Source: an uncultured Clostridia bacterium
GTDB taxonomy: Bacteria; Bacillota; Clostridia; TANB77; CAG-508
Direction: 5' to 3'
NCBI GenBank assembly: GCA_928721565.1
Contig: OV788638.1
Location: 1,484,850 to 1,548,849, forward strand
Length of the DNA stretch: 64,000 bases
Made by a program: the position numbers and the translations under genes. The notes under the pieces were generated by a model that was given only the letters and a program-made list of their open reading frames with translations, made no database searches and was not told the DNA's origin. Shown piece after piece: positions 1 to 64,000 of the stretch (positions are counted from its first letter, which is position 1; every line of letters begins with the position of its first letter).

Positions 1-829
1 TACAAACCTGCTATTCCCAATGTAGCATATTGTAATATATTCCAGCCTAAAAACGACATGTCTAATTTAAATGCTTGCCATTTACTTCCATTCATCATTT
101 TTCTTGACATTTTTATTGCATCTTTAGCCTTAATGTTTGGATTTTCTGCCACTATGTATTGTACCATTTTGTAAGAATAGTTTTTGATTATTCCTCCTAC
201 TATTGTTAAATTCCACAACATCTTATATATTTCTGCTAAAAAAATTGTTTTTACTGTTGGTAAATATCTTTCTTTTTTGAATGCATATTTTAATCTTTTG
301 ATTCTTGTTTTTCTATAATTTATACTTTCTAGATATATTCTTTTTTCTCCTACTTTTAAAGGATATGATATAAATACTCTTATTAACATTCCTCCTATTG
401 ATGCAATTATCAAAATAATACTTGCCATAGCTTCTTTATCTTTGTAATTTGCTATTGAATTAAATATATTTTGCACTTGCGCTTGGCCTTTTGTATATAT
501 ATTAAAGATTGAAAATATTACTCCTTTTGTAATATTGTGCTTTTCATTATAATAATTTATCGATTTAGTCATATTTCCTGTAAATAGTTGAGATATGGCT
601 TTATCAGCATATTCATTTATTAATATTTCTTGTGGTGATAATTGCTGTTCGCCTTTATTTTGTATATATTCATATATAATTTTTATATTTGAATATCCAT
701 CTTTATTTACTAAATATTCTCCCACTATACTTGTCATGAATAAACCTAAAATCATTAATGTCCATATGTTTCTTTTTAAAGTTTTTCTTGCTTTTTCTTT
801 TATCTCTTTAATTTTCCACATTTCTTGTT
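1..829 (-). CDS. DUF975-family integral membrane protein, 5' part; gene continues beyond the window start
   Basis: My own reverse translation from the ATG at 829..827 gives MWKIKEIKEKARKTLKRNIWTLMILGLF..., which is DUF975-like. An RBS, AAAGAGGAACAAGAA, sits upstream. This gene is not in the ORF track because the ORF is open at the window edge. Confidence 0.55.
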
Positions 830-893
830 CCTCTTTCTTTATTATGCTGTAATTATACTATATCAAAATTAAATTGACAAGCAAATTCGCATT

Positions 894-1547
894 TTATGTT
901 TCTTTAGCCTTAACTACAATTCTCTGCTTTGAATCAGTTGTACACGTAATTAGTGTAACCTCTCTTTCGTCTGCAATAGATGATGTTAGACAACTTGTAT
1001 CTTCTGGAAAAACTTTATAAATATCAAAGATTTCATATTCCACTTTTCCAATCTTTTCATCAGTCACAAACAACTTATCTCCCACATTAAGTTTCTTTAA
1101 ATTTCTAAACATATTTTTATTTTTGAAATTGTGTCCTGCCACACAAAAATTTCCAATTTGATTTGGATCTACTCCCCAAAATTTAGTTGCTGAAACATTA
1201 AGTGCTGATGTTGAATAGTTTTTCAGTACATTTGTTACTAATGAAATTGATGGTATTTCTAATTTTGCACATACATGATATCCTTTATAAGTTTTCTCAA
1301 TTTCTACTTTAGGATATTCTTTTGTATTTGCTTTCTCAACCTTTTCTGAATCCGCATCTATATGATCTTGATTAATTTCTTCAATCTGCGTCACTAACTT
1401 TTTTTCTGTAGAATCTCCAGTCTGTTGTACAATCGATTCTGATCGTATTTTTGCTTCTTCTTTTTTAGATATTCCCATACATATTATCAATGTTAGAAAT
1501 GCTACAAATAATATAATATTAATAACTCTTTTAGCAATCTTTTCCAT
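894..1547 (-). CDS. sortase family transpeptidase
   Basis: N-terminal membrane anchor; catalytic TLxTC-type motif (VTLITCTT) near the C-terminus. It is the last gene of the operon that encodes an LPXTG protein. Confidence 0.7.
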   Translation of the reverse strand: MEKIAKRVINIILFVAFLTLIICMGISKKEEAKIRSESIVQQTGDSTEKKLVTQIEEINQDHIDADSEKVEKANTKEYPKVEIEKTYKGYHVCAKLEIPSISLVTNVLKNYSTSALNVSATKFWGVDPNQIGNFCVAGHNFKNKNMFRNLKKLNVGDKLFVTDEKIGKVEYEIFDIYKVFPEDTSCLTSSIADEREVTLITCTTDSKQRIVVKAKET

Positions 1548-1639
1548 CTACTCTTCTCCTATGTAAAGCTAAAAGTATATTGTTTTTAATATACTTTTAG
1601 TTTTATAAATATCTTTCTTATTAATCGTGAAATATAACC

Positions 1640-2725
1640 TTATTTTTTCTTATTTATATATATTCCTAAACCGATTACACTAAATAACACTACAGACATA
1701 ATAACATATTCATTATATCCTGTCTTAGGCAATTTATTTGGAGTCTCTTGTTTAACTGTTTCATTTGGTTTAATTTCAGTTGTAGTCTGATCAGGCTTTT
1801 GTGTAGGTTGTTCTGTTTCTTCTGCAGGTGGAGTTATTTCTGGTTGACTTGGTTTTTCTTCTTCTGGTGGTGTTACTTCTTTTTCTGCAACTTTATATTC
1901 GAATGTTTTTTGTGCAATCACTGTATCAGAATTATCCCTATCGATTAATTTTAAAGTTATCGAATAGTCTCCAACTTCACTAAAAAGTGCCCTTACATTT
2001 AATGTTTGTGAAACATCTTTTCCTCCTATTTTGTATCCTTGAGGATCACCCCATCCACTTTGTATAATATCTGTTTCAGCCTTTGTCACTCCATCAGTTG
2101 CTAATAACTTTACACTTGCATCTTTAGGTGTAGTTGCCTCTGCAATTAATCTTGCATGTTCATAATATCTTCCCATACTAGAAGAGTAAGTTAATTTCAT
2201 TTCTTTTTCTACATCTTTTTCTATATCACCTGCATGTTCTAATGTAATTTGATAATCTTTATATTCTGGCTCTACTGTTAAATTCTTTACAAGTGGTGTT
2301 GTTATATCATCATAAGTTTCTGATGCATCAGAATTTGATAGTCCTTCTGCAGTTGCTGTTAATTCTGTTGGATTTGATGTTGTTATCCCTTCTTTTGCTT
2401 TAAATGTTACACTCATATTTTCTCTTGGACTTGTCCCTCCTGTAGAATCGTGAAATGTAACTTTTACTTTGTCTGTTGTATCATTTGCAGTACCTCCATC
2501 AACTGATACATACTCAAAAATATTGTTATCATATTTTACTTCAACTGTATATGCTCCTAATTGTTTTCCAAAATCAATTGTTGCTTTCACTTCTTCTCCT
2601 GGTCTTACAACTGTTTTATCTACGTCAAATTTGACTGTATCTAATGATACCGCATAACTTTTTACTGTAAAAAGAAGCATTGTAATCATTAATATTGTTA
2701 TTATTAAACTTATAGTCTTTTTCAT
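1640..2725 (-). CDS. LPXTG-anchored surface protein with cohesin-like/Ig-like beta-sandwich domains and a Pro/Thr/Glu-rich stalk
   Basis: Signal peptide MKKTISLIITILMITMLLF; C-terminal LPKTGYNEY followed by a hydrophobic segment and a KKK tail, which is a sortase substrate; PEEEKPSQPEITPPAEETEQPTQKP linker. Confidence 0.65.
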   Translation of the reverse strand: MKKTISLIITILMITMLLFTVKSYAVSLDTVKFDVDKTVVRPGEEVKATIDFGKQLGAYTVEVKYDNNIFEYVSVDGGTANDTTDKVKVTFHDSTGGTSPRENMSVTFKAKEGITTSNPTELTATAEGLSNSDASETYDDITTPLVKNLTVEPEYKDYQITLEHAGDIEKDVEKEMKLTYSSSMGRYYEHARLIAEATTPKDASVKLLATDGVTKAETDIIQSGWGDPQGYKIGGKDVSQTLNVRALFSEVGDYSITLKLIDRDNSDTVIAQKTFEYKVAEKEVTPPEEEKPSQPEITPPAEETEQPTQKPDQTTTEIKPNETVKQETPNKLPKTGYNEYVIMSVVLFSVIGLGIYINKKK

Positions 2726-2823
2726 TTTAAACCTCCATAATTTTATTTTATAACTTTATTATGGCTTTTGGTTTTATTTTTTATTAGGAAGTTTTATCGT
2801 AAATAAGAAAAATCTGTAAAATT

Positions 2824-2852
2824 GCACATTTAAGAACCGGTCCCAAATGTGC
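2824..2852. repeat. single copy (A) of the GGGACCGGTTC-core palindromic element
   Basis: GCACATTTAAGAACCGGTCCCAAATGTGC lies 26 bp after the stop of the 2876..4153 gene and ~110 bp upstream of the LPXTG protein gene. On that strand it is followed by a U-rich tract. Confidence 0.85.
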
Positions 2853-2875
2853 GAAAATACAGTCTCTCAATAAGT

Positions 2876-4153
2876 TCAATCTCTTTTAATATTTTTATAA
2901 GTTAAAAATCCAATTATAATAGAAACAACAATAAATACATCAACAGCCATCAATAAGTAGTCTTTTTTATTTTCCCTTTTTTCATTTTTAACTTCATTGT
3001 TATCATTATTCATCGTCTCTCCACTATTATCATTTTCAGAAACTTTCTTATTTACAGAGTAAGCTTCTTCAAGTCTTTTTTTCACTTTATCAACTTCTTG
3101 ATTATAAATTGTTTCCTCTTGTTTATTTCTTTTATAAACATTAATTTCATATATTCTTTGAGTAAATCCATTCGGTGCTGTAACTTTTATTTCAATTTTA
3201 TTATTTCCTTCATTTAGGTTATTATTTCCTAAAATCTCTACTTTTCCCTTTTCATTTTCTGGAATTGCTAAAATATTCAATTGATTTATCTCATTTGCTA
3301 CTTGTGTATTATATCGAGTTATTTGCTCATTAAATTCAGGTGACAAAATTGCATATTCTATAGCAAGATTTTCTAAATTAGTATTTGCCATTTCTAAATT
3401 CTGTGTTTTAGTAACTTTTATTTTATATTCTTGGCGTTTTTCCTGATTTGTTACTACTACATTTATAATATTTAGTCCATCTTTTAAATTCTTATTTCCA
3501 GAAACCTCTATTTTTGCATTCTCATTTTCTGCTATTGTTTGAACTTCAATATCTTTTATTTCTTTTAATTGTTCAGGTAAAGTTAAACTATAATCATATA
3601 TATCTGTTTCAAAATCTGGTACAATTCCTTCCACATTTAATCTTAATGACTTTAATTGAGTACTATTTTGATTTTGTATAGCTCTACCGTTAACACCTTC
3701 AGCAACATCTTGTTCTAGAATTTCAATTTGAAAATTTTCAAAATCAGTTTGCATCAAATTAGTATTTTCATCAAAAAATTCTCCATTCACATCAAAATCA
3801 GCTATCCCTGGTGCAATTGATTTAAATTTTAATTTTTCAAGTTCTCCCTGTTTAGCTTCTGTTCCACCATTTGTATCATACCAAACAATTTTAACTTTAT
3901 TACCAATAACATTTGAATTTTCAGGTCCAGAAACAAATTCTAATTTTGTTGTATCAAAAAATATTTCTATAGAATATACTGATGTGTTTATTCCTTTTAA
4001 ATTAAGACTAACTTCAAATTCATCTCCTATAATCACATTATCCTTATCACTTTGCAAATAAAATGTTGCATTTTCTAATGCTCTACTTTTTAAAGGATAA
4101 CTAAATAGAATTATCATAAAAATTGTTATAACAAAATATATAATCTTTTTCAT
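2876..4153 (-). CDS. membrane-anchored surface protein with an N-terminal cohesin-like domain and two cadherin-like beta-sandwich repeats
   Basis: Signal peptide; two internal repeats (LKSLRLNVEGI...YKIKVTKT / LENLAIEYAILSPEF...YEINVYKR); C-terminal transmembrane segment. Confidence 0.5.
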   Translation of the reverse strand: MKKIIYFVITIFMIILFSYPLKSRALENATFYLQSDKDNVIIGDEFEVSLNLKGINTSVYSIEIFFDTTKLEFVSGPENSNVIGNKVKIVWYDTNGGTEAKQGELEKLKFKSIAPGIADFDVNGEFFDENTNLMQTDFENFQIEILEQDVAEGVNGRAIQNQNSTQLKSLRLNVEGIVPDFETDIYDYSLTLPEQLKEIKDIEVQTIAENENAKIEVSGNKNLKDGLNIINVVVTNQEKRQEYKIKVTKTQNLEMANTNLENLAIEYAILSPEFNEQITRYNTQVANEINQLNILAIPENEKGKVEILGNNNLNEGNNKIEIKVTAPNGFTQRIYEINVYKRNKQEETIYNQEVDKVKKRLEEAYSVNKKVSENDNSGETMNNDNNEVKNEKRENKKDYLLMAVDVFIVVSIIIGFLTYKNIKRD

Positions 4154-4174
4154 TTTATTATCTTTCCCTAAAAA

Positions 4175-6170
4175 TTATTGTTTTATAATCTGCAAACCTA
4201 AAATATGTCTTTGAATTAACAGTAAGTCTACTGATGATGGTTTATTTCCATTTTTTCTTATATTTGCAGATTTTTGATAAACGTCATCTAAAGTTTCAAT
4301 TTCTAATATATGTCTTTGTAAAACTAACAAATCAACACTATTGATTTTTCCATCACCATTGACATCACCATATACTATAATTTGGTATTCTTTTAAAATC
4401 TTTCCATCTTCTTTAACCTGAATTTTATTTCCTGTTCCAATTATTACATTATTTGATAAAACTTCATTTTTTGAATTAACAATCGCTATTTCTAAATTAG
4501 AAATTATATTGTTTTTTATATCTCCAACTGTATTTTGAGTATAATCTATTCCACTCACATCTAAATTATTTAAAATTAATGGAGCAGTAAATTGAACCTC
4601 CGCTTCTTGCATTTTTCTTACTACTGTTATTTTACATTTTGCTTTTATATTTTCATTTTCTTCAGAAATTGCATAAATAATTGTTTCTCCTTCTTTTTGT
4701 GCTGTAATTACTCCATTTTCGTCTATTGTAGCAATTTTTTCATTACCACTTTTAAAATTTATTTTAGTATTATTTGCGTTAGCTGGTTCAATATATGCAT
4801 TAATTTTTAAATTTTCTCCTATTGAAATATATAATTCTTCTTTATCTAAATTAATTCCTGTAACCTTATTATATGCAGGCATTTCTGTTACATAAGTTTG
4901 AAAAATATATCCAACCATACCATTTTCTAACTGAACTCTATCCCATCTTTCTCCATTACTTATACTTTTTGCAATTCTAGTCATTTTTGCATCTCTGCTA
5001 ATCATCGTTATTACTTCATAAGATGTACTTGGACCTGTTCTTACATTTACACTCGTGGCATTACAATAAACTTTAGTATTATCTTCTATATAATTGTTCG
5101 AATTAATATTTGGACTCTCTTTTTGAATATCTGGCATACTATTATAAACAGGAATAATAAATGAAATTGGCAAATCTAGTATCCCACTTTTCTTATATCC
5201 ATTATAGATTGATTTGGATTCCTGATATGGAGCTAATACATTTGTCATATATTGATGTGAAAATAAATTATTTTCTCTATCATCATTTACATCAAATTTT
5301 TGCAAATACACTGTATTTTGTCCAACCTGTATATAACTTGAACCTATAAAAATTCCTCCACCTGAAATCGCTTTTTCTTTATTATTCCATGGAATCAAAT
5401 ATTTATTTTTAGTTGCTTGACTTGCACCTTTTCCATCTTTTGCAAATTGAAGTCCATTTTTTATTGCCCCCATTGGCTCTGTAGAACTTGTAGCACCTAT
5501 GTTATAAAAATTGTATAATCCTTCATATCCAGATACCTTTCCACTTATAGAACTATGTGATAAAAAAGGACCAACTTCTTGCTTTATTCTTGATGCTAAA
5601 TGATATGTGCTTACAGCTGATTTTTGTCCTCCTCTTAATATTAATTCCGAATATGTTTCATTTGTATTTATCATATTTCCTTTATTGTCTAAGTATGATA
5701 CTTTGTTTTGATAAAATTCTGTTCCATATAATATTTTTTCAATACTATTTATGCCATTAGCACTAGAATTATATGATAATGTTTCGAATTGAAAAATTCG
5801 CACTTCATTTAAAAAATTTCTCGGATCCATTGCATATTTCACGGCCAGTTCTGAAGAATCTACCCATCCACTGTCAACTTCTACATTGTACTGCCCAGGT
5901 GTTGTATTTTTCCAGTTATCAGAATATGTCTTTGGTACTAAATTTTTTCCAAATTGACTTTCTTGTTGTATTACATTATTCCAATCTAGATTCGTATACA
6001 GCGCGATAAAACTCCAATTAGGATGATTCTTTTGTATTTCTTTTAAATATGGCTGATAACTACTTGGAAAGCTTTCTATACCGTTCTCTTTTTGTTGATG
6101 CTTCTACTCTGTTACAAAATATCAAACTTATAAATATTCCAATTATGATAGTTATTATCTTTTTTGTCAT
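4175..6170 (-). CDS. secreted cell-wall-hydrolase-like protein with SH3b, Big_2 (Ig-like) and a C-terminal type-I dockerin; frameshift in a T5 run at 6089-6093
   Basis: Dockerin calcium-binding repeats GDVNGDGKINSVDLLVLQRHIL and NGNKPSSVDLLLIQRHILGL. SH3b-like NATSVNVRTGPSTSYEV...GYIF. Big_2-like ITAQKEGETIIYA. The true start is the ATG at 6170 with RBS AGAGGAAAAA and signal peptide MTKKIITIIIGIFISLIFC. The reading frame is restored by deleting one T/A at 6089-6093. Confidence 0.6.
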
Positions 6171-6220
6171 TTTTTCCTCTTTTTTTATTTTTTGATATTT
6201 TCTCCATTTCTTATTGAATA

Positions 6221-6263
6221 TATACAAAAAATACTAGAGCAGAAAATTTTCTACTCTAGTATT
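6221..6263 (-). terminator. intrinsic terminator downstream of mutL (bidirectional hairpin)
   Basis: 10-bp stem AATACTAGAG/CTCTAGTATT followed by a T-run on the minus strand. Confidence 0.55.
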
Positions 6264-6323
6264 TAGAAAAGTATTAAATTTTTATTCATTTTCCTTCTTA
6301 TTATTGTCTTTATCACTTTTTAT

Positions 6324-7997
6324 CTATTTGAACAACTCATCTTTACTAAACTTTATAGTTGTTGGTCTACCATGAGGACAAGTAAAAGGATTCTTTAATT
6401 TTAGTAATCTTTGAATTAAATTGTCAACTTCTTGCCTACTCAAATCCATATTAGCCTTTACAGCTGCCTTACATGCAACTGTAGCAATAAATCTTTCTTC
6501 AACATCTTTAATCGCAGTTCTCTCAGTTGTAAGCATCTCATCTAATACATCTAAAAACATTTTATTTTTATTGACTTTATACTCAATATCTGGAATTCCA
6601 CTAATTTTTACAGAATTTTCTCCAAACAATTCAATATCAAATCCTGTATTTCTAAAAAGTTCAATATTTTCTTTTACAAATTCAATTTCTTTATGTGATA
6701 AATTATAAACTTCTGGTATTAACATTAATTGGCTATTATTCTGAAGATGATTTTTATAGTTTTCTTTTATCTGCTCATACAATATTCTTTCATGTCCAGC
6801 ATGTTGATCAATTAAAAACATATCATTTCCAATTTCTATTATTATAAAAGTTCTAAATAAAATTCCAATATATTTGTATTCGATTTCTCTTTTATTCTCT
6901 CTGTTTATCAATTCTACTGGTTTATCATTTTTAAATTTATTGGTTAAAAATACTAATTCATTTTCTATATAATTTTCTTTCTTTTGTTCCTTTTCATCAT
7001 TATCTAAAAATTCACCATTTAGCATTGAACTTTTTATTGCATGATAAAATACTTTGTAGAGTTTATTTTCATCATTAAATCTTACTTCCATTTTAGTAGG
7101 ATGAACATTTACATCATAGTAATTTGCTGGCATCTCTAAATTTAAAATGAAAAAGCCATATTTTCCAATCCCTGTTGCACCTTTAAATGCTTGATCTGCA
7201 CTATTGGTTAAAATTTGATTTTTTATATTTCTTTTATTTAAATACAAAATTTGACTTTTCCTATTATCTCTTGCTATTGTTGTATTTCCAATTACTCCTG
7301 TTACTTTTATTCCTTCACTTTCATAATTTACATCTAACAGATTTTTTTCAATCTCTTTTCCATATAACAGGTAAATAATATCTCTAATATTTCCGTTTCC
7401 ATTTGTTTGAAATACAATTTTTCTATCATTTATTAGCTTAAATGCTATATCTGAATTTACTAAAGCTGTTTTTTGAACCCATTCTCTTATATACCTAAAT
7501 TCAGTTGCATCATTTTTTAAGAATTTATATCTTACAGGAGTATTAAAAAATAACTTTTCAACCATAATAGTAGTTCCTACTGGAAGTCCCATTTCTTCTA
7601 CTTCGATTATTTCTCCCGCTTCTGCTATAATTTTTGTCCCATTTTCTTCTGCAGTTTTTGTCATCATTGTAAGCTCTGATATTGATGCAATACTTGCTAG
7701 CGCCTCTCCTCTAAACCCCATAGAATATGTATGTTCTAAGTCTTCTATTTTTCTTATTTTACTTGTTGCATGCCTTTCAAGTGATAGTGGAATATCATTT
7801 GAAGATATTCCTTTTCCATTATCTACTATTTTTACTAAAGTTTTTCCACCATTTTTTATTTCTATTATTATTTTTGTTGCTCCTGCATCTATCGAATTTT
7901 CTACTAATTCTTTTACTACATTTGCTGGCCTTTCTATTACTTCTCCTGCCGCTATTTTATTTATTGTTAAATCATCTAATAGTACTATGTTTCCCAT
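6324..7997 (-). CDS. mutL: DNA mismatch repair protein MutL
   Basis: GHKL ATPase N-terminus (IAAGEVIERPANVVKELVENSIDAGA) and a C-terminal dimerisation domain (FTCPHGRP). 557 aa. Confidence 0.9.
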   Translation of the reverse strand: MGNIVLLDDLTINKIAAGEVIERPANVVKELVENSIDAGATKIIIEIKNGGKTLVKIVDNGKGISSNDIPLSLERHATSKIRKIEDLEHTYSMGFRGEALASIASISELTMMTKTAEENGTKIIAEAGEIIEVEEMGLPVGTTIMVEKLFFNTPVRYKFLKNDATEFRYIREWVQKTALVNSDIAFKLINDRKIVFQTNGNGNIRDIIYLLYGKEIEKNLLDVNYESEGIKVTGVIGNTTIARDNRKSQILYLNKRNIKNQILTNSADQAFKGATGIGKYGFFILNLEMPANYYDVNVHPTKMEVRFNDENKLYKVFYHAIKSSMLNGEFLDNDEKEQKKENYIENELVFLTNKFKNDKPVELINRENKREIEYKYIGILFRTFIIIEIGNDMFLIDQHAGHERILYEQIKENYKNHLQNNSQLMLIPEVYNLSHKEIEFVKENIELFRNTGFDIELFGENSVKISGIPDIEYKVNKNKMFLDVLDEMLTTERTAIKDVEERFIATVACKAAVKANMDLSRQEVDNLIQRLLKLKNPFTCPHGRPTTIKFSKDELFK

Positions 7998-8080
7998 TTA
8001 TTTCTCCTTTTTCTATTGCTAACTATATCACAATAAACAAAATAAAACAACCCTACATTGTAGAGTTGTTTTATTGGATT

Positions 8081-8980
8081 TTAATCTTTTTTTAATGCGA
8101 ATACATAATAAAGGACATTAATATTTTCATCTAGTCTCACAGACTTTATTTCTAATTTTTCAAATGCTGGTATTTTGTATTGTGCCACTGACTTTTTAGT
8201 TGCTATTTCTTCCAGAATCATCTTTGCAAGATTTTCTTCATTTTCTGCTACATATTTTGCTTTGTCCATTTTCCATTCGAAAACAATATTTGCATCGACA
8301 TATATATAATCATATGCCTTATTACTTCCAGGTTTCTTCACAAACTTTGGTTTCTGAATTTTAGTTACAAATCTATGAATTTCATCTGGCTTTTTCCTTT
8401 TACCATATTCTACATCATTCTTACAATAATCAGCAAGTGTTTCCAGTGTATCACCTGGTTTTAATCTAGCAAATGCTCTTTGAAATACATGATAGTCTCT
8501 AAAACCTAACATGTTTCCAAGACAACTTGTATTATATGGCCGACAATTAATTGCCTTTCTACCTTTTTCAATTTTTACTTTACGTATTGCTATATCTTTT
8601 GGTAATACATCTTCTATTTTTTCGCATGTATATACACCTTTATCATTGAAATAATAAAGCTTTCCTTGAAAAACTTTATATACAGTATTAGTTATTTCAA
8701 GATTTTTCTCAGCTTCTCTGTTGATTTCTGTAAATCTAAGAATATCTTTTTCAAGTTTCTCAATTGTATCACCAATTTCTAGACAAGCAATTGCTCTTGC
8801 TTCTGGACCAATGATATCTTCACAATAATTCTGTTTTCTTTTATAATCATATTTCAATCCTTCTAGTTTCATTTTCTGGGCATCTTGTCTTGATACACAA
8901 GTATAAACTCCACCAGCATCAAAATAAAATATTTGCTGTCTTATTACCCGTAACGCTTTAAGTTTTCGATGTTCATCCAT
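8081..8980 (-). CDS. hypothetical protein
   Basis: 299-aa intact ORF with no motif I recognise. Confidence 0.35.
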   Translation of the reverse strand: MDEHRKLKALRVIRQQIFYFDAGGVYTCVSRQDAQKMKLEGLKYDYKRKQNYCEDIIGPEARAIACLEIGDTIEKLEKDILRFTEINREAEKNLEITNTVYKVFQGKLYYFNDKGVYTCEKIEDVLPKDIAIRKVKIEKGRKAINCRPYNTSCLGNMLGFRDYHVFQRAFARLKPGDTLETLADYCKNDVEYGKRKKPDEIHRFVTKIQKPKFVKKPGSNKAYDYIYVDANIVFEWKMDKAKYVAENEENLAKMILEEIATKKSVAQYKIPAFEKLEIKSVRLDENINVLYYVFALKKD

Positions 8981-9096
8981 TTTTTCTTACCTCCTAAAAT
9001 TATACTAGAGGCTTCGAAACCTCCAGCAATATACCTTTGGTTTCCAAAAATATCTTTTAAATTATAGCATATATTTATGTAGAATGCAAATTAATA

Positions 9097-9693
9097 TTAT
9101 ATACTTTTCCTTATAAAATCAACTACATCATCAATATTATCTTTTTTTCTATATTGATTTTTTTCTTTTTCTGTTAAGTCAACTAAATATTTATTAAATT
9201 CAGGAATAATACTAATTGAATCTAATGGGTAACCTGGATTTCTATTTTCACTTGGTGTATCTACAAAATAAAAATGCTCCTTATTCCATGAAAATTCAGC
9301 TGTTCCTTTATCACTGCAGACTACCATTCCATAAACCCATTTGGCCATCAGTTTTTTACCATTTTCTTTTACTAATTTAGTATAATGTTCTATCATTTCA
9401 TCATCATTAAGTTCTTTTCCATTTATTCTTCTCACATATGTTCCTGGTTGCTTTTCTTCTGGCAAGTTCTCTATAAATAAATTATTATCCATTCCAATTG
9501 TTGGTATTTTTGTTGCTTCATAATATGTCTTTGCTTTTATATATGCATTTTCTATCGCATTTTTTCCATTTTCATTTATTGGCAAATTTATTTCTAAATC
9601 TTTTATTGTTATTAACTCTATTCCTTTATTTTCTAATGCCTGTTTATATTTATTTATCTTTGCAGGATTTGTTGTTGCAAATAATACTTTCAT
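9097..9693 (-). CDS. Ham1-family (non-canonical NTP pyrophosphatase-like) paralog
   Basis: N-terminal ATTNPAK matches the ATxNxxK motif of Ham1/RdgB. Central DNNLFIENL...PGTYVRR resembles the DDSGLxVDAL..PGxYSAR block. It is tandem to rdgB. Confidence 0.4.
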   Translation of the reverse strand: MKVLFATTNPAKINKYKQALENKGIELITIKDLEINLPINENGKNAIENAYIKAKTYYEATKIPTIGMDNNLFIENLPEEKQPGTYVRRINGKELNDDEMIEHYTKLVKENGKKLMAKWVYGMVVCSDKGTAEFSWNKEHFYFVDTPSENRNPGYPLDSISIIPEFNKYLVDLTEKEKNQYRKKDNIDDVVDFIRKSI

Positions 9694-9695
9694 TT

Positions 9696-10274
9696 TTATT
9701 CTCCTTGTATAATTTCTTTTCTAATCCTCTCTATCGCGATTCTTCTTGCACTTATTTTATTTTTTTCCTCATTTGACAATTCTGCTAAAGTCTTTCCATT
9801 TTCTAATTCAAAAATCTCATCAAATCCAAATCCATTTTCTCCTCTAATACTTTCAGATACATAGCCTGAAAGAACACCTTTTTGGCAGATGGTTTTATTT
9901 CCATCAGATAATGCTATAGCAGTAACAAAGTCTATTTTTCTATTTTCTTTGAGCACCCCCTGCATTTTTTCTAATATTGCAAGATTTCTTTCTCTATCTG
10001 ATCCTTGATGCCATCTTTTAGTACGTACTCCTGGAAATCCATCCAAATATTCTATTTCTATTCCAGAATCATCTGCTATGCACATTTTTCCATTAAGTTT
10101 CTTAGCTATAGTTTCTGCTTTTTTTATTGCATTTTCTTCAAATGTTTCTTTATCTTCTTCTACATCTACATCAATTCCTAATTTTTTGATTGATATAACT
10201 TTAAACTCTTTTAGTATTTCTTGTGCTTCTTTAATTTTCCCCTTATTTCCTGAAGCAATAATTATTTCTTCCAT
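9696..10274 (-). CDS. rdgB: XTP/dITP diphosphatase RdgB (Ham1 family)
   Basis: MEEIIIASGNKGKIKE...ADDSGIEIEYLDGFPGVRTKRW...GFGFDEIF...NKISARR. The ORF track extends the N-terminus spuriously, so the likely start is MEEIIIASG. Confidence 0.8.
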   Translation of the reverse strand: MEEIIIASGNKGKIKEAQEILKEFKVISIKKLGIDVDVEEDKETFEENAIKKAETIAKKLNGKMCIADDSGIEIEYLDGFPGVRTKRWHQGSDRERNLAILEKMQGVLKENRKIDFVTAIALSDGNKTICQKGVLSGYVSESIRGENGFGFDEIFELENGKTLAELSNEEKNKISARRIAIERIRKEIIQGE

Positions 10275-10489
10275 ATTGTATTCCACCTCTATTATAACTA
10301 CTTGATATACATATTTAGAAAAACAGCTATCTGTTCTATCAGCATCTTTTCCACAGTCTGAACCAAACCACACAGATTCTCCATCTTTTAATTGATTTAC
10401 TGCAAGCTCTTTTAATCTTTCGATTGGTAAATTTAAGTATAAACCTTGTATCTATACATGTTTATCATCTGTCTATATTTATATTATAC

Positions 10490-10525
10490 CCAAAAAAAAT
10501 CACAAAAGTCAAATGACTTTTGTGC
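10490..10525 (-). terminator. intrinsic terminator of clpB
   Basis: Stem CACAAAAGTCA/TGACTTTTGTG with a T8 run on the minus strand immediately after the clpB stop. Confidence 0.6.
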
Positions 10526-10538
10526 AAAGTTTCACATT

Positions 10539-13136
10539 TTACAAACGACTTATAAATAATCCATCTTGGTTACTATCAATTTTTACTGTTGTATTAGGCA
10601 AAATTTCTTGTGATAAAATCTTTTTAGCAATTAAAGTTTCAAGCTTTTTCTGCACAAATCTCTTTAAAGGTCTTGCACCATACACTTCATCATAACCATT
10701 ATCTATTAAATAATCTTTAGCAGATTGAGTTAATTCAAGTTTAATGTGTTTGTCTTCTAGTCTTCTTTCCAAGTCTTTGATTAGAAGTTCTAGTATTTTT
10801 GATATTTCTGTCTTACGAAGTGGTTTATAAAATACTATTTCGTCTAATCTATTTAAAAATTCTGGTCTAAAGCTTCTCTTTAGTAATTCCTCTACCTCTT
10901 TCTTAGCCTCTTCTGAAATTTCTCCATTTTCTTGAATTCCTTCCAATATATATTCAGAGCCTAAGTTTGATGTTAATATTATAATTGTATTTTTAAAATC
11001 TACAGTTCTACCTTGTGAGTCTGTAATACGTCCATCATCAAGAACTTGTAGCAATACATTAAATACATCTGGATGTGCCTTTTCAATCTCATCAAATAAT
11101 ACAACTGAATATGGTCTTCTTCTAACAGCTTCTGTTAATTGTCCACCTTCATCATATCCTACATATCCTGGAGGCGCACCAATTAATCTTGAAACAGAAT
11201 ATTTTTCCATATATTCAGACATATCAATTCTTACCATATTGTGTTCATCATCAAATAATGCTTCTGCAAGTGATTTTGCAAGTTCTGTTTTACCAACACC
11301 TGTTGGACCTAAGAACATAAATGAACCTATTGGTCTACGTGGGTCTCCAATGCCTGCTCTTGATCTCATAATTGCCTCTGAAACCTTTTCAACTGCTTCA
11401 TCTTGGCCTATTACCCTTTTATGAAGAATTTTGTCTAGATTTAGAATTTTCTCTCTTTCGCCTTCCATTAATTTAGTAACAGGTATTCCAGTCCATCTTG
11501 ATATGATTTTTGCAATTTCTTCATCTGTTACTTTATTTCTTAATAGTCCATCTTCTTTACTTTTTTCTGAAATTTCTTCTTCTTTTTGTAATTCCTTTTG
11601 CAACTCTGGAAGTTTACCATATCTTAATTCTGCAACTTTATTTAAATCATAAGTTCTCTCTGCATGTTCTATTTGAGCATTCGTCTGCTCTATCTCTTCA
11701 CGTAATTTTTGAACTTTTCCAATTGCAGTTTTTTCATTTTCCCATTTTGCTTTCATTGCATCAAATTTTGTTTTTAGCTCTGCTTTTTCTTTTTGAATAT
11801 CTGCTAAACGTTGTTTTGAAATTTCATCTTTTTCTTTGCTTAATGCTGTTTCTTCTATTTCTAATTGCATAATTTTTCTAGACACTTCATCAAGTTCTGT
11901 TGGCATTGACTCCATTTCTGTTTTTATCATTGCACAAGCCTCGTCAATTAAATCTATTGCTTTATCTGGTAAGAATCTATCTGATATATATCTATGTGAT
12001 AATGTTGCTGCTGAAATTAAAGCATTATCTGATATTTTTACACCATGATATACTTCATATCTTTCTTTTAGCCCTCTTAAAATTGAAATTGTATCTTCTA
12101 CTGAAGGTTCATCTACCATTACTGGTTGGAAACGTCTTTCAAGTGCTTGGTCTTTTTCAATATACTGTCTATATTCATTTAATGTTGTTGCACCTATACA
12201 ATGTAATTCTCCTCTTGCCAACATTGGTTTTAACAAGTTTCCTGCATCCATTGCACCATCTGTTTTTCCAGCTCCTACAATTGTGTGAATTTCATCAATA
12301 AATAAAATTATTCGTCCCTCACTCTTTTTAACTTCTTGTAATACAGCTTTTAACCTCTCTTCAAACTCACCTCTATATTTAGCGCCTGCAATTAACAATC
12401 CCATATCAAGTGAAAATATACTACATTCTTTTAGCCCTTCTGGTACATCTCCTCTAACAATTCTTAAAGCTAATCCTTCTGCAATAGCAGTTTTACCAAC
12501 ACCAGGTTCGCCTATTAAACATGGATTGTTTTTTGTTTTTCTTGATAAAATTCTAATAACATTTCTAATTTCAGAATCTCTACCAATTACAGGATCTAAT
12601 TTCTGTTCTCTTGCCATTTCGGTTAAATCTTGGCCATATTTTTTAAGTACATCATACGTATCTTCTGGATTATCAGAAGTAACTCTTGTATTACCTCTAA
12701 CCTCTGACAAAGCTTTCAAAAACTCGTTTTTAGTAATACTATATCTTCGTAATAAATCTTTGATTTTACTATTTGAATTATCGAAAATTCCAATCATAAT
12801 ATGTTCAACTGAAACATATTCATCTTTCATTTTTTTAGCAATATTTTCTGCGTCAGCCAATGTCTTATTAACATCTTGTGATACATAAATACTATCACTT
12901 TGTGTTGCTCCTCCTGTAATTTGGGGCATATTGTTTACTATGTTTCTAAGTTCATCTTCTAGCCCATCTGTCATACTAATTTTTTTCAATAGTTCTTTAA
13001 TCAAGCTATTGTCTTGCTCCAATAAAGCTAATAACAAATGTTCTTGCTCTACTTGTGCATTTTGTTTTTCTGCTGCTAATGTTTGTGCACTTTGTATTGC
13101 TTCTAATGATTTTTGAGTAAATTTTTGAATATTCAT
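10539..13136 (-). CDS. clpB: ATP-dependent chaperone ClpB
   Basis: Two AAA+ modules ([15 protein letters not shown] and [15 protein letters not shown]) with a long coiled-coil middle domain. The true start is MNIQKF at 13136, with RBS AGGAGGTAGGTATT. The ORF-track start at 13226 reads through the upstream repeat element. Confidence 0.9.
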
Positions 13137-13152
13137 AATACCTACCTCCTTT

Positions 13153-13215
13153 TTGCACCGTTGGGACCGGTTCTCTTTTGTGCATTTGTTCATTTGGGAC
13201 CGGTTCTTATCGGTT
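13153..13215. repeat. tandem pair of the GGGACCGGTTC-core palindromic element (copies B1, B2) in the clpB 5' leader
   Basis: TGCACCGTTGGGACCGGTTCTCTTTTGTGCA and TTGTTCATTTGGGACCGGTTCTTATCGGTTC; core-to-core spacing 33 bp; located between the promoter and the RBS. Confidence 0.85.
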
Positions 13216-13292
13216 CTTTTTCCCATAGTTTTAGACCGAAGACTTGGTGTCCCGGCCTTTTTACTTTTATTATATCTCTTTTGACATTTATT

Positions 13293-13321
13293 ATTATATC
13301 ACTTTATTTTAGCAGTGTCAA
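13293..13321 (-). promoter_or_regulatory. sigma-A-type promoter of clpB (TTGACA-17bp-TATAAT)
   Basis: On the minus strand: TTGACActgctaaaataaagtgaTATAAT, about 150 nt upstream of the clpB start. Confidence 0.6.
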
Positions 13322-13387
13322 TAGTAGAGTGCTAATTTTATAAATATTCCCCTCCAAAAAATTATCTAAAAGGTCGTGCCTTAAAAT

Positions 13388-13428
13388 AGATATAAAAAAA
13401 TCTTAGGATTTTATAACCCTAAGATTCA
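13388..13428 (-). terminator. intrinsic terminator downstream of the 13647..14150 gene
   Basis: Stem AATCTTAGG/CCTAAGATT followed by a T7 run on the minus strand. Confidence 0.5.
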
Positions 13429-13646
13429 ATATGGTGCCTTAGCAAAGGACGTATGCGAAAAATATCTTGCACAAAAGCACTCTATTATCCGTTTCAAAAT
13501 CAGTTATAGCAATAGTTTCAAAGATATGTATACCCACAACGGTGTTTTTTGTCTATTACTATGTTTTTAATTTAACATAATTTTTTATATTTGGCAATAC
13601 CTTTTGAATAAATTCATAAATATCTTCTAAAAAATTTTTTTCTTTC

Positions 13647-14150
13647 TTAGAACCATTTTGTTTTTTCATATTGTGAAAAATAAACATCTGGCATAAACAT
13701 TACTATCCCATTATTAATATTTTCATACCCCAAAAAAATTTCATCAGTCCCTGTAATTTTAGCAATAGGATTTTGTACATGTTCTTTATCTGTGAAACTA
13801 TTATATTCAAAACAATCAATATATTTATTAAATACTTCTTTTGCACTTTTATTGATAAATTCGATATTCTCTCCTGTTGCCCTTATAGTATTAAATCTCA
13901 TAGGAGAAAATTTTTCAGTATCAATGAAATCAACTATATTCGTTATTCTTGCACTTCTTCCTGTTCCAGAAATTTCTTGTTTACCAGTATATATTGTTCT
14001 TTTATCACTATAAGGAGTTATAACTATAATAGATCTTCCAGTATTTAAATATGCTTCATATTCTAGTATAGTTTGTTCACTACTATATTTTATATTTTCT
14101 ATGTTGTTGTGATTAAAATTTGTATAAAATCCAATTGCTCCAATTTTCAT
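13647..14150 (-). CDS. hypothetical protein
   Basis: 167-aa ORF; last gene of the 4-gene minus-strand cluster next to the tRNAs. Confidence 0.4.
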   Translation of the reverse strand: MKIGAIGFYTNFNHNNIENIKYSSEQTILEYEAYLNTGRSIIVITPYSDKRTIYTGKQEISGTGRSARITNIVDFIDTEKFSPMRFNTIRATGENIEFINKSAKEVFNKYIDCFEYNSFTDKEHVQNPIAKITGTDEIFLGYENINNGIVMFMPDVYFSQYEKTKWF

Positions 14151-14240
14151 AAACTTTTTCCTTGATACTTTTTTTGATGTATTTATTACTAATATTCTAA
14201 TTTTATTACAAATTTGCCACCAGTGGCAAATTTCATAATA

Positions 14241-15317
14241 CTAATCATCATCTTCTTCAAATTCCTCATTCGGTAATTTTTTTATATATAAATTTAATTC
14301 TTCTTCCGTTGGCAATTTCTCCATTATTTCTTTTGGAATAACATTTTTTACTTTATATGAAGCTACTCCTATTGGGGCATTTACACTTTTTAAAGACCAT
14401 TCGACTGTTAGTTTATCTTTATCTTCACAAAGTAATAATCCTATCGTTTCATTATCTGTTTCTTTTTTCAAAGTTTCATCAACTGCTGTTACATAAAATC
14501 CTAATTGTCCAACATATTCAGGTCTAAATTCTGTATTTTTTAATTCTACAACTACGAAACATCTTAAATCCAAGTGATAAAATAATAAATCTATATAATA
14601 ATCATTATTATTCGTTGAAATTTTGTATTGATTTCCAACAAAACTGAAGCCCTTTCCTAATTCAAGTAATACATTCTTTATTCTTTCTAACATTGCATTT
14701 TCAATGTCTCTTTCTCTTGCTTTTTTTCCTATATTAGCTAATTCAAAAATATATGGATCTTTTATCATATCTCTGGCAAATTCACTTTGTGCAATAGATA
14801 GCTTATCATTAAAATTTGTCATTTTCTCTGGAATAGCTTGTCTTTCATATAATTCTAAATCAATTTGATGGCTTAATACAGTTTTAGACCACCCATTTTC
14901 AATAATTTGCTTAGCATACCAAACTCTTTTATCAATATCTTCGATCTTATCTACTAAAATACAATTTTGAGACCATGATATTGTTTCCAATTCTTTGGGA
15001 ATACTAGCTAAATCTTTATATGCTTCGTATACTTTTCTCATTCTTGCTAGATTACGTGCTGAAAAGCCTTGTTCATCTGGAAAATCTAATTTTAATGCAA
15101 CTGATAATCTATTAATAAAATTATTTCCGTATTTAGCATTATCACTAATTATTTTTCCCAACCTTAAATAAAAATTGACAACTTCTTTATTAGCTTTTGA
15201 AATGATGTTATATCTTGTATCTAAAATATCCTTTTCAATATCTTTTACAATTTTTACAAAGTCGTCATCTAATAGTTCAAGTTTGTTTGACATATTGTTT
15301 ATGTACCTCACTTTCAT
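14241..15317 (-). CDS. YhcG-like PD-(D/E)XK nuclease family protein (DUF1016)
   Basis: N-terminal DUF1016-like region plus a C-terminal PD-(D/E)XK-like core (DLLFYH...LRCFVVVELK). Confidence 0.6.
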   Translation of the reverse strand: MKVRYINNMSNKLELLDDDFVKIVKDIEKDILDTRYNIISKANKEVVNFYLRLGKIISDNAKYGNNFINRLSVALKLDFPDEQGFSARNLARMRKVYEAYKDLASIPKELETISWSQNCILVDKIEDIDKRVWYAKQIIENGWSKTVLSHQIDLELYERQAIPEKMTNFNDKLSIAQSEFARDMIKDPYIFELANIGKKARERDIENAMLERIKNVLLELGKGFSFVGNQYKISTNNNDYYIDLLFYHLDLRCFVVVELKNTEFRPEYVGQLGFYVTAVDETLKKETDNETIGLLLCEDKDKLTVEWSLKSVNAPIGVASYKVKNVIPKEIMEKLPTEEELNLYIKKLPNEEFEEDDD

Positions 15318-15340
15318 ATATATTCATTTTACTAATGTAT

Positions 15341-17599
15341 CTACATTTCAAGTCCATTCGCTTTTCTATGATTTTGTTTATTTTGAAATCTTATTTGTGC
15401 TTCATTAGTTTGTCTTATATGATTTTGTATTAACATTTCTTGTTCTTTAGTTAATTGTTTTCCCATTCTCTTTTCAAACATTAACCTTTTTACTTCATTA
15501 AGTCTTTTCATATCTTCCATCGCACTTTGTGTTTCAGATGTAGTTACTTTAACTTTTGAGATTGTATCTACAACACTACTCATATTAATTTTTCTGTTTG
15601 GCTCTTTTCCGTCTTTATCTTGCTCTATTTGTGATTTTTCATGCTTTGTTTTGGCTATTCCTACTTCTTGCTGTAATGCTTGTCCTCCTGTATCTTTAGA
15701 ATCAAAATCTGGTAAAAATTGCATAATAGTTTCAACTTCACTTTTTGCTATGTGCTCTCCTGTAAGTCCAAATATAAATTCATTTGATGATTTTGCTAAT
15801 CGAGTTTCCATTTTTGCTTCATCATTTTGCATTTTAAAAAAGTCATACACTATACTCATATTCCCTTGATTTATTAAAAGAGTTCTTATCATTTCTTCTG
15901 AATGCTTATATCCGTCTTTAGATAGTTCATCATATATAGCTTGTGTATCTATCATTCCATTTTCTGCCATCCCATTACCAACTAATTCTCCAAGTTCATT
16001 ATATATTCTTTCACTGGACTCATTAAACGCATAGGTTATTCCTGGTATTTCTTCACCAGACACCCATTTTGAACCAGCAGCCACAGACCAAATTGATGCA
16101 AATTTTGCCATACTAACAATTCGTGAATCTGTAATTTCTTTTCCTGTTTTTCTATCTTTAACATATAGTTGAGTCCAATCATCATCTTTATAATCAACTT
16201 GGAATTTTTGATAAATGCTTTTCAAATCTTGAAATTTGACACTTTCCCCTTTTTTTACCTCTATTGCATTTAATGGAATATTATTTCCACTTTCACATTC
16301 TTCTACTGAATTTAAAATCATATAGTCATTTTCTCTTGCTATAACTTTCATCGCAGAAAAAACTTTTTTTCTATCTAATGCTATTTGCCCTTTCGTATCA
16401 AAACTTAAATCATTATCTTGTTGTAAATTCTTACACATCTTTTTAACATTTTTTCCAAAATCATCTTTTGAAATTCCCTTTTCTTGAAAATAAATTTGTG
16501 ATAATATTTTCTCTTTTAAACTTTCATTCTCAATAATAAGACTTGGGTCATCAGAAGATCTTATAGTTTTTCCATCATCTGAAATAATAACTAATTCACT
16601 ACAATCATTTTCATTATATACATCTAATATAAATTGTTTTTCTTGTTCTGTTCGTTTTAAATCTTTGTCTATCCCTTTTTTTGCTTCTTGAAGTTCCTTA
16701 TCACTCATATTTGCATATTTTACTATTGTATTAGATAATTTTTTTAAAATATTAGGCTCGTCTTCTACTGAATCTAATACATCATATAAATATGTTTGCT
16801 GTTCTTTCTTTGATAGTGTTTTTAATTTTGGAACAATTATTTGCGTACATACTTTTTCATATAATAACTCCATCATTTTTTCTCTAATAGGTTTCATTAT
16901 GATACCATAGTATTTATCTTTATTTTCTTTTTTTAATGCATCTTTTGGATTCATATAGTATGTAGAAGTTAGATATTTATTTATATCACTATAAAATTTA
17001 TCATTTTGTGATAATCTATTACACTCTTCTTGTAAAGCATTAGAATGATTAAAATAAGAATCTAGACTCACATCTTCTCCAAATGTAGCATCTAGAATTT
17101 TCGCTATTTTTTTATAATCTTTATATTTGCTATCAGTATTTGGACTAACTGTATATCCCCAAATTTTTTCTGTAAACATTTGTGTCATACCCTCATTTAG
17201 TCCTCTATTTTTATTTGTCTGCATAATTCCAGTATGTTCTTTTTCATCTTCTGGTTTGTCTTTAAACCTTGCTCCAGAATGCAACAATTCGTGTGTTAGT
17301 TGTGTCATTATTAGTTTTTTTACACTATTGTCAATATTTATTGGATTATCATTCTCATCTAATATAGCAAAGCCTTTATCAATCATTATTTCACTAGGTC
17401 TATTAGTTTTTTCTCCTCTACTTTCCATTCTTGCTTTTCCATTTTCTACTGAATTTTCTACATACAAACCTGCTACTTTGTCCATATTTTCTCTTATAAA
17501 GTCTGCTGTCCTTAAACCTTTACTTTTTAAATAAACTTGAATTTTATCTTTTAGTTGGTCTAGAACATTTTTGTCCATTTCTTTTCTATAATTTTCCAT
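15341..17599 (-). CDS. large hypothetical protein with an HExxH (zincin-like) motif
   Basis: 752 aa, K/E-rich. The only motif I recognise is MTQLTHELLHSG. No signal peptide. Confidence 0.4.
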   Translation of the reverse strand: MENYRKEMDKNVLDQLKDKIQVYLKSKGLRTADFIRENMDKVAGLYVENSVENGKARMESRGEKTNRPSEIMIDKGFAILDENDNPINIDNSVKKLIMTQLTHELLHSGARFKDKPEDEKEHTGIMQTNKNRGLNEGMTQMFTEKIWGYTVSPNTDSKYKDYKKIAKILDATFGEDVSLDSYFNHSNALQEECNRLSQNDKFYSDINKYLTSTYYMNPKDALKKENKDKYYGIIMKPIREKMMELLYEKVCTQIIVPKLKTLSKKEQQTYLYDVLDSVEDEPNILKKLSNTIVKYANMSDKELQEAKKGIDKDLKRTEQEKQFILDVYNENDCSELVIISDDGKTIRSSDDPSLIIENESLKEKILSQIYFQEKGISKDDFGKNVKKMCKNLQQDNDLSFDTKGQIALDRKKVFSAMKVIARENDYMILNSVEECESGNNIPLNAIEVKKGESVKFQDLKSIYQKFQVDYKDDDWTQLYVKDRKTGKEITDSRIVSMAKFASIWSVAAGSKWVSGEEIPGITYAFNESSERIYNELGELVGNGMAENGMIDTQAIYDELSKDGYKHSEEMIRTLLINQGNMSIVYDFFKMQNDEAKMETRLAKSSNEFIFGLTGEHIAKSEVETIMQFLPDFDSKDTGGQALQQEVGIAKTKHEKSQIEQDKDGKEPNRKINMSSVVDTISKVKVTTSETQSAMEDMKRLNEVKRLMFEKRMGKQLTKEQEMLIQNHIRQTNEAQIRFQNKQNHRKANGLEM

Positions 17600-17610
17600 A
17601 TACTATACCT

Positions 17611-18153
17611 CTATTTTCTTTTAAAAAATACTGTAATTTTTTCTAAAATTCTTTTAAATAAATTTTTCTGTTTGTATTCAACCAGTGATACATTTTCTTT
17701 ATTCTTGTTGTCTATATCTTCTATATGGTCATATTTCTTATTTTTGAATAAATTGTCTGGATTATATCTTTCCTCAAGTTCTTTCTTTTCTTTTTCATTT
17801 TCAGCTAATTCATTTAGAAAATTTTGTTTTTCTTCCTCACTATTGCACCAATAATTAAGATTTAAAATTGCCAATAATACCATTGTTTCTCTTTTCAAAT
17901 TTTGTTCAATCAATGGCTTATCAATATCAATTTTAGGCTGGTAATCATTCATTTTTTCTTCTTTAAAAAATTGCCTTATTTTTTCTGGTACTTTTTCTTT
18001 ATATTCATCTTCTAATAAGCTTAATATCTCATCCATTTCTGCATAAGCTAACATATCATCTATTACCATTTGTTTTCCTCCAATATCAACATTCGCTTTA
18101 TACTTCTCTATATATTTTATACCATTAATTAATGTTTTTTTCAATAAAAACAT
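17611..18153 (-). CDS. hypothetical protein
   Basis: 180-aa ORF, 11 bp upstream of the HExxH protein gene; first gene of the cluster. Confidence 0.4.
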   Translation of the reverse strand: MFLLKKTLINGIKYIEKYKANVDIGGKQMVIDDMLAYAEMDEILSLLEDEYKEKVPEKIRQFFKEEKMNDYQPKIDIDKPLIEQNLKRETMVLLAILNLNYWCNSEEEKQNFLNELAENEKEKKELEERYNPDNLFKNKKYDHIEDIDNKNKENVSLVEYKQKNLFKRILEKITVFFKRK

Positions 18154-18363
18154 TTTATTTTCTATTAATACTTTTTACTATGCTCTTCTTTATTTCTTCC
18201 TTAACTGTAACTAATACTTACACTACTATCTTCAATAAATTTAAAGAAAATGCATTAGAAAATTATATCAATTATATTAAAAATATCTAGTTGCATTAAA
18301 ATTGCATTATAAAAACCGTAGAATTGTTGATGTTTCAACGTTTCTACGGTTTTTAATATGGTG

Positions 18364-18445
18364 GACAGGGAAGGATTCGAACCTTCGTACTCGTATGAGA
18401 ACAGATTTACAGTCTGCCGCCTTTAGCCACTCGGCCACCTGTCCA
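18364..18445 (-). tRNA. tRNA-Tyr (anticodon GTA)
   Basis: The reverse complement GGACAGGTGGCCGAGTGGCTAAAGGCGGCAGACTGTAAATCTG...GGTTCGAATCCTTCCCTGTCCACC has a long variable arm and a T-loop GGTTCGAATCC. Confidence 0.85.
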
Positions 18446-18475
18446 AATTTTTTATTACTTAAGTAATAAAAAAAT

Positions 18476-18552
18476 GGTGCTCCCACTAGGACTTGAACCT
18501 AGGACCTACCGGTTATGAGCCGGTTGCTCTAACCAACTGAGCTATAGGAGCA
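18476..18552 (-). tRNA. tRNA with CAT anticodon (elongator Met, or Ile2 after lysidine modification)
   Basis: The reverse complement GCTCCTATAGCTCAGTTGGTTAGAGCAACCGGCTCATAACCGGTAGGTCCTAGGTTCAAGTCCTAGTGGGAGCACCA shows a cloverleaf, an encoded CCA end and a 1-72 G-C pair, so it is not an initiator tRNA. Confidence 0.8.
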
Positions 18553-18731
18553 TGTTAATATTTTTTTATTGCTCAACGCAGTTCTTAGTATACATTATTT
18601 ACTTTCAATTGTCAATACTTTTTTCGAAATTTTTTTACATTTTTTCATTTACTTAAATCTAATTAAACTTCCACTAATATATAGAGCCAAAAATTAATGG
18701 TAAAGAAAATCAATACCATTAATTTTTTTAA

Positions 18732-18908
18732 GATCATACTGTAACATCATATAAATCATCTATTATAAAATTAGTATCTTCTGTATAAAAAAGGTCTTTT
18801 ATACCATGTGAAAATTGTACAATTCCTTTTATTTCATTAGTAGGAATTATATATGCTATTTCAATCCTTAATCCATCACTACTTGATTTTATATAATCCT
18901 TTTTTATC
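18732..18908 (-). pseudogene. N-terminal remnant (58 aa) of an alpha/beta-hydrolase gene
   Basis: RBS GAGGT followed by MIKKDYIKSSSDGLRIEIAYIIPTNEIKGIVQFSHGIKDLFYTED... (an HG-motif lipase/esterase N-terminus) that ends prematurely. It lies between the oleate hydratase gene and the tRNAs. Confidence 0.35.
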
Positions 18909-18937
18909 ATTTTTACCTCACATTTTACGCTCTTTTA

Positions 18938-20734
18938 TTAAATTACATTATGCTCTTTTAAGATTTTCTCAATATCTGTACCTGCGATTTTTTTGATGAC
19001 TTCTTTTAAAGCAATTTTTTCTTTTAAGCCTAGATTCATATCTGTAATCTTTTTTCCATCTCGTAGTTGAACTGTGGCATTTAATAAATCTCGAATATCA
19101 TATACACTACCCCAAACTTCTGGTACACCACGGTCTATGTCTAATAATGTATATACAGCTTCCATTGCAGTACGAATTGAATACTCTGTTGTAAATATTG
19201 TATCTCTTTTTGTTTCAGCAAATTGACCTAAAAATGCAAAGTTTTTGCTTCCTTCTGGAACTACCAATGGCCTATCTCCTGCTGCCCTTGGCATAAAGAA
19301 TGCTGTAATATATGGCATCATGCAAGGAATTGTATTCGCACTATTCTCTGCCATTTCTTCAATTTGATCTTCTGGCACTCCTAAGTGATATAGCCATTCC
19401 ATACAGATTTCTTTACCTGTACAATCTCTCATAGCTTTTTTCACATAATTTCCTGGTTTATCACTAAATAGCCCATAAATCCATCCTACAAGTTGACCTT
19501 TTGGTTGGCTTCTAAATTGAGGTTGTCTATTAAATGTCCAACTTAATAACCAATTTGAATCTTTAACAGTAACAATTCCTCCTGTTACAACTTTTCCAGT
19601 AAACGGATCTCTTTTGCAAATTTTTTGAACATATGGTGGAATACGATCATCTAATGTTGTTACTGTTGCACTCATCCAATTACTTTTTTCTGGATCATGA
19701 CAGAATTTATCTGGATTTCCAAAAGCTGAATCTTGTGCAGCAATTTTACGCCACATGTCCCATCCTCCACCTGGTTTAATTTCGGTATTAAATGGTGCAG
19801 GTTCATTTTGGCTACCTAAAGAAGAATTTTCAACACAACCACCATTTGTTATAAATACTAAATCGTCTTCTAATAAATCAATATGATCTTCTATGCCATC
19901 ACGAAGAACAACAATTCTTTTGGCTAATTTTTTGTCTTCTTTAATGTCAAACTCAACATTTTCGACTTTTACTCCATAATGGAATTGTACTCCAAAGCTT
20001 TCAAGGTATTTTACCATAGGAAGTATCATTGATTCATATTGATTATACTTTGTAAATCTTAGTGCTGTAAAGTCAGGTAATCCTCCAACATGATGTATAT
20101 AACGTTTTATATATAATTTCATTTCTAATGCACTATGCCAATTTTCAAATGCAAACATTGTACGCCAGTATAGCCAGAAATTTGAATTTAAAACTTCATC
20201 ATCAAAATAGTCTGTAATTTTTTTATCATATAATTCCTCATCTGGTGTAAAAAATAATTTCATTATTTCCATTGCACCTTTATCTGATAATTCAAATTTT
20301 TTATCTGTATGGGCATCTTCTCCTCTATTTATTGTTGCTCTCATTAATGAATAATTTGGGTCTTCTTTATTTAACCAATAGTATTCATCTAATACGCTTA
20401 CACCTTCTGTCTCGATTGATGGTATAGAGCGAAATAAATCCCACATACACTCAAAATGGTTATCCATTTCTCTGCCGCCACGCATTACATATCCTAATCC
20501 ATCATATAAATATCCATCACATGCTCCACCAGGAATTTGTTCTTTTTCTAATATGTGAACTCTTTCTCCTTTCAATTGTCCATCACGAACTAAAAAACAT
20601 GCAGCAGCTAATGCTCCTAATCCTGAACCTATAATATATGCAGATTTTTTATCAACACCTTCTGGCTTTTTTGGTCTAGCAAAAGCCTCATAATTTCCAC
20701 TACTATAATACATAACAATTTCCTCCTTCATCAT
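18938..20734 (-). CDS. ohyA: oleate hydratase (MCRA family, FAD-dependent)
   Basis: MYYSSGNYEAFARPKKPEGVDKKSAYIIGSGLGALAAACFL matches the conserved oleate hydratase N-terminus with a GxGxxG FAD motif. ~590 aa. The likely true start is MYYSSG at ~20713. Confidence 0.85.
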   Translation of the reverse strand: MMKEEIVMYYSSGNYEAFARPKKPEGVDKKSAYIIGSGLGALAAACFLVRDGQLKGERVHILEKEQIPGGACDGYLYDGLGYVMRGGREMDNHFECMWDLFRSIPSIETEGVSVLDEYYWLNKEDPNYSLMRATINRGEDAHTDKKFELSDKGAMEIMKLFFTPDEELYDKKITDYFDDEVLNSNFWLYWRTMFAFENWHSALEMKLYIKRYIHHVGGLPDFTALRFTKYNQYESMILPMVKYLESFGVQFHYGVKVENVEFDIKEDKKLAKRIVVLRDGIEDHIDLLEDDLVFITNGGCVENSSLGSQNEPAPFNTEIKPGGGWDMWRKIAAQDSAFGNPDKFCHDPEKSNWMSATVTTLDDRIPPYVQKICKRDPFTGKVVTGGIVTVKDSNWLLSWTFNRQPQFRSQPKGQLVGWIYGLFSDKPGNYVKKAMRDCTGKEICMEWLYHLGVPEDQIEEMAENSANTIPCMMPYITAFFMPRAAGDRPLVVPEGSKNFAFLGQFAETKRDTIFTTEYSIRTAMEAVYTLLDIDRGVPEVWGSVYDIRDLLNATVQLRDGKKITDMNLGLKEKIALKEVIKKIAGTDIEKILKEHNVI

Positions 20735-20902
20735 TTAGTATGACATATTATAAAAATAATATTTTAAAATTTACAATAAACAAAGAAAAATATATGTATG
20801 TTTTTTTTACATTTTATACATTTTGTCTAATATTTTAAATTTATCACGAATTCTTATTTTTGTCATATTATGTAATATACAATCAAGAAAAGGAGGATTA
20901 AT

Positions 20903-21268
20903 ATGTTTACGCGTAGATACCAAAAATGCCGTTGCATGAATAATAATGCATGTTGTAATACTGCTAATAACATGATTGAAGACAAATGTAATGATGTTTG
21001 CCCTTGTAATTATGAAATGAATGTTGCAGACGAATGTGAATGCGGATTTGACGAAGAATATGAAATGAGTGTTTTTCCAGGAAATCCAATGTTAGCTCAA
21101 AGTTATGTTCCTTGGCAATACATGGATAAAACTTTTAAACCTTGTGTAGGCTTAAAAATGGGAACAATCTTTCCAGAATTGGTAAGTCCTTATATGCCTT
21201 GCCAATCTATGAGAGTTAATGAATTCTTAGAAGCAACAAATACTATTGGAGAGGGGTGTAATAAATAA
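20903..21268 (+). CDS. cotJA: spore coat-associated protein CotJA-like
   Basis: RBS AAAGGAGGATTAAT. Cys-rich small protein with a PMLAQSYVPWQ motif, upstream of cotJB and cotJC. Confidence 0.6.
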   Translation: MFTRRYQKCRCMNNNACCNTANNMIEDKCNDVCPCNYEMNVADECECGFDEEYEMSVFPGNPMLAQSYVPWQYMDKTFKPCVGLKMGTIFPELVSPYMPCQSMRVNEFLEATNTIGEGCNK

Positions 21269-21594
21269 TGATAAATGATACAAATAGAAATTGCAATTGT
21301 ATGTGCAATATGAATTCTATGAACATGTCTTCTAATGCTGACTGCAGACCAACTAGAGAAGAAATGTTGCAAAATATCAAATGTTTAAATTTTGCTATAA
21401 TTGAATTAGGTCTTTATTTAGACACTCATCCTGATGATGAAAGAGCTCTTTGCTTACACAGAAAATATTGCAAAGAGTATCGAGAATTAACTGACAAATA
21501 TCAAAAAGTTTATGGGCCTTTAACAATCCAGTTCCCTTGCAATAAATGGAGATGGCTTGAAGAACCATGGCCTTGGGAAGGAGGAATTGTTTAA
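21268..21594 (+). CDS. cotJB: spore coat protein CotJB
   Basis: LNFAIIELGLYLDTHPDDERAL...YGPLT is the CotJB signature. Its start overlaps the cotJA stop. Confidence 0.75.
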   Translation: MINDTNRNCNCMCNMNSMNMSSNADCRPTREEMLQNIKCLNFAIIELGLYLDTHPDDERALCLHRKYCKEYRELTDKYQKVYGPLTIQFPCNKWRWLEEPWPWEGGIV

Positions 21595-22217
21595 TGTGGA
21601 CTTATAATAAAGTTTTAGAATATCCAATTAATATTAAATGCACAGACCCTCGTCTTGCAAAAGTTGTTATTAGTCAATACGGCGGACCTGATGGAGAGCT
21701 TGCCGCTTCTCTTAGATATTTATCTCAAAGATTTGGAATGCCTGATCAAAAAGCTAAAGCTATCTTAAATGATATAGGTACAGAAGAATTAGCCCATCTA
21801 GAAATGGTTGGTACTATTGTCCACCAATTAACTAAAAACGCCTCAATAGAAGAAATTGAAGCAGCTGGTTTAAGTGCATATTATACAGATCATGGGGTAG
21901 ATATATATCCACAATCAGCAGCAGGAGTACCTTTCTCTGCTAATTGCTTAGCATGCAAAGGTGATGCAATAGCTAATTTACAAGAGGATTTAGCAGCAGA
22001 ACAAAAAGCACGTGCAACCTATGAAAAATTAATAGATTTATGTAGAGATAATCCAGATGTCGTAGATCCTCTTCGCTTCTTACGTGAAAGAGAAGTTGTT
22101 CACTTCCAAAGATTTGGTGAAGCTTTAAGAGGTGTTCAGGATAAACTTGCTGAAAAGAAATTTTATATGAATGATGGAAGTTGTTTAGATATGCAACAAA
22201 GTAATTGTGATTGCTAA
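21594..22217 (+). CDS. cotJC: spore coat protein CotJC (manganese catalase family)
   Basis: MWTYNKVLEYPINIK...LRYLSQRFGMPD...EELAHLEMV shows the Mn-catalase/CotJC ferritin-like fold. Its start overlaps the cotJB stop. Confidence 0.8.
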   Translation: MWTYNKVLEYPINIKCTDPRLAKVVISQYGGPDGELAASLRYLSQRFGMPDQKAKAILNDIGTEELAHLEMVGTIVHQLTKNASIEEIEAAGLSAYYTDHGVDIYPQSAAGVPFSANCLACKGDAIANLQEDLAAEQKARATYEKLIDLCRDNPDVVDPLRFLREREVVHFQRFGEALRGVQDKLAEKKFYMNDGSCLDMQQSNCDC

Positions 22218-22230
22218 TACAATCTTTAAA

Positions 22231-22268
22231 GGTAGTAGATATATTAATCATCTACTACCTTTTTTATT
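22231..22268. terminator. bidirectional intrinsic terminator after cotJC
   Basis: Stem GGTAGTAGAT/ATCTACTACC followed by TTTTTTATT. Confidence 0.65.
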
Positions 22269-22302
22269 CCTTAATAATAATATATATGAACAAAATATTA
22301 AT

Positions 22303-22881
22303 TTATCTTTGTTCTTCCTCTTTTACAAATTCATCTAAAACTTTTGCAGAACCATGTTTTTGCTTTCCTGTTAATATTCCCTCTTTATCTCTATGCAAAT
22401 TCATAAATGCTAAAAGATTATAGTCTTCCTTTTCTAATTGACCTTGTAATGTTTTTAATGCCTTTTTCTGTTTATCAGAAATTTCCTTAGGCATATAAAA
22501 TATACCTGACTTATAATCTGGTGTTGAGCTATTTTCTGCAAATACAATATGTCCTAATTTTTGAATTTCATAAAACACACTATTTACATCATTTTTTTCT
22601 TTTAAAACTTGTTGTAATTCTTCTTCATCTTTCATATGAGATTGTAAAAATTCTTTTATATAAAAATAATGTGCTGTATCATCATCATCTTTAAAGATTC
22701 TTTCTACTTTTCCATCCTTGTTTTTCCCATCAACTGATTTATTTCCATATAAAATTAAAATTTTTACTTTTTCAATCAAATTATTTTCTACTTCACTCAT
22801 TTTCTCCACCTCACTTATGTCTTTATTATACCATAGTCTACCAAAAATTTCAAATTTGTTAATTATTTGTACAATATACAT
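22303..22881 (-). CDS. hypothetical protein
   Basis: 192-aa ORF; the likely start is the internal MSEVENN. Confidence 0.35.
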   Translation of the reverse strand: MYIVQIINKFEIFGRLWYNKDISEVEKMSEVENNLIEKVKILILYGNKSVDGKNKDGKVERIFKDDDDTAHYFYIKEFLQSHMKDEEELQQVLKEKNDVNSVFYEIQKLGHIVFAENSSTPDYKSGIFYMPKEISDKQKKALKTLQGQLEKEDYNLLAFMNLHRDKEGILTGKQKHGSAKVLDEFVKEEEQR

Positions 22882-22914
22882 AAAAGATGTCCTAGCTTAT
22901 CAAGCTAAGACACC

Positions 22915-24945
22915 TTATTTTTCTTTAACAATTTCACAAATCAAATTAGCTGCATTTTCTACACCAATCGCATCACTATTAATACAAATATCATAATTAG
23001 AAGGATCCTTCCATTCTTTTTCTGTATAATATTTATAATGGTTTGCTCTTAATTTATTTATTCTATTTATTTCTTTTTCAGCTTTGACTTTATCTAAATT
23101 ATAGAATTCAGTTGCTCTTTTAATTTTATCTTGCATACTACTAGCAACAAAAACACTAATAACATTTTCTTTATCTTTTAATATAAAGTCCGCACATCTT
23201 CCTACAATTACGCAAGATTCTTTTTCTGCAACTTCTTTAATTAATTCAGATTCTTTTATAAACAATTCATCTGAATTATTCAAACCTGCATAATATCCAT
23301 TGTTAAGTATTGATAATGCATCTCTTTTTTGTTCATTACTTTCAATATATTCTTCTGCTAGGCCTGTCTCCTCTGCTAATTTTACAACAAATTCTTTATC
23401 ATATAATTTTATTCCTAATTTGTCTGCAATCAATCTTCCTATATATCTTCCACCTGAACCATATTCTCTAGAAATTGTAATTACTATTTGTTTATCAGTT
23501 GTACTGCTTTGTCTTATCTCTTCTTTTACAACTTCATTTACATTTGCATTCATTTTTAATCCTTTAACTTCTTTTATTAAGAATATTGCTGCTAAAATAA
23601 ATGCTATTCCATCTGCTACTGGTCCTGCACTTAATACACCCATAATTCCAAATATATGGCTTAATATTATCATTGATGGAATCAATATAACAATTTGTCT
23701 TGAAAGTGATAATATTGCACTTTTTGTACTTTTTCCAATTGCTTGGAAGAATATTCCTGATGGAATTTGTACACCATTTACTATTGTTAACATTAAATAT
23801 GTTCTAAATGCTAAACATGCAAATTCCATATAATTCTCATCACCACTACCAAATATTAATATTAATTTGTCTGGTATTGTTTGGAATAATATAAATGCAA
23901 CTGTGCTTATTACTACACTTGACCCTAATACGATTTTTAATGCTTGTTTTACTCTATCATATTTTCTTGCACCATAATTGTATCCAAATATTGGTTGGCT
24001 TCCTGCTGCTATACCAATTATTATACTATTTAATATTTGGCTTATTTTCATTACTATTCCTAATACTGTTATTGGAATTTCCGCACCAAACTTACTTTCT
24101 GCTCCATATTTGCCTAATAAATTGTTTTCAGCTGTCATAACACATACAATACTCATTTGTGTAATAAAACTGCTTATTCCTAATGCTGAAACCTTTTTAC
24201 ATACATTTGCTTTTAATTTGAAACTTTCTTTTGATAATTTTATTGATTTAAATCTCTTTATATACATAACATTTAATATAAATGTTAATATTTGACTTAT
24301 AACTGTTGCTAATGCTGCACCTTCTACGCCTTTATGAAATACAAATATGAATATTGGGTCTAATATTGTATTTAATATAGCTCCACTTACCATACTTACC
24401 ATTGAGTATTTAGGGCTTCCATCTGCTCTAATAATAGAATTTAATGTTGTTCCTATCATTGAGAATGGGAATCCTATTGCAATGATTTTTCCATATGCCA
24501 TTGCATATTCTTTTAAATTATCTGTACATCCAAATATTTTCAAAAACAATGGTAAAAATATAAATGTTATTATTGCAAATATTATTGATACTATTGCAGA
24601 TAATAATATTCCATTTGCAATTCCTTCTTCTGCTTCTTTCTTTTTCTTTTCTCCTAATTTTAAGCTTAGATATGCTGATGCTCCATCTCCAAACATTAAT
24701 GAAAATGCTAAGCATATCATTACTAATGGGAATACTACATTTGTAGCTCCATTTCCTAAATATCCTACTCCTTGACCTATAAATATCTGGTCTACTATAT
24801 TATATAGCGAGTTTACCAACATAGATATTATACAAGGAATTGAGAATTTTCTGATTAGTTTTCCTATTTTTTCTTTTCCTAATATGTTTTCTTCTTGTTC
24901 CATTCTTTTCTCCCTTCTTTTATCTTTTTTATTATTTTTTGGCAT
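22915..24945 (-). CDS. MATE-family efflux transporter fused to a C-terminal cytidylate-kinase-like (Cytidylate_kin2) domain
   Basis: N-terminal ~460 aa with 12 TM helices and the MATE signature NIVDQIFIGQGVGYLGNGATNVVFP. C-terminal ~190 aa ITISREYGSGGRYIGRLIADKLG... as a P-loop cytidylate-kinase-like domain. One continuous ORF. Confidence 0.65.
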   Translation of the reverse strand: MPKNNKKDKRREKRMEQEENILGKEKIGKLIRKFSIPCIISMLVNSLYNIVDQIFIGQGVGYLGNGATNVVFPLVMICLAFSLMFGDGASAYLSLKLGEKKKKEAEEGIANGILLSAIVSIIFAIITFIFLPLFLKIFGCTDNLKEYAMAYGKIIAIGFPFSMIGTTLNSIIRADGSPKYSMVSMVSGAILNTILDPIFIFVFHKGVEGAALATVISQILTFILNVMYIKRFKSIKLSKESFKLKANVCKKVSALGISSFITQMSIVCVMTAENNLLGKYGAESKFGAEIPITVLGIVMKISQILNSIIIGIAAGSQPIFGYNYGARKYDRVKQALKIVLGSSVVISTVAFILFQTIPDKLILIFGSGDENYMEFACLAFRTYLMLTIVNGVQIPSGIFFQAIGKSTKSAILSLSRQIVILIPSMIILSHIFGIMGVLSAGPVADGIAFILAAIFLIKEVKGLKMNANVNEVVKEEIRQSSTTDKQIVITISREYGSGGRYIGRLIADKLGIKLYDKEFVVKLAEETGLAEEYIESNEQKRDALSILNNGYYAGLNNSDELFIKESELIKEVAEKESCVIVGRCADFILKDKENVISVFVASSMQDKIKRATEFYNLDKVKAEKEINRINKLRANHYKYYTEKEWKDPSNYDICINSDAIGVENAANLICEIVKEK

Positions 24946-25038
24946 TTTGTCAACTTGTCTATTATATAATTTTTTTGAAGATTTGTCAAAGGGTTGTTCG
25001 TAATTTTTTAAAAATTATATTTATCTGAACTTTTTTAG

Positions 25039-25668
25039 TTAATCGATCTGTTCTAAATCAATCAATTCATTCTTTCTAAAAATCAACTTTAATAAACATG
25101 GTGATTTTATATTTAATATTATATTTTTGTTATAGACAAGTTTAACATTTTCATTTACAGTACACCAATTTAATAAAAAGAACTTTATTGATCCTCCATG
25201 ACTAATTACAGCAATTCTTTTTCCTTCATATTCTTTGAGTATTTTATCAAAAAATTTATTCATCCTTTTTCGAGTTTGTTCTGCACTTTCTCCATCAGAT
25301 GTTCTAAATGTTCTATCTAATAGTTGCTCTTGTGAAGGATCTCTTGTGTTTTTGTCTTTCATAAACTCTCCTAGTTCTTGTAAATTTCCTAGTTTTCTCT
25401 CACTTAAGTTATCATCTAAATTAATTGGTAAGTTATTTACATTTGCAATATATTTTGCTGTTGCTTTTGCTCTAGTATAACTGCTTGACCATATAATATC
25501 TAAATTTTTCAGTTCTTTATTTCCGCTTAACTTTTTTGCTTGCTCTTCTCCTTCTACTGATAATATTTCTTTTTCATTAATTATTTGCGAATCTTCACTT
25601 GTATTTCTAATGCCATTCTCACCAATAGTTTCAGCATGTCTAATCAAATATATTATTGTATATTTCAT
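25039..25668 (-). CDS. histidine phosphatase family protein (phosphoglycerate mutase-like)
   Basis: IYLIRHAETIGENG contains the RHG-type catalytic motif; the C-terminal region has ISHGG. Confidence 0.65.
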   Translation of the reverse strand: MKYTIIYLIRHAETIGENGIRNTSEDSQIINEKEILSVEGEEQAKKLSGNKELKNLDIIWSSSYTRAKATAKYIANVNNLPINLDDNLSERKLGNLQELGEFMKDKNTRDPSQEQLLDRTFRTSDGESAEQTRKRMNKFFDKILKEYEGKRIAVISHGGSIKFFLLNWCTVNENVKLVYNKNIILNIKSPCLLKLIFRKNELIDLEQID

Positions 25669-25960
25669 TTTATTAAAACCTCCTAGTTTTACATATAAAT
25701 TATAATTAAATATTCCTTCTTTCCATTATTATTTATATAAAAAAAACTGGCATCTTTTACAATGTCAGTCGACCTTGCTCTTATTGTTTTTCTACAAATA
25801 TTATTTAGATTTCTTTCTGTTATATACAATAAATGCCTAGGTGGCAGCGTACTTAACATACGCTTAGCTTTTAGCTACCTTACCTAGGTCTTACTCTATA
25901 AATATTTTAACATACAATAAAATGTATGTCAAATATTTTATTAATATTTTATGTCAAAAT

Positions 25961-26350
25961 TCATTTTTTATTACTATTATTTCTTGGGAATAAACTTACT
26001 CTAAAATTTTTAAGTTTTAATTCTTCTATCAATTTCTTAACAATGCTAATATCTTTATAATAATTATAAAAAGTATTTACTGTTAAATCAGCAAGTTGAA
26101 TAGCATAATTAGTTTTAGAATCATAATATGTTATTTTAAAATCATCATCATATATACAAAATTCAGTCTTTAAATATGTTTCTAAATTATTCAATTCTCC
26201 AACTCTTATATTTCTATTATCAATACTTATAATAAATTCAATTGGTTCATTTATTTCTTGTAAATTTAATACTGGTAAAATACAATCTTGAATCAAAACT
26301 TTTACTGCATAATTAAAAAATATGTTCGAATCCACTATTTCTTTTCTCAT
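25961..26350 (-). CDS. hypothetical protein
   Basis: 129-aa ORF. Confidence 0.3.
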   Translation of the reverse strand: MRKEIVDSNIFFNYAVKVLIQDCILPVLNLQEINEPIEFIISIDNRNIRVGELNNLETYLKTEFCIYDDDFKITYYDSKTNYAIQLADLTVNTFYNYYKDISIVKKLIEELKLKNFRVSLFPRNNSNKK

Positions 26351-26560
26351 ATATTTTTTATCAAATACTTTTACACAACCATGAAATGTTTCAATATCTT
26401 GTATTTTATTAAAAATTTGTATTTTTTCTTCTTCAAAGCAAAATATCCTCCTACTGCAAAATATCGTGTTTTACTATTTTTATGAATTGATCCGACTTTC
26501 ATCTAAAAATACATATATTTTCATTTTCTCCCTCCTTTTTGCAATTATTATTTATATTGA

Positions 26561-26593
26561 AAAAAAAGACTGACACATTTACAATGTCAGTCA
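26561..26593 (-). terminator. intrinsic terminator of secA
   Basis: Stem GACTGACA/TGTCAGTC with a T8 run on the minus strand directly after the secA stop. A near-identical hairpin copy occurs at 25741-25770. Confidence 0.6.
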
Positions 26594-26605
26594 ATATTGC
26601 TATTA

Positions 26606-29371
26606 TTATTGATTCTTTCCACAGCAATTCTTATACTTCTTGCCGCTACCACAAGGGCATGGGTCATTACGACCAACTTTAGGGCCTTCATTAACAACAG
26701 TTCTGTTAACTTCAGACTTAATTTGTTCTCCATTGTCTAAGCTATTGATAGCTTGTAGAGCTGCACCAGTAATCTTAGCTGCCTCTTCTCTCTTAACATC
26801 TTCTTGTTTACGTAAATTCATAAGAATTTTTACAACATCATGTTTAATATCAAGAACCATTTCTTCGAACATGTCCATACCTTCAATTCTGTATTTAACA
26901 ACAGGATCTTGTTGTCCATAAGCACGAAGGCCAATACCGTCTTTCAATTCATCCATAGCATCTATGTGGTCCATCCATTTTTGGTCAACAACTTTAAGCA
27001 TAACAACTCTTTCAAGTTCTCTTAAATCATCATTTCCAATTTCTTGTTCTTTTTCGTCATACTTAGCTAAGGCAAGTTCTTGAAGTTTTTCAATTATAGC
27101 ATTTGAATCTTTTGAATTTTCTTTAATAAAATCAACCATTTCAATTCCAAATGTATTTCTAATATCTGTATCAAGTGCTTCTACACTAACTTCATCTTCG
27201 CTAGAGAAATATGTTAATACAACTTCTTCTGCAAGTGATTTTATCATTGTTAATATATTGTCTTTTAAGTTTTCTCCATCTAGAACTTCTCTTCTTTGTT
27301 TGTAGATTATTTCTCTTTGTGCATTCATTACATCATCATATTTTAATACATTCTTTCTAGTACTAAAGTTTCTACCTTCAACTTTTCTTTGAGCTGATTC
27401 AACTGCATTACTAATCATTTTGTTTTCAATTGGAACATTCTCGTCCATTCCTATTTTGTTGTAAACTTTTGTAATCATGTCTCCACCAAAGATTTTCATT
27501 AAGTCATCATCAAGTCCTATATAGAATTTAGATTCTCCTGGGTCTCCTTGACGTCCACTACGTCCACGTAACTGATTGTCAATTCTTCTTGACTCATGTC
27601 TTTCTGTACCAATTATTTTTAACCCACCTGCTGCTATAACTTTTTCTTTTTCTTCTTTGATTTCTTCATCATATTTCTTTTCTAATTTTTTGAATTCTTC
27701 TCTTGCTCTTAAGATGTCTTGTTCGTCTGTTTCATAATATGTGTTTGATTCTTCTATCAAGTTTTCTGGTACTTTGTTTTTCTTCATTTCTTGTTTTGCC
27801 AAAAATTCACTATTTCCACCTAACATAATATCAGTACCACGTCCTGCCATGTTTGTAGCAATTGTTACTGCTCCAAATTTTCCGGCTTGTGCTATGATTT
27901 CAGCTTCTTTTTCATGGAATTTAGCATTTAATACTTCATGTTTAATTCCTTCTTTTTTAAGAATTCTACTTAATTTCTCAGATTTTTCTATTGAGACTGT
28001 ACCAACTAGGACTGGTTGTCCTTTTTCATGACTTTCTTTTATGCTTTGTACTATTGCATTAAATTTAGCATTTTCGTTTTTGTATATTACATCATTTTGG
28101 TCATCTCTTATCATTGGCTTATTTGTTGGAATTGCAACAACGTCTAAATTGTAGATTTCCTCGAATTCTGCCTCTTCTGTCATTGCTGTACCTGTCATAC
28201 CTGATAATTTGTCATACATTCTGAAGTAATTTTGGAATGTAATTGTTGCTAATGTTTTTGATTCATCTGCAATTTTTACTCCTTCTTTTGCTTCTATTGC
28301 TTGATGTAATCCATTATTGTATCTTCTTCCATACATGATACGTCCTGTGAATTCATCAACTATTAGTACTTCTCCATCTTTTACGATATAGTCTATATCT
28401 TTTTTCATTACTCCATGTGCACGTAATGCTTGATTTACGTGGTGTACTAATGTTGAATTTTCTATATCATTGAAGTTTTCTAGTCTGAATGTTTCTTCTG
28501 CTTTTTTGATACCTTTTTGTGTTAATGATGCTGATTTTGCTTTTAAGTCTACAATGTAATCATATTTTTCATTATCTTCTGCTTGAGCTTCATCTTTAAC
28601 ATCTTCTTCTACTATTACTTTTGGTGTTAATCTTTTTACAAAGTCATTTGCTTTTTTGTATAAGTCTGAAGATTGATTTGCTCTACCAGATATAATAAGT
28701 GGTGTTCTTGCTTCATCAATTAAAATACTATCAATCTCGTCTACAATCGCATAGCTTAATCCTCTTTGTACTAATTGATTTTTGTATATTACCATGTTGT
28801 CTCTTAGGTAGTCAAATCCAAATTCATTGTTTGTTCCATATGTTATATCACATGCATATGCTTCTTGTTTTTCTTTTGGCTCCATTCCAGCTATTACAAG
28901 TCCTACTGTTAAACCTAAGAATTTATATAATTTTCCCATCCATTCACTATCTCTTTTGGCTAGATAGTCATTTACTGTTATTACATGTACACCTTTTCCT
29001 GTTAGTGCATTTAAGTATACTGGAAGTGTTGCTACAAGTGTTTTTCCTTCACCTGTTTTCATTTCTGCAATTCTTCCTTGGTGTAGTATAATTCCACCTA
29101 TTAATTGCACATCAAAGTGTCTCATTCCTAATACTCTTTTTGCTGCTTCTCTTACTACTGCAAATGCTTCTGGTAATATATCATCTAATGTTTTTCCTTC
29201 TTCTAATTGTTTTTTGAATTCGTTTGTTTTATTTTTTAGTTGTTCGTCTGTTAGTTTTGATATTTCTTCTTCTAGTCCATTTATTTGTTCTACTATTGGC
29301 ATTACTCTTTTTACTTCTTTTTCACTATAGCTTTTAAATATCTTTCTGAATATTCCCATGTTTTTTCTCAT
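26606..29371 (-). CDS. secA: preprotein translocase ATPase SecA
   Basis: DEAD-like motor motifs and a C-terminal zinc-binding tail [14 protein letters not shown]. 921 aa. Confidence 0.92.
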
Positions 29372-29479
29372 TTCCCTTCTTATATATTTATCGACTTGTT
29401 ATAATATATCATGATTATATGGACTTTTCAAGTATTTTTGATGATTTTTTTTTCAAACCCATTATCTTGTAATGCAAGC

Positions 29480-29511
29480 TCAAAAAGAAGCTCCCACTTG
29501 AGAGCTTCTTC
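29480..29511 (-). terminator. intrinsic terminator after the ClpX-like ATPase gene (bidirectional)
   Basis: Stem AAGAAGCTC/GAGCTTCTT with T-runs on both strands. Confidence 0.5.
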
Positions 29512-29525
29512 TTTTGATTTTATGG

Positions 29526-30617
29526 TTACTTTAAAATATATTTTGTGTTATCTTCTTCAATTCCTTCTTGTAAAATTACTTCTTTATAGGTACCTTTTGG
29601 CTTTGACATAACTTGATACATAATTTGGTCAAATATATAATTTGTTACATTAGCAAGCTCACGAGCCCCAGTTTCTTTGCCTTCTCTTTTTGCTTTTTGG
29701 GCAAATGCACTTATATTCTTTTGGGTGTATTTTGTTGTAATCCCATCATTTTTCAGACAGTTTACATACATTTTGAATCTAGACTTTTTTGAACTTGTTA
29801 GAATATTTTCAAGTACTTCTTCTGATAATTCATTTAATTGAACTATCTTATCAATTCTTCCAATAAATTCTTCTTTAAGTCCAAATTTAATCAAGTCACT
29901 CTTTTTAATCTTTTTATCTAACTGCATCTGCTTTTCTGATATTTTTTCTGCTGAAAATCCCATCTTCATTTCTTTTCTTAATCTTGCTTTTACTATTTCA
30001 TCAATTCCAGAAAATGCTCCAGCAAAATAAAACATAATTTTATCTGTTTTCATTTCAACAGAATCAATGATTCCATTTGCTCTGATTAGCTGAAGTGGTA
30101 TCGTCTTTCCTTCAATTAGCTTAAGTAGTGCATCTTGCACTCCCTTTCCAGAAATATCGTGTTGGATAGGATCTTTAGAAGCTGCTTTTTTATCGATTTC
30201 ATCAATAATTATTATTCCATTTTCTGCTCTTTCTACATCATATTCCGCAGCCTCGAGCAGTTGAATAATAATATCTGACACACTTGATCCCATATAACCT
30301 TCTGTTGTGTAATCATTTGCATCTATAGTTATACAAACTTTCCCTGTTTTTTTAGCAAGCTGTCTTAAAATCTCAGTTTTACCAGTTCCACTTTTTCCAA
30401 CAATCAACACATTCGATTTTATTTTATAATTGATTGATTTGTATTCAGCATTTACAATCTGCCGTACTTGTTCATCTTGACCTTTTACAGTATCTAAAAT
30501 AAACTTTTCAGTTTCTGTAATTGTTGGAATTCTAACAACTCTAACGACCTGTTTTCCTTGAGGCAAATTTTCTTTTGGAACAGTTCTTAACTTTTTCTTT
30601 AATAATGCCTTTTTCAT
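29526..30617 (-). CDS. ClpX-like AAA+ unfoldase paralog lacking the N-terminal zinc-binding domain
   Basis: Its core aligns block-by-block with the ClpX encoded in this same window (48042..49343): Walker A GKSGTGKTE vs GPTGCGKTL; pore loop GYMG vs GYVG; IIIDEIDK vs IYIDEIDK; GKGVQDALLKLIEG vs [14 protein letters not shown]. It keeps a GF loop (KMGFSAEK vs SMGFGADI). There is no C4 zinc-finger N-terminus. Confidence 0.7.
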   Translation of the reverse strand: MKKALLKKKLRTVPKENLPQGKQVVRVVRIPTITETEKFILDTVKGQDEQVRQIVNAEYKSINYKIKSNVLIVGKSGTGKTEILRQLAKKTGKVCITIDANDYTTEGYMGSSVSDIIIQLLEAAEYDVERAENGIIIIDEIDKKAASKDPIQHDISGKGVQDALLKLIEGKTIPLQLIRANGIIDSVEMKTDKIMFYFAGAFSGIDEIVKARLRKEMKMGFSAEKISEKQMQLDKKIKKSDLIKFGLKEEFIGRIDKIVQLNELSEEVLENILTSSKKSRFKMYVNCLKNDGITTKYTQKNISAFAQKAKREGKETGARELANVTNYIFDQIMYQVMSKPKGTYKEVILQEGIEEDNTKYILK

Positions 30618-30677
30618 GATAGATACCTCCTTTTTTTGTATCTAAGATATCTTAGATAGTACTTCATTAATGAAGTA

Positions 30678-32198
30678 CTATCTAGAATAAGAACTTCTTC
30701 TCCTACAAATCATTCTGAGTTTTCTTTTCTTTTTCTCCTTCTCTTCTTTTTTAGGTAGTTCTTGTTTATTTTTGATAACTGTATAGAGTTTAGCACCCAT
30801 AATTTTTATAAAACCATAATGTGCTAGCTTTACAGTGTATTCTCCAAGAACTTCAACCCTTTTAGCAATATTGGCATTTTCAACTCTTACTGCAAATTTT
30901 TTCTTAGTTTCGATTTCTCCATGATTTACTAAAACTAATTTTAAGTTTTTGAATCTAGAAAGCAATTCTAATAATTCATCTGCCTTTGCATGAGATGAAA
31001 ACTGACTCGTTGAATGAATCTGAGCTTTAACATAAACCTCCTGTCCCATAATTTTAATTGCTTTGTCTTCGAATTCATTATCAATAAGTTTCCGTCCAAG
31101 AGTTTCTTCACTACAATAGCTTGTTAAGAAAATTGCCCAGTTTTCGTTACTAATAACAAATGGTAAATACAACTGTGCTGGACCATGATCAAGCATTCCA
31201 GAGGTTGTTAAAATAATCTTTTGTCCTTTGGATGCCATTACAAATGGTCTAGTATCTTTGTCTACCCAATGGAAGTTTTCTGGAAGAAATTCTAACTTTT
31301 CTTCTTCAATTTCAAGTTCACCACTTCGATATTTATGTGTATATTGATGTGATAAATTTCCATCCAAATAAATAGGAATTTCTTTACTGATTCTTCCATC
31401 ATCTTGCATCTGCTTAAGAATAAACAAAATCTCCTGAGCTCTACCCTGTGCTAATACTGGAATAAACAAACTTTTTCTTTGCTCCAGTATCGTTTTTACC
31501 TCATCTTCAAAATTGTATTGAATCTCTTTAGTTTCTGTATCACCATAAGTAGATTCAATAATAACATTCATAGGTAATTCGTAAACCCACTGTGGTACTG
31601 GTTGAACATCTTTAAAAATGTTATATGGCTTATAGTCTCCTGTAAAGAATAAGTTTATATCCTGTTCTCCAGGGTAACTAATCTGTACAAGAATCATCCC
31701 TGCACCAATAATATGACCATTGTCAAAGTACGTTATTTTGATGTTTGGACTAATCTGAATTTCTTCATTAATGTCACATGGTTCTAAGTATTCAAATACT
31801 CGTTCAACATCTTCTTCCTCATAAAGAGGTTTTGATTTTTGTCTTTGAGAATCTTCTTTCATTATCTGATATGAATTACTTAATGAAATTCTCAAAAGCT
31901 TGCTTGTTGATTTGGTTGCAAATATTTTTCCATGAAAACCATACTTAGTTAATAATGGTAATTTTCCAACATGATCTGCATGATTATGTGTAATTAATAC
32001 AAATTCAATGTCTTCACTTGAAAACGGAAAATCTAATTTATTCAGCTCATTGTACAGCTTTTCTTGAAAAAGACCACAATCGACTATAAATTTAATTTTC
32101 CGTCCATTTGGTAAATGCACAACCACTAGCAAACAAGATCATGTAACTTCTAGGTGTAATGCTGTAATGTGTACATAAAGCTTTTCTTTTGAACCCAT
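30678..32198 (-). CDS. beta-CASP MBL-fold metallo-hydrolase (RNase J/CPSF-like nuclease) with an in-frame TGA at 32139..32141
   Basis: HNHADH, GHIIGAG, TGD, ESTYG and a C-terminal HSTSQFSSHA are the MBL and beta-CASP motifs. Upstream, RBS GGAGAG-ATG (32198) gives MGSKEKLYVHITALHLEVT-TGA-SCLLVVVHL, where the stop replaces the Gly of the conserved EVTGSC motif (GGA to TGA). The ORF track therefore starts at an internal TTG (32132). Confidence 0.7.
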
Positions 32199-32335
32199 AA
32201 AATCTCTCCTTTACAATATATCAAAATATTTTTTTGATATGAAAGAATTATGTTAATAGTTACATTCCTATTATACACAGATTTCTTCAATAATTCAATA
32301 CTTTTAGCATACTTTTTTCAAAATTTCATAATTTT

Positions 32336-32893
32336 TTATAACATTCCACTTGTAGGCACATAATCATTACTTGGTGGCATTACACAAGAATTCTCTGGCT
32401 CAATCGCTTCTTTAATATCTGTAATTTTAATAAATGGAATCTGTTCATTATGATATTTTCCCATCTCTATACTTCCAGTTATATTAACCCAAGTTCCATC
32501 AGAAAATTTTTCAGCATCTTTGCATTCACACAAAAAGCCAACAACTACAGACTGTGTTTTGCTTTCATTAATAAACATATCTCTTGCAATAACAAACTGA
32601 TTATCTTTAAAATCAATAACTCTATATATGTAGCCAGTAAAATTCACCTTCATTCCAATATATGAATCTGGATCATCATGAACAGCTTTTAAAATGTTAG
32701 TATAATTCTCTGTTTGAATTTCTGTAATATCTTGTTTTTTCATTTTGTCATTTACTATAAATTTACCACTTGTAAAAAAAATCTTGTAAACGCTAAAACC
32801 AAATACTCCTAGCATAAATATGGAAAGTATTACAATTATTATTTTTAGTACTACTCCACCATTCACCTTTAAATTATATATAAACATAAACAA
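32336..32893 (-). CDS. membrane-anchored hypothetical protein (N-terminal TM, Cys-containing extracytoplasmic domain)
   Basis: 185 aa with an N-terminal hydrophobic helix; the repeat pair lies upstream. Confidence 0.4.
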   Translation of the reverse strand: MFMFIYNLKVNGGVVLKIIIVILSIFMLGVFGFSVYKIFFTSGKFIVNDKMKKQDITEIQTENYTNILKAVHDDPDSYIGMKVNFTGYIYRVIDFKDNQFVIARDMFINESKTQSVVVGFLCECKDAEKFSDGTWVNITGSIEMGKYHNEQIPFIKITDIKEAIEPENSCVMPPSNDYVPTSGML

Positions 32894-32953
32894 ACGCCCC
32901 TTTACTTATTTTATTTCTATAAGTTTATGAGCTTTTTTTTAATTTATGCACAG

Positions 32954-33019
32954 TTGCTCATTTGGGACCGGTTCTCTTTTGAGCAATTGTTCATTTAAGA
33001 ACCGGTCCCAAATGAGCAA
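32954..33019. repeat. pair of GGGACCGGTTC-core palindromic elements (copies C1, C2) in opposite orientation
   Basis: TTGCTCATTTGGGACCGGTTCTCTTTTGAGCAA and TTGTTCATTTAAGAACCGGTCCCAAATGAGCAA, between the AI-2E transporter gene stop and the start of the 32336..32893 gene. Confidence 0.85.
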
Positions 33020-33035
33020 ATGGAACAAATGAACA

Positions 33036-34124
33036 TCACATGAATCTATTTAATATTCCTTCCTCTAACACACTAGCAAAAACGCTCTTCAAAATTATCA
33101 AAACAATTGGACCTACAAGCATTCCCATTACTCCAATCACTTTAAACCCTGTATACATTGCAATCAATGTAAAAATTGGATGTATTCCTATCTTTCCACT
33201 TACTATTTTGGGTTCCAGAAACTGTCTTACAATTGACATGATTATCCATAATACAATTATTGCTACCCCTAGCTGTACATCACCATTTAATGCTTCTAAT
33301 ACAGCCCAAGGAACCATAACTGAACCAGATCCAAGTATTGGTAATGCATCTACAAATCCTATTCCTAATGCTATTAATAATGGATATCTTACATTCATAC
33401 CTACAAATTTAAATATATATAATCCAACTAATGAAATTATGAATGACACTAATATCAGGATTGCTTCTGCTTTTAAATATCCGCCTAATTTTATTGTTAT
33501 TTCTCTTATATGCACTCCTATCTTCTGTACCCATTTTCTTGGCATATGATGTTCCATAAAATCCAAAATATATATTCTATCTGTACATACAAAATATACT
33601 GACAATATTGTTATCACAACATATATTGCAATTGATGGTATTGAGGTAATAACAGATATTAATTTTGTCAAAAATCCTGTTATCCATGTTGATAACTTAA
33701 ACAATACTTCTTTTGATGCATCTTGCATTAAATTAGCAACATTATTTGATATGCTTACCTTTGAAATATTCATTTTTCCGATTACATCTTGAATTTGTGT
33801 GTATGTTCTATCTATATACAAATTTAAAGTTTGTAAAAGATTAGTTGACTCTGAAATTAGTGAAACTATTCCCCAAGTTACACTTCCAATTATTACAGCA
33901 AACACTATTATAAATATTATTATTGAACTCATTTTTCTTGATAATTTTGTTTTTTTCATTAAGTACTTTATTCCTGGCTCTATCATTAATGAAATTACAA
34001 AAGCCACTAAAAAAGGCATATAAAATACTGCCAATTTTGCCCCTATGTAAACTCCTACTATTATTAGGGCTATATTTAAAACTCTTCTAATAACTTTATA
34101 AATATAGTTTAAATCCTCTGACAT
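33036..34124 (-). CDS. AI-2E family transporter (UPF0118/PerM-like permease)
   Basis: 362 aa, about 8 TM helices; the N-terminal conserved block and overall layout are typical of the AI-2E family. Confidence 0.6.
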   Translation of the reverse strand: MSEDLNYIYKVIRRVLNIALIIVGVYIGAKLAVFYMPFLVAFVISLMIEPGIKYLMKKTKLSRKMSSIIIFIIVFAVIIGSVTWGIVSLISESTNLLQTLNLYIDRTYTQIQDVIGKMNISKVSISNNVANLMQDASKEVLFKLSTWITGFLTKLISVITSIPSIAIYVVITILSVYFVCTDRIYILDFMEHHMPRKWVQKIGVHIREITIKLGGYLKAEAILILVSFIISLVGLYIFKFVGMNVRYPLLIALGIGFVDALPILGSGSVMVPWAVLEALNGDVQLGVAIIVLWIIMSIVRQFLEPKIVSGKIGIHPIFTLIAMYTGFKVIGVMGMLVGPIVLIILKSVFASVLEEGILNRFM

Positions 34125-34346
34125 TTGCCCTCTTTTCTATGTAATAATTACATTATAATGTAGATTCTTGATAATATAAACTTTGAATATATATTCCAAT
34201 ATGGTTGAAAACACTCTAGAAGTTCTATAAAAATTTATGGAAATAGTTCATGATAATGAAAGGTATCCATAAATTGAGTTAGAACTTCTTAAGTGTTGTA
34301 ATGAGCTGAGAATGAAATGAAAAGTTTATATTATCAACAATCCTTA

Positions 34347-34793
34347 TTACCCATTATTTTTAGTTTGTCCACCACAACCACAAATATCTTCAACAGTATT
34401 GCAGAAATGATCTTCACCAGTCTCTTCATTATACTGAGCCAAATCTCCAAGAGTAAGAATTCCTATAACCTTATTATTATCGACAACTGGGATTCTTCTT
34501 ATTTGATTTTGTGCCATTTTATTTTCAGCTGTATGAACATCATCATTTTCATTACAAGTGCATACATTGCATGTCATTATTTCACTTGCAGGTGTATTTT
34601 TTACATCTTTATCACAAGCAACTGTACGCAATATTATATCTCTATCTGTAATTAGTCCTACAAGACAATTATTGTTATCACATACTGGAACACAACCTAT
34701 ATGATTTTGTTCCATTAGTTTTGCAACATCATTGATTTTTGTTTCTGGTTTTACACAACAAACTTCGCCACACATACAATCTTTAACCTTCAT
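34347..34793 (-). CDS. CBS-domain pair protein with a Cys-rich C-terminus
   Basis: Two CBS modules (ITDRDII..., GILTLGDL); a Cys cluster CGCGG at the C-terminal end. Confidence 0.6.
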   Translation of the reverse strand: MKVKDCMCGEVCCVKPETKINDVAKLMEQNHIGCVPVCDNNNCLVGLITDRDIILRTVACDKDVKNTPASEIMTCNVCTCNENDDVHTAENKMAQNQIRRIPVVDNNKVIGILTLGDLAQYNEETGEDHFCNTVEDICGCGGQTKNNG

Positions 34794-34904
34794 ACTAAAC
34801 TCCTTTTTGTTTTTTTGAATTAATATTAATTCTTTATATATTTTAGTCAAAAATAAAAAAGATTATTCTTGTTTTTGAATAATCTTTTTTTATATTTTCT
34901 TTAC

Positions 34905-36053
34905 TTATCTTGTTTCAACAGAGTTAACACATTCTTGAATATTTTTCATCTTGTTCATTGCTAACAAATCTTGAACCTTAAAATTTTTTAATTGGTTTAT
35001 ATTTCCAATTTTTCCACCATAATATTCAATTCCCTCTGCATAATCATATACATATTCTTTATAATCATTGTATTCAGTAACTCCAGTTACTCTTGTATTA
35101 TCCGCGTTCTCTTCACTAATTACCTCATATGGCAACAATGTTTTTCCCGCTGATAAGGCTCCAAATGTTCTGTGATTTCCTTCAAGCAAATACTTGATTC
35201 CCTCTCTCTTTACTATTTCTAGTTTTCCTCTTTCATTATTATATCCATTTTTCTTCATATTCTCAGCTAAACTCTCTATTGTATTTCCCAAAATTGAAGG
35301 AGCACCAGTTTCTCTTCCCTTCTGTAATGGATAAAAACATGTTGGACTTGCCCAATTTTTAGGATAACTTTTTCCTGTTCTATATGCTTCTTCTCCTGTT
35401 ATTATTATATCTGCTAATTCTTCTGTGTTTGAATAAGAAGTGTCTACTACTAAATCATAATTATTTTCATCTGACAAATCAATATTATATCTTTCTTTAT
35501 ATCTTTCAATCTCTCCAATTTTTCTTTCTTTTGTTTTTTGTATTGCCATATCTAATGTTTTATATTGATCCTCTGATCCCCTCGTCTTATCATTAAATAC
35601 CCTTTTTCCGGCAATTGCATCATTTATAGTTAATCTAACTGCATATGAATCTGGCACATTGTTCCATGCTAATCTTGAGTCTATAATATAAACATCATTC
35701 GGTCTTTCTTTTTTATTTATTTCTCTTCCCTTTCTTGCCACTTCACCATCTACGATTCCATCTATTGAATGTACTTTTGCCATAAATTTCTTGTCATTCT
35801 GAATATCTGCTAAACTAGCATCTTTCCTATCTGGGTAAACTTTTAGATATTCCTTTTTTACCAATTCTCTAAATACATCTCCAACTGATATTATATGAAT
35901 ATTATATCCTAGCTTCTCATATTTATTCTTTATCTCTCTTACTACTGTTGATTTTCCACTTGCAGGTTCTCCTGATATTGTTATTATTTTATTTTTTATT
36001 TTTTCCAATTTCAGTCTCTCCTTTTCTAAAATTTTCCTTTTATATTTTATCAT
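34905..36053 (-). CDS. cytidylate-kinase-like P-loop domain fused to a ParB/Srx-like nuclease domain
   Basis: N-terminus ITISGEPASGKSTVVREI is a P-loop CMP-kinase-like domain. The C-terminus EGIKYLLEGNHRTFGALSAGK resembles the ParB N-terminal/sulfiredoxin-fold motif. Confidence 0.5.
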   Translation of the reverse strand: MIKYKRKILEKERLKLEKIKNKIITISGEPASGKSTVVREIKNKYEKLGYNIHIISVGDVFRELVKKEYLKVYPDRKDASLADIQNDKKFMAKVHSIDGIVDGEVARKGREINKKERPNDVYIIDSRLAWNNVPDSYAVRLTINDAIAGKRVFNDKTRGSEDQYKTLDMAIQKTKERKIGEIERYKERYNIDLSDENNYDLVVDTSYSNTEELADIIITGEEAYRTGKSYPKNWASPTCFYPLQKGRETGAPSILGNTIESLAENMKKNGYNNERGKLEIVKREGIKYLLEGNHRTFGALSAGKTLLPYEVISEENADNTRVTGVTEYNDYKEYVYDYAEGIEYYGGKIGNINQLKNFKVQDLLAMNKMKNIQECVNSVETR

Positions 36054-36161
36054 ATTTTAAAATCTTTTGCAAGTTTTTTGTAAACTTTTTATGTAATTTG
36101 ACTTTTGGAATTAAATCTGGTAAACTAAATATACATAATAGTTGAAAGAGAGGAACTACAT

Positions 36162-36566
36162 ATGAAAAAATTAAAAAATTGCATGACACATGCATTAGAC
36201 ATCGAAGAACTGGACATTCCTAACTCAAAATTGAGTTTATGGTACTCCTCCGATCCATTCCAGGAAATTCTGGAAAAATGCCACCGCTACTACAATCGGA
36301 CTTGTCGGAAAGTAAATCGTTATGACAAGTTGCTAGATGGAGAATGGCTAGTCGTATTTTTCGGCTTCGTAGCAATAAAATTTGACTATGAAGGTAGACC
36401 AGAACGCTACGACTATCATTTTGCCCGGCAAGAACCGGATGGCTCTTGGACAGAAAGACCATCAATATATGAAGAAATTTCTATTGTCAACATAGACAAT
36501 CTGATTTCCGATTATAAAAAAATAAATATCAAGCCAATTTTCCTTGCAATTAGAAAAATTGACTAG
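36162..36566 (+). CDS. hypothetical protein, locally GC-rich (likely horizontally acquired)
   Basis: 134-aa ORF with RBS AGAGGAACTACAT. Its composition (~40% GC in 36220-36480) contrasts with ~28% in the surroundings. Confidence 0.4.
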   Translation: MKKLKNCMTHALDIEELDIPNSKLSLWYSSDPFQEILEKCHRYYNRTCRKVNRYDKLLDGEWLVVFFGFVAIKFDYEGRPERYDYHFARQEPDGSWTERPSIYEEISIVNIDNLISDYKKINIKPIFLAIRKID

Positions 36567-36716
36567 GTCTTTCTCGAAAAAAGATATGATTAATTTCATA
36601 TCTTTTTCTTTTTTTGCAAATTATGTCTAAATTTATGTATAAGTTTCCATAATTTTCTTTACATTTTTCCTTCGACGTGATAAAATACTAGTATTAATAA
36701 ATTTAAGGAGGATTTT

Positions 36717-38255
36717 ATGGAATCAAAAGAACTAATCTTAATTTTAGACTTTGGTGGACAATACAATCAATTAATCGCTCGTAGAGTAAGAGAATGTAAT
36801 GTATACTCTGAAGTTGTACCATTCAATATTTCAATAGAAAAAATAAAAGAAAAAAATCCAAAAGGAATAATATTCACAGGAGGACCTGCAAGTGTATATG
36901 GCGAAGATTCTCCAAAATGTGCTGACGGAATTTTTGAATTAGGAATTCCTGTACTTGGAATTTGTTATGGAATGCAATTAATGGCTCATACACTTGGTGG
37001 AAAAGTTGCCTCTGCAACAACAAGAGAATATGGAGAAACAAATGTAAATATAGATAACACTTCTCCTCTATTACAAGGATTTGAAAACACAAATGTATTT
37101 TTAATGAGTCATACAGACTATGTAGAGGAAGTACCACAGGGCTTCAAGAGAATTGGTTATACACCAGTTTGCCCAAATGCAGCAATGGAAAATCAAGAAA
37201 AAAATTTATATGGAATTCAATTCCATCCAGAAGTAAATAATTCAATAAACGGAACACAAGTTATCAAAAACTTTTTATATAATGTTTGTCACTGCTCAGG
37301 TGATTGGGTTATGTCATCATTTGTGGAAGATTCTATAAAATCTTTAAAAGAAAAAATCGGAGATAAAAAAGCCTTATGTGCTCTATCTGGTGGTGTTGAT
37401 TCATCTGTTGCAGCAGTACTTTTAAGTAAAGCTATTGGCAAAAATTTAACATGTATTTTTGTTGACCATGGATTACTTAGAAAAAATGAAGGTGACGAAG
37501 TTGAAAAAATATTTACAGAAAATTACGACTTGAATTTCATCAGAGTTGATGCTAAAGATAGATTTTTAAGTAAACTTGCTGGAGTTACTGATCCAGAACA
37601 AAAAAGAAAAATTATAGGTGAAGAATTCATCAGAGTGTTCGAAGCTGAAGCAAAGAAAATTGGAACTGTAGATTTTCTAGTTCAAGGAACTATCTACCCA
37701 GACGTTATCGAAAGTGGACTTGGAAAAAGTGCTGTGATCAAAAGCCATCATAATGTTGGAGGACTTCCTGATTATGTTGATTTTAAAGAGATCGTTGAAC
37801 CTTTAAGAAATTTATTTAAAGATGAAGTTCGTAAAACTGGTTTAGAACTTGGTATTCCAGAAAATCTAGTTTATAGACAACCATTCCCTGGTCCAGGTCT
37901 AGCAATTAGAGTTATTGGAGATATAACAGATGATAAGCTAACTATTTTAAAAGATGCAGATGCTATTTTTAGAGAAGAAATTGCTAATGCAGGATTACAC
38001 AAAAATATAAATCAATATTTTGCAGTTCTTACTAATTTAAAATCTGTAGGTGTTATGGGTGATGAAAGAACTTATGATTATACAGTCGCTTTAAGAGCTG
38101 TTGAAACTACTGATTTTATGACTGGTGTTTGGAGCAGAATTCCATATGAAGTTTTAGAAAAAGTTTCTAGTAGAATTGTTAATGAAGTTAAACATGTTAA
38201 TAGAGTAGTTTATGATATTACATCTAAACCACCAGCAACAATTGAATGGGAATAA
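36717..38255 (+). CDS. guaA: GMP synthase (glutamine-hydrolysing)
   Basis: Class-I glutamine amidotransferase domain (GICYGMQ) followed by an ATP-pyrophosphatase domain (SGGVDSSV) and a C-terminal dimerisation domain ending PATIEWE. RBS AAGGAGGATTTT. Confidence 0.92.
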
Positions 38256-38262
38256 AAAAATC

Positions 38263-38300
38263 AAGTTGTCAAAAGGTTCGTACCGATTGACAACTTTTTT
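38263..38300 (+). terminator. intrinsic terminator of guaA
   Basis: Stem AGTTGTCAA/TTGACAACT followed by T6. Confidence 0.7.
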
Positions 38301-38363
38301 GTTCATTTGGGACCGGTTCTTAAACGAACAATGTTCATTTGGGACCGGTTCTCTTTTGTGCAC
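38298..38363. repeat. tandem pair of GGGACCGGTTC-core palindromic elements (copies D1, D2)
   Basis: TTGTTCATTTGGGACCGGTTCTTAAACGAACAA and TGTTCATTTGGGACCGGTTCTCTTTTGTGCAC. They lie between the convergent 3' ends of guaA and the proline-rich protein gene. Core-to-core spacing 32 bp. Confidence 0.85.
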
Positions 38364-38370
38364 TTTTATT

Positions 38371-38832
38371 TTAATATGCTAATTCCCCATCTTCTAATGA
38401 AGAAAAATATTTAGGTGACTCATATATATCATTTTCTCCTCCTCTTGGTCTTGGAGGTCTTCCTGGTCCAGGTCCCATAGGTGGCCTCATTGGAGGACGA
38501 GGTGGTCTTGGTGGTGGAGGTCTAGGAGGTCTAAATCCTGGAAAACCTGGTCTTCCTAATAATTCTCTTAATAATAATATACGAATTATATCATTTAAAC
38601 CTGTGTTTCTTTGTCTATTATCACAATTTTGGCAATATCTATCTTCTTTATTTTTTTCTATTTTTCCAGTGTTTGTTGTTGTAGTTTTTGAATCTATTTT
38701 TGTAACTTCTGCCTCTCCTCTATCTTGTACCAATGCCCTATCTTCTACTGCAGAATAGATTTCATCTGTTAATCTATCTACTAGTTCTCTTGTAACCTCT
38801 CCTCTATTTTCTGCACATGCTTTTTGCACCAT
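38371..38832 (-). CDS. proline-rich low-complexity protein (possible spore coat/structural protein)
   Basis: C-terminal PGFPGFRPPRPPPPRPPRPPMRPPMGPGPGRPPRPRGG. The likely start is MVQKACAENRG; the ORF-track N-terminus overlaps the upstream gene. Confidence 0.45.
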   Translation of the reverse strand: MVQKACAENRGEVTRELVDRLTDEIYSAVEDRALVQDRGEAEVTKIDSKTTTTNTGKIEKNKEDRYCQNCDNRQRNTGLNDIIRILLLRELLGRPGFPGFRPPRPPPPRPPRPPMRPPMGPGPGRPPRPRGGENDIYESPKYFSSLEDGELAY

Positions 38833-38840
38833 AGGATATA

Positions 38841-39434
38841 CTATCTGGTTGATGACGAAGTAGAATGTTGGTTCCATTCAAAACCAAAATCACTTCTTTT
38901 TATTTTACACATTTCTCCATTTTCTCTATAAAAAACTATTCCTTCTATATAATGATTTCTAAGATACTCTTTTATTCCATCATAATCTCTTGGCACATTG
39001 TCCAATATCCTATTTCCATGTTTTTCTAAAATATCTTCATCTAAATTATATGGATTTCCATTTAAATGCTTTCCTATTAATTCATATGTTCCATCTTCTA
39101 AATTTTCATTTTTTTGTCTCTCAAATGCTTCCAATTGATATTTACTATTTAAATCATCTGGTACGCATAATATCCAATGTGGAAAATGTCCCGTTATTGA
39201 ATCAGCTTTTTCTTGGCAAGGAATTGCTCCCTTAGGTAATTTTCTACCTTTTTTGTAATCATATCTCCTATATATTTTTCCATCTTTTATCAAACAACAT
39301 GTACCATCTATTTTCTCTGTTGCCCAGCCCTCTCCATCTAATACCCATTTGCAGTCTGGTTCTACTTCATTTAAACATTTTGCTATTTTATGGTTTTCGA
39401 ATTGTCTTTTAAAAAGTGTTTTCATTTTCTTCAT
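38841..39434 (-). CDS. RNA ligase family protein (nucleotidyltransferase motif I KxDG)
   Basis: GWATEKIDGTCCLIK matches the KxDG adenylylation motif of ATP-dependent ligases. Its ~200-aa size fits stand-alone bacterial RNA_ligase-domain proteins. Confidence 0.5.
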   Translation of the reverse strand: MKKMKTLFKRQFENHKIAKCLNEVEPDCKWVLDGEGWATEKIDGTCCLIKDGKIYRRYDYKKGRKLPKGAIPCQEKADSITGHFPHWILCVPDDLNSKYQLEAFERQKNENLEDGTYELIGKHLNGNPYNLDEDILEKHGNRILDNVPRDYDGIKEYLRNHYIEGIVFYRENGEMCKIKRSDFGFEWNQHSTSSSTR

Positions 39435-39446
39435 CTAATTCACTTC

Positions 39447-40646
39447 CTATTCTAATAAAAAATCGATTAGATATTTAATCTTAATACCTTCTTCTGATGT
39501 ATTATTATATAATCTGTCCATTGTTATAACTGTTTTTTCATAATTATCTTTTATATTTTTTAGTACTCCAAGTTCACGTTTTTTCACATTGTCATCTAAC
39601 ATTGTATATGTCACTTGATAATATTTTTTATCATTTGGCTTTGTTGCTATAAAATCAACTTCTAAAGAATCATTTTTTCCAACAGTAACATCGTATCCTC
39701 GTCTTATTAATTCAAAATAAACTACGTTTTCTATAATATGTCCAAAATCTGAATCTCTAAATCCTAATGTAACATTTCTTATTCCAGTATCCACAATATA
39801 ATATTTTTCTAATGTTTTTAATATTTCTTTTCCTTTAATATCATATCTTGGAACTTTATATATGATATATGCATTTTCTAACATTTGCAAATAATTTAGA
39901 ACTGTATTATGTGTTATTTTTGTGCCTTGGCTTGTTAAAAAATCTGCAATTTTCTTTGAAGAAATTAAACTTCCAATATTACTCATTAAAAATCTCAAAA
40001 TTTTTTCAAGTAATATCGCATCTAATAACTTATTTCTTTCTACTACATCTTTCATAAATACTGTATTATATATACCTTTTATTGCATTTTCATATAGGTT
40101 TTCTTCATTTTTTATAGTTATAATTCCTGGCATACCACCGAATTTTATATATTCAATGAATTTATCTTCTAATGTTTTTTTATCTTCTAATACTGTAAAA
40201 TCTAAATATTCCTTGAAAGATAATGGTAATACTTTTATTTCAACATATCTTCCTGATAAATATGTTGACAACTCTGATGATAACAAATATGCATTTGAAC
40301 CTGTTATATAGATATCACTCTTAAAATCTACTATCATAGCATTTACAGCTTTTTCCCATTCTTCAATTCTTTGAACTTCATCTAGCAATATATAATTTGT
40401 CTTTGTTCTTATGATTCTTTTGCTTATTTTATTATACATATCTTTATAGTTAACAATGTCATCATATTCAAAAGATTCAAAATTCATATATATTACATTT
40501 GCATTTTTGTCTTCCTCTAATATTTTTTCCATAAAAAGTTTTAATAAACTCGATTTTCCACATCTTCTAATTCCTGTTATAACTTTTATAAATTCAGTAT
40601 CTTTATATGCTAATAATTTGTTCATATATATGTCTCTATTTACCAT
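39447..40646 (-). CDS. AAA+ ATPase with DUF4143 C-terminal domain
   Basis: Walker A GIRRCGKSSLL and Walker B ILLDEVQ; architecture typical of the AAA_14/DUF4143 family. Confidence 0.65.
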   Translation of the reverse strand: MVNRDIYMNKLLAYKDTEFIKVITGIRRCGKSSLLKLFMEKILEEDKNANVIYMNFESFEYDDIVNYKDMYNKISKRIIRTKTNYILLDEVQRIEEWEKAVNAMIVDFKSDIYITGSNAYLLSSELSTYLSGRYVEIKVLPLSFKEYLDFTVLEDKKTLEDKFIEYIKFGGMPGIITIKNEENLYENAIKGIYNTVFMKDVVERNKLLDAILLEKILRFLMSNIGSLISSKKIADFLTSQGTKITHNTVLNYLQMLENAYIIYKVPRYDIKGKEILKTLEKYYIVDTGIRNVTLGFRDSDFGHIIENVVYFELIRRGYDVTVGKNDSLEVDFIATKPNDKKYYQVTYTMLDDNVKKRELGVLKNIKDNYEKTVITMDRLYNNTSEEGIKIKYLIDFLLE

Positions 40647-40754
40647 TTTCTCTCATTCCTTTCTTTTTTATTATAAATATAGTATACAACACTGTTTATG
40701 TTTTGTCAAGTTTTGTTAATGTGTTAACAAAACTTTTATTTTTTATGTTTTTTG

Positions 40755-42296
40755 TTAGTGCTGCTGCTTTTTAAAATTAAAATACAAATCAACTTGTTTG
40801 TCTTGATGAATTTCAATTCTATTAATAATTACTTTCATAATCTCTGGAGTTGGTTTTTTTAATTCCAAAAATTCTCGTACAACATTTTTTATTTTTTCAG
40901 TCTTATTTTGTTTTGTTTCTTCTTTTTGTTTATTGATTTCTATATATTCGCTCTCTTTCTTTTTTATTTTTTCTTGCAATTTTTTTAATACTCTTTCATA
41001 CATTTTTTCACTTATTTTATTATTTAATTTATCTAAATACATTTTGTCAATATTATTATTTACCAATTTAATTTCATTTTCTAATTTTTGAAGTATTTTT
41101 TCATAATTGTATTTAATCATTCTGTTTTTTATGTTTAACTCAAGTCTTTCATTATCAATGTCTTTAAATAAACTTCTTATGTAATTAAGAATCGATTCTT
41201 CTAGGTTATTATAGCTAAATCCATGAGAAGTACAAAATCCTAATTTTGAGCTTCTTCGATAGTTATTACATACCATGTAATAACGTCCCTTTTTTTCTCC
41301 TCTTACGCCTATCTTATGTTTACATTCATAGCAAAATAGTAAGCCATCCAACAAAAATGTATTTTTCTTTTCATTTCTATTATAGCTCTGAACTATTATC
41401 ATTTTTTGTACAACCTCAAATACTTTTTTATCTATTATTGGTTCATGTGTATTTTCTACAGTTACCCATTTTTCTTCTGGATTTGGTCTAATTTTTCTAT
41501 TTTTGTAACTTATTCTACTTCTTTTATTCTGTACTGTTGTACCTATATAAACTTTATTCTTTAATATGTTTTTTACTGTTTTATTTTCCCAAAATGTTTC
41601 TTTATTGTATCTCGACTTATTGGCCGTTGGAATATCTCTATTATTTAAATAATCTCTTATTTCTCCAACTTGTTTTCCATTAGATGCCATATTAAAGATG
41701 TTTCTTACAATTTGAGCTTCTGGTTCATAAATTATTAGTTTATTTTTATCATTTATATCTTTTGTGTATCCAAGTGGCGTTTTTCCTCCTACCCATTTTC
41801 CTTGTTTTTGCATTGTGTGCATTGCTGTCCTAATTTTCTTTGATAAGTCTTTCGAATACATATCATTTAATATTGACTTAAATGGAGCAATATCATTATT
41901 ACCATTTGATGCTTCAAAAGTATCTATTCCATCTGTTACTGAAACATATCTTACATTATTTTCTGGAAACCATTTTTCTATATATTCTCCTGTTTCTATA
42001 TAGTCACGTCCTAGACGAGATAAATCTTTTGTTACAACCATATTAATTTTCCCGTTTTCAATATCTCTTACCATTCTTTGAAAATCCGGTCTATTAAAAT
42101 TTGTCCCAGTAAAACCCTGATCAATATATGTATCTATTAATTGGTACTTACCTCCTAATTTTTGCACATATTCTGTTAGTAATGTTCTTTGATTTTTTAT
42201 ACTTTCACTTTCATTATAACCTCTGTCTACATCTTCTTTTGATAACCTTATATAAATTGCTACTTTGTAAATTGTTTTCTCTATCTGTTCAAGCAT
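40755..42296 (-). mobile_element. large serine recombinase (resolvase/invertase catalytic domain + recombinase domain + zinc ribbon)
   Basis: N-terminus VAIYIRLSKEDVDRGYNESESIKNQR (catalytic Ser); central recombinase domain; CxxC...C region (CYECKH...CNNYRR); C-terminal coiled coil. 513 aa. Confidence 0.8.
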
Positions 42297-42596
42297 TTTT
42301 CCTCCCTTATAGGCTTAAGATATTAATTATTAAATGTTTTATTAATTCTTCTAATTCTTCACCTTCTTTATCGAAGTACATATTAATTTTGAAAGTTTCA
42401 CTCATATTAACTCACTCTCCCTATACTATATATACATCCGTTTTCTTATAAAAATTCTCTTTCATAATGAATTTGTTTATTTTTAAATATGTTCACATCT
42501 GCTTATAAATAGTTTAAGGGTAGTTATGTGACAGCTCTCGCTATCGCACATCTACCCTAGTTAATAAAATGAGTTTCAAATATTTTCTTTATTCTA

Positions 42597-43430
42597 TCAT
42601 ATACTTTGCCAATAATAATATAAAATATTTTTGTCAACATCATAAACACCTATTTCACAACCTGTTGCTTCTTCTTTTGTAAAATTATGTTTTTTGTTTT
42701 CATCACTTGTTCTACATACTAATTCATAATGATAGTATCCATTTTTTATCTCAAGCACTTCTTTGTTATATTCAAAATCATCTAATATACTATCATCAAG
42801 TCTATCTTTACTCCATTTTGAATTAACATCTAGACTTTTTATTATATCCTGTCCACTTTCTTTCGAAAATTCATATACATAATAATCTAATCCATCATAT
42901 TGAATTCCTTCCCTTACACTATAAATTTCTCTTTTGATATAGTTTTCAGTTTTCACCCCTAAAATATTACTATAATTATTATGAGATCCATAAAGATAAC
43001 TTTTTAAATAATATAATTTTTCATTTTTTAAATCAAATATAGCATAAATTCCTTTATTATTATAATAGTATAAATCTTCTCTATCTATCGCTATCATATC
43101 ATTATCAACTATTTCATAAAATCTTATCATCTCATATTCGTAAAATTTTTCTTTGCTCCAATAACTACTTTCCTCTAACTTTCTTCTAAACTCTTCTTTT
43201 TCTCCAAACATATTTAATTTATATACCGTATACTTCTGTAAAGGATCATCTTTATATACAATATAGTAGTTTATATTATACGAACTTAACTCTAAGTTTA
43301 ATTTTTTATATTCTTCATCCACATTAAAAGTTACTTTTGATATAAATATATAAATAATCAAAAATATTGTAATTCCTACTAATGGTATAAATGCAAATTC
43401 CTTCAAATTTTTTCTCTTCAATTTGAACAC
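42597..43430 (-). CDS. hypothetical membrane-anchored protein
   Basis: 277 aa with an N-terminal TM helix (FAFIPLVGITIFLIIYIFI) and a Tyr/Asn-rich ectodomain. It is translationally coupled to the upstream gene by a 12-bp gap. Confidence 0.4.
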   Translation of the reverse strand: MFKLKRKNLKEFAFIPLVGITIFLIIYIFISKVTFNVDEEYKKLNLELSSYNINYYIVYKDDPLQKYTVYKLNMFGEKEEFRRKLEESSYWSKEKFYEYEMIRFYEIVDNDMIAIDREDLYYYNNKGIYAIFDLKNEKLYYLKSYLYGSHNNYSNILGVKTENYIKREIYSVREGIQYDGLDYYVYEFSKESGQDIIKSLDVNSKWSKDRLDDSILDDFEYNKEVLEIKNGYYHYELVCRTSDENKKHNFTKEEATGCEIGVYDVDKNILYYYWQSI

Positions 43431-43442
43431 CGTCCTATAACA

Positions 43443-44519
43443 TTAAAATTCTCCTTCTTTTGTTTTAAATTTTATTTTAACATCATATGTTTTTATAACT
43501 CCATATTCACTTGAGGCTACTCCTAAATTATTTAATGTAGTAGATATAATATCCTTTAATTTTCCATCTTCTTCATCTGCATATTCCCTTAAATCTTTGA
43601 AATCAGTAAAATCATAAGTATCTTTAATTTCAATTTCTAAATTCCACTTATTATTTTCATCTTTTATTGCTTTAACTAATAATGTTGCATCATGGAGAGC
43701 ATAAAGTAAATCTGCATCATCAAATCTAATCAATGTGTCCTCCCTTGGAGATTTTTCGTCAATAATAAATTCATTTTTCTCTTTTCCGTATTTTTCTATT
43801 AATTGTTTTAACTTTTTCTTGAATATTGGACTTTCAAGTAATGTTTTTTTTATTTTTTCATCCTCTATCACTAAATCACTTGGTTCTTTTCCAAATAAAG
43901 TCAATGAATTTGTCAATAATTTAGCAGAAAGTGGTTTATTAGTAAATAACCCTCCTATAACAACAATTTGCCAAAATTCATACTGCATTGAATAAAATAT
44001 AGCATATGATATTGGATTGATTTTTTTAGTTACATCAAATATAAAACTCAAGCTTTTTATAAAGCTTTCTGCAACCTTTTCATCTACTTCTTGCCAATTT
44101 ATATTTTGAGAATCTTTTATAAGTTTCTGAAACTTTTGGTAATAATTAAATAACTTATATACATCATTTAATGAAAAAGAAATTGTCTCTGACATATCTC
44201 TTCTTGAGAAAACTGATATATTATCTATATATCTTGAAATTCTTTCCACGATTTCATTTAAAGCTTCATAGTCCATCTTATTCAAATAATTTAATTCTAT
44301 ATATTTTTGTGTTAAATCATATTTCTTATTTTTGCTTAAGAAATATTTGTGATTTTTCCAAGCAATTCTATTACATAAATATGATTCTTTATTCCATACA
44401 AATCTTGGTGGTTTACGTATTCCTAATTCTTCATAAATATTATCAAGGCATCCTCTTCCAAACATTGCATATTTATAGTTGTATGTTTTATTACATAACA
44501 AGCATCTCTTTTCTTCCAT
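43443..44519 (-). CDS. hypothetical protein with an N-terminal CxxC...C zinc-ribbon-like motif
   Basis: 358 aa starting MEEKRCLLCNKTYNYKYAMFGRGC. Confidence 0.4.
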   Translation of the reverse strand: MEEKRCLLCNKTYNYKYAMFGRGCLDNIYEELGIRKPPRFVWNKESYLCNRIAWKNHKYFLSKNKKYDLTQKYIELNYLNKMDYEALNEIVERISRYIDNISVFSRRDMSETISFSLNDVYKLFNYYQKFQKLIKDSQNINWQEVDEKVAESFIKSLSFIFDVTKKINPISYAIFYSMQYEFWQIVVIGGLFTNKPLSAKLLTNSLTLFGKEPSDLVIEDEKIKKTLLESPIFKKKLKQLIEKYGKEKNEFIIDEKSPREDTLIRFDDADLLYALHDATLLVKAIKDENNKWNLEIEIKDTYDFTDFKDLREYADEEDGKLKDIISTTLNNLGVASSEYGVIKTYDVKIKFKTKEGEF

Positions 44520-44805
44520 AATATATCAGTCCCCTTTTTTACTTTATTTTCACTAATATAATAAGGATCATATTAGTTATCATATTTATATCATAACATC
44601 TAATTTTTTTCCATCATCTGCAGTTAACGAGCGTTTCTCAGTAACTAAATTTCATTTAATTCATTATCTTAATAAATAACTTGTCTCTTTTCCAAACGAA
44701 GATAATAATTACCAAATTTTATTTATTTTATATCAAACATTTGTTTTTGTCAATAGTCAAAAAAAATAAATTTCAAACTCTGAAATTTAACTATTTATAT
44801 TAAAT

Positions 44806-45141
44806 TCAAATTTTTTTATCCCGCATACTGTCTATTTTTAAATCTACCTTCTGGTATATCTCTGGATAGCACTTCTCTAATTCTTGAATTTGTATATTAC
44901 TCATTGCTGTCATCGGCCTTGCAGACATAGATTGCATATTTTGATTTTGCATTGGCATCATATTATTCATCATTTGCATTCCTTGATTTTGCATATGCGC
45001 CATTACAGGTACTGCATCATAACTTGAATAATTGTCATAACTATTATAGTTATATGTATCTTGATAATTATTCATTGGTTGATAACCTAATACACTTCTC
45101 ATATAATCTTCATATAATGAATCATTCATCTTAAATTCCAT
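44806..45141 (-). CDS. small Q/N/M-rich low-complexity protein
   Basis: 111 aa with a YDNYSSYD...MQNQGMQMMNNMMPMQNQNMQSM stretch; RBS AAAGAAAGGA. The repeat pair lies upstream. Confidence 0.45.
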   Translation of the reverse strand: MEFKMNDSLYEDYMRSVLGYQPMNNYQDTYNYNSYDNYSSYDAVPVMAHMQNQGMQMMNNMMPMQNQNMQSMSARPMTAMSNIQIQELEKCYPEIYQKVDLKIDSMRDKKI

Positions 45142-45194
45142 TCCTTTCTTTTAAAATTCATAATACATTATATGTTTTAATCTATTTTATGTGC

Positions 45195-45268
45195 GCAAAA
45201 ATGCACAAAACAGAACCGGTCCCAAATGAACATTGTTCATTTAAGAACCGGTCCTAAATGTACCAAAT
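45195..45268. repeat. tandem pair of GGGACCGGTTC-core palindromic elements (copies E1, E2) in the opposite orientation to pair D; E2 is slightly degenerate (GGACC with T)
   Basis: GTGCGCAAAAATGCACAAAACAGAACCGGTCCCAAATGAACA and TTGTTCATTTAAGAACCGGTCCTAAATGTACC, between the murD stop and the Q/N/M-rich gene. Confidence 0.8.
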
Positions 45269-45273
45269 TTACC

Positions 45274-46680
45274 TTAAAATTTCATAACCATATCCTTAAA
45301 TTGGTCTCCTCTGTCATACATATCTTTAAACATATCAAAACTTGTGCTAGCAGGTGAAAATAAAACAATTTGGCCTGGCTTAGCGACTCTTTTAGCCAAT
45401 TGCATACTTTGTTCAAATGTCTCACACATATGAATATCCATTTTCTTATGTTGATGTTCTAATTCATTCTTAACAGCTTCATAAATTTTATTTGCTGTTT
45501 GACCAATTAAAATTAAGCATTCTACATTATCTACTATTGGCTTTCCTATTGGTGTATAATCTAAATTCTTGTCAGCCCCACCAGCAATTAATACAATTTC
45601 TCTATCTTTAAATGCATTTAATGCTGAAATTCCTCTAGTTGGACTTGTACTTGCAGAATCATTATACCACTCTACTCCATCAACTGTACGTACATATTCT
45701 TGTCTGTGATGTACTCCAACAAATTGTTTTATTGTTTCTGCTGCATCATCTGTATCTACAAGCCCCTTTGTTAAGGCTAATACTGTACATGCATTTTGGA
45801 AATTATGCATTCCTTTTAGCTTCATATCTTTAGTATCTAATATATGTCTTCTTATTCCTTCATTACATTCTTTGATTATTCCATCTTCGTCAACAATAAA
45901 TCCATTCTCAAGCTTTTGTTTACTACTAAACATTATTACTTTTCCATTTGCTTCATCTTTGCATGAATCTGTAATTTCATTGTCAGCATTTAAAACTAAT
46001 ATACCATTTTCATTTTGATATTTAAAAATATTTTTCTTTGCATCTATATATTCTTGGTAATCTTTATGTACATTCAAATGATTTGGTGTAATGTTTGTTA
46101 TTGCTGCAATATCTGGACTAATTTGCATATTCATTAATTGAAAACTGCTTAATTCTAATACAATTATATCTTCTGGTTTTATTTCATTTAATTTTGTGAA
46201 TAGTGGTATTCCTATATTTCCACCTACATGAACTGTATATCCTGCATTTTTTAGAACTTCAGCAGTCAATGTTGTTGTTGTTGTTTTTCCGTCACTACCT
46301 GTAATTCCTATAATTTTGCAAGGCGCTAATTTCATTAATTGTTCAATTTCAGTTGTAACTATTGCTCCTTTGTTTGCTTCTTCAACTAATTCTGGCTTAG
46401 TTGGTAAACAACTTGGTGATCTAAATATTAAATCAAATCCTTTTAAATTTTCTAGATTTCCAGCTCCTAAATATTTTTTAAATCCATATGATTTAATTTT
46501 ACTTATAATTTCTTTATTTAGTTTTTCCTCTTCTCTGTCATCAAATACTGATACATCTGCATGCTTACTATAAAGATAGTCTATCAATGGTATATTACTA
46601 ACACCAAGCCCTATTACTGCTATTTTTTGATTTGGTAACATTTCTTCAAATTTTTCTAATTTTTTATTTTTAAATTCCAA
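45274..46680 (-). CDS. murD: UDP-N-acetylmuramoyl-L-alanine--D-glutamate ligase
   Basis: N-terminal Rossmann fold IAVIGLGVSN and Mur ligase central P-loop GITGSDGKTTTT. 468 aa. Confidence 0.88.
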   Translation of the reverse strand: MEFKNKKLEKFEEMLPNQKIAVIGLGVSNIPLIDYLYSKHADVSVFDDREEEKLNKEIISKIKSYGFKKYLGAGNLENLKGFDLIFRSPSCLPTKPELVEEANKGAIVTTEIEQLMKLAPCKIIGITGSDGKTTTTTLTAEVLKNAGYTVHVGGNIGIPLFTKLNEIKPEDIIVLELSSFQLMNMQISPDIAAITNITPNHLNVHKDYQEYIDAKKNIFKYQNENGILVLNADNEITDSCKDEANGKVIMFSSKQKLENGFIVDEDGIIKECNEGIRRHILDTKDMKLKGMHNFQNACTVLALTKGLVDTDDAAETIKQFVGVHHRQEYVRTVDGVEWYNDSASTSPTRGISALNAFKDREIVLIAGGADKNLDYTPIGKPIVDNVECLILIGQTANKIYEAVKNELEHQHKKMDIHMCETFEQSMQLAKRVAKPGQIVLFSPASTSFDMFKDMYDRGDQFKDMVMKF

Positions 46681-47350
46681 TTTTAATGGCCTCCTTCATG
46701 TTTTCTAATACCAATTTTTCTGATTCTTTTGCACTTTTGCAATTTGTTACATCTATGATTTTGGTTTGTGGATATATCTTATAATATCCTGATTTTTCTT
46801 GAAGCTCATCCCTAATTTGTATCATTTCTTTAATTTGCTCTTTTGGTATTTCTTTATTATATTGCATATATTTTCTATTTGTTCTTTCTTCTATTGAAGC
46901 ATCAATAAAAAAGTGATATGTAACATCAGGATACATTTTTACTATATCTCTTGAAGATAAAATCACATTGTATTTTTCTCTGTATTTATCTATTAATTCT
47001 TTTCCGAATTGATATAATCTTGTATTATCTGCTATATTGCTAACTTTTGAAACTGCCATAGATGATTTTTGGGATTGTAAATCTTTTTCATCTACTTTTT
47101 TTTCATTCATATATATTACTGTTTCTTTATTTTCTAATTTGATTTCTATTCCAAGCTTTTTCATAATATCAAATGCATCTAAGTCCTGTGTATTTTCAAT
47201 TTTTGTTTGCATCATTCCATATACTATTGCTCTGTATATCTCTCCACCATGTAATATTATTGAATTTTCTATGTCTTTTAATAATTCTCTGCATATTGAT
47301 GTTTTCCCAGCTCCAACTGTTCCTTCTATTCCTATTACTATATTTTCCAT
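46670..47350 (-). CDS. cmk: cytidylate kinase (divergent) / CMP-kinase-like
   Basis: IGIEGTVGAGKTS, GGEIYRAIVYG and FIDASIEERTNRKY match Cmk conserved blocks. The likely start is MENIVIG; the ORF-track N-terminal extension is probably spurious. Confidence 0.5.
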   Translation of the reverse strand: MENIVIGIEGTVGAGKTSICRELLKDIENSIILHGGEIYRAIVYGMMQTKIENTQDLDAFDIMKKLGIEIKLENKETVIYMNEKKVDEKDLQSQKSSMAVSKVSNIADNTRLYQFGKELIDKYREKYNVILSSRDIVKMYPDVTYHFFIDASIEERTNRKYMQYNKEIPKEQIKEMIQIRDELQEKSGYYKIYPQTKIIDVTNCKSAKESEKLVLENMKEAIKIGI

Positions 47351-47442
47351 TTTATTTTTCCTCTTTATTGACAAATCTTTTGATTTCCTATATAATATGA
47401 ATAGGAAATAAGTAACCACAAACGTGGTTGCCTTGTATATGT

Positions 47443-47486
47443 AAAAAAACACATCAGTCAGGCAAGTTACAGATGTGTTTTTTATT
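47443..47486. terminator. bidirectional intrinsic terminator
   Basis: Stem AAACACATC/GATGTGTTT with T-runs on both strands, 3' of the small hydrophobic peptide gene. Confidence 0.55.
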
Positions 47487-47488
47487 GT

Positions 47489-47590
47489 CTATTTGCTTAA
47501 TATTATAATTAAGGCAAATACTATAATAGTTTCGACAACTAATGCAAATAAAAGTAAGTATATTATTTCTAATAAAACAGCTTCTATCAT
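47489..47590 (-). CDS. small hydrophobic peptide (33 aa), not in the ORF track
   Basis: Strong RBS GGAGGTGGTGCT then ATG; product MIEAVLLEIIYLLLFALVVETIIVFALIIILSK; followed by a terminator. Confidence 0.45.
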   Translation of the reverse strand: MIEAVLLEIIYLLLFALVVETIIVFALIIILSK

Positions 47591-47884
47591 AGCACCACCT
47601 CCATTCTCACAACATAAAGTCATGGATTAAAAGTGGCAACCACATCTGCAATTCTCATTTCCTACTATATAACTATACTATAAATTTAGACAAATAACAA
47701 GTGAAATATTGAAATTCTTAAATTTCGTATTAAGCCGAGGAATATAATGCAAAGCTTATATTTAAAGTATTTCGTATAAAAATGCAACTAAAAGCATTAA
47801 CTAGTAACAAAAATAATTTCACTGTATACTTTTTAACTTTATGGGTAAAATATTTGAGAAAGATTAGAATGGAGGTGTTCTTCT

Positions 47885-47977
47885 ATGTCAGATAAAAAAA
47901 GTAAACAAAACAAAAATAACAACAGAAATAACGAAAATAACAATAATAACAACAACCAAAGTAACAACAATAGATAG
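47885..47977 (+). CDS. small Asn-rich peptide (30 aa), not in the ORF track
   Basis: Consensus RBS GGAGGTG 8 nt upstream of the ATG; product MSDKKSKQNKNNNRNNENNNNNNNQSNNNR; followed by a terminator at 47996-48025. Confidence 0.45.
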   Translation: MSDKKSKQNKNNNRNNENNNNNNNQSNNNR

Positions 47978-47995
47978 TTTAATTTTATAAAAAAT

Positions 47996-48025
47996 AAAGC
48001 AGTTGATTAACTGCTTTTATTTTAT
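47996..48025. terminator. bidirectional intrinsic terminator (serves the small peptide gene and clpX)
   Basis: Stem AAAGCAGTT/AACTGCTTT with U-runs on both strands. Confidence 0.6.
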
Positions 48026-48041
48026 ACAAAATCATATTTTT

Positions 48042-49343
48042 TTATGCTGTTTCTTTTTGCTCAACAGCAATTCTTTCATTTCTGACTTTTTTTACTTTAT
48101 TGGGATTTTCTATAATTCTTGGTTCTTGATTGTCTACAACAGTCTCCCTTGTAACAATACACTGTTCAATCTTTTCATTAGATGGAATATCAAACATGAT
48201 GTCTCTCATAATTTCTTCTATTATAGAACGTAATCCTCTAGCACCAGTTTTTCTCTCAATTGCTTTATCTACAATAGCTTCTAGTGCTTCATGCTCAAAT
48301 ATTAATTCTACATCATCCATTTGCAATAACTTTTTATATTGTTTTACTAATGCATTTTTTGGTTCTGTAGTGATCTTAATTAAAGCTTCTCTATCTAATT
48401 CTCTTAGTGTTGCAATTATTGGCAATCTTCCTATAAATTCTGGAATCATACCAAATTTTAATAAATCTTGTGGTAATATTTGCTCAAATACTTTGTATCT
48501 ATCTATATCTTTTTTGCTTTCAATATCTGCTCCAAATCCCATTGATTTTTTACCAATTCTGTCTTTTATAATATTTTCAAGGCCTTCAAAAGCTCCACCA
48601 CATATAAATAGTATATTTGATGTATTTATCTGTAATAACTCTTGTTGTGGATGTTTTCTTCCCCCTTGTGGTGGAACAGATGCAATTGTTCCTTCCACAA
48701 TTTTCAATAGAGCTTGTTGTACACCTTCTCCACTAACATCTCTTGTTATAGATGGATTTTCAGATTTTCTTGTTATCTTATCAATCTCATCTATATAGAT
48801 TATTCCTTTTTCTGCTTTTTCTATATCACCATCAGCAGCTTGAATCAATTTTAAGAGAATATTTTCAACATCTTCTCCTACATATCCAGCCTCTGTAAGT
48901 GTTGTAGCATCAGCAATAGCAAAAGGAACATTTAATATTTTTGCAAGAGTACTTGCAAGTAAAGTTTTTCCACAACCTGTTGGTCCTAATAATAAAATAT
49001 TGCTTTTTTGTATTTCTACATCATCATCTTCTCTTTCATGTGCTATTCTTTTATAATGGTTATATACAGCAACTGACAATGTTTTCTTTGCCTCATCTTG
49101 ACCAATTACATATTGATCCAATATTTCTTTTATTTCTCTTGGGCTTGGTATTTTATCTAATCCAGCTAAAGTGTAAGCATCATCATCTTCATCATAAAAT
49201 TCACTTTCGATTATTTCATTGCATAGCCCTATACATTCATTACAAATATATACACCTGGACCTGCAACTATCTTTTTTACGCTTTCTTGTGTTTTACCAC
49301 AAAATGAACATTTTACACCTTTAGGTGTATCATTTTTTGCCAT
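48042..49343 (-). CDS. clpX: ATP-dependent Clp protease ATP-binding subunit ClpX
   Basis: C4 zinc finger CSFCGK...CNEC; Walker A GPTGCGKT; GYVG pore loop; IGF-type loop MGFGA. 433 aa, directly downstream of clpP. Confidence 0.93.
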
Positions 49344-49385
49344 CTATATTTCTCCTTTTCTTATTTTATTAAATTCTAAAAAGAA

Positions 49386-49997
49386 CTATATTCTTTTGTC
49401 CATAATTCCATCAATAAGACCATACTCTAAAGCTTCTTGAGCTGTCATATAATGGTCTCTTTCAGTATCTCTTTCGATTGTTTCTATAGATTGACCTGTT
49501 TTTTCACTTAATAATTTATTTAATTTTTCTCTTGTTCTTATCATATGATCTGCATGAATTTTGATTTCTGTAGCTTGACCAGAAATACCTCCACCTTGAC
49601 CACCAATTAATGGTTGATGTATCAATATTTCTGAATTTGGTGTAGCATATCTTTTTCCTTTTTCACCATTTGCTAGTAACACTGCACCAAAACTTGCAGC
49701 TAATCCAACACATATTGTTGAAACTGGGCATTTAATATAATTCATTGTATCTACAATACCCATTCCATCTGTAATAGATCCACCAGGTGAATTTATATAT
49801 AAAAATATTTCTTTATCTGGATCTTCTGACTCTAAGAATAATAATTGTGCAATTATTAAACTTGCTGATGTTGGATTTACATCTTCACCTAAAAATATTA
49901 TTCTATCTTTTAATAATCTTGAGAATATATCATATGATCTTTCTCCTTTACTTGTTTGTTCAACTACATATGGTACCAAACTGTCTTTTTCTAACAT
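49386..49997 (-). CDS. clpP: ATP-dependent Clp protease proteolytic subunit ClpP
   Basis: Catalytic triad context GLAASFGA (Ser), HQPL (His). ~200 aa. RBS AAAGGAGGAAAAAGT. Confidence 0.93.
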
Positions 49998-50012
49998 ACT
50001 TTTTCCTCCTTT

Positions 50013-50075
50013 GGTTCATTTGGGACCGGTTCTTAAATGAACAATGTTCATTTGGGACCGGTTCTTAAATGAACA
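50013..50075. repeat. tandem pair of near-perfect GGGACCGGTTC-core palindromic elements (copies F1, F2) in the clpP 5' leader
   Basis: TGGTTCATTTGGGACCGGTTCTTAAATGAACA and ATGTTCATTTGGGACCGGTTCTTAAATGAACA; 32-bp spacing; they end 15 bp from the clpP start codon, adjacent to the RBS. Confidence 0.9.
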
Positions 50076-50107
50076 AATTAACTAAAATAAAAAGGCAAAT
50101 TAAGAAT

Positions 50108-51454
50108 CTATACCAATTTGCCCCTTTTTTTGCTATTTTTGCTAGTTGCTTTTTTTGTTTCTTTTTTCTTTTCTATAACTTTTGCATTTTTTACTATGAA
50201 TTCTAATGCTTTTTCTGACTTGATTCCTTCTTCTAAGTAAGTTTTTAAGTTTTCATTTTTACTTAATTCTTCTACATCTTTTCCATAGCTTTTAGCCATT
50301 TCTTCCATTTTTGCTTTTATTTCTTTTTCACTTGCTTCTATTTTTTCTGCTTTTATTATAGCTTCTAATACAAGTCTTGATTTTATTGCTTCAATAGCTT
50401 GTGGCTCATATTCTTTTCTCATTTCTTCTTCTGTTTTTCCTAGCATTTTTAGGTATTGTTCTAGATTTAAACCTTGATATGCAAGTCTTTGTTCAAAGTC
50501 TTTTAACATATTATCTATTTCTAGTTCTACCATTCCTGATGGAATATCTAATTTAGCATCTTCGCATACAGCTTTTATTGCTGCTTCTTCTGTTTCATAT
50601 TTTGCTTTTTGCTCATTGCTTTTTGCTAACTTTTCTTTAATACTTTTCTTTAATTCATCAAGTGTATCAAATTCACTTACGTCTTTGGCAAATTCGTCAT
50701 CTAATTCTGGTAATTCTTTTTTCTTAATATCATGTAATTTCACTTTAAATATAGCTTCTTTTCCAGCTAAATCTTTTGAAAAATATTCTTTTGGGAATGT
50801 AACTTTGATTTCTTTTTCTGAGTCTCTTTCCATTCCTACTAATTGTTCTTCAAATCCTGGAATAAATGCTCCGCTTCCTATTTCTAATTCATGACCTTCT
50901 GCTTTTCCACCTTCGAATGCTACTCCATCAACAAATCCTTCAAAATCAATTGTTGCTGTATCACCATTTTCTAAAGCTCTATCATCAACTGTTATTAGTC
51001 TTGAATTGTGTTCTTGCATATGACCTAATTCATGTTCAATATCTTTTTTGTCTACTTTATATTCGATTTTTGGAATTTCTATTCCTTTATAATTTCCAAG
51101 TTCAACTTCTGGCTTTGTTTGAACTACTGCTGTGAATATTAAGTCTTTTCCTTTTTCCATTTGAGTAATATCAACTTCTGGTCTACTTACTACATCTATT
51201 TTATTTTCTTTTAAAGCTTCTTCATAGGCTTCAGTTGCAACATCATTAAATGCATCTTCATAGAATATTTGCTCTCCATAGTATTTTTCTACTATATTCA
51301 TTGGTGCTTTTCCTTTTCTGAAACCTGGTATGTTAAAGTATTTTGCATTTTGAAAATATACTTTTTTCATAGCATTTTCAAATTTTTCTGCTTCTACTGT
51401 AATTTCTAATTTTACTTCATTTGCTTTTTTTGTTTTTTCTACTTTACAATTCAT
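50108..51454 (-). CDS. tig: trigger factor
   Basis: Ribosome-binding N-domain (GFRKGKAP), PPIase domain, C-terminal domain. 448 aa. Upstream of clpP-clpX as in Firmicutes. Confidence 0.9.
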   Translation of the reverse strand: MNCKVEKTKKANEVKLEITVEAEKFENAMKKVYFQNAKYFNIPGFRKGKAPMNIVEKYYGEQIFYEDAFNDVATEAYEEALKENKIDVVSRPEVDITQMEKGKDLIFTAVVQTKPEVELGNYKGIEIPKIEYKVDKKDIEHELGHMQEHNSRLITVDDRALENGDTATIDFEGFVDGVAFEGGKAEGHELEIGSGAFIPGFEEQLVGMERDSEKEIKVTFPKEYFSKDLAGKEAIFKVKLHDIKKKELPELDDEFAKDVSEFDTLDELKKSIKEKLAKSNEQKAKYETEEAAIKAVCEDAKLDIPSGMVELEIDNMLKDFEQRLAYQGLNLEQYLKMLGKTEEEMRKEYEPQAIEAIKSRLVLEAIIKAEKIEASEKEIKAKMEEMAKSYGKDVEELSKNENLKTYLEEGIKSEKALEFIVKNAKVIEKKKETKKATSKNSKKRGKLV

Positions 51455-51523
51455 TATAATCTTCCTTTCTTGTCTTCTTATAGCTTTTATATTATATCAC
51501 ATATTTTCTATTTTGCAATACTT

Positions 51524-52417
51524 TTATTTTATAATACTATAGAAATTTTCAAATTCAAATCCTCTATCTCTAAAATATTTAATTATTGTTGGTAATGCTT
51601 TTGCTGTTGCTTCCTTATTTCCAGCATCATGCATTAACGCAACCACACTATTATGCTTTGGAACTGTTTTGTCTAATTCTGCTATAAATTGTTCTGTTGT
51701 TTTTGCTCCTGCTGCATCTGATGTTAATGCATTCCAGTCAATATGCAAAATATCATTTTGGTCTAATATTTGTGCAGCTTGCTTTTTTACTTCTGCATAT
51801 TTTCCTCCCCAATATCCACCTGGAAATCTAAATAAATGGGGGTTATATTCTTGTTCTCCTATTGCATTTCTAATTGCTGTTACACTTCTATTATATTCAT
51901 CTATAACACTTTGTGGAGAAGCATATATTTGTGAATATACATGTGAATATCCATGGCTCGCTAAATAATGTCCTTCGTTGTATTCACGTTTTACAAGTTC
52001 TGGATTAAGTTCAACTCTACTTCCTAACAAAAAGAAGGTTGCTTTTATATTTTCTTTTTTTAATGTGTCCAAAACTACTGGTGTTACAGCTTCTGATGGT
52101 CCATCATCAAATGTCAAAAATACTCTTTTTGTGTCACTATGATATATATTTGCAAAATTATTTTTGCCCTCATCTGTTAATTGCGGAAGTTTGCCTTTAT
52201 TATCTTCCTGCTTATTACGATTTTCTATCTCTCCATTATCAGTTGTTTGGAGTTGTTTTATCTGATTTTCATATGCAGTATATACTTTCTGATATTTTGA
52301 TTTTTTATTAATTTCTTTTATCATCAATATAAATACAATCGCCATTATTAATATAAATATCGCTATTATTATATTTCTTATATTTCTATATTTTCTTCTA
52401 ATTGATATCAAATCCAT
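51524..52417 (-). CDS. polysaccharide deacetylase family protein (NodB homology)
   Basis: Signal/TM anchor, then FLTFDDGPS and HSYSH motifs of NodB-type deacetylases. Confidence 0.7.
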   Translation of the reverse strand: MDLISIRRKYRNIRNIIIAIFILIMAIVFILMIKEINKKSKYQKVYTAYENQIKQLQTTDNGEIENRNKQEDNKGKLPQLTDEGKNNFANIYHSDTKRVFLTFDDGPSEAVTPVVLDTLKKENIKATFFLLGSRVELNPELVKREYNEGHYLASHGYSHVYSQIYASPQSVIDEYNRSVTAIRNAIGEQEYNPHLFRFPGGYWGGKYAEVKKQAAQILDQNDILHIDWNALTSDAAGAKTTEQFIAELDKTVPKHNSVVALMHDAGNKEATAKALPTIIKYFRDRGFEFENFYSIIK

Positions 52418-52435
52418 TTTTCCACCTTTATTTAA

Positions 52436-53992
52436 TTAGCTTCTTAAATATTCTAATTCCTCTTCAATATCTTTTCTCATGAATAGTGGTTTACCTTTTT
52501 CTATTACTTTGATGTTTTTTAATTGATCATAATTGTATAAACTATCCCATGTTTGAAATTCTTCTGTTATTCCAATTTGATTTAATAAGTTCTTAGCTGT
52601 TCCTTCTATAAATGGTAATAAAATTATCCCTATTTTTCTTATATTTTCAATTAAATGATATATACTAGATTTTAATTTGTCAGTATCTTCGTTTTTTGCA
52701 AGTTCCCATGGTCTAGTCTCATCTATATATTTATTTGTTCTAGAAATTAATGTCCATAATTCTTTTAAAGCATCTGACATTTCATATTTATTAATAAGTT
52801 CTTCTACTTTTTTTATTTGAATATTTGTAAAATCCTCATATTCTTTGTCTACTTCATTTGGAGTTCCATTATATTCTGGTACTTTTCCATCAAAATATTT
52901 ATTAACCATTGATATTGTTCTATTTACTAAATTTCCTAAGTCATTACACAAGTCTGAATTATATCTTTCTACAAAGCTTTCTGGTGTATATAATCCATCT
53001 TGTGATGTTTGCATTTCTCTTAATAAGAAATATCTTGTTGCATCAAGTCCATATCTATTTATTAATTTTTCTGGATATACAACGTTTCCTTTTGATTTTG
53101 ACATTTTTCCATCTTTCATCATAATAAAATTATGAACTAATATTTTTTTAGGTAATGGTAAGTCTAATGCCATTAAAAATATTGGCCAATAAATCAAGTG
53201 AAATCTTGCTATATCTTTTCCTACTATTTGTAAATCTGCTGGCCATAATTTTTTAAACAATGAATCATCCTCTTGTTTGTAACCTAAAGCAGTTAAATAA
53301 TTTGTTAATGCGTCTAACCATACATATATTACATGTTTTGGGTCTGATTTGACTTTTATTCCCCAATCAAATGTTGTTCTTGTTACACATAAATCTTCAA
53401 GTCCTGGTTTTATAAAATTATTTATCATTTCTGTTTTTCGATATTCTGGTTGGATGAAATCTGGATGCTCATCATAATATTTTAATAATTTGTCAACATA
53501 TTTTTTCATATTAAAGAAATATGCCTCTTCTTTCATTAATTTTACATCTCTTCCGCAATCAGGGCATTTTCTGTCAACTAATTGTGTTTCTGTAAAATAT
53601 GTTTCACATGGCATACAATACCAACCCTCATATTCGCCTTTATATATGTCACCTTTTTGTAAGAAATATTCAAATATATCTTGAACAGCTTTTTCATGTC
53701 TTGGCTCAGTTGTTCTTATAAAATAATCATATTTTATATCCATTAATGACCATAATTCTTTTGCCATTTTTGCCATCTCGTCAACATGCTCCTTAGGTGT
53801 TTTCCCATGTTCTTTTGCTACTGTTTCAATTTTTTGACCATGTTCATCTGTACCTGTTAGCATGAATACATCATATCCTCTTTGTTGTTTGTATCTTTTT
53901 ACTGTGTCTGCTAATACTGTTGTATATGCTGTTCCAATATGAAATTTTCCACTTGGGTAATATATTGGTGTTGTTATATAGAATTTTTCCAT
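52436..53992 (-). CDS. metG: methionine--tRNA ligase (short form)
   Basis: HIGH-region FHIGTAYT, KMSKS motif KMSKSKGN, zinc knuckle CMPCE...CPDCG. 518 aa, lacking the C-terminal tRNA-binding extension. Confidence 0.75.
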   Translation of the reverse strand: MEKFYITTPIYYPSGKFHIGTAYTTVLADTVKRYKQQRGYDVFMLTGTDEHGQKIETVAKEHGKTPKEHVDEMAKMAKELWSLMDIKYDYFIRTTEPRHEKAVQDIFEYFLQKGDIYKGEYEGWYCMPCETYFTETQLVDRKCPDCGRDVKLMKEEAYFFNMKKYVDKLLKYYDEHPDFIQPEYRKTEMINNFIKPGLEDLCVTRTTFDWGIKVKSDPKHVIYVWLDALTNYLTALGYKQEDDSLFKKLWPADLQIVGKDIARFHLIYWPIFLMALDLPLPKKILVHNFIMMKDGKMSKSKGNVVYPEKLINRYGLDATRYFLLREMQTSQDGLYTPESFVERYNSDLCNDLGNLVNRTISMVNKYFDGKVPEYNGTPNEVDKEYEDFTNIQIKKVEELINKYEMSDALKELWTLISRTNKYIDETRPWELAKNEDTDKLKSSIYHLIENIRKIGIILLPFIEGTAKNLLNQIGITEEFQTWDSLYNYDQLKNIKVIEKGKPLFMRKDIEEELEYLRS

Positions 53993-54147
53993 TCTTTCAT
54001 CCTCCTTTGCCTGTTTAAATTATAATAGCCATCTTGCGTCGTTAGAATTTATTAAAAACGCAGTTACATATAACATATATGTGCCTTTGCCTTTTTAATA
54101 AATTCTGCCTAGCAATATAACTATTCTAATTCAAACAATTAGTTATT

Positions 54148-54996
54148 TTACAATATAATATCTCTTTTAAGCAAATTATTTTTAACAGTTCCAATTCCTA
54201 TAAAATGTTCATTATTATAAATTTTATATACTCCATCAGGCAATAGCCATGTTAATTGTACACCATTTAAAAATAATTGCAACTTTTTTTCATTTAAATT
54301 AATATTTTTATTTTGTCTAAAATAATCTTCTATTGTAATACATATTTGTTTTTGTTCTAATTCTTCTATTGTTATTGCATCTTCTATTTTAAACTCTCCT
54401 ACTTGAGTTCTATTAAGTTCTTTCATATATCCTACTGTTCCAAGCTTTTCTGCAATACTTTCACATAATGTTCTAATATATGTTCCTTTTGAGCATTGAA
54501 CTTTAAATTCAATTTGTTTATTTTGAGAGTCTATCTTTATTATTTCTAATCGATAAATCTCTATTGTTCTTGGCTCAATCTCTATTTTTTGACCATTTCT
54601 GGCATATTCATAAAGTTTTTTTCCATTAACTTTTATGGCAGAATACATTGGTGGCCTTTGTTGTTGCTTTCCTATAAATGTTCTAAAAATATTTTGCACA
54701 TGTTGTATTTCAAAGCATGTTTCTGGTACTAACTTTGTTTCTATTATTTTTCCCTCTACATCAGCAGTATCTGTTTTTTCGCCAAGTTGTAATACTGCCT
54801 CATATGTTTTATCATGATTTATTATGTATTTTGATATTTGTGTTCCCTTTCCAATTAATAATGGTAATACTCCTGTTGCATTTGGGTCTAAAGTCCCTGT
54901 ATGTCCAACTTTTGAATTTAATACTTTTTTTGCTTTTCTTACAATGTCATGTGACGTACAATTTTTAGGCTTATTTATTATTATTATTCCATCCAT
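54148..54996 (-). CDS. truB: tRNA pseudouridine(55) synthase
   Basis: MDGIIIINKPKNCTSHDIVRKAKK...GHTGTLDP contains the catalytic Asp motif. Confidence 0.88.
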   Translation of the reverse strand: MDGIIIINKPKNCTSHDIVRKAKKVLNSKVGHTGTLDPNATGVLPLLIGKGTQISKYIINHDKTYEAVLQLGEKTDTADVEGKIIETKLVPETCFEIQHVQNIFRTFIGKQQQRPPMYSAIKVNGKKLYEYARNGQKIEIEPRTIEIYRLEIIKIDSQNKQIEFKVQCSKGTYIRTLCESIAEKLGTVGYMKELNRTQVGEFKIEDAITIEELEQKQICITIEDYFRQNKNINLNEKKLQLFLNGVQLTWLLPDGVYKIYNNEHFIGIGTVKNNLLKRDIIL

Positions 54997-54997
54997 T

Positions 54998-55957
54998 TTA
55001 TTTTTTTAATCCTTGTTTTACCGTATTTATAACTTTATTTTTAGCTTGCTCTAAATTTCCACTAAGGAAGCATCCAGCAGCTCCTCTATGGCCTCCTCCA
55101 CCAAGTAACATACATATATCAGATACATTTACTGTTTCGTGTGAGCGTAAAGAAGCTTTGTATCCATTAGCTCCTTCTTTTTCTTTTAGTAGTATAGCAA
55201 CTTCTACATCTTCAATATCACGAATCATTTCAACTAGTCCTTCGTCATCTCCCATTTCTGCATTAGTTTTTTCATAATCATCTATGTTTAAATATGCAAA
55301 GGCTATTTTTCCATCTTCGAAAAATTGCAATCTATTATAAATTATTTTTTCTAATTCACAGTGTGCTTTACTTTTCTTTCTTAATGCAATTCTACAAATT
55401 TCTTTAATTTTTGCTCCTTTTCGAACTAGTTCTGCAGCAAATTCAAATGTTTCTGGGCTAACTCCACCCCATTGAAATCCTCCAGTATCAGTAATAATTC
55501 CTGTTAAAATACACGTTGCAAGCTCTTTTGTTATTTCTACTCCGTAATATTCAAACATAGCAATTAATACCTGACAACATGCAGGTGCAACTGGATCAAC
55601 ATAATTTAAATCAGCAAACATTCCATTAACTGAATGATGGTCTATTTGAATTGTCTTTTTAGCTGGTTCAAAATATTCTTTTCCTCCTACTAATCTTTTT
55701 AAGTCTGTACAATCCACTGATATTGCCAAATCATAAGGTTCTTTTTGTCCTTTTTCTAATATCTTTTCTGCTCCTGGTAAAAATTTAAAATCCCTTGAAT
55801 ATTCTGGTATTATAACATCTACTTTTTTTCCTAATTGTTCTACTGCATGCATCACTGAAAGAGAGCTGGCTACAGCATCTCCATCAGGTGATTCATGAGA
55901 TAAAACTACAATTGTATCTGCTTTTTTTATTTCTTCTAATATATCATCTAATGTCAT
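54998..55957 (-). CDS. nrnA: DHH-family bifunctional oligoribonuclease/pAp phosphatase NrnA
   Basis: DHH motifs (VLSHESPDGD, DHH) and DHHA1 (GGGGH). Between rbfA and truB as in Firmicutes. Confidence 0.8.
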   Translation of the reverse strand: MTLDDILEEIKKADTIVVLSHESPDGDAVASSLSVMHAVEQLGKKVDVIIPEYSRDFKFLPGAEKILEKGQKEPYDLAISVDCTDLKRLVGGKEYFEPAKKTIQIDHHSVNGMFADLNYVDPVAPACCQVLIAMFEYYGVEITKELATCILTGIITDTGGFQWGGVSPETFEFAAELVRKGAKIKEICRIALRKKSKAHCELEKIIYNRLQFFEDGKIAFAYLNIDDYEKTNAEMGDDEGLVEMIRDIEDVEVAILLKEKEGANGYKASLRSHETVNVSDICMLLGGGGHRGAAGCFLSGNLEQAKNKVINTVKQGLKK

Positions 55958-55959
55958 TA

Positions 55960-56331
55960 TTAATTATTTCCTCCATTATCTTTGTTTTTCATTATATCAT
56001 TTAAGATACTATCTATTCTAGCTCCATACTCTAAAGATTCATCTAATTCAAACACTAACTCTGGAGTATTTCTTAAATTTATTCTTTTAGCTAATTCTGA
56101 ACGTAAATATCCAGAAGACTTTTTTAATCCTGTTAAAGTTTCTTTTACATTTTTTGAGTTCAAAATGCTGACAGATACTTTTGCATATTTTAAATCTGGT
56201 GTAACTTTAACTCTAGTAACACTAACCATTCCTGTAACACTAGGTTCTTTTAAATCAAAGCTAATTATTTGACTAAGTTCTTTTCTAAATTCTTCATCAA
56301 TTCTTCCTTGACGGTTATTGTTCTTTGGCAT
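55960..56331 (-). CDS. rbfA: ribosome-binding factor A
   Basis: RIDEEFRKELSQIIS...VTGMVSVTRVKVTPDLKYAKVSV is the RbfA KH-fold signature. Confidence 0.8.
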   Translation of the reverse strand: MPKNNNRQGRIDEEFRKELSQIISFDLKEPSVTGMVSVTRVKVTPDLKYAKVSVSILNSKNVKETLTGLKKSSGYLRSELAKRINLRNTPELVFELDESLEYGARIDSILNDIMKNKDNGGNN

Positions 56332-56616
56332 TTGTTCCTCCCTTCTATACAAAATGTACCCTTACTTATTTTATTTATCTATATGTTTCATTTCGAGCAT
56401 CAGCTATAGTTCTAGTTGTATTTATTTTTTCTTCTCTATATTCTCGTCAGCTTTCCTAACAGCTTCTCTATATGCTTCATTATTTACTTCATCTATTGAA
56501 ATCTTTCTGCTAGATTTTTTTACTTTTTCATATATAGCTTGACTTGCTCTTATACTTTCTAAAAATCCTTGCGAGTTTGATTATTATTTGACATGTTACT
56601 CATATCCTTTCAATAT

Positions 56617-58677
56617 CTATCTCTTAATTTCTTCCATAATATAAGCTTCAATAATATCTCCTTCTTTGATATCATTGTATTTTTCAATTTGGATACCACA
56701 TTCATATCCTTTAGCAACTTCTTTAGCATCATCTTTAAATCTCTTTAATGATGCAAGTTTACCATCATGTATAACAACATTATCACGTAATACTCTAACT
56801 CCTGCATTTCTTTCAAGTTTTCCATCTAATACATATGCACCTGCAATTGTTCCAACATTTGATATTTTAAATGTTTGTCTAACTTCTGCATTTCCTATTA
56901 TATGTTCTTCATATTTTGGTGCAAGCATACCTTTCATAGCAGATTCTACATCTTCTATTGCTTGGTATATTACAGAATATTGTTTTATTTCTACTTCTTC
57001 TTTTTCTGCCATACTCTTTTGCATTTGGCATTGGACGTACATTAAATGCTATTATTATTGCATTTGAAACTTTTGCAAGTGTTACATCTGATTCTGTAAC
57101 AGCTCCTGCAGCAGCATGAATTACTTTTACTTTTACTTCTTCATTTGCTAATTTTTCCATTGATTGTTTTATTGCTTCAACAGATCCTTGAACATCTGCT
57201 TTTACAATTAAGTTAAGTACTTTTAAGTCTCCTGCTTCCATTTGACTAAATAAATTATCTAATGTTACTTTGCTCATAGCATTTATTGCATTTTCTCTTT
57301 CTTGACGTTTTCTCTTTTCTATTAAGTGTTTAGCTGTTTTTTCATCTTTTACTTCATAGAATATATCTCCAGCTTGTGGAACTTCTGTTAATCCCATTAT
57401 TTCTACTGGTGTAGATGGTCCGGCTTTTTTTACTTTTTTACCTTTTTCATCTGTCATACTTCTTATTCTACCTATTGATGAACCTACAACTATTGTATCT
57501 CCAACATCAAGTGTTCCTCTTTGTACAAGCATTGATGCAATTGCACCTCTTCCTTTATCAAGTCTTGCTTCTATTACTACACCTTTTGCTTGTTTATTTG
57601 GATTTGCTTTTAATTCTAATACATCAGCTTCTAATAATACCATTTCTAATAATTGATCTATATTTTCATGTTTTTTAGCTGAAATTGGCACAAATATTGT
57701 GTCTCCACCCCATTCTTCTGGTACTAATTCATATGCCATTAATTCTTGTTTTACTTTATCAATATTTGCATCTGGTAAATCAATTTTGTTTATAGCAACT
57801 ATTATAGGAATTCCAGCTGATTTAGCATGATTTATAGCTTCTACTGTTTGTGGCATTACACCATCATTTGCTGCAACAACTAATATTGCTATATCTGTTA
57901 TTTGAGCTCCTCTTGCTCTCATTGCTGTAAATGCTTCGTGTCCTGGTGTATCTAAGAATGTAATTTCTCTATCATTTACTTTTACTTTATATGCACCTAT
58001 ATGTTGTGTAATTCCTCCAGCTTCGCCTTCGATTACATTTGTTTGTCTTAACTGCATCTAATAATGATGTTTTACCATGATCTACGTGTCCCATTACAAC
58101 TACTACTGGTGGACGTACTTCTAAGTCTTCTTCTCTATCTTCAGAATCATCAAATAAAATGTCTTCTTCTGTTATTGTTTCCTTTTTGTTTACTTTTACT
58201 CCAAATTCATCAGCAATTAATGAAGCTGTATCAAAATCAATCTCATTATTGATTGTTGCCATTACACCATATCCAAGTAATTTCTTTGATTACTTCTGCA
58301 GTTGTTTTCTTTAATTCAGCTGCAAAATCTTTTACTGTTATTGTTTCAGGAATTGTTATTTCTTCTAATTTAAAGATTTTTTGTTTATTACGATTTTCAT
58401 CATTTTTGCTTACTTTTTTCTTTCCTTTTTTACCTCTTTGTGTTGTTAAATCATAATAATCTAACATTCCACCGTCTTGGTCATCAAACATATTAGATAA
58501 GCTATCTGTTCTTTTTAAGCCTTTTAATTTATGTTCATTAATTTCACCACTTTGATTGTTTCTTCTTGATTTACTTGATTTTTTATTCTTATTATCGTCA
58601 AATCTGCTATTTTGTTTTTGTTTATCTATTGATTTGCTTATATTCTCTTGCATGTTCTTTTTCGACATTTTCAGCAC
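56617..58677 (-). CDS. infB: translation initiation factor IF-2, reading frame broken by at least 3 frameshifts. The N-terminal region continues to ~59.3 kb with the frame lost.
   Basis: G-domain [24 protein letters not shown] and a C-terminal beta-barrel are distributed over four overlapping ORF fragments (56617..57042, 56909..58057, 57987..58262, 58246..58677). Confidence 0.8.
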
Positions 58678-59662
58678 CCATTATATCTTTGATATTTTTT
58701 TCAATTCCTTTTCATCTAATGGTCTATTTCCACCATATCTTGATTTCCATCCAAATCTTGGATTTCCACCTTGTCTATTTCTATTATCAAATCTTCACCA
58801 TTATTGATTTTGGTCTATTTTTATCAAATCTAGGTCTATTTCCATTGTTTGAGAATTTCTTCAAAATTACGATTTCCATTGTTGTTGATTTCTATCATTG
58901 TTAAATCTATTTTATTTTGGAAATTCTATTTTGATTATTATTTCTAAATGATTATTTTGCCATCTCTATTGTTTTGCTTAAATTCTATTACTGTTTATTC
59001 TTTATTGGATTAGACATTTTGATTTTTTTTTCTGCGAACTTAACCTTGTTTTCTTTTTCATTCTATATTCTTCTTTTTTCATTTCAACATCCATTTTATT
59101 TTCTTTTACTTCTACCTTTTCTTCAACTTTTTGAGTCAACTACATCTCTTCCTTCTTTTTTCTACTTCTTTTTTGATTCCAAATAATTCATCAACTGTCA
59201 TTGGCTTAGATGGTTTATTTCTATAAACAATATTATAATCTTTATTCTTTTCTTTCAACAAATCCTACATTATTATTTTTCTTTTCTTCTTTTTTATTTT
59301 CTTCTTGTGGCTTGTTATTTCATCATTTATTATAACTTCTCTTCTTATAATAACTGGTGTATCATTGTTTTCTGTTTTGTTTTTTCAACATTTGGCTTTC
59401 TTTTCTTCCGGTTTTTTATTAGTTTTCTTAGCATTTTCTTTAATTTTTTCTGCCTCATCTTCATCAACTGAACTCAAATGGCTTTTTGCATTTATGTTCA
59501 ACTTCTCTAGCAATTTCTAATACTTCTTTACTGGTTAAGTTCAATTCCTTTGCTATATCATATAATTTTATCTTACCCAATAACATCACCCCCTGCTTTA
59601 TTTTCTCATACTATTTTCTTATTTCGTCATATATCTCATCATCTATCTTAATATCTAGTGCT

Positions 59663-59860
59663 TTATCTAGTTTTCTTGCTTTTCTTTAGCCTTTTCAAAG
59701 CACTCCATATCATAAACAAATATAAGCCCCACGGCCTGGTTCTCTTCCATTCTGCATCTACTTTAATAATATTTTCTTTATTTTTAACTATTCTTAAAAG
59801 TTCATTTTTGTTTTTCTGTTTTCTACACACTGTACATGTTCTTTGTGGTATATTTTTCAC
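59663..59860 (-). CDS. ylxR: YlxR-like (DUF448) protein, C-terminus frameshifted
   Basis: MKNIPQRTCTVCRKQKNKNELLRIV is the typical DUF448 start. The downstream sequence loses frame. Confidence 0.55.
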   Translation of the reverse strand: MKNIPQRTCTVCRKQKNKNELLRIVKNKENIIKVDAEWKRTRPWGLYLFMIWSALKRLKKSKKTR

Positions 59861-59891
59861 TATTTCCTCCTAGTTTTATTCATTTTATTCT

Positions 59892-60997
59892 TCAGATCTC
59901 TTCATCAGTAGTATTCATCTGCTCTTCTGCCTTTTTTGCTAACATCTCTCTAAATTGTGATTCTGATTTTATATCTATTTTCCATCCTGTTAATTTTGCT
60001 GCTAATCTTGCATTTTGACCAGCTTTTCCTATTGCTAATGATAATTGGTCATCTGGAACTATTACTTGTGCAAATTTTTCTTCTTCTTTTATATCAACTG
60101 CCATAATTTGTGCTGGTAATAATGCTGATGATATAAATATACTTGGATCTGCATTCCATTCAATTACATCTATTTTTTCTCCATGTAATTCATTTATTAC
60201 ATTTTGAATACGAATTCCTTTTTGTCCTACACATGAACCTACTGGGTCTATGTTTTCATCTGGTGAATATACTGCAACTTTACTTCTTAATCCCGGATCT
60301 CTTGATACACTTTTTATTTCAATTAATCCTTCATATATTTCAGGAATTTCAAATTCTAGTAGTTTTCTTACAAAGTCTGGATGTGTTCTTGATATTATAG
60401 CTTGTGGAACACCTTTTTCTCCTCTTTCAACATCAACTACATATCCTTTTATTTTGTCATTTACATGATAATGCTCTCTGTTGGAATTTGGTCTTTTGCT
60501 AACATTATTCCTTCAAGCTTTCCTAAATCCATAACTACAATGTGTTTATCAGCTTTTTGAATTAGTCCAGAAACTATTTCTCCTTTTCTTTCATTATATT
60601 CATTAAATACCATATTTCTTTCTGTTTCTCTTAATTTTTGAATTATTACTTGTTTTGCTGTTTGTGCTGCTATTCTTCCAAAATCTCTAGGTACTATTTC
60701 TACTTCAACACTATCTCCTAAATTTAATTCTTTGTTAATTTTTCTTGCATCTTCTAAACTAATTTCTAATGCATCATCATTTGCTCTTTCCATTACTTCT
60801 TTTATTGAAAAAACATGTGTTGCTCCTGTTTGTTCATCCATTTTTACATCTACATTTTCTAATGCATCAAAATTTCTTTTATATGCTGTTATTAATGCTG
60901 TTCTTATTGATTCTAATAATTCCTCTTTTTTTATTCCTTTTTCTTTTTCTAGTTCTTCTAATGCTAATATTAATTCTTTGTTATCAATTGCTTTCAT
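59892..60997 (-). CDS. nusA: transcription termination/antitermination factor NusA, interrupted by frameshifts in 60105-60460
   Basis: N-terminal domain ORF 60461..60997 ([21 protein letters not shown]...) and C-terminal KH-domain ORF 59892..60104 ([23 protein letters not shown]). Confidence 0.8.
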
Positions 60998-61152
60998 TTT
61001 TTATAATCAATCCTTTCTTTTCTCTCAAATTAATTTATCAATTTTCTTTTATGAAATGTCAAATTAATTTTGATCATCCAACGTCGAAAATTATTTTACA
61101 TTCATAAATTCTATATTAATTTTCCTATCAGTTTTTATTGCTATTTTTTTCT

Positions 61153-61554
61153 TCAATTACTTTCAATTGTTATTGTTTCTTCGTCAAATCCTTTTAATTC
61201 TCCAATATAATTCTTGTTTCCGTTTTCATCTTTTTTAAATAGTTTAGCTTCAACTTGACTTCCTATATTTTGTGCTAAATGGCTATCTTTTCTTAAGACT
61301 CTTTCAATTCCTGGTGATGAAACCTCTAAGAAATATTGTTCTTTAATGTAGTCTAGCTTCATCTAATAACATCATTAATCTCATTGCTTACTTTTTCGCA
61401 GTCATTTAAATCGATTCCGTTTGGGCTGTCAATATAATATTCTTAAATAATAATTTGGTCCTTCTTTGGCATATTCTACATCATATAGGCTGTATCCTAT
61501 ATTCTCTATTTTGCTCTTTTAGTAGTTCTTCTACCCTTTCTTCTATTTTTGCCA
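61153..61554 (-). CDS. rimP: ribosome maturation factor RimP, N-terminal half frameshifted
   Basis: The C-terminal ORF 61153..61362 is RimP-like. The start MAKIEE... with RBS AGAGGAGGAC is at ~61554, but the frame is lost between. Confidence 0.6.
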
Positions 61555-61728
61555 TATAGTCCTCCTCTTTCTTTTATTCTCCTCATTCACGATTGAAGAG
61601 TAGGATTTGCTCCTACTCTTCTGCGTTTTTTTATGTTCTTTTATATTATACCCAATTTTTGCCATAAAATCAAGGGTTTTAAAGAATTTTTTATGTATTT
61701 TTCCATTTATAAATATTTTTATTTCATT

Positions 61729-64000
61729 TTCTCCTTAATTCTCACCAAAGTATTAAGAGCATCAATAGGAGTAAGTTCATTCAAATCAACCTTATCAAGT
61801 CTCATGTGCAATCTCAGCTAATTTAAAATTAAACATATCAAATTGACCTTCAACCACTTTTTTATTTTCCTTTTTTTGCTTTTTTACCAGTAAGCATACT
61901 TTTTCTTTCCAAAGTTCTTAAAATTTCGTCAGCTCTTTTTGTAACAACTTTAGGTACACCTGCTAAGACGAGCTACATGGATACCATAACTTTCATCTGT
62001 TCCACCTTCAACAATTTTTCTTAAAAAGATAATGTCTTCACCTTTTTCTTTTACTGCAATTGAATAATTCTTTATTCCTTCTTGCTTGTCTGCAAGTTCT
62101 ATTAATTCATGATAATGTGTTGCAAATAATGTTTTTGCTCCACATTTTTCTTTATCTGCAATATATTCTGCAACAGCCCATGCAATAGATAAGTCCATCA
62201 TATGTTGATGTTCCTCTACCTATTTCATCTAATATAACTAAACTGTTTTCTGTTGCTTCTTTTAAGTATTGTTGCAACTTCCATCATTTCTACCATAAAT
62301 GTACTTTGTCCCATACTTAAATCATCTGATGCACCAACTCTTGTAAAGATTTTGTCTACTACTCCAATTTGTGCTTCTGTTGCTGGTACAAAACTTCCCA
62401 CTTGTGCCATTAATGTAATTAATGCTACTTGCCTCATATATGTAGACTTACCAGCCATATTAGGTCCTGTTATTATTGCTAAGTCTATCTCCATCTTTAT
62501 CAAGATATGTATCATTTGGTACAAAATTTCCGCTTCCTATCATTTTTTCAATTACAGGATGTCTTCCTTCTTTTATGTTAATAATTCCATCATCTTTTAC
62601 AACAGGCATACAATAATTCATATCTTCTGCGACTTGTGCAAATGAAGCTAAAACATCTAGTGTTGATACTACATTTGCTGTTTTTTGCAATCTTTTTATA
62701 TTTTTAGCAATTTCTGTCCTTATTTCTACAAATGCATTATATTCAAGGTTTACTAACTTTTCTTCTGCTCCTAAAATTTGATTTTCTATTGTCTTTAATT
62801 CTTCTGTTATATATCTTTCTCCTGTTGTTAATGTTTGTTTTCTTATAAATCTTTCAGGTACTTGTGATACAAATGATTTTGAAACTTCTATATAATATCC
62901 AAATACTTTGTTATATCCAACTTTTAAAGTTTTAATTCCTGTTTTTTCTTTTTCATCTGCTTCTAATTTTGCAAGCCAAGTCTTTCCTTCTGTTGATGCT
63001 CTTTTTAATGTATCTATTTCTTCATCATATCCAAGTTTTATTATTCCACCATCTTTTATTGTCATAGGCGGATCTTCTACAATTGACTTTATCTATTAAT
63101 TCAAATATATCTTTTAATTCATCTAAATTTTCATATAATTCTTTCAATTTATCTGATTGACACATCTTCTAAAACACTTTTTACTTCTGGTAATCTTTCT
63201 AATGAATTCTTTAAGTGTTATCATATCTCTTGCATTTGCATTACCATAAGCCATCTTTCCTGCTAGACGTTCTATATCATATACCTTTTTTAATGTTTCT
63301 GTAATATCTCCTCTAAGCATCATATTATCTTTTAATTCTTTTACCGCATCTAATCTTTCTTGAATATCTTTAACATCCAAAAGTGGATCATTTAACCATC
63401 TTCTTAACATACGTCCTCCCATTGATGTTGATGTTTTATCTAATACCCAAAGTAGATGTTCCTTTTTTGCTTTTATCTCTCATTTTTTCAGTTATTTCTA
63501 GATTTCTTCTTGCATTTATATCTAATGACATATATTTTGACAAACTATAAATTGTTATTGTATTAATATGTTCTAAGCTTGTCATTTGAGTTTCATTTAA
63601 ATATTCTAATAATGCATTTATTGATTTAACAGCTAATGGCTTCTTTCTTTTAGATTTCCTACTTCTCTTTTATTTTCAATTATATTGTAATCTAATTGAT
63701 AAGTTTCCAACATCATCTGTAAAGAATTTATCACTAAATCTACTCATATACATAGAAAATCTTTCACTTATTTTATCATTTCTTCTTGGCATTCAAACAT
63801 CATAGAATTTGCAATTATTTCTGATGGAGCAAATCTTGCTATTTCATCTAATAATAGTGCAAAATTATTTTCGCCTTTGATTTCACTACTATAAAATTCT
63901 CCTGTTGAAATGTCACATACACTTATTCCAAAATAAATTCCAGTTTTGCATATACACATTATATAATTGTTTTTCTTTTCTTCAAGCAGATTGACTTTCT
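61729..64000 (-). CDS. mutS: DNA mismatch repair protein MutS (partial; N-terminus beyond the window; multiple frameshifts)
   Basis: Walker [14 protein letters not shown] (62225..62524), C-terminal [10 protein letters not shown] (61950..62201), and the lever/clamp and connector regions in three further overlapping fragments. Confidence 0.8.

Follow-up and report, generated by a model that had tools for sequence, protein, structure and literature searches.

A family of 31-bp hairpin repeats, probably of REP–RAYT type, in an uncultured low-GC lineage of human-gut Clostridia

The REP/BIME elements of Escherichia coli are short extragenic imperfect palindromes that occur roughly once per 6 kb, cluster in arrays and lie at 3′ ends and in intra-operon spacers. 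Their partner enzyme, TnpA-REP (the REPtron), is encoded by a single chromosomal HUH-Y1 gene that has inverted copies of the repeat on its flanks and is vertically inherited at one locus. In the stretch of DNA analysed here (64 kb; hereafter, the window) we found a repeat family that shares these features of the elements, and in related genomes a gene that resembles TnpA-REP in its HUH-Y1 type and inverted flanking copies and, judging by gene order, probably also in its vertical inheritance at one locus. With a unit of 31 bp and 11 copies in 64 kb, the family falls among the short (about 20–40 bp), high-copy extragenic imperfect palindromes that constitute the REP/BIME class. The elements are very probably the REP-type repeats of a REP–RAYT system in an uncultured, 26–33% GC lineage of human-gut Clostridia. 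They are short selfish or domesticated intergenic repeats, and the system is of an already known kind.

The preliminary description counted 11 elements at six intergenic loci, and this count held. Ten cores match GGGACCGGTTC exactly and one carries a single mismatch; they start at 2834 (−), 13163/13196 (+), 32964 (+)/32999 (−), 38309/38341 (+), 45213/45245 (−) and 50022/50054 (+) (Table 1), compared with 0.03 core matches expected by chance in shuffles. An nhmmer profile of 58 copies returned exactly these 11 from the window (E ≤ 4e-7; next match, E = 14) and detected no decayed copies there, and a 15-mer search allowing three mismatches added one weak match only. All 11 copies are intergenic: the 895-aa ORF that overlaps the 13163/13196 pair is an over-extended clpB, the real start of which lies at 13136 behind a GGAGG ribosome-binding site. 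Four pairs are direct and one is inverted, as first described, 32964 (+)/32999 (−) being the only inverted pair in the window. Core starts within the five pairs are 33, 35, 32, 32 and 32 bp apart, so that the spacing of 32–33 bp given earlier fits four pairs but not the inverted one.

Table 1 Position and context of the 11 repeat elements of the window (F, forward; R, reverse)
Position	Strand	Orientation	Element	Context and sequence features
2823..2853	−	F relative to transcription	REP-type, single, CGCACATTT-GGGACCGGTTC-TTAAATGTGCA	32 nt past stop of cadherin-like surface protein gene, 109 nt ahead of cohesin-domain gene; orthologous copy in L001
13154..13184	+	R relative to clpB	REP-type, clpB-proximal unit of direct tandem	clpB 5′ UTR; arm runs right up to clpB Shine–Dalgarno sequence
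13187..13217	+		REP-type, distal unit of clpB tandem	Right arm is TTATCGGTTC variant, not complementary to own left arm
32955..32985	+		REP-type, first half of inverted (F then R) pair	Pair (32955..33018) between AI-2E/YtvI-like transporter gene and DUF1980 gene
32988..33018	−		REP-type, second half of inverted pair	Core starts 35 bp apart
38300..38330	+		REP-type, first unit of direct tandem, guaA 3′ side	Tandem (38300..38362) between convergent guaA (+) and proline-rich ORF (−)
38332..38362	+		REP-type, second unit of guaA 3′ tandem	Arms TGTTCA / TGTGCA, mixed subtype
45202..45232	−	F relative to transcription	REP-type, murD 3′ tandem, second unit in transcription direction	Followed by T-rich tract
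45234..45264	−		REP-type, first unit of murD 3′ tandem	Direct tandem begins 19 nt past murD stop; core AGGACCGGTTC, sole core substitution among window copies
50013..50043	+	R relative to clpP	REP-type, clpP-proximal unit of tig–clpP tandem	Abuts clpP Shine–Dalgarno sequence
50045..50075	+		REP-type, distal unit of tig–clpP tandem	Perfect arms TGTTCATTT / AAATGAACA; pair fixed in 9 metagenome contigs of the species, with 5-nt patch difference

Each unit of about 31 bp consists of a left arm TG-NN-C-NN-TT, the core GGGACCGGTTC and a right arm T-N-NNN-G-NN-CA. The strand that reads GGGACCGGTTC is predicted to fold into a 13-bp hairpin with two G·T wobbles and a CCGGT (CCGGU as RNA) pentaloop at its apex, in place of the ACCGGT tetraloop first proposed. 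Alignment A1 shows conservation of TTTG at the foot, of C10/G32 and of the 11-nt apex. Neither the apex nor three of the stem pairs change in sequence; four other pairs of the stem vary yet stay complementary. Among 61 copies from 11 genomes, the arms formed a mean of 5.62 of 9 Watson–Crick pairs, compared with 4.06 ± 0.14 for random left/right re-pairing. Double changes were present at 9 of 13 pairs in alignment A1, in which 75.9% of cells were paired, against at most 53.6% in slid registers; double-change cells numbered 95, versus 47.6 ± 5.5 in shuffles, a value that 0 of 500 shuffles reached. The compensatory variation of the arms is thus real. That the arms always stay complementary applies to about 7 of the 11 window copies, which have 7–9 of 9 Watson–Crick pairs, but not to four that combine arms of different subtypes (13196, 38341, 45213 and, to a lesser degree, 13163). 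Selection on the hairpin itself, the interpretation first given to this covariation, is a reasonable but not an exclusive one, since gene conversion, or repair templated by the hairpin, could likewise maintain their complementarity; patch exchange between strains, which bears on gene conversion, was seen.

A search of related genomes, the check suggested at the outset, found the core dispersed among about 10 uncultured human-gut Clostridia species, in each of which the same 14-mer is multi-copy; matches to the 14-mer in high-GC genomes are single chance matches. The window's closest GTDB relative is CAKOYU (86–96% nucleotide identity), which carries the RAYT locus described below; downstream of RAYT, L114 and L253 are 99.7% identical. 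Occupancy of orthologous spacers turns over between species and strains. The infB–rbfA spacer is empty in the window and holds a pair of copies in L112 (both reverse) and in L089 (both forward); the rimP–nusA spacer is filled only in L087; and the mutL 3′ end has three units in L001 and a plain terminator-like hairpin in the window. Between close strains, arrays vary from one to two or three units, and a 5-nt patch of the tig–clpP pair has been exchanged. No precise pair of filled and empty sites was recovered in the comparison of related genomes, and mobilisation by the RAYT-like enzyme is therefore something that we infer.

Three metagenome contigs contain an ORF of 262–265 aa with an element on both sides, and in 9 of 10 distinct loci forward copies lie upstream and reverse copies downstream. 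No RAYT gene is present in the 64-kb window; the locus was seen in congeners. One of the options first considered, a REP/BIME-like repeat mobilised by a RAYT encoded elsewhere, is thereby supported, inverted copies flanking a Y1_Tnp/RAYT-like gene in related genomes. The ORF matches Pfam Y1_Tnp at 38–41 bits (cut-off 23), and among NCBIfam models the one for REP-associated tyrosine transposases (REP_Tyr_transpos) fits it best (E 1e-13 to 1e-17), at scores of 50–63 bits that lie under the equivalog cut-off of 80; the NCBIfam IS200 model gave E = 6e-5 or no match. Sequence searches of the PDB returned no match. The motifs N59-H60-x-H62 (HUH) and R118-Y119-(I/V)-H121-R-N-P (the tyrosine motif) are invariant or nearly so, and a conserved C-terminal extension of about 120 aa has no Pfam match. 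For the AlphaFold model of the N-terminal domain, the predicted fold is closest by Foldseek to 4er8_A (PDB 4ER8), TnpA-REP bound to a REP hairpin; its matches among IS200/IS605 enzymes were 2a6o, 2vjv and 2xm3.

The repeat core also changes with the RAYT lineage. More distant RAYT lineages are flanked by the cores GGGACCGGGTA, GGGGTCGGTTCC or GGGGACGGGATTG, which are dispersed repeats of their own genomes' contigs. This relation is not strictly one of RAYT identity: L183, with a RAYT 54% identical, has the same core, and a 67% homologue has a different one. UMGS1925 contains a second repeat family, GGGGACGGTTCC, which suggests that it may hold a second REP–RAYT-type system.

Genes adjoining the elements in the window and its relatives include clpB, clpP, htpG, rbfA, nusA, V-ATPase and acc genes, tyrS, ldh, hydrogenase and surface protein genes, and elements occur between convergent genes and inside operons, in both orientations. 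Of 333 copies located in related loci totalling about 1 Mb, 92% lay outside ORFs of at least 90 aa as called by a crude ORF caller. Forward–forward arrays are located a median of 11 nt past stop codons, and reverse–reverse arrays occupy short spacers and abut the next gene's Shine–Dalgarno sequence. An unbiased sample of 29 clusters comprised 12 singles, 10 direct tandems and 7 F-then-R doublets or triplets containing one; the R-then-F order was found in 0 of 29. These biases of orientation and position show that host-level selection also shapes the family. They would also fit elements that were primarily RNA devices (intrinsic terminators, 3′ stabilisers or 5′ protective hairpins), their repetition being convergent or secondary and involving no transposase. 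Predicted RNA folds are strong on the forward strand (−12.6 to −20.7 kcal/mol; −34.8 kcal/mol for a tandem), often with a T-rich tract following, and weaker on the reverse strand (−7.2 to −16.9 kcal/mol), and the exchange of a plain hairpin for an array at the mutL 3′ end fits this explanation as well. We nevertheless consider it improbable, because an apex of 11 invariant nucleotides at hundreds of independent sites in at least 10 species is unexpected for terminators, both orientations occur inside operons, and the repeats flank a RAYT-like gene with whose lineage the core shifts. For the same reasons, RNA effects are likelier to be a filter or an exaptation than to have given rise to the family.

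The association with a Y1 gene could alternatively mean that an active insertion sequence left the repeats behind as MITE-like remnants and that the gene itself is mobile (IS200/IS605-like or TIRYT) rather than a domesticated RAYT. Inverted arrays do bracket the gene, those in L257 being nearly exact reverse complements of each other, and the predicted fold also resembles the IS608, ISDra2 and IS200 transposases. However, homologues of 62–100% identity share one syntenic locus, sipL–yunB–RAYT–hydrogenase, and this constant slot supports, at the level of gene order, vertical inheritance at one locus rather than transposition. We saw no further copy of the gene across about 1 Mb of sequence rich in the elements, no tnpB neighbours the locus, and the NCBIfam REP-transposase model scores far over the IS200 model. 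IS200/IS605 ends are same-strand hairpins, whereas the flanks here are inverted arrays. A mobile Y1 gene is thus very improbable, and the single syntenic position, the inverted flanks and the lack of a neighbouring tnpB led us to reject an IS200/IS605 insertion sequence.

We regard as highly improbable that the elements are double-stranded sites for a nucleoid, topology or segregation protein (gyrase, IHF, Noc or ParB-like) kept for chromosome structure. E. coli BIMEs bind gyrase and IHF, and here the core is near-palindromic (GGACCGGTTC versus GAACCGGTCC) within AT-rich flanks and the 32-bp spacing corresponds to about three helical turns. Yet the asymmetry of the core is invariant, with G·T on one strand in 58 of 58 copies, which together with the covarying arms fits a folded single strand and not a dimer on duplex DNA. 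Essential structural sites would not be expected to be confined to spacers or to turn over rapidly between species, and the RAYT association would be left unexplained; such a role can only be, at most, a secondary use.

The first option of the preliminary description, an operator or RNA leader of a regulon, here considered as a stress regulon under CtsR/HrcA-like control (clpB, clpP and others), is scarcely credible. Two window pairs do immediately precede the ribosome-binding sites of clpB and clpP, a copy in L023 lies upstream of htpG, and GGTCCCAAA loosely resembles the CtsR heptad, GGTCAAA. The majority of adjoining genes, however, are unrelated housekeeping genes; copies in both orientations, some at convergent-gene sites (3′ of guaA in the window and 3′ of clpB in L048), and occupancy and orientation that vary at orthologous spacers between species do not form a coherent gene set at conserved orthologous promoters. 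L125, whose ClpP is identical, lacks the element ahead of clpP, and clpB has its own perfect TTGACA-17-TATAAT sigma-70 promoter, overlapped by a CIRCE-like operator, upstream of the elements. An Rfam 15 scan of the window found only two tRNAs, the element matching no family at gathering score. DNA uptake sequences (DUS/USS) were rejected, since the window has no genic copies, the motif lies in a loop and the arms are covarying and unrelated.

For REP-type repeats of a REP–RAYT system, the retained explanation, the E. coli TnpA-REP model suggests how the family might be maintained. The chromosomal, probably vertically inherited 262-aa HUH-Y1 RAYT-like enzyme would be the partner of the repeats and would recognise the folded hairpin on single-stranded DNA, possibly through the sequence of its invariant apex and foot bases and the shape of the remainder. 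By the same analogy it would nick and rejoin hairpin DNA, through which units could spread and arrays grow by about 32 bp at a time. The copies would be homogenised by gene conversion or hairpin-templated repair. Host selection would then filter the sites at which copies survive, leaving them only in spacers: forward arrays, with their strong RNA hairpins, just past stop codons, and reverse arrays, with weaker RNA hairpins, in short spacers abutting the next Shine–Dalgarno sequence.

More tentatively, apex-based REP recognition by a Clostridial RAYT clade may be combined with host co-option of both orientations, a joint reading that is possible but doubtful. The clade may read REP via the hairpin apex and not via a 5′ GTAG. 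The apex may serve as a lineage-specific 'address' of 11–13 nt, switched several times (GGTTC, GGGTA, GGGATTG), with the stem read as shape only, and the conserved 120-aa C-terminal domain may give the RAYT extra specificity. The host may have co-opted forward arrays as 3′-end or terminator hairpins and reverse arrays as Shine–Dalgarno-abutting spacers. If true, apex recognition would be novel among HUH-Y1 enzymes, and co-option would make this a Firmicutes REP–RAYT partnership with host function.

Among other structured repeats, integron attC sites likewise act as folded single-stranded hairpins whose stem keeps its structure despite sequence variation, beside short conserved recognition boxes; unlike the present elements, they are bound by the tyrosine recombinase IntI, lie in cassette arrays, measure 57–141 bp and conserve their ends rather than the apex, and no integrase or integron cassettes are present here. 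Pneumococcal BOX, RUP and SPRITE are small structured intergenic repeats of low-GC Gram-positives, often co-transcribed with flanking genes. They are about 100–200 bp long, modular or IS-derived and without a RAYT partner, whereas the unit here is 31 bp and has a Y1 partner. With IS200/IS605 and its miniature derivatives (PATEs), the system would share HUH-Y1 chemistry and recognition of subterminal single-stranded hairpins, judging by analogy; unlike theirs, the gene here is probably neither multi-copy nor mobile, judging by its conserved synteny, and the NCBIfam IS200 model matches it weakly.

REPINs and Group 2/3 RAYTs of Pseudomonas and enterobacteria (Bertels and Rainey; PMC3116915, PMC5581495) are closer, one RAYT being paired with a cognate population of short repeats, RAYT synteny being conserved and repeat sequences being lineage-specific. 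Inverted doublets also exist here, always F then R (7 of 29 clusters in the unbiased sample). The REPIN model, in which most copies would form inverted doublets of fixed spacing, fits poorly here: doublets are outnumbered by singles and direct tandems, so that they are probably not the sole unit of replication. Unlike those of REPINs, the stems are heterogeneous in sequence within one genome. Compared with E. coli, the host belongs to the Firmicutes and has 28% GC, the arrays are mostly direct 32-bp tandems instead of the alternating orientations and linker motifs of BIMEs, and the enzyme differs from TnpA-REP in its C-terminal extension and sub-cut-off NCBIfam scores. The invariant block of the element is the hairpin apex plus three stem pairs, with four stem pairs free to vary, and the 5′ GTAG of E. 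coli REP is absent (alignment A1); the GTAG foot defines Group 2/3 subtypes rather than the whole REP class.

The GC-rich ~31-bp intergenic hairpins of the window and a Y1 transposase gene in related genomes form a REP-RAYT (REPtron) system, that is, a REP-associated tyrosine transposase (RAYT; HUH-Y1, TnpA-REP type) gene with flanking inverted REPs. All features that define the class were observed: the palindrome is extragenic and present in high copy number, and inverted copies flank a Y1 gene at a syntenic locus. In the window, the 11-mer core GGGACCGGTTC had ten exact copies and one with a single mismatch, compared with 0.03 matches expected by chance (dinucleotide shuffles of the window). 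A 15-mer search permitting three mismatches gave one additional weak match only, and an nhmmer profile of 58 copies recovered exactly the 11 copies (E ≤ 4e-7); the next match had E = 14, so decayed copies are absent from the window. Core search and profile reproduced all 11 coordinates of the preliminary description, and the core positions its four direct pairs and one inverted pair. The core that it called invariant is exact in 10 of 11 copies, the copy at 45245 being the exception, and its 32–33-bp pair spacing holds for all pairs but one (see table). All 11 copies are intergenic; the long ORF overlapping the 13163/13196 pair is an over-extended clpB, whose start lies at 13136, after a GGAGG site. 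Seven copies are on the plus strand and four on the minus strand, at ~1 copy per 6 kb, in a window of 26–32% GC with genes mainly on the minus strand. A single REP separates adjacent cohesin-domain and cadherin-like surface-protein genes; the 5′ ends/upstream regions of these genes are 73% identical, and their signal-peptide regions are therefore paralogous.

The RAYT gene was found by screening for ORFs with elements on both sides, which returned a 262–265-aa protein in three independent contigs (L134, L154 and L183). This protein scored 38–41 bits against Pfam Y1_Tnp (cut-off 23), and its best NCBIfam match was REP-associated tyrosine transposase (E 1e-13 to 1e-17, below the equivalog cut-off), with the IS200 model far weaker. 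A phmmer search of all ORFs of the fetched loci with an IS200 TnpA query gave nothing significant; with E = 0.56 for the true RAYT, such a search would have overlooked it. The family has at least 583 members, and an HUH motif (N-H-x-H) and R-Y-(I/V)-H-R-N-P are conserved among homologues. PDB searches with the RAYT sequence and with its profile returned zero matches, and the link to known structures thus comes solely from fold comparison: the AlphaFold model (pLDDT 73; N-terminal domain 80–90) best matched 4er8_A, the E. coli REP-associated transposase on a REP hairpin, followed by IS608, ISDra2 and IS200 TnpA. A ~120-aa C-terminal region (residues ~140–262), conserved among homologues with invariant K234, I236, Q243, R246 and R249 (alignments A2 and A3), has no Pfam or PDB sequence match; it is helical in the model (pLDDT > 90 at residues 200–260) and may be an extra DNA-binding domain.

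Homologues of 100, 99, 92, 67 and 62% identity all lie between yunB and a nuoE-like hydrogenase gene, and two others between a VWA gene and mutL. Relative to gene transcription, 1–3 forward copies (reading GGGACCGGTTC) precede and 1–3 reverse copies (its complement) follow the RAYT gene in 9 of 10 distinct loci. The flanking core varies with RAYT lineage (see table), and the variant cores are dispersed as repeats within their own contigs as well; L255, for instance, has 16 copies in 8 kb. The RAYT gene was not found in the 64-kb window and is known only from related genomes. The genome of the window's close relative, CAKOYU, carries the locus; contig L114 matches the sequence downstream of RAYT in L253 at 99.7% identity. 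The earlier proposal of a REP/BIME-like repeat with a RAYT encoded elsewhere is supported by a Y1 gene bracketed by inverted element copies in relatives.

Scanning one genome per species, we detected TTGGGACCGGTTCT in multiple copies in MAGs of ~10 uncultured Clostridia species of the human gut (CAKOYU, UMGS1925 and UMGS1576 among them), which confirms its presence in related genomes, a check that the preliminary description had named; matches in high-GC genomes were lone chance events. Two CAKOYU contigs (L001 and L112) were 86–96% identical to the window along syntenic stretches. A metagenome search by paired-core pattern added 120 loci (788 kb, 291 copies), nearly all of 25–33% GC and many from human-gut assemblies. 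The viral/phage search gave one match, in a 65% GC contig and attributable to chance, and a full-text literature search for the core on either strand found unrelated primer sequences only, not a repeat. UMGS1925 has a second repeat family, GGGGACGGTTCC, with 47 copies in the fetched loci; these form GC-rich hairpins of their own and also bracket GGGACCGGTTC units, giving nested palindromes of ~80 nt, which suggests a second REP-RAYT system in this genome. A further variant, GGGACCGTTTC, has 14 copies, in contigs L058 and L101.

Copies turn over between close relatives. Two copies occupy the infB-rbfA spacer in both L112 and another related contig, L089, reverse in the former and forward in the latter; in the window this spacer holds 270 nt of unrelated sequence, absent from relatives, where L112 has only two REP units. 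This sequence resembles a small, possibly frameshifted, ORF. In the rimP-nusA spacer the element occurs in L087 only, and where L001 has three units at the 3′ end of mutL, the window has an ordinary hairpin resembling a terminator. Within the window's species, the tig-clpP pair is fixed across nine contigs, and array size differs between close strains by whole units (1, 2 or 3 copies). Among inverted pairs in an unbiased sample, seven clusters were forward-then-reverse and none reverse-then-forward. Forward–forward arrays lie 11 nt (median) past the upstream stop codon; reverse–reverse arrays occupy short spacers, with median distances of 30 nt to the stop and 32 nt to the following start, and run up to the Shine-Dalgarno sequence. 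No strict replication- or transcription-strand bias was found, with ~60% of copies overall reverse relative to gene direction, and a clean empty-versus-filled site pair defining the cleavage or insertion point was not recovered among the loci.

After orienting 61 copies by their core, drawn from the window and 10 related genomes, we counted a mean of 5.62 of 9 Watson-Crick pairs between the arms of one copy, compared with 4.06 ± 0.14 on random re-pairing. On the ungapped alignment A1, a 13-pair hairpin had double changes at nine pairs, 95 double-change cells versus 47.6 ± 5.5 in shuffles (the observed value being reached in 0 of 500), and 75.9% paired cells versus at most 53.6% in slid registers. 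Arm covariation beyond chance, a second check named earlier, is thereby established; that the arms are always complementary was too strong, since several copies in the window combine arms of two subtypes. The apex (columns 15–26) is invariant, with G.T at 16:26 in 58/58 copies; stem pairs 6:36 (T-A), 7:35 (G-C) and 10:32 (C-G) are nearly fixed, and 8:34, 9:33, 11:31 and 12:30 each take at least four Watson-Crick types. Arm subtypes include TGTTCA/TGAACA, TGCACA/TGTGCA, TGCACCG/CGGTGCA, TGTCCCA/TGGGACA, TGGCACA/TGTGCCA and GACCCA/TGGGTC. As RNA, the forward strand folds better than the reverse (−12.6 to −20.7 versus −7.2 to −16.9 kcal/mol), and a forward tandem can form a single long hairpin (−34.8 kcal/mol); DNA parameters gave the same shapes.

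Established structures and biochemistry exist for E. coli TnpA-REP and IS608 TnpA. By analogy, the Y1 enzyme would bind the folded hairpin on single-stranded DNA. Recognition would be sequence-specific at the invariant apex and foot bases and shape-based along the variable stem, and this would account for the compensatory variation of the arms. The enzyme would nick and rejoin DNA, so that units spread and arrays are resized, and host selection would then filter copies, accounting for their restriction to spacers and orientation-dependent placement. Gene conversion or hairpin-templated repair may also preserve arm complementarity, without selection on each copy. A 5-nt patch in one unit of the tig-clpP pair, TTTAA in the window and AGAGA in nine metagenome contigs (among L120–L129) within otherwise nearly identical sequence, looks like conversion from another copy.

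An uncharacterized regulon, with the element as operator or RNA leader, had also been proposed, and a stress operator was first suggested because, in the window, a pair adjoins the ribosome-binding site of each of clpB and clpP. This was rejected on the neighbours tabulated in 24 related loci and on the finding that clpB has a canonical promoter and a CIRCE-like site. Across loci, neighbours are diverse and include htpG, rbfA, nusA, V-ATPase subunits, acc genes, tyrS, ldh, Fe-hydrogenase, surface proteins, an AI-2E transporter and DUF1980, and copies also sit at convergent-gene sites (3′ of guaA in the window and 3′ of clpB in L048). The clpB promoter, a perfect sigma-70-type TTGACA-17-TATAAT with TG extension, lies ~150 nt upstream, placing the REP elements inside the 5′ UTR; a CIRCE-like inverted repeat, TTAGCACTC-N9-CACTGCTAA, overlaps it and suggests HrcA control of clpB in the window organism. 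Contig L125 represents a species with an identical ClpP, yet lacks the element upstream of clpP and has zero REP elements in 5.8 kb. An Rfam scan of the window returned tRNAs only, with the element unmatched. Together these observations speak against the regulon. Both L125 and L128 encode the window's ClpP in a different synteny (clpX of 441 aa, then recG); L128 combines this with the window-type REP-bearing upstream region and may be a recombinant or chimeric assembly.

Elsewhere in the window, a low-GC block directly after guaA and its REP pair contains a proline-rich ORF, an AAA-ATPase-like ORF, a large serine recombinase and several orphan ORFs, and probably represents an element integrated 3′ of guaA. 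Towards the window's end, essential genes (infB, nusA, mutS and truB fragments) are split among frames, InfB of L112 aligning in frames −1, −2 and −3; these are most likely assembly indel errors rather than pseudogenes. A cotJ-like spore-coat operon coincides with a local GC-skew reversal and, with a ytvI-like gene and yunB/sipL-linked genes in relatives, indicates a probable spore-former.

Coordinates of elements and other features (window positions unless a contig or homologue is named)
Feature	Location	Detail
Single element	2834	
Element pair	13163/13196	33 bp core to core
Element pair	32964/32999	35 bp
Element pair	38309/38341	32 bp
Element pair	45213/45245	32 bp
Element pair	50022/50054	32 bp
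Unit with 5-nt patch	50013-50043	tig-clpP
Surface-protein 5′ regions	2657-2729; 4085-4157	
clpB promoter, CIRCE-like repeat	13293-13345	minus strand
tRNA-Tyr/tRNA-Met pair	18359-18551	
cotJA-cotJB-cotJC-like operon	20903-22217	plus strand
Low-GC block	38371-44520	24–25% GC
Large serine recombinase	40755-42296	Resolvase + Recombinase + Zn_ribbon_recom
Split reading frames	54100-64000	
infB-rbfA spacer	56347-56616	
infB	56620-59580	
RAYT-flanking core GGGACCGGTTC	L134, L154, L183, L250-253	
RAYT-flanking core GGGACCGGGTA	P0029, P0032	RAYT homologues
RAYT-flanking core GGGGTCGGTTCC	P0038	RAYT homologue
RAYT-flanking core GGGGACGGGATTG	P0090	RAYT homologue
GGGGACGGTTCC sites	L020:4528-4660; L037:116-388 and 3526-3677; L074:991-1147	UMGS1925

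The system represents no new kind of biology. It ties a dense REP population to a syntenic RAYT in an uncultured human-gut Clostridia clade, with the core switching between RAYT lineages, and offers a comparative system for how Y1 enzymes read hairpins. It accounts for conspicuous intergenic hairpins in gut MAGs that might be mistaken for riboswitches, operators or terminators; the element is also a strain-typing marker and warns of breaks in the assemblies of these genomes. In the literature consulted, characterized REP-RAYT systems come almost entirely from Proteobacteria, and Clostridia are mentioned in passing, as hosts of Group 1 RAYTs with only weak repeat association (PMC5581495, PMC6006769). 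Compared with the REPs of E. coli and Pseudomonas, the family described here lacks GTAG, carries its conserved block at the hairpin apex, has stems that are heterogeneous within one genome and forms direct 32-bp tandems more commonly than inverted doublets; its RAYT, unlike theirs, has a C-terminal extension.

Follow-up and report, generated by a model that had tools for sequence, protein, structure and literature searches.

Switches of the immR-immA and cI-cro type, established for ICEBs1, have a divergent regulator layout. Among the mobile elements of Clostridia, the serine-recombinase integrative mobilizable elements (IMEs) of the Tn4451/Tn4453 type occupy a specific chromosomal site without long flanking repeats and carry catP as cargo; Tn4451 has the Mob/Pre protein TnpZ. 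Their decayed derivatives (CIMEs) have lost the integration and transfer genes and retained the cargo. The repeats flanking serine-recombinase IMEs are no more than very short, and decayed forms of such elements are frequent (PMC5704250). In the polyvalent proteins of conjugative elements, the zincin MPTase is the commonest domain; its clades are unrelated to the classical zincins, and its layout is described as a sheet, an HExxH helix and then a Glu helix (PMC5512222).

The locus described here lies in a 64,000-nucleotide stretch of an uncultured Clostridia genome (the window; Table 1), in which every feature of a first-pass annotation is found where it had been placed. Four minus-strand ORFs adjoin tRNA-Tyr and tRNA-Met and encode, as first called, a 180-aa protein, a 752-aa protein, a YhcG nuclease and a 167-aa protein; the gaps of 11, 23 and 90 nt given between them are correct for these ORFs. 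The core of the island is the pair made by the large gene and its small upstream partner, not the nuclease, and this pair travels on many mobile elements of gut Clostridia. The 152-aa protein and the large protein, which has a predicted zinc-protease head, form an undescribed two-gene unit. The best explanation overall, which we consider probable, is that the island is stranded IME cargo and the pair a protease-based conflict or addiction module.

Table 1. Features of the island and its flanks, in window positions.
Feature	Position	Strand	Basis or remark
Intrinsic-terminator hairpin, 13-bp stem and T-run	13398..13427	-	sole terminator-like site in 13000-19200
Conserved non-coding RNA-like unit	13432..13615	-	74% identity to L009 14417-14601
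167-aa orphan gene	13647..14150	-	homolog search, L009 comparison
Palindromic hairpin AAATTTGCCA-CTGG-TGGCAAATTT	14210..14236	.	directly 3' of YhcG
YhcG/DUF1016 PD-(D/E)XK nuclease, 350 aa	14241..15293 (ORF to 15317)	-	Pfam, PADLOC
752-aa multidomain protein gene	15341..17599	-	AF2, family clustering, profile searches
Large protein, head and helical domain	aa 1-285, nt 16745-17599	-	
Large protein, conserved C-terminal module	aa ~286-633, nt 15701-16744	-	
Large protein, disordered linker and basic helical tail	aa 634-752	-	
Large protein, predicted metal site	17192..17293	-	conservation and predicted topology
152-aa partner protein gene	17611..18069	-	start/RBS, homologs, context tally
180-aa ORF as first called	17611-18153	-	
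Module 5' leader, proximal limit of element-derived DNA	18070..18146	-	72-74% identity to L005-L008, L106-L114
tRNA-Tyr terminator hairpin	~18305-18360		inverted repeat
tRNA-Tyr	18359-18444	-	
tRNA-Met	18475-18551	-	
Hydrolase_4 alpha/beta-hydrolase pseudogene remnant, 58-aa ORF	18734..18910	-	alignment to L023 protein
MCRA-family oleate hydratase	18938..20734	-	Pfam MCRA E=5e-223

On the proximal side of the island, the 58-aa ORF beyond the tRNAs is a true alpha/beta-hydrolase remnant and the scar is real, as had been proposed: aligned to a 301-aa Hydrolase_4 protein (L023; E=7e-23), it keeps aa 1-37 and about 76-95, lacks 38 residues in between, and breaks off after residue ~95. The neighbouring oleate hydratase is 80-96% identical in amino acids across many Clostridia families, with homology that ends at the gene ends and flanks that are non-syntenic; it is a horizontally mobile single gene itself, so the variable region reaches ~20.8 kb. 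A direct repeat of the tRNA 3' end, suggested earlier as a possible trace of insertion, was searched for and none was found anywhere in the window, as a parent element dependent on a serine recombinase would predict (PMC5704250). On the distal side, the palindromic hairpin is the exact point where homology to a gut-metagenome relative, L009, breaks, and in L009 two copies of it bracket a 253-aa gene. This is a variable single-gene slot, and its occupant in the window, the 167-aa gene, encodes a protein that is unrelated to the 253-aa protein, matches no family in four profile libraries and has only 8 weak or partial homologs among 5.8 billion clusters; exact copies of the gene occur only on contigs of the window's own strain, and it is essentially strain-specific filler. 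The RNA-like unit beyond it marks the island's distal edge in both genomes. It has a promoter-like site (TTGCCA-17-TAAATT with an upstream TG, 13597..13569), fold z-scores of -2.9 in the window and -4.5 in L009, overlapping ORFs of at most 42 aa and no Rfam match at E<=1, and is a candidate small RNA of ~150-170 nt. The hairpin first taken for the four genes' own terminator does not directly follow the 167-aa gene: it closes this separate, promoter-bearing unit together with any island read-through, just upstream of the clpB promoter, and a different hairpin and T-run stand at the equivalent position in L009.

L009 carries the 152-aa, 753-aa and YhcG genes in the same setting, between tRNA-Met/tRNA-Tyr and the RNA-like region (79/86 and 67/77 identities for the tRNA-Tyr and tRNA-Met orthologs), and window positions 18089..14210 match its positions 9514..13393 with 89.6% nucleotide identity. 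In L009 the order is tRNA-Met, tRNA-Tyr, a serine recombinase (frameshifted and short), a 177-aa gene, TnpV, MobC/NikA and a relaxase, followed by the cargo (152 aa, 753 aa, YhcG, 253 aa) and the RNA-like unit; of this content, the window keeps only the 152-aa, 752-aa and YhcG genes, plus a different terminal gene. No recombinase or relaxase lies within about 10 kb of the window's island, the identified flanking genes of which are of housekeeping type (mutL, Ham1, clpB, secA). The match to the tail of a mobilizable element, together with the several unrelated integrative elements that carry the 752-aa family, bears out the first-pass annotation in calling the block an acquired, variable island adjoining tRNA genes, and its four genes are not core genes of all relatives. 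Between the two copies, dS of the three-gene block is 0.30-0.55, and dN/dS is 0.23 for the small gene, 0.23 for the large gene and 0.06 for YhcG. The window arrangement did not arise from that of L009 by simple deletion, as 269 nt between the window's tRNA-Tyr and the module have no counterpart there. The window's module 5' leader, homologous to the stretch that precedes the small gene in other elements, resembles the L005 type and not the L009 type, and the window copy is therefore of mosaic ancestry. No empty site was recovered, and the oleate-hydratase anchor gave no synteny, so that one ancestral insertion followed by unequal decay is inseparable from independent insertions. We consider it very likely that the island is the cargo arm of an integrative mobilizable element (IME) that has become immobilised between tRNA-Tyr and the conserved RNA-like locus.

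For the large protein, Pfam, PADLOC, PHROG, NCBIfam and the PDB gave no match, and Foldseek found no fold match for confident AlphaFold models (the AF2 model of the 752-aa protein has pLDDT 82 and pTM 0.77). Its family comprises 341 unannotated clusters at 50% identity. The K/E richness once attributed to it is not distinctive, since the genome is AT-rich and ClpB from the same genome has 20.5% K+E against 21.4%. HELLH is, as noted at the outset, the sole HExxH of the protein. Among 72 family members with 18-36% identity to the window protein, the nearly invariant columns (H103, E104, H107, G124, N135, E136, G137, T139, Q140, Y159 and P257) amount essentially to an HExxH...NEGxTQ site, with H103-E104-L-L-H107 at nt 17279-17293 and N135-E136-G137 on the next helix (E136, nt 17192-17194). 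In predicted secondary structure the head runs from a sheet to the HExxH helix and then to the Glu helix, a modelled topology that fits a zincin core. The C-terminal module is shared more widely: it also stands behind transglutaminase-like cysteine-protease heads (Transglut_core, 5/5 proteins tested) and behind a second HExxH head type, is joined by HopA1-like domains in two relatives, and in the most widespread lineage is stably split from the head into a separate gene.

The gene upstream had been treated as an unrelated unknown and over-extended to 180 aa; all 23 aligned homologs begin at an internal ATG at 18069, preceded by a GGAGG ribosome-binding site, which makes the protein 152 aa long. 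It turns out to be the conserved partner of the large gene, 11 nt upstream of it in the window and directly upstream in nearly all arrangements sampled in the context tally. The protein is helical, ends in a conserved amphipathic basic helix, and has homologs in more than 810 clusters (0 annotated), with no PDB or profile relative found. YhcG, for its part, had been identified correctly (DUF1016_N, E=1.6e-34; YhcG_C, E=2.4e-60; PADLOC PDC-S02, E=3.6e-122), and its D...ELK motif is intact; its start had not, and gene callers and the L009 ortholog (94.6% amino-acid identity) place it at 15293, probably giving 350 aa and a gap of 47 nt to the large gene. Of ~10 arrangements of the zincin-headed protein, only those of the window/L001 and L009-L012 lineage have YhcG next to the large gene. 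Elsewhere the position of YhcG is held by a 650-aa unknown, a convergent Mob_Pre, a recombinase or unrelated genes, and all but two of the other sampled zincin-headed arrangements keep only the 152-aa gene directly upstream while the other neighbours vary. YhcG is a separate single-gene nuclease and a lineage-specific add-on to the module.

At least five further backbones, located elsewhere, carry the pair; among them are a recombinase-only element that splits a Zip gene, an element with a tyrosine integrase at tRNA-Leu and a Mob_Pre relaxase, an HTH_3/67-aa block with RepA_N, and a minimal element of the pair and a serine recombinase. In the most widespread lineage a divergent HTH_3 gene is followed by the 67-aa, 152-aa, head and C-module genes. 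Its placement directly behind an HTH_3/Cro-like switch or a relaxase would suit a role in the element life cycle or in anti-defence just as well as the conflict or addiction reading. Neighbours are often of defence type (AbiTii, KAP NTPase, Schlafen/AlbA_2, AAA_15, Fic), and the pair persists without mobility genes in the window, L013, L016, L101 and L104. No member of the large-protein family is present among 72,556 plasmids, among 50,697 phages or in IMG/VR, which limits inference from better-studied elements.

The proposal that the four genes are one tRNA-linked defence island, in which YhcG would act with the giant zincin-like protein in a novel multi-gene system, draws on their co-orientation and tight spacing, on the lack of a terminator between the 152-aa, 752-aa and YhcG genes, and on the inheritance of these three together, at similar dS, since the window and L009 split. 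The defence-database match of YhcG likewise held up, but PDC-S02 is a single-gene candidate, YhcG adjoins the large gene in one closely related lineage only, and the 167-aa gene is strain-specific, with an unrelated gene in its L009 slot; already disfavoured by the context tally, the proposal is unlikely. Even more improbable, to the point of being nearly dismissible, is a block without mobile origin, vertically inherited by two related Clostridia and only incidentally resembling cargo. The flanks shared by the window and L009 (tRNA-Met/Tyr, RNA-like unit) would suit it, as would the vain search for att repeats and a neutral-looking RNA-like region whose 74-79% identity is compatible with the module dS of 0.3-0.55; yet the recombinase, TnpV, MobC and relaxase of L009 lie within that same interval, the other backbones place the pair at sites such as the split Zip gene and tRNA-Leu with its integrase, and the L005-type leader indicates mosaic ancestry.

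Two further readings concern what the pair does. It might serve mobilizable elements in anti-defence or establishment, much like ArdC or the polyvalent-protein zincins; it would be made early or transferred with the DNA, and its protease head would cut defence proteins of the recipient or act on itself. Such a role agrees with the pair's presence on IMEs beside relaxases and, in first position, behind an HTH_3/Cro-like switch, with the prevalence of zincin MPTases in polyvalent proteins (PMC5512222), with the multi-head architectures implied by the extra HopA1-like domain of some relatives, and with the disordered linker and basic C-terminal tail. We nevertheless find it rather doubtful, as no ArdC-N or other polyvalent-protein domain was detected in the large protein, the pair is intact where transfer genes are missing altogether and in minimal elements with a recombinase only, the family is not represented in the plasmid, phage and IMG/VR collections, and the immobilised window copy is under purifying selection, though the divergence may predate immobilisation. 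Regulation of the element life cycle, in the manner of the ImmA anti-repressor protease of ICEBs1, would have the C-terminal module sense a signal and the head cleave the HTH_3 repressor or a host factor, leading to excision or transfer. The gene order of the most widespread lineage is indeed the layout of immR-immA and cI-cro type switches; against this, none of 72 members matches the Peptidase_M78/ImmA profile, the HTH_3 neighbour is missing in the window, L009, L002, L119 and L013, and the gene persists where nothing remains to regulate, all of which leaves little likelihood for this role. We read the pair as a protease-based conflict or addiction module on mobilizable elements, a role that would explain its survival after the mobility genes were lost. 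As a tentative mechanism, the large protein may be a zinc metallopeptidase that works with a recognition module and the partner protein: the metal ligands would be H103, H107 and E136 and the catalytic base E104, the C-terminal module would recognise a target or trigger, the 152-aa partner with its amphipathic helix could be a cofactor, anchor or restraint, and the pair would benefit or stabilise whichever element or chromosome carries it.

Among known systems, the YhcG/DUF1016 nucleases (PDC-S02) are matched in full: the window protein has the full length, both domains and the catalytic motif, differs in nothing of its own, and stands apart only in its lineage-specific linkage to the zincin-like protein. 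The L009 element shares the serine recombinase, TnpV, a Mob module, a specific chromosomal site and the lack of long flanking repeats with Tn4451/Tn4453-type IMEs, and the retention of cargo after loss of integration and transfer genes matches their decayed derivatives; it differs in a MobA/VirD2-like relaxase (PF03432) with MobC/NikA where Tn4451 has TnpZ, and in the 152/752/YhcG block it carries instead of catP. The window copy, without a recombinase, relaxase or demonstrable att sites, is not an IME, and CIME status cannot be shown.

With the polyvalent-protein zincin MPTases and ArdC (Iyer et al. 2017, PMC5512222), the large protein shares a multidomain, mobile-element-borne character, a small sheet with an HExxH helix and a Glu-bearing helix, the lack of specific kinship to classical zincin families, and extra heads that vary among relatives. 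Unlike them, it has no ArdC-N, methylase, SNF2, ParB or LPD domain; neither sequence comparison nor Foldseek links it to any MPTase; a small partner gene is obligatory; and it is also present at chromosomal sites and in elements that lack transfer genes. Two-gene protease-effector defence and toxin-antitoxin modules are resembled in the small upstream gene within 8-11 nt of, or overlapping, the large one, in enzymatic heads that swap on a conserved module, and in a patchy distribution across mobile elements and chromosomes with frequent defence neighbours. The pair differs from them in having no homology to 5,027 PADLOC models (72 members), and in a small partner that is more conserved across lineages than the large protein, an uncommon pattern for antitoxins and immunity proteins.

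The conserved unit of the island is a pair of genes, one for the 152-aa protein and, directly downstream, one for the large zincin-headed protein. The first-pass annotation had coupled the YhcG nuclease to a giant zincin-like protein as one system, a view that a tally of neighbours (tblastn over all fetched loci, plus annotated contexts) does not support, since YhcG adjoins the large gene only in the window and in the lineage of L009, a gut-metagenome locus with a fuller form of the element. By the same tally, the large gene is immediately preceded by the 152-aa gene in window/L001, L009-L012, L115 and L116; in an element that splits a Zip gene (L002-L004: 157 aa, 152 aa, 780 aa, 650 aa, 40 aa, serine recombinase); in an element at tRNA-Leu (L005-L008: tyrosine integrase, divergent HTH_3, 67 aa, 152 aa, 281 + 452 aa, convergent Mob_Pre); in L013 and L014, where the pair stands alone amid core genes; in the most widespread form (L106-L114), which has fragments of integrase and RepA_N and, as neighbours, KAP-NTPase and Schlafen/AlbA_2 genes; and in a minimal element (L119: 152 aa, 754 aa, 47 aa, 537-aa serine recombinase). 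Two loci depart from this: the large gene is alone in L104 and follows a 66-aa partial homolog in L016. The pair is associated with mobile elements of several kinds.

The small gene had been read as 180 aa, which is too long: all homologs begin at an internal ATG (18069) after a GGAGG, giving 152 aa. Apart from this and the start of YhcG, the open reading frames, the tRNAs and the spacings stand as first described. At 90% identity the 152-aa family exceeds 810 clusters, with single sequences on up to 160 contigs, and it varies less between lineages than the large protein does. The hydrophobic moment of the 152-aa protein peaks, at 0.59, in a conserved amphipathic helix at the C-terminus. The small partners of 157 aa in L002 and 215 aa in L101 proved unrelated to it, and matches of its profile to hedgehog and NrtA were spurious. 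The family was detected neither in 72,556 plasmids and 50,697 phages, by tblastn, nor in an IMG/VR scan; a JGI metagenome scan yielded just 4 loci. None of the 752-aa, 152-aa and 167-aa proteins of the island has a match in Pfam, NCBIfam, PADLOC or PHROGs.

A word-indexed search with the 752-aa protein returned 74 homolog clusters, none of them annotated, and an exhaustive profile search placed the family at 341 clusters at 50% identity. The AlphaFold models, which are confident (pLDDT 82 and pTM 0.77 at full length; 88.7 and 0.88 for the head alone), predict a beta-sheet, a helix at 91-110 bearing HELLH, a helix at 129-147 bearing NEG, a helical domain to ~330, an alpha/beta and helical C-module to ~630 and, after a disordered linker, a helical tail that is basic; the strands modelled before the active-site helix in the head are 42-48, 58-61, 69-74, 78-80 and 86-89. 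Across 72 members with 18-36% identity to the window protein, the near-invariant columns are H103, E104, H107, G124, N135, E136, G137, T139, Q140, Y159 and P257. The HExxH motif on helix 91-110 is therefore kept family-wide, as is N135-E136-G137 on the next helix, where E136 would be the third metal ligand. Zincin metallopeptidases have two histidines and a downstream glutamate on the next helix (PMC5512222), an arrangement that the large protein shares. Neither it nor the 72 members match a Pfam zincin family, searches of PDB sequences gave no relatives, and the divergent members share no recurring family in Pfam, PADLOC or PHROGs. Foldseek matched no PDB fold to the models of the head or the C-module; nothing fell below E 0.1 against the PDB and BFVD, and SprT-like proteins appeared only at E 1.5-5, negatives that are compatible with a distant zincin fold. 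Because neither profile nor fold searches tied it significantly to any known zincin, we call the protein zincin-like, on motif and predicted topology, and stop short of membership. Matches of the family profile to DNA polymerase beta and CpxP (E>0.2) were spurious, and a P-loop or primase reading was dropped because there is no Walker A motif. The K/E richness first attributed to the protein is not a trait of it, because its K+E content (21.4%) equals the level of ClpB (20.5%) in the same AT-rich genome (25-35% GC).

The heads are interchangeable on a common module. One diverse and abundant lineage encodes the 281-aa head apart from a C-module of 425 or 452 aa, with a stable break near residue 285; since this break is kept across divergent sequences, it reflects either two stable genes or programmed frameshifting. 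Proteins of ~700 aa with a transglutaminase-like head share the C-module (profile positions ~440-600), Transglut_core being detected in all five tested, and the module also stands behind a second HExxH head, VVMHEFEHG; a HopA1-like domain is added in some full-length relatives. Of the transglutaminase-headed relatives, the single one whose context was inspected also has a small gene in front that overlaps the large one; its product is not related to the 152-aa protein.

As a genome feature, the island is probably a decayed integrative mobilizable element (IME) at a tRNA-proximal site, an already known kind of feature. In L009-L012, whose large protein is 86% identical to that of the window, the order is tRNA-Met, tRNA-Tyr, serine recombinase, 177 aa, TnpV, MobC/NikA, 49 aa, a MobA/VirD2-type relaxase, 152 aa, 753 aa, YhcG, 253 aa and then hrcA-grpE-dnaK-dnaJ. 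Because the block from the pair to YhcG and both flanks of the L009 element, the tRNA pair and a 184-nt non-coding stretch, are matched in the window, the window holds the same block at an equivalent site, minus the ~4.8-kb segment from recombinase to relaxase. L009 has a PF03432 relaxase, MobC and a frameshifted recombinase; in the window, no integrase, recombinase or relaxase lies within ~10 kb of the island, and the genes identified around it are of housekeeping type (mutL, two Ham1, clpB, secA). Derivatives without integration and transfer genes are common (PMC5704250). The three genes common to both copies are under purifying selection, with dN/dS of 0.23, 0.23 and 0.06 for the small, large and YhcG genes and dS of 0.30-0.55; the window contains no housekeeping gene common to both that could serve as a baseline of host divergence.

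Simple deletion from L009 does not account for the window, because its 269 nt from tRNA-Tyr to the module are unique, the 5' leader of the module is closer to the L005/L106 lineage than to L009, and the L009 recombinase is itself frameshifted, right after the catalytic YIRVSTDDQ motif. That recombinase is also ~180 aa shorter than those of L119 and L002, so the L009 element is probably immobile too, as the window copy probably is. The two may reflect two insertions at one hotspot, or one old insertion followed by differential decay. The tRNA 3' end, for which the first-pass annotation had suggested looking for a direct repeat near 13.3-13.6 kb, has no second copy anywhere in the window, and a search for tRNA-Tyr 3' end or junction repeats (at most 3 mismatches, 7-nt seeds) found none; the repeats that flank serine-recombinase IMEs are very short (2 bp in Tn4451; PMC5704250), so this absence is uninformative. 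An exact-protein look-up of ClpB (865 aa) for sister strains returned no record.

YhcG is confirmed as the first-pass annotation named it and is, by its sequence, an ordinary member of its family. DUF1016_N and YhcG_C (PD-(D/E)XK) score 203 and 119 bits against Pfam gathering cut-offs of ~33; the catalytic D...(D/E)xK motif is intact (IDLLFYH...VVVELK at residue 250 of 350 aa); and the protein matches the PADLOC PDC-S02 HMMs at full length (E=3.6e-122), PDC-S02 being a candidate defence family. Gene callers and the L009 ortholog agree on the 350-aa form, with the start at 15293. Beyond YhcG, the 167-aa protein has just 8 homologs anywhere, all weak or partial, and in L009 its place is taken by a 253-aa gene that is unrelated to it and is bracketed by two copies of a palindromic hairpin. 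The slot from hairpin to RNA-like unit holds one different gene per genome, 167 aa in the window and 253 aa in L009, and looks like a site of cassette-style turnover.

The RNA-like unit, a candidate small RNA gene, bounds the island distally in the window and in L009 alike. It has a TG-extended promoter-like site (TTGCCA-17-TAAATT), fold z-scores of -2.9 (window) and -4.5 (L009), a terminator hairpin that differs between the two copies and no Rfam match. The terminator at 13427-13398, first assigned to the four genes as their own, is part of this separate, promoter-bearing conserved unit.

Coordinates of features in the window and in related loci
Feature	Window	Relatives	Strand (window)	Remarks
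Block shared with L009	18089..14210	L009 9514..13393		89.6% nt identity
Shared non-coding flank	13615..13432			184 nt
Module 5' leader	18070-18146
Palindromic hairpin, TTGCCAC-YRG-TGGCAA	14210-14236	L009 13373-13390 and 14402-14418		exact homology breakpoint after YhcG
Candidate small RNA gene	13398-13615	L009 14417-14650	minus	~150-nt body, 74-79% conserved with L009; sequence stretch AAACTATTGCTATAACT
Serine recombinase		L009 5364-6492		frameshifted
Split large genes		L005 9199-11359; L106 7469-9548		44-nt overlap, +1 frame; most widespread lineage
clpB start and leader region	13136-13340		minus
CIRCE-like element, TTAGCAGTG-N9-GAGTGCTAA	13311-13337
Two direct copies of GAACCGGTCCCAA	13160-13215
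MCRA oleate hydratase	18938-20836		minus	80-96% aa identity across many Clostridia families (Oscillospiraceae, Lachnospiraceae, Clostridium, others)
ORFs of 121, 108 and 216 aa	20903-22217		plus

The flanks add further observations. The start of clpB is likely the ATG at 13136 (865 aa), not 13226. In its leader, which also holds a pair of direct repeats, the CIRCE-like element overlaps a perfect TTGACA-17-TATAAT promoter, which suggests that clpB is under HrcA control. The 58-aa ORF beyond the tRNAs, first described as a hydrolase remnant, is a genuine one (E=7e-23 to the 301-aa Hydrolase_4 protein of L023). It covers the N-terminus and residues ~76-95 of that protein, with a 38-residue internal gap and the remainder missing, and is a pseudogene remnant, not a functional Hydrolase_4, because the GxSxG region is lost. 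L022 and L023 have a full-length copy of the hydrolase 1.5-3 kb upstream of the hydratase. The hydratase itself looks like a horizontally mobile single gene, because its nucleotide homology ends at the gene ends and its flanks are non-syntenic; its closest matches are uncultured gut Clostridia MAGs. As an anchor for the tRNA-clpB interval it gave 80 loci, but with homology confined to the gene these did not reach the interval, and no empty site was found. The three ORFs on its other side resemble a cotJA-cotJB-cotJC spore-coat operon, in which case the host would be a spore-former.

As to function, the head would be an active metallopeptidase to which the C-module may give specificity or sensing, with the 152-aa protein as a putative cofactor, anchor or restraint. 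We favour, while holding it somewhat short of probable, the reading that the pair is a conflict or addiction module, because minimal recombinase-only elements carry it as their main cargo, because its heads are swapped in the style of effectors, and because defence-type neighbours are frequent (AbiTii, KAP NTPase, Schlafen/AlbA_2, AAA_15, Fic). It also persists in loci that have lost mobility genes or never had them (window, L013, L016, L101, L104), and such immobile contexts are a poorer fit both for an ArdC-like anti-defence or establishment factor, which we consider unlikely, and for an ImmA-like life-cycle regulator, which seems quite improbable, although the position of the pair after a relaxase or an HTH_3/Cro-like switch would suit either. 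A bolder reading, possible if rather doubtful, is that the pair constitutes an immune or counter-immune system, based on a protease, that is widespread in gut Clostridia and has so far gone undescribed. Its heads would be interchangeable (two HExxH types, transglutaminase-like, HopA1-like add-ons), several families of small integrative elements would have spread it, and the copy in the window would be domesticated.

Decayed mobilizable elements beside tRNA genes are common, and as such the island is ordinary. Its value lies in the two-gene module that it exposes, which spans hundreds of sequence clusters in human and animal gut Clostridia, is unannotated in Pfam, NCBIfam, PADLOC and PHROGs, has neither a solved nor a recognisable fold and combines a sharply conserved metalloprotease-type site with a clear pattern of head swapping. 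In the search for new functions in defence, anti-defence or addiction, modules of this kind are prime candidates; such functions shape gene flow in the gut microbiome, including the spread of resistance. A YhcG-zincin system was a tempting false lead, now corrected, and the island edge adds a slot for one-gene cassettes and a small RNA candidate.

Among known systems, ImmA/IrrE (Peptidase_M78) differs in that the family gives no M78 match and has an HTH_3 neighbour only in the L005/L106 lineage. Polyvalent proteins need at least two domains of a repertoire that includes ArdC-N, MTase, SNF2, LPDs and others (PMC5512222), whereas in the large protein the zincin-like head alone is recognisable, and no Pfam LPD, ArdC or other polyvalent domain was found in it or in the 72 members. 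Conceptually, the pair joins the multidomain zincin-bearing proteins found on mobile elements.

Follow-up and report, generated by a model that had tools for sequence, protein, structure and literature searches.

A ClpX-like ATPase without a zinc finger and its recurrent, non-obligatory pairing with a beta-CASP nuclease gene in uncultured gut Clostridia

ClpX is among the best-studied molecular machines, and its RKH loops and zinc-finger domain are regarded as major determinants of the substrates it selects. In the 1.55-Mb genome of a small, uncultured gut Clostridium a second, ClpX-like ATPase gene follows a gene for a beta-CASP nuclease, which raises the question of what such a protein does beside the canonical ClpX and whether the two neighbours belong together. 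An earlier note on this DNA had read them as an extra, specialised unfoldase-nuclease module. The hosts of such genes are Clostridia that are abundant in the human gut, have not been cultured and have genomes of about 1.5 Mb, and as the additional AAA+ motor is retained in genomes of this size it is unlikely to be idle. To take up the question we analysed the window, i.e. the whole stretch of 64,000 nucleotides that carries the pair, together with homologous loci from related bacteria.

Both genes lie on the minus strand in the same direction and fill positions 29526..32198 of the window exactly, as the earlier note had placed them (Table 1). The distance of 60 nt between them and the terminator behind the ATPase gene were found as it had described, and one promoter, two Shine-Dalgarno sequences, this gap and a terminal hairpin make the pair a candidate operon. 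Its statement that no terminator intervenes holds for canonical terminators only, as a very stable and conserved hairpin without a U tract is located at the nuclease stop codon. The 14-bp stem of this hairpin is preserved by two compensatory double changes (L001, L003, L106), and a second palindrome follows and overlaps it beside the ATPase ribosome-binding site. An Rfam search with the leader and the intergenic region gave no match at E <= 1. The neighbourhood consists of core housekeeping genes (ytvI, secA, guaA, clpB), and the genuine clpP-clpX pair is indeed found elsewhere in the window as part of tig-clpP-clpX (48042..51454).

Table 1. Positions in the window of the two genes, their predicted signals and the related Clp genes.
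Feature	Position	Strand	Basis
Sigma-70-type promoter TTGAAT-17-TATAAT, 5' of the nuclease gene	32270..32298	-	Consensus scan 10/12; sequence kept in L001-L003
5' UTR palindrome/hairpin ATATCAAAA-AAATA-TTTTGATAT, directly before the Shine-Dalgarno sequence AAGGAGAG	32218..32240	-	Read from the sequence; fold z = -3.9; kept in L001-L003
Beta-CASP metallo-beta-lactamase nuclease gene, 506 codons, bacterial CPSF73/TTHA0252 type, one in-frame stop	30678..32198	-	Pfam domains, homologues
In-frame TGA, codon 20 of the nuclease gene, replacing the Gly of the EVTGSC motif	32139..32141	-	Alignment with orthologues
14-bp-stem hairpin spanning the nuclease stop codon, without U tract	30653..30684	-	-25.9 kcal/mol, z = -5.5
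ATPase Shine-Dalgarno sequence AAGGAGGT	30625..30632	-	Sequence
ClpX-derived AAA+ unfoldase gene, 363 aa	29526..30617	-	Profile, motif and fold matches
Hairpin terminator 3' of the ATPase gene	29485..29510	-	Stem followed by UUUUUGAG (minus strand)
Separate secA promoter, beyond the ATPase terminator	29403..29431		Promoter scan
clpP, presumed proteolytic partner; context, outside the operon	49386..49997	-	NCBIfam ClpP, 308.9 bits
Genuine clpX, directly downstream of clpP	48042..49343		NCBIfam ClpX models, 675 and 673 bits

The ATPase is intact and shows 36% identity to the ClpX encoded in the window, and its best solved relatives are ClpX proteins (E 2e-50), confirming the homology proposed in the earlier note. 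All the retained elements named there are present, with Walker A GKSGTGKT, Walker B IIIIDEIDK, the pore loop GYMG and the loop MGF. The AAA+ module is complete, comprising Walker A and B, the arginine finger, the sensor-2 arginine and the ClpX fold, and the motifs GKSGTGKT, IIDEIDK, EFIGRID and TGARE are conserved. Compared to the GYVG of ClpX the pore-1 loop keeps the order of aromatic, hydrophobic and glycine residue in the window (GYMG), and relatives carry GYYG, GFVG or AYKG. The tripeptide MGF of the IGF-type docking loop is the same as in the ClpX of this genome, and none of 19 family members deviates from its G220 and F221.

Both elements associated with substrate choice are missing. 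The segment GGRKHPQQE of the window ClpX with its RKH loop aligns to IRANGIIDS in the ATPase, and this region varies across the family. As the earlier note had observed, the C4 zinc-binding domain is lacking: the ATPase has no Pfam match to zf-C4_ClpX and only two cysteines, and none of the 18 family members in the alignment has a zinc finger. An alternative upstream start that would supply it is excluded because an in-frame TAA sits 13 codons 5' of the ATPase ATG. Measured with the ClpX equivalog models TIGR00382 and NF003745 the protein stays below the cut-offs (229 bits against 359 and 211.7 against 370.75, respectively), and the real ClpX of the window reaches 675 and 673 bits. The fold check suggested in the earlier note was carried out for the ATPase. 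An AlphaFold model (pLDDT 82, pTM 0.77, residues 1-27 disordered) has the ClpX fold, with Foldseek TM-scores of 0.78-0.80 to ClpX chains in ClpXP complexes and solved deltaN-ClpX-ClpP complexes among the best matches. In addition, the ATPase has gained a Lys-rich disordered N-terminal tail and a family-specific C-terminal motif, GIEEDNTKYILK. The protein is thus best explained as an unfoldase descended from ClpX, in effect a natural 'ClpX-deltaN'.

In the reconstructed phylogenetic tree the ATPase and its relatives form a monophyletic family that is distinct from ClpX. Placement within a characterised family, which the earlier note had named as a point that would speak against its idea of a module, was not observed, as the ATPase lies outside the canonical ClpX clade. 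The family is small, with a few dozen clusters at 50% identity, it is confined to uncultured low-GC gut Clostridia, and the extra ATPase shares the genome with a canonical clpP-clpX pair. The dN/dS values of 0.10-0.28 indicate purifying selection, with 0.16 for the ATPase against the orthologue in L001.

The upstream gene belongs to the beta-CASP family, as had been proposed, with Pfam matches above the gathering thresholds for Beta-Casp (75.7 bits, gathering 27.7) and RMMBL (44.1 bits, gathering 21.6) and a Lactamase_B_6 score of 37.1 bits. Its profile and structure matches are TTHA0252, aCPSF1 and CPSF73, the closest solved relative being the Thermus thermophilus RNase TTHA0252 (E 2.6e-40, residues 17-431). 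Motifs 1-4 of the metallo-beta-lactamases including HxHxDH and the beta-CASP motifs A, B and C are all found (HNHADH, NGH, TGDY, ESTYGD, SSHA, NHGE), and H71, H73, D75, H76, H162, D188, E215, H403 and H426 are invariant across 15 relatives. It does not qualify as RNase J (15.9 bits with the RnjA model, which requires 820) or as Cas14 of type VII CRISPR (248.5 bits against 800), and the Cas14 score reflects general beta-CASP similarity.

The nuclease of about 500 aa that the earlier note had described is not encoded intact in this genome. The orthologue of L001 is intact, with 504 aa, and the window copy shares 91% identity with it. Codon 20 is a TGA where orthologues of 88-96% identity and all 15 aligned relatives have a glycine. 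Truncated products of 480 and 482 aa are recorded from two assemblies including that of the 1.55-Mb genome itself, and the other listed members of the cluster have 502-506 aa. As this product is recorded from both assemblies, which possibly share reads, a sequencing or assembly error is unlikely. A recoded TGA, be it glycine in code 25, tryptophan in code 4 or selenocysteine, is ruled out by the fact that TGA terminates seven of the 52 ORFs in the window and that, at the stop position of ytvI, it alternates with TAA and TAG among the orthologues. Selenocysteine is also contradicted by the glycine, not cysteine, of the homologues at this position, and no suppressor tRNA was found within the window. 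Judged from these reading frames, TGA acts as a true stop codon in this lineage, which uses the standard genetic code. The best explanation is a nonsense change of the GGA-to-TGA type at the invariant Gly20 that has knocked out, or at least crippled, the nuclease in this strain, so that this genome lacks a complete module of the kind the earlier note had described. Disrupted nuclease genes are also found in L098, L020, L121, L123 and L160. Among in-frame stops an apparent excess of the GGA-to-TGA type was noted (three of three). As the ATPase is intact and constrained despite the broken nuclease it does not need the latter, and evidently it also functions alone.

Is the pair then more than a local coincidence? 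The earlier note had proposed a neighbourhood analysis and asked if the two genes are always adjacent. We found them side by side in many other genomes, and the link is not obligatory. Among 25 species representatives with the ATPase, nine have beta-CASP directly upstream and one more close by, in both deep ATPase subclades; the remaining 15 have unrelated housekeeping genes upstream (Peptidase_S11, SLT, PBP1A, a HemN-like protein or a release factor). An independent scan starting from the nuclease gave five of 18 informative beta-CASP clusters linked to the ATPase and about 11 that are solo with no adjoining ATPase, and in L101-L103 the nuclease is kept at the same locus with the ATPase absent. 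The apparently ATPase-only locus L097 was withdrawn from consideration, since its contig stops 200 bp past the ATPase and in the sister lineage the nuclease gene comes after the ATPase gene. Thus, the pairing is recurrent in related uncultured bacteria and not obligatory.

Where the genes are linked, several features tie them to each other. Adjacency holds down to about 42% ATPase identity and in differing flanking contexts, the gene order is swapped in one lineage (L120, L121, L123), and most lineages have 7-22 bp between the two genes, which points to co-transcription. Pairwise identities of nuclease and ATPase track each other (74/74, 72/72, 64/68; r = 0.75). Moreover, the pair stands out as a block with sharp borders and a dS of 1.4-2.3 compared to 0.2-0.9 in the flanks, which argues that it moves, recombines or is replaced as a unit. 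Along the locus of L016 the nucleotide identity changes from 83-89% to 63-77% and then to 95-98%, and in L007 it falls to 47-58% in the nuclease. There, the slot before the ATPase is filled by a beta-CASP protein from another subfamily, which shares 31-38% identity with all others. In one lineage, L004, a PIN-PhoH gene replaces beta-CASP beside the ATPase. The 320-bp spacer between these two genes holds a terminator and a promoter, hence they are separate transcription units, and no beta-CASP remnant was found in it; both points weaken the idea of an 'effector swap'. In other lineages beta-CASP adjoins PIN-PhoH, located after it, and recJ. In both ATPase subclades the pair sits in a secA-prfB neighbourhood.

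This shared neighbourhood also permits a simpler account, according to which the two genes have unrelated housekeeping roles and are neighbours by descent only, having stood side by side near secA-prfB in an ancestor before either of them was lost or moved. Each gene often occurs without the other, the secA-prfB location in both subclades fits vertical inheritance, and the ATPase remains intact and constrained here next to a broken nuclease. As beta-CASP is found beside PIN-PhoH and RecJ elsewhere, a single ancestral row of these genes, from which different members were later lost, could give all pairwise adjacencies. Such an account does not easily explain that adjacency outlasts a swapped gene order and changed flanks, that the gaps are as short as 7-22 bp, that both genes share a sharp-edged block of deeper synonymous divergence, and that L007 has a beta-CASP of another subfamily in the same slot before the ATPase. 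We regard it as quite possible, though less likely than not.

A role in conflict or defence, at which the earlier note had hinted, appears improbable. Here the ClpX-like ATPase would be the constant sensor or motor and the nuclease (beta-CASP type 1, type 2 or PIN-PhoH) an exchangeable and potentially toxic effector against phages or mobile elements. A hypervariable cassette amid highly conserved flanks (the identity drops in L016 and L007), three different nucleases before the ATPase, the repeated disruption of the nuclease (in the window and the five loci named above) and the presence/absence polymorphism at the locus would all fit, but the frameshifts in metagenome assemblies are partly technical and in L004 the PIN-PhoH gene and the ATPase gene are transcribed separately. 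Searches of PADLOC-DB 2.0 gave no significant match, the best ones being generic P-loop stretches for the ATPase (mad8 4.9e-05, IetA 2.7e-04) and PDC-M48B at 0.009 for the nuclease. A phage origin was rejected, as PHROG matches exist but homologues in phage records are at most 37% identical and no record has both genes. The neighbours are core housekeeping genes, the ATPase is commonly retained by itself among housekeeping genes, and the dN/dS values speak for purifying rather than diversifying selection. Literature searches that combined ClpX with beta-CASP, or ClpX-like paralogues with nucleases or defence, gave no relevant result, and the remark that the pairing is not a recognised system has stood up to the defence-system, phage and literature searches. 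Alternatively, the ATPase and ClpP might act as a safety catch that mainly degrades the neighbouring nuclease and so sets its level instead of aiding its action. The ClpP-docking loop is retained, the operon layout would couple synthesis of the nuclease to that of its regulator, and the conserved hairpin with the palindrome near the ribosome-binding site could set the ratio of the gene products. Yet most species that carry the ATPase, and this strain too, keep it although no functional nuclease gene adjoins it, and no conserved degron was found in the nuclease, whose C termini vary and do not follow linkage, which makes us consider this very unlikely. As it does not correlate with linkage, the basic C-terminal tail of the nuclease was rejected as a linkage-specific recognition tag.

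Our best reading, held tentatively and at somewhat less than even confidence, is an inherited and separable chromosomal operon of an RNase and a ClpP-compatible unfoldase, the cooperation of the two being inferred. An ancestor of the clade of uncultured low-GC gut Clostridia would have passed on the operon, which runs from the promoter through the nuclease gene, the hairpin and the ATPase gene to the terminator, the first gene probably encoding a ribonuclease of the bacterial CPSF73/TTHA0252 type. The ATPase, as a presumed hexamer, would be able to use the single ClpP of the cell with a substrate range of its own. Where both are present nuclease and ATPase may share targets, with the unfoldase stripping or degrading RNA-bound proteins and thereby letting the exo/endonuclease proceed, which would follow the same logic as degradosomes and the archaeal Cdc48-aRNase J complex. 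Such a partnership would be facultative, with the ATPase evidently working alone in most of the species that possess it, and also in this strain. Weighing against this reading are an association that is far from universal and an adjacency that could reflect descent from one secA-prfB arrangement. A stronger version seems rather unlikely to us, namely that the pair is a physical unfoldase-nuclease machine undescribed in bacteria. In one form the machine would use ATP to strip proteins from RNA (or from stalled transcription or translation complexes) and be coupled to a 5'-3' 'torpedo' RNase; in the other it would be a mobile conflict cassette with a constant ClpX-like motor and exchangeable nuclease effectors.

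A natural ClpX paralogue that has lost both substrate elements, has kept the ClpP-docking loop and is under purifying selection beside canonical ClpX would show how a second specificity class of the ClpP protease arises. The recurrent, co-evolving pairing might also serve as a handle on the role of bacterial CPSF homologues, which occur mainly in Clostridia and Proteobacteria and have no known physiological role (review, PMC8501993), and on whether the coupling of AAA+ unfoldases to RNA-decay nucleases that archaea and eukaryotes have also exists in bacteria.

In summary, each component resembles a known protein and differs from it in defined ways. The ATPase shares with ClpX, and with the engineered ClpX-deltaN of the structural work on ClpXP, the fold, 36% identity, Walker A and B, the arginine finger, sensor 2, the aromatic pore-1 loop and the [MIL]GF loop, and its length equals that of ClpX minus the N domain. 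In contrast to ClpX it has neither the zinc-finger N domain nor the RKH loop, carries a Lys-rich disordered N-terminal tail and the conserved C terminus GIEEDNTKYILK, scores below the NCBI equivalog cut-offs (229 against 359 bits) and forms a separate monophyletic clade that coexists with canonical clpP-clpX. The nuclease has the minimal MBL, beta-CASP and RMMBL architecture and all catalytic motifs of T. thermophilus TTHA0252 and the bacterial CPSF73 homologues, but it is longer by about 70 residues, carries a basic C-terminal tail in the subgroup of the window, and has a premature stop in the window copy. An RNase coupled to an NTPase motor is also known from PIN-PhoH proteins of the PhoH2/YlaK type and from RNA degradosomes; the PhoH and DEAD-box motors of these act on RNA whereas ClpX-type motors translocate polypeptides, and the PIN-PhoH gene of L004 is predicted to be transcribed separately from the ATPase. 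In Haloferax volcanii a complex of RecJ3/4 and aRNase J is associated with the AAA+ ATPase Cdc48a (PMC10470531). This system is archaeal, Cdc48 is not ClpX-like and the link is made via a ubiquitin-like modifier and not by an operon, so that no homology of the whole system is implied. What the two have in common is a beta-CASP ribonuclease that in Haloferax is functionally associated with an AAA+ unfoldase, and the parallel extends to recJ, which adjoins the beta-CASP gene in some relatives of the family found in the window.

A beta-CASP nuclease gene and the downstream gene for a ClpX-like ATPase form a pair that is genuine, co-inherited and previously undescribed, but separable, and no paper on this pairing was found in the literature. 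The earlier note, which likewise did not recognise it as a described system, had proposed an unfoldase-nuclease module. Its coordinates and motifs and its placement of the genuine tig-clpP-clpX cluster elsewhere in the window were correct. The same applies to the 60-nt length of the gap between the TAG stop codon of the nuclease gene and the ATPase start, but a very stable hairpin in this gap was missed, and a TGA within the nuclease gene was read through. Overall, the observation was largely right and its interpretation is partly supported.

The intergenic hairpin has a folding energy of -25.9 kcal/mol (z = -5.5), and its stem is kept by two compensatory double substitutions in close relatives (L001, L003, L106; L-numbers denote loci from other genomes and metagenomes). 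A second palindrome, ATCTAAGATATCTTAGAT, overlaps it, reaching to about position 30641, and is able to pair with the ribosome-binding region of the ATPase gene. Together they may serve in processing, stability or translational control, or bind a protein as a palindromic site. The palindrome in the leader might act as an operator or form an RNA hairpin. A search of Rfam gave no match.

Table: Features of the nuclease-ATPase locus and other observations in the window
Feature	Position	Strand	Remarks
Sigma-70-type promoter	32298..32270	-	TTGAAT-17-TATAAT; upstream of nuclease gene
Leader palindrome	32218..32240	-	ATATCAAAA-AAATA-TTTTGATAT; conserved; between promoter and nuclease ribosome-binding site
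Nuclease start ATG	32198	-	good ribosome-binding site in front
In-frame TGA in nuclease gene	32141..32139	-	codon 20, 'EVT*SC'
Longest uninterrupted nuclease ORF	30678..32132	-	
Intergenic hairpin	30653..30684	-	14-bp perfect stem starting at nuclease stop codon; no U tract
ATPase gene	30617..29526	-	363 aa; own ribosome-binding site AAGGAGGT
Hairpin terminator	29485..29510	-	3' of ATPase gene; separate secA promoter comes next
tig-clpP-clpX	48042..51454		genuine ClpX
Insertion relative to L001	25795..26542		about 750 bp; just downstream of secA
ORF in insertion	25961..26350	-	129 aa
CMP-kinase-like P-loop protein	34905..36053	-	382 aa; extra C-terminal region; weak nSTAND3 and KTI12 matches
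RLIG1-like RNA ligase fragment	38841..39434		accessory-looking
AAA_14+DUF4143 ATPase	39447..40646		accessory-looking
Large serine recombinase	40755..42296		accessory-looking
YhcG/DUF1016 PDDEXK nuclease	14241..15317		accessory-looking

Among the other features of the window, the ORF in the insertion matches only the C-terminal half of DUF3800 and is therefore a gene fragment, and the CMP-kinase-like protein evolves unusually fast for its neighbourhood (dN/dS 0.37-0.54; identity 50-53% vs 75-80% in the flanks).

The frame opened by the nuclease ATG encodes a beta-CASP metallo-beta-lactamase protein with Lactamase_B, Beta-Casp and RMMBL domains, and the stop codon within it is a real nonsense mutation. 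Orthologues with 88-96% identity (L001-L003, L106) carry a GGT glycine codon at this position, and Gly20 shows no variation across 15 diverse relatives. As 7 of the 52 window ORFs end in TGA, which at the end of ytvI interchanges with TAA and TAG at the same position among orthologues, the standard genetic code applies. An exact-sequence look-up gave a truncated 480-aa product on record for what is evidently this genome and a 482-aa version from a second assembly, while all 13 other listed members of the 90% cluster have 502-506 aa. The GTG/TTG restarts of the surviving frame have no ribosome-binding site and their product would lack the first strand, which carries the conserved VTGS turn, so that, given the nonsense codon, the nuclease is most likely non-functional in this strain. 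Its dN/dS of 0.105 against L001 mostly reflects the time before the mutation, which therefore looks recent.

Disruption is not restricted to this strain. The beta-CASP gene of L098 has TGA at a conserved Gly (codon 334), that of L160 has TGA at codon 387, where the near-identical L149 has GGA Gly, and copies in L020, L121 and L123 are frameshifted; the ATPase is broken in L134 (GAA to TAA) and L122 (frameshift), some of the frameshifts being possibly assembly errors. All three in-frame nuclease stops are GGA to TGA at conserved glycines, which exceeds chance expectation (~0.001-0.06, depending on assumptions), and in all four nonsense codons, that of the ATPase included, the first base has changed from G to T. 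A mundane candidate explanation is a G-to-T mutational bias together with better survival of leaky UGA alleles; as these genomes use TGA as an ordinary stop, recoding is unlikely.

Among solved structures the nuclease is closest to the RNase TTHA0252, and then to archaeal and eukaryotic enzymes of the CPSF73 type. It fails the NCBI criteria for RNase J and for Cas14. We regard it as an addition to the bacterial CPSF73-like proteins, a poorly understood group, and presume that it acts as an RNase; according to a review, bacterial CPSF homologues occur 'mainly in Clostridia and Proteobacteria' and their physiological function is not known (PMC8501993).

The ATPase is 36% identical to the genuine ClpX of the window and its best solved relatives are ClpX in every case. 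Its AlphaFold model (pLDDT 82, pTM 0.77) has the ClpX fold, with TM-scores of 0.78-0.80 to ClpX chains of ClpXP complexes. Walker A and B, the Arg finger EFIGRID, sensor 2 TGARE, the pore-2 region and the aromatic pore-1 loop GYMG are all kept, and the ClpP-docking tripeptide is MGF in both proteins, with G-F invariant across the family. The RKH loop is missing, residues 1-27 are Lys-rich and predicted to be disordered, and the proposed absence of the zinc finger was borne out by the lack of a Pfam match, the presence of only two Cys and an in-frame stop upstream. Scoring far under the NCBI ClpX cut-offs, the protein should work like ClpX, yet by the criteria of that family it does not count as ClpX and differs from it as a natural deltaN, RKH-less paralogue. 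N-domain-less ClpX still works with ClpP, and such complexes are among the structural matches of the ATPase; for this reason and because of the invariant [MIL]GF loop it would be expected to hexamerise and to dock on ClpP.

Gut metagenomes contain many homologues of the ATPase (350-430 aa, 42-92% identity), all unnamed, and a scan with one genome per species found the family in 25 species, all of them uncultured 'Clostridium sp.' or 'Clostridia bacterium' gut assemblies. When 1.84 billion cluster representatives were searched with a profile, no more than a few dozen clusters at 50% identity stood above the ClpX continuum. A neighbour-joining tree shows the family as a monophyletic group with two deep subclades, distinct both from canonical ClpX and from the longer ClpX-like proteins found in Bacilli, CPR and other phyla; clustering with a characterised family, a refuting outcome named in the earlier note, was not seen. 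The species scan also gave such proteins of 460-680 aa, zinc-finger-less or N-terminally different (L037-L094, for example L039-L044 and L068-L094), which form separate deep clades from uncultured Bacilli/Tenericutes, CPR, Melainabacteria, Deltaproteobacteria, Nitrospinota and others; the diversity of ClpX-like paralogues seems to exceed the textbook picture.

The adjacency of both genes recurs but is facultative. In 9 of the 25 species the gene immediately upstream of the ATPase, on the same strand, is a beta-CASP gene; in one such a gene lies 1.7 kb downstream, and 15 have none nearby, with unrelated housekeeping genes upstream instead; nuclease-linked ATPases occur in both subclades. Starting from the nuclease, an unbiased metagenome scan (80 loci) gave 18 informative 85%-identity beta-CASP clusters, in which the nuclease is followed by the ATPase (four), preceded by it (one: L120, L121 and L123, between DUF1980 and secA), followed by PIN-PhoH (two) or alone (11). 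At the locus seen in the window (ytvI, DUF1980, X, secA), some species (L101-L103) have the nuclease without the ATPase. One abundant lineage (L004-L006) carries PIN-PhoH rather than beta-CASP ahead of the ATPase, with a terminator and a promoter between the two genes, and in L007 this position is taken by a beta-CASP from a different subfamily, with 31-38% identity to all the others. In a separate arrangement beta-CASP, PIN-PhoH and recJ follow each other beside an aminoacyl-tRNA synthetase gene (L159, 4001..8928; the row also in L165, L172, L174, L175 and L182-L184), so that enzymes of nucleic-acid processing are lined up in a housekeeping setting. In the second subclade the pair is located between secA and prfB (L130, 4001..8172; L133, 59..478) and in L036 the gene immediately upstream of the ATPase encodes a release factor. 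Even between widely diverged lineages the pair thus keeps its place in the secA-prfB region.

Where linked, the genes are mostly 7-22 bp apart, and their pairwise identities are near-equal and correlated (r = 0.75, 13 linked loci), with L007 as the main outlier. Compared with three related species (L015, L016, L007) they form a sharply bounded identity trough between close flanks: nucleotide identity to L016 is 83-89% in ytvI/DUF1980, 63-77% in the pair and 95-98% in secA, and to L007 it is 85-93% in ytvI/DUF1980, 47-58% in the nuclease and 63-69% in the ATPase, with no homology downstream. At synonymous sites the pair has diverged by 1.4-2.3 and the flanks by 0.2-0.9, whereas the vertical comparison with L001 gave similar dS for all genes. 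As selection on proteins cannot produce excess synonymous divergence, this indicates an older or foreign history of the two-gene block, both genes having been exchanged together by allelic replacement or by transfer. Purifying selection normally acts on both, as their dN/dS of 0.10-0.28 shows.

Nothing supports the defence flavour suggested in the earlier note: no defence-system model matches either gene, and the neighbours are housekeeping genes (CMP-kinase-like, CBS-domain, ytvI, DUF1980, secA, guaA, clpB). Homologues in phage genomes are distant only, and no phage genome with both genes was found. A conflict cassette with exchangeable nuclease effectors would agree with the hypervariable island and the repeated nuclease loss, but it is unlikely for genes that sit among housekeeping neighbours, evolve under purifying selection and show no defence signatures. 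We also consider it quite improbable that the ATPase serves as a proteolytic safety catch on the nuclease. A real possibility is that the two are neighbours by descent with unrelated roles.

We infer that nuclease and ATPase cooperate, and tentatively prefer a degradosome-like division of labour, in which the unfoldase would clear or degrade protein from RNA targets of the exo/endonuclease and might have nuclease-independent substrates besides. A loose precedent for the degradosome-like model is the archaeal aRNase J-RecJ complex, which is associated with Cdc48a (PMC10470531).

Follow-up and report, generated by a model that had tools for sequence, protein, structure and literature searches.

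The murD-guaA interval and the split gene X

The window, a stretch of 64,000 nucleotides from an uncultured Clostridia bacterium, carries a block of DNA with a large serine recombinase gene between the host genes guaA and murD. The features of this interval are as follows.

36717..38255, + strand: guaA (GMP synthase), host flank; Pfam GATase and GMP_synt_C; same protein in genomes L001 and L002
38263..38296, + strand: guaA terminator-like hairpin, then a T run; fold -15.7 kcal/mol, z = -5.0
38298..38363, + strand: repeat pair D; two copies of a palindromic repeat that is intergenic and lineage-specific, core GGGACCGGTTC
38371..38849, - strand: 3' part of X, codons ~98-250 (IVYPMVQKAC... to the Pro-rich tail); collinear with L001
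38841..39434, - strand: RNA-ligase-like protein, 197 aa, cargo; Pfam RLIG1 1.8e-13, PHROG 14301 'RNA ligase' 1.6e-63
38844..38849: junction core TCTGGT (ACCAGA in recombinase orientation), form P-GA-B', presumed crossover TC 38844-38845
38850..44855, - strand: inserted element, 6,006 bp, all genes co-oriented with X; absent from L001 and at least ten related species
39447..40646, - strand: AAA_14/DUF4143 ATPase (Pfam), 399 aa, cargo; PADLOC PDLC04787 5.5e-157, candidate defence family PDC-S01
40755..42296, - strand: large serine recombinase, 513 aa; Pfam Resolvase, Recombinase and Zn_ribbon_recom, PHROG 95 integrase 4e-103
42307..42405, - strand: small acidic ORF of 32 aa, MSETFKINMYFDKEGEELEELIKHLIINILSL, conserved, immediately 5' of the recombinase
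42517..42558, - strand: conserved terminator-like hairpin 3' of the 277-aa gene; -25 kcal/mol, z = -4.6
42597..43430, - strand: 277-aa protein, membrane helix at the N terminus; its gene belongs to the core of the element family
43443..44519, - strand: 358-aa protein with an N-terminal CxxC...C motif
44850..44855: second junction core TCTGGT, form B-GA-P', presumed crossover TC 44850-44851
44856..45141, - strand: 5' part of X, to ...ELEKCYPEIYQ; collinear with L001
45167..45192, - strand: sigma-K-type promoter match for X, AC-N16-CATATAAT
45195..45268, - strand: repeat pair E, of the same family as pair D, in opposite orientation
45274..46680, - strand: murD-like Mur ligase, host flank; Pfam Mur_ligase_M, Mur_ligase_C and MurD-like_N

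The first-pass annotation proposed looking for an empty-site allele in related genomes, and such an allele is present in L001, whose GuaA is identical to that of the window, and in at least ten related species. In L001 (~98% DNA identity to the window) the order is guaA, pair D, a single intact gene of 250 aa that we refer to as X, pair E and murD. Compared with L001, the window has an extra 6,006 bp (38850-44855) within X, the two sequences being collinear to 38849 and again from 44842, which establishes the boundaries of the insertion. The ORF at 38371-38877 comprises the 3' part of X and 9-10 element-derived codons, and the ORF at 44806-45141 comprises its 5' part and 14 element-derived codons followed by a stop; what had been read as separate genes for a Pro-rich and a Q/N/M-rich protein are, by comparison with L001, two halves of one host gene. 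Removal of 38850-44855 in silico gives an in-frame ORF identical to X of L001 at 247 of 250 positions, and both halves are free of stops and frameshifts. The seven genes originally counted between the repeat pairs, in a recombinase block that is indeed there, become five element genes, the conserved 32-aa ORF and the two halves of X. Recently mobile DNA with a large serine recombinase is indeed present in the proposed cassette of ~6.9 kb, whose mobile part contracts to the 6,006 bp at 38850-44855.

Intact X lies between murD and guaA in L003-L007, L019, L026, L027, L036, L058 and L061; the full-length gene is kept in more than 1,000 homologues, with the same synteny in at least 20 species. Its product is low-complexity, Tyr- and Pro-rich and mostly disordered, and family searches, PHROG among them, returned no match for it.

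The integrative element and its att sites

We consider it very probable that 38850-44855 is a 6.0-kb non-phage integrative element, inserted site-specifically by its recombinase into X between murD and guaA. Its GC content is 24.8%, compared with 28.7% for the remaining window. Residues 10-474 of the recombinase align with SPbeta SprA (9dxh, E = 9e-26), the closest solved structure, and Ser19 (in YIRLSKED) aligns with the serine of the TP901-1 YTRVS motif, which we take to be the catalytic Ser12. The recombinase falls outside the curated CcrB, CcrC and XisF families (98-120 bits, against cut-offs of 375-900), and no integrase in the phage collection is more than 41% identical to it. The element has no phage or conjugation genes, the integrase and the RNA ligase being its only PHROG matches; no relative was seen in IMG/VR, and the plasmid search gave partial matches only, each covering at most 15% of the element and mostly to ATPase genes.

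The ATPase of the PDC-S01 family and the RNA-ligase-like protein, the final codons of whose gene run through the att core, look like defence or counter-defence cargo, a role that we infer from family assignments. The 277-aa protein matched no family in searches that included Pfam, PHROG and PADLOC, its 262 homologues are all unnamed, and its model (pLDDT 78) gave no fold match. The 358-aa protein is truncated in sister elements and is therefore probably dispensable. The 32-aa acidic ORF adjoins the recombinase in L076, L077, L079, L083 and L099 as well, and this conservation and position make it a candidate directionality factor. An inverted repeat near 42470-42560, at first suggested as an att site, proves to be the conserved hairpin that follows the 277-aa gene; it is kept in L076 and L077 with paired stem changes (by eye), and in L099 TTTT follows it.

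The central dinucleotide and the att arms were assigned by comparing the junctions of sister elements. At five loci, in three target genes, the P side shares ATCAACCA-GA; L099 has the perfect palindrome ATCAACCA-GA-TGGTTGAT, and around GA the arms of attB in X match at 8 of 9 positions. This would put the crossover at the GA dinucleotide, flanked by inverted repeats such as serine-integrase att sites typically have. Integration would be recombination at GA (TC on the + strand) between an attP of the form ..CATTCTACTTCGTCATCAACCA-GA-AGGTAGATTTAAAAATAGACAG.. and an attB that is the near-palindrome GATATACCA-GA-TAGTATATC, coding for the X stretch EIYQIVY. The order in the window is X 5' half, element, X 3' half, and all genes of the element read in the same direction as X. 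The reverse reaction, attL x attR, would depend on a directionality factor, for which the 32-aa acidic ORF is the best candidate, and would restore X exactly.

Among known systems, large serine recombinases such as those of TP901-1, Bxb1 and phiC31, TnpX of Tn4451 and the Ccr proteins of SCC share with the recombinase described here the domain architecture, the aligned serine of the N-terminal motif, unidirectional integration and att sites of ~40-50 bp in which inner and outer inverted motifs surround a crossover of 2 bp; the present element differs in its lack of transposon ends and its unusually small size, and in that the targets of closely related recombinases include at least three different coding sequences. 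Skin, SPbeta, vfbin and yin, each tens of kb long, are prophages or remnants of prophages. In each of them (skin with SpoIVCA in sigK, SPbeta with SprA/SprB in spsM, vfbin, and C. botulinum yin in yabG) a large serine recombinase, paired with a directionality factor, splits a mother-cell gene (PMC4191935, PMC5499854, PMC5025042, PMC10747680). The element in X, in contrast, is devoid of phage genes except for the integrase-type recombinase and the RNA-ligase-like gene, and its recombinase is at most 41% identical to any integrase in the phage collection, although SprA of SPbeta is its nearest structural relative. Another parallel is gin of Bacillus cereus ATCC 10987, a non-prophage gene-intervening element in gerE with the recombination proteins GirC/GirX (PMC5595907). 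Both are non-phage elements with a large serine recombinase that lie within a short coding sequence of a spore former; both have a short shared core between imperfect inverted repeats, either gene would be made whole by excision, and in both a small accessory factor is to be expected. On the other hand, gin is 28.6 kb long and has three recombinases; it interrupts a proven sporulation regulator, and its excision has been demonstrated to be specific to sporulation (PMC5595907). The element in X has 6.0 kb and one recombinase, and has close relatives that target genes not known to act in sporulation.

A possible link to sporulation and the persistence of the insertion

It is possible, although we think it rather unlikely, that the element belongs functionally with skin, SPbeta, vfbin, gin and yin, and that X is a late mother-cell (sigma-K) spore-envelope gene. 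Excision in the mother cell, as it differentiates terminally, would then rebuild X, and read-through from the X promoter would drive the co-oriented small ORF and recombinase; this proposal extends site-specific insertion into X and does not contradict it. The host has cotJA-cotJB-cotJC. A sequence AC-N16/17-CATATAAT lies ~40-60 nt upstream of the X start and is kept in ~20 orthologous loci, while the surrounding spacer is not; it equals the C. difficile sigma-K consensus, with -35 AC and -10 CATATAAT (PMC3789822), and of the 50 gene upstream regions in the window, those of cotJA and X alone match. The composition of the X protein, the relation of the recombinase to SprA, the restoration of X by excision in silico and the precedent of non-phage intervening elements such as gin (PMC5595907) fit this proposal as well, and a search for a terminator-like site between the X promoter and the recombinase found none (compare the hairpin at 42517..42558). 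Against it, CATATAAT includes a perfect sigma-A -10 hexamer, neither the recombinase nor the small ORF has a sigma-E/sigma-K type match upstream, and the family searches linked X to no known family or function. Moreover, recombinases 78-85% identical, together with the 277-aa gene, mark elements in a ZupT-like transporter and an ABC ATPase, which to our knowledge are not sporulation genes. A recombinase-less copy is also common in one species, where either the permanent loss of X is tolerated or recombinase acts in trans.

That same derivative, widespread in its species, might instead speak for a dead, domesticated insertion that no longer moves, has inactivated X for good and is retained for the defence value of its cargo, which does fit candidate defence families. 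An excised circle or attP junction was not found in the assembled contigs searched, there were 0 viral matches, and the single metagenome match, inside an rfbF-like gene, is a chance one. We regard such a dead insertion as distinctly improbable, since the recombinase, small ORF and both att arms of the window are intact, as are the reading frames of the X halves; filled alleles (the window and L002) and the empty L001 share an identical GuaA and are read as one species, L098 is an additional filled allele, and hosts that differ by 8-18% have copies of the element 97.9-99.3% identical, pointing to recent mobility. The element of the window may still be active.

Repeat pairs D and E and the spread of the element

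Pairs D and E are real and mutually inverted, with the recombinase between them, as repeat matches and the domain search agree. The 20-nt unit TGTTCATTTGGGACCGGTTC occurs on the + strand at 38300-38319 and 38332-38351 (pair D) and on the - strand at 45213-45232 and 45245-45264 (pair E); with up to 3 mismatches it has 10 matches in the window and 0 in 100 shuffles, and the core GRACCGGTYC has 11 matches compared with 0.01 expected. Pair D lies 3' of the guaA terminator-like hairpin, and pair E between the murD stop (45274) and the next gene. Their bracketing of a recombinase gene in opposite orientations had suggested that they were terminal inverted repeats of a cassette of 6.9 kb, or else sites of the recombinase or hotspots for insertion, and to these readings we now give hardly any credence. 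The junctions (38849/38850 and 44855/44856) are within coding sequence, ~490 bp (D side) and ~360 bp (E side) inward of the pairs, and sister elements in Zip/ABC genes have ATCAACCA-GA att arms unrelated to the repeat. The proposal is refuted by two kinds of alleles: both pairs surround intact X in the empty-site genomes L001, L003, L004, L006 and L026, and the L008-type species has no GGACCGGTTC repeats despite an element at the same X codon. The alternative offered at the time, coincidence with a dispersed element, was correct, 4 of the 6 repeat loci in the window having no adjoining mobile gene.

D and E are lineage-specific palindromic intergenic repeats in both spacers around X, with no part in the insertion. 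They resemble REP/BIME-like or MITE-like repeats in their ~32-nt units, which are imperfect palindromes and form stable hairpins, in their occurrence singly or as tandem/inverted pairs only in intergenic spacers, and in being lineage-specific with copy numbers that differ among close relatives. They differ in having no identified transposase or binding protein and in the invariance of the 11-nt core GGGACCGGTTC between variable arms, a pattern that could equally mark a protein-binding site.

The converse history, in which an ancestral block was deleted from L001 and its relatives, is a formal possibility with next to no probability: the deletion must make, exactly in frame, a gene conserved in more than 1,000 homologues and at least 20 syntenic species, a distribution that contradicts it, and the block has a lower GC content, an integrase and att arms.

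Recombinases 78-90% identical to that of the window split genes for a ZupT-like transporter and an ABC ATPase in other gut Clostridia, and excision of these sister elements in silico restores a 252-aa ZupT-like protein and a 279-aa ABC ATPase. In L076 a Zip 5' fragment is joined to an X 3' fragment across one element, a junction that may be a chimera of the assembly or a genuine rearrangement. The derivative of the L008-type species, found in at least 8 samples, is missing the recombinase, and at least some copies are therefore immobile. The element copy in L098 is 99.3% identical to that of the window. In the more distant L008-type species, with the element at the same X codon, the AAA14 plus RLIG segment is 97.9% identical to that of the window, compared with 85% for murD, 92% for guaA and 82% for X. 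These comparisons show that the element moves between species, its near-identity in divergent hosts being the mark of horizontal transfer.

An integrative element within gene X and the repeats that flank it

The segment at 38850-44855 is a small, non-phage integrative element that is borne by a large serine recombinase (LSR), carries defence-like cargo and occupies a palindromic site inside a conserved gene; the kind of element is already known and the individual member is new. An exact-protein look-up of GuaA retrieved L001, a 129-kb metagenome contig that is ~98% identical to the window and collinear with it up to 38849 and then again from 44842. The corresponding look-ups of MurD and of the recombinase, the latter as the window translation and as P0121, gave no record. 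Between the collinear parts L001 has one 250-aa gene, here called X, with repeat pair D on one side and repeat pair E on the other, and the window is equal to L001 plus 6,006 bp (38850-44855) within X. The hexanucleotide TCTGGT is present at both junctions of the element, and in-silico removal of 38850-44855 yields an in-frame ORF that is identical to the X of L001 at 247 of 250 positions. The GC content of the insert is 24.8%, as compared to 28.7% for the remaining window. Two ORFs that the first-pass annotation had described as separate unknown proteins are thereby corrected to the halves of one conserved gene.

The two parts of X in the window
44806-45141: 5' part of X, previously described as a Q/N/M-rich protein
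38371-38877: 3' part of X, previously described as a Pro-rich protein

L001 represents the empty-site allele that had been predicted when a mobile block bracketed by pairs D and E was first proposed. The block is indeed a mobile element, and what has to be revised is where it ends and how it relates to the repeats. The coordinates and the opposite orientation reported for pairs D (38298-38363) and E (45195-45268) are both correct, with pair D coming after the guaA terminator-like hairpin and pair E lying past the murD stop, ahead of the following gene. Their proposed roles as inverted terminal repeats of a cassette, or as sites for the recombinase, are refuted by the combination of empty sites that retain both pairs, a filled site that has no repeats and the occurrence of the repeats at other loci. 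The element ends 360-490 bp inward of the pairs, and GGACCGGTTC repeat pairs surround an intact X in L001 and in the related contigs L003, L004, L006 and L026. No GGACCGGTTC repeats are found in L008, a contig from a more distant species (MurD 85% identical), and yet its X is split by the element. In the window, the 20-nt unit TGTTCATTTGGGACCGGTTC occurs 10 times at <=3 mismatches (0 in 100 shuffles) and the core GRACCGGTYC occurs 11 times (0.01 expected); four of the six loci have no mobile gene beside them, which is the second half of the refutation that had been specified for the first proposal. As intergenic repeats, pairs D and E are bystanders to the insertion.

Intergenic loci that carry the repeat (window coordinates)
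2834
13164/13197
32965/32999
38310/38342: pair D
45213/45245: pair E
50023/50055

Each unit of this repeat family is an imperfect palindrome of ~32 nt, and the hairpins formed by the pairs have folding energies of -15 to -44 kcal/mol. Copy number and orientation differ among the relatives, as for example in L004, which has three units, and L005, which has an inverted pair. An 11-nt core, GGGACCGGTTC, is invariant in the window (2834, 13164-13206, 32955-33018 and 50013-50064) and in L003-L006 and L026; the arms vary (TGTTCA, TGCACA, TGCTCA, TGCGGTGCA), as do copy number and orientation among loci and close relatives, and species with MurD identity <=85% lack the family. These properties are compatible with a REP/MITE-like repeat or a protein-binding site. 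At the gathering threshold, Rfam identified two tRNAs only and gave no match to the repeats or the element.

The recombinase, its attachment sites and the accompanying genes

The genes of the element are listed below in the order in which they are encountered in the orientation of X.

Genes and features of the element
358-aa protein with a CxxC motif, first in the orientation of X; truncated in some variants
277-aa protein with an N-terminal membrane helix; present in most variants
42517-42558, minus strand: hairpin of -25 kcal/mol, located after the 277-aa gene and before the small ORF
32-aa acidic ORF
40755..42296, minus strand: LSR, 513 aa
AAA_14/DUF4143 ATPase; PADLOC PDC-S01 profile PDLC04787, E = 5.5e-157, residues 1-399
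RLIG1-type RNA-ligase-like protein; PHROG 14301, 1.6e-63

The LSR has Resolvase, Recombinase and Zn_ribbon_recom domains (catalytic domain PF00239, 5.6e-23; PF07508, 8.5e-26; PF13408, 3.3e-11), and its Ser19, in YIRLSKED, aligns with the serine of YTRVST in TP901-1, the catalytic Ser12, and with that of ERLSRDD in TnpX. Among solved structures, SprA of SPbeta is the closest, aligned over LSR residues 10-474, including the region past the zinc ribbon. The serine catalytic domain, the recombinase and zinc-ribbon domains and the anatomy of the att sites are together those of an integrase, and the protein is predicted to recombine attP with attB. It differs from the Ccr recombinases of SCC elements, scoring 120 bits for CcrC and 102 bits for CcrB against an NCBIfam equivalog cut-off of 900, and from XisF, for which it scores 98 bits against a cut-off of 375. 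Its relatives number in the thousands in gut metagenomes, and an identical protein is encoded on a 1.55-Mb contig.

The anatomy of the att sites was read from aligned junctions of five filled loci together with empty sites. Every P arm ends in ATCAACCA-GA, the P' arms have the form (A/T)GGT(A/T)GAT, and an outer motif, CTGTCTA/TAGACAG, is present; in L099, a contig with a sister element in another gene, the site is the perfect palindrome ATCAACCA-GA-TGGTTGAT.

Attachment sites of the window element
attB in X: GATATACCA-GA-TAGTATATC, arms matching at 8 of 9 positions, within the codons of EIYQIVY; context GAGATATACCAGATAGTATATCC
attP: context GTCATCAACCAGAAGGTAGATTT

The crossover dinucleotide is most likely GA, i.e. 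TC at window positions 38844-38845 and 44850-44851, in agreement with the best symmetry centre, which was found independently. The limits of the mobile unit and of its att sites are now known to the base, and the element may still be active in the present day. A further contig with the same X::element, L098 (ERZ27287375 k141_227067; 6.5 kb), breaks 22 bp from the 5' junction, as would be expected from a branch in the assembly graph if filled and empty or excised forms coexisted in the sample.

The first-pass annotation had suggested mapping att-like inverted repeats near 42470-42560, a region that instead holds the terminator-like hairpin at 42517-42558. As an att site this hairpin was rejected by comparison with L099, where a T run follows the hairpin and the att core is just beyond. 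The hairpin is probably a terminator or attenuator ahead of the small ORF and the recombinase. It is conserved in L076, L077 and L099, and the changes in its stem (C-G to U-A and U.G to U-A) appear by eye to be compensatory.

The small acidic ORF (32-44 aa) and the LSR are the only genes present in every variant of the element examined, and for this reason the ORF is the best candidate for a directionality factor. The cargo differs among variants and includes RhuM, CYTH/NUDIX/kinase genes and the ATPases. The ATPase of the window element is a full-length match to PDC-S01 (AAA_14 plus DUF4143), which is only a candidate defence system. No phage structural, replication or lysis genes were found in the element, its PHROG matches being to integrase and RNA ligase only, and no element ORF had a Pfam or NCBIfam match to a relaxase, oriT, coupling protein or type IV secretion system. 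No phage integrase was more than 41% identical to the LSR, a search of IMG/VR found no relative of the element, and a plasmid search gave partial matches only, each covering <=15% of the element and mostly to ATPase genes. Foldseek comparison of the 277-aa model (pLDDT 78) with the PDB gave nothing below E = 0.04, with TM <0.35. Elsewhere in the window, a YhcG/DUF1016 PDDEXK nuclease gene (14241-15317) and a DUF3800 gene (25961-26350) may be further accessory or defence genes, and a cell-surface cluster at 894-5842 encodes sortase, cohesin, cadherin-like and Big_2/dockerin domains.

Relatives of the element in X and in other genes

All of the comparisons are based on metagenome assemblies. A MurD scan of one genome per species places the host among uncultured human-gut Clostridia MAGs, such as 'Clostridium sp. 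28_12'. The order murD-X-guaA with an intact X is found in the related contigs L003-L007, L019, L026, L027, L036, L058 and L061, and in many species that are more distant, too, X comes after murD. Additional filled alleles of the window type are L002 and L098. The X of L008 is interrupted at the codon that is used in the window, by a 3.3-kb form of the element (3763-7111) in which there is no recombinase gene; alongside the AAA_14/DUF4143 and RLIG1 genes known from the window, this form has a gene for an AAA_21 (PtuA/AriA-like) ATPase. The recombinase-less form (L008 and L090-L097) comes from at least 8 independent samples, and both halves of X are still open in it. The 1.9 kb that is common to the window and the L008-type hosts is 97.9% identical, whereas the identities of murD, guaA and X are 85%, 92% and 82%; since the identity of the element segment is so far above that of the genes around it, the element must have moved horizontally. 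In the species of L008 type, the recombinase-less derivative is fixed in X. The dN/dS of the split X in this species (0.11-0.15) is equal to that of intact orthologues. We rejected this as a sign that function has been maintained, since the 98% identity of the element between the hosts means that it arrived recently.

LSR relatives that are 78-90% identical lie in small elements that split other genes. When such elements are excised in silico, the reading frames of a Zip protein of 252 aa and of an ABC ATPase of 279 aa are re-formed.

Other coding sequences split by sister elements
ZupT-like Zip transporter: at HDIPEG or HNIPEG codons; L076-L088
ABC ATPase: at the H-loop, THDIS|EA; L099-L102

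The genes in L099-L102 stand in a circularly permuted order, so that attP falls at a different point of the circle. Between the window LSR and the Zip-type recombinase, identity is 98% in the catalytic domain, and 84%, 75% and 71% in the recombinase, zinc-ribbon and C-terminal regions; this divergence outside the catalytic domain fits a change of target. The sister elements of L077-L088 and L099-L102 are 4.3-4.8 kb or larger, with recombinases 78-85% identical to that of the window. One recombinase relative, P0158, is found on >250 contigs, and on this basis the element family is very common in human-gut Clostridia. A previously undescribed family of mini-elements in these bacteria is now defined, in which recombinases 78-90% identical have been retargeted to at least three coding sequences, through changes that cluster in the DNA-binding domains. 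The three attP/attB pairs are directly readable and could be used to study the specificity of serine integrases and to build integrase toolkits.

Several contigs have unusual joins. L076 (ERZ27287024 k141_1800355) has, at 5067-12682, a single copy of the element with a 5' fragment of the Zip gene on its left and the 3' fragment of X, pair-D-type repeats and guaA on its right, where the contig ends; it may be a chimeric assembly through two copies of the element or a recombinase-mediated rearrangement between Zip::element and X::element. L002 (1-1521) has the same guaA and filled X, and the sequence upstream of its guaA differs from that of the window upstream of 36639, since L002 has a CTP_transf_like gene and one of 168 aa where the window has a 134-aa ORF; the difference may reflect another rearrangement breakpoint or a join made during assembly. 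In the window itself, the infB/nusA region (56600-63100) appears disrupted: the IF-2 call is just 382 aa long and has overlapping ORFs at 56617-57042 and 58246-58677, the ORF of NusA_N has 178 aa, and there are long stretches without ORFs >=100 aa (58.7-60.4 kb and 61.0-62.4 kb), which suggests assembly frameshift errors or an unusual gene structure.

Gene X and the question of sporulation

X belongs to a conserved, unnamed family of >1,000 homologues with the motifs MNDSLYEEYMRSVLGYQP, CYPEIYxIVYPMVQKAC and LIRILLLRELLGRPGFPG, followed by a Pro-rich tail. Profile searches against Pfam, NCBIfam, PHROG and the PDB gave no match to X, cluster look-ups returned no informative names, and its AlphaFold model is poor (pLDDT 54) and mostly disordered. 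The window contains a cotJA-cotJB-cotJC (Mn-catalase) spore-coat operon (20903-22217, plus strand) and the relatives carry Coat_F, SspH and SpoIIE, so sporulation genes exist in the lineage. In ~20 orthologous loci, AC-N16/17-CATATAAT has been conserved upstream of X within spacers that are otherwise different, and it equals the sigma-K consensus of C. difficile, with AC at -35 and CATATAAT at -10 (PMC3789822). Among the upstream regions of 50 genes in the window, only those of cotJA (AC-N16-CATATTAT) and X have a sigma-K-type match. X is plausibly a late mother-cell gene, judging from its upstream sequence, and is probably spore-associated.

The window element closely resembles gene-intervening elements that have been described before, namely skin, SPbeta, vfbin, gin and yin (PMC5595907, PMC10747680). 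Like those that are associated with sporulation, it is inserted within a host coding sequence, and its excision, in silico, restores the ORF precisely. That its excision is coupled to sporulation, or to demand for the split gene, we nonetheless consider unlikely. For each of the three target types, the element genes run in the direction of the gene that they split, and the stretch from the X promoter to the LSR gene showed no terminator-like site, which would make control by read-through possible, but no sigma-E- or sigma-K-type match is found upstream of the small ORF or the LSR, and the recombinase-less copy is common. Sigma-70 and terminator scans of 38000-45400 were no better than those of shuffled sequence. 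The excised form was likewise not found in viral or metagenome contigs: the exact attP-junction pattern, ATCAACCAGAAGGTAGATTT, occurred 0 times in the former and once in the latter, where it is a chance match to a YQPEGRFG-coding stretch of a sugar nucleotidyltransferase-like gene. A further point against the coupling to sporulation is that the genes split by the sibling elements encode a zinc transporter and an ABC ATPase and are not known to be sporulation genes.

Slightly more doubtful again is the broader proposal that the element family serves as a demand-driven gene switch, a view that combines read-through, sporulation coupling at X and rescue in trans. Given the co-orientation of the element genes with the split gene, read-through from the host promoter would express the small ORF, as candidate directionality factor, and the recombinase; the element would then be excised exactly when the host gene is switched on, and copies that lack the recombinase would be rescued by sibling elements acting in trans. 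If this were true of the LSR-borne element described here, the sigma-K-type promoter of X would make it a true sporulation-coupled intervening element, residing in an uncultured small-genome lineage of gut Clostridia and carrying defence genes, and, to our knowledge, it would be the smallest such element known. Excision coupled to sporulation would extend the gene-intervening elements to uncultured spore formers of the gut.
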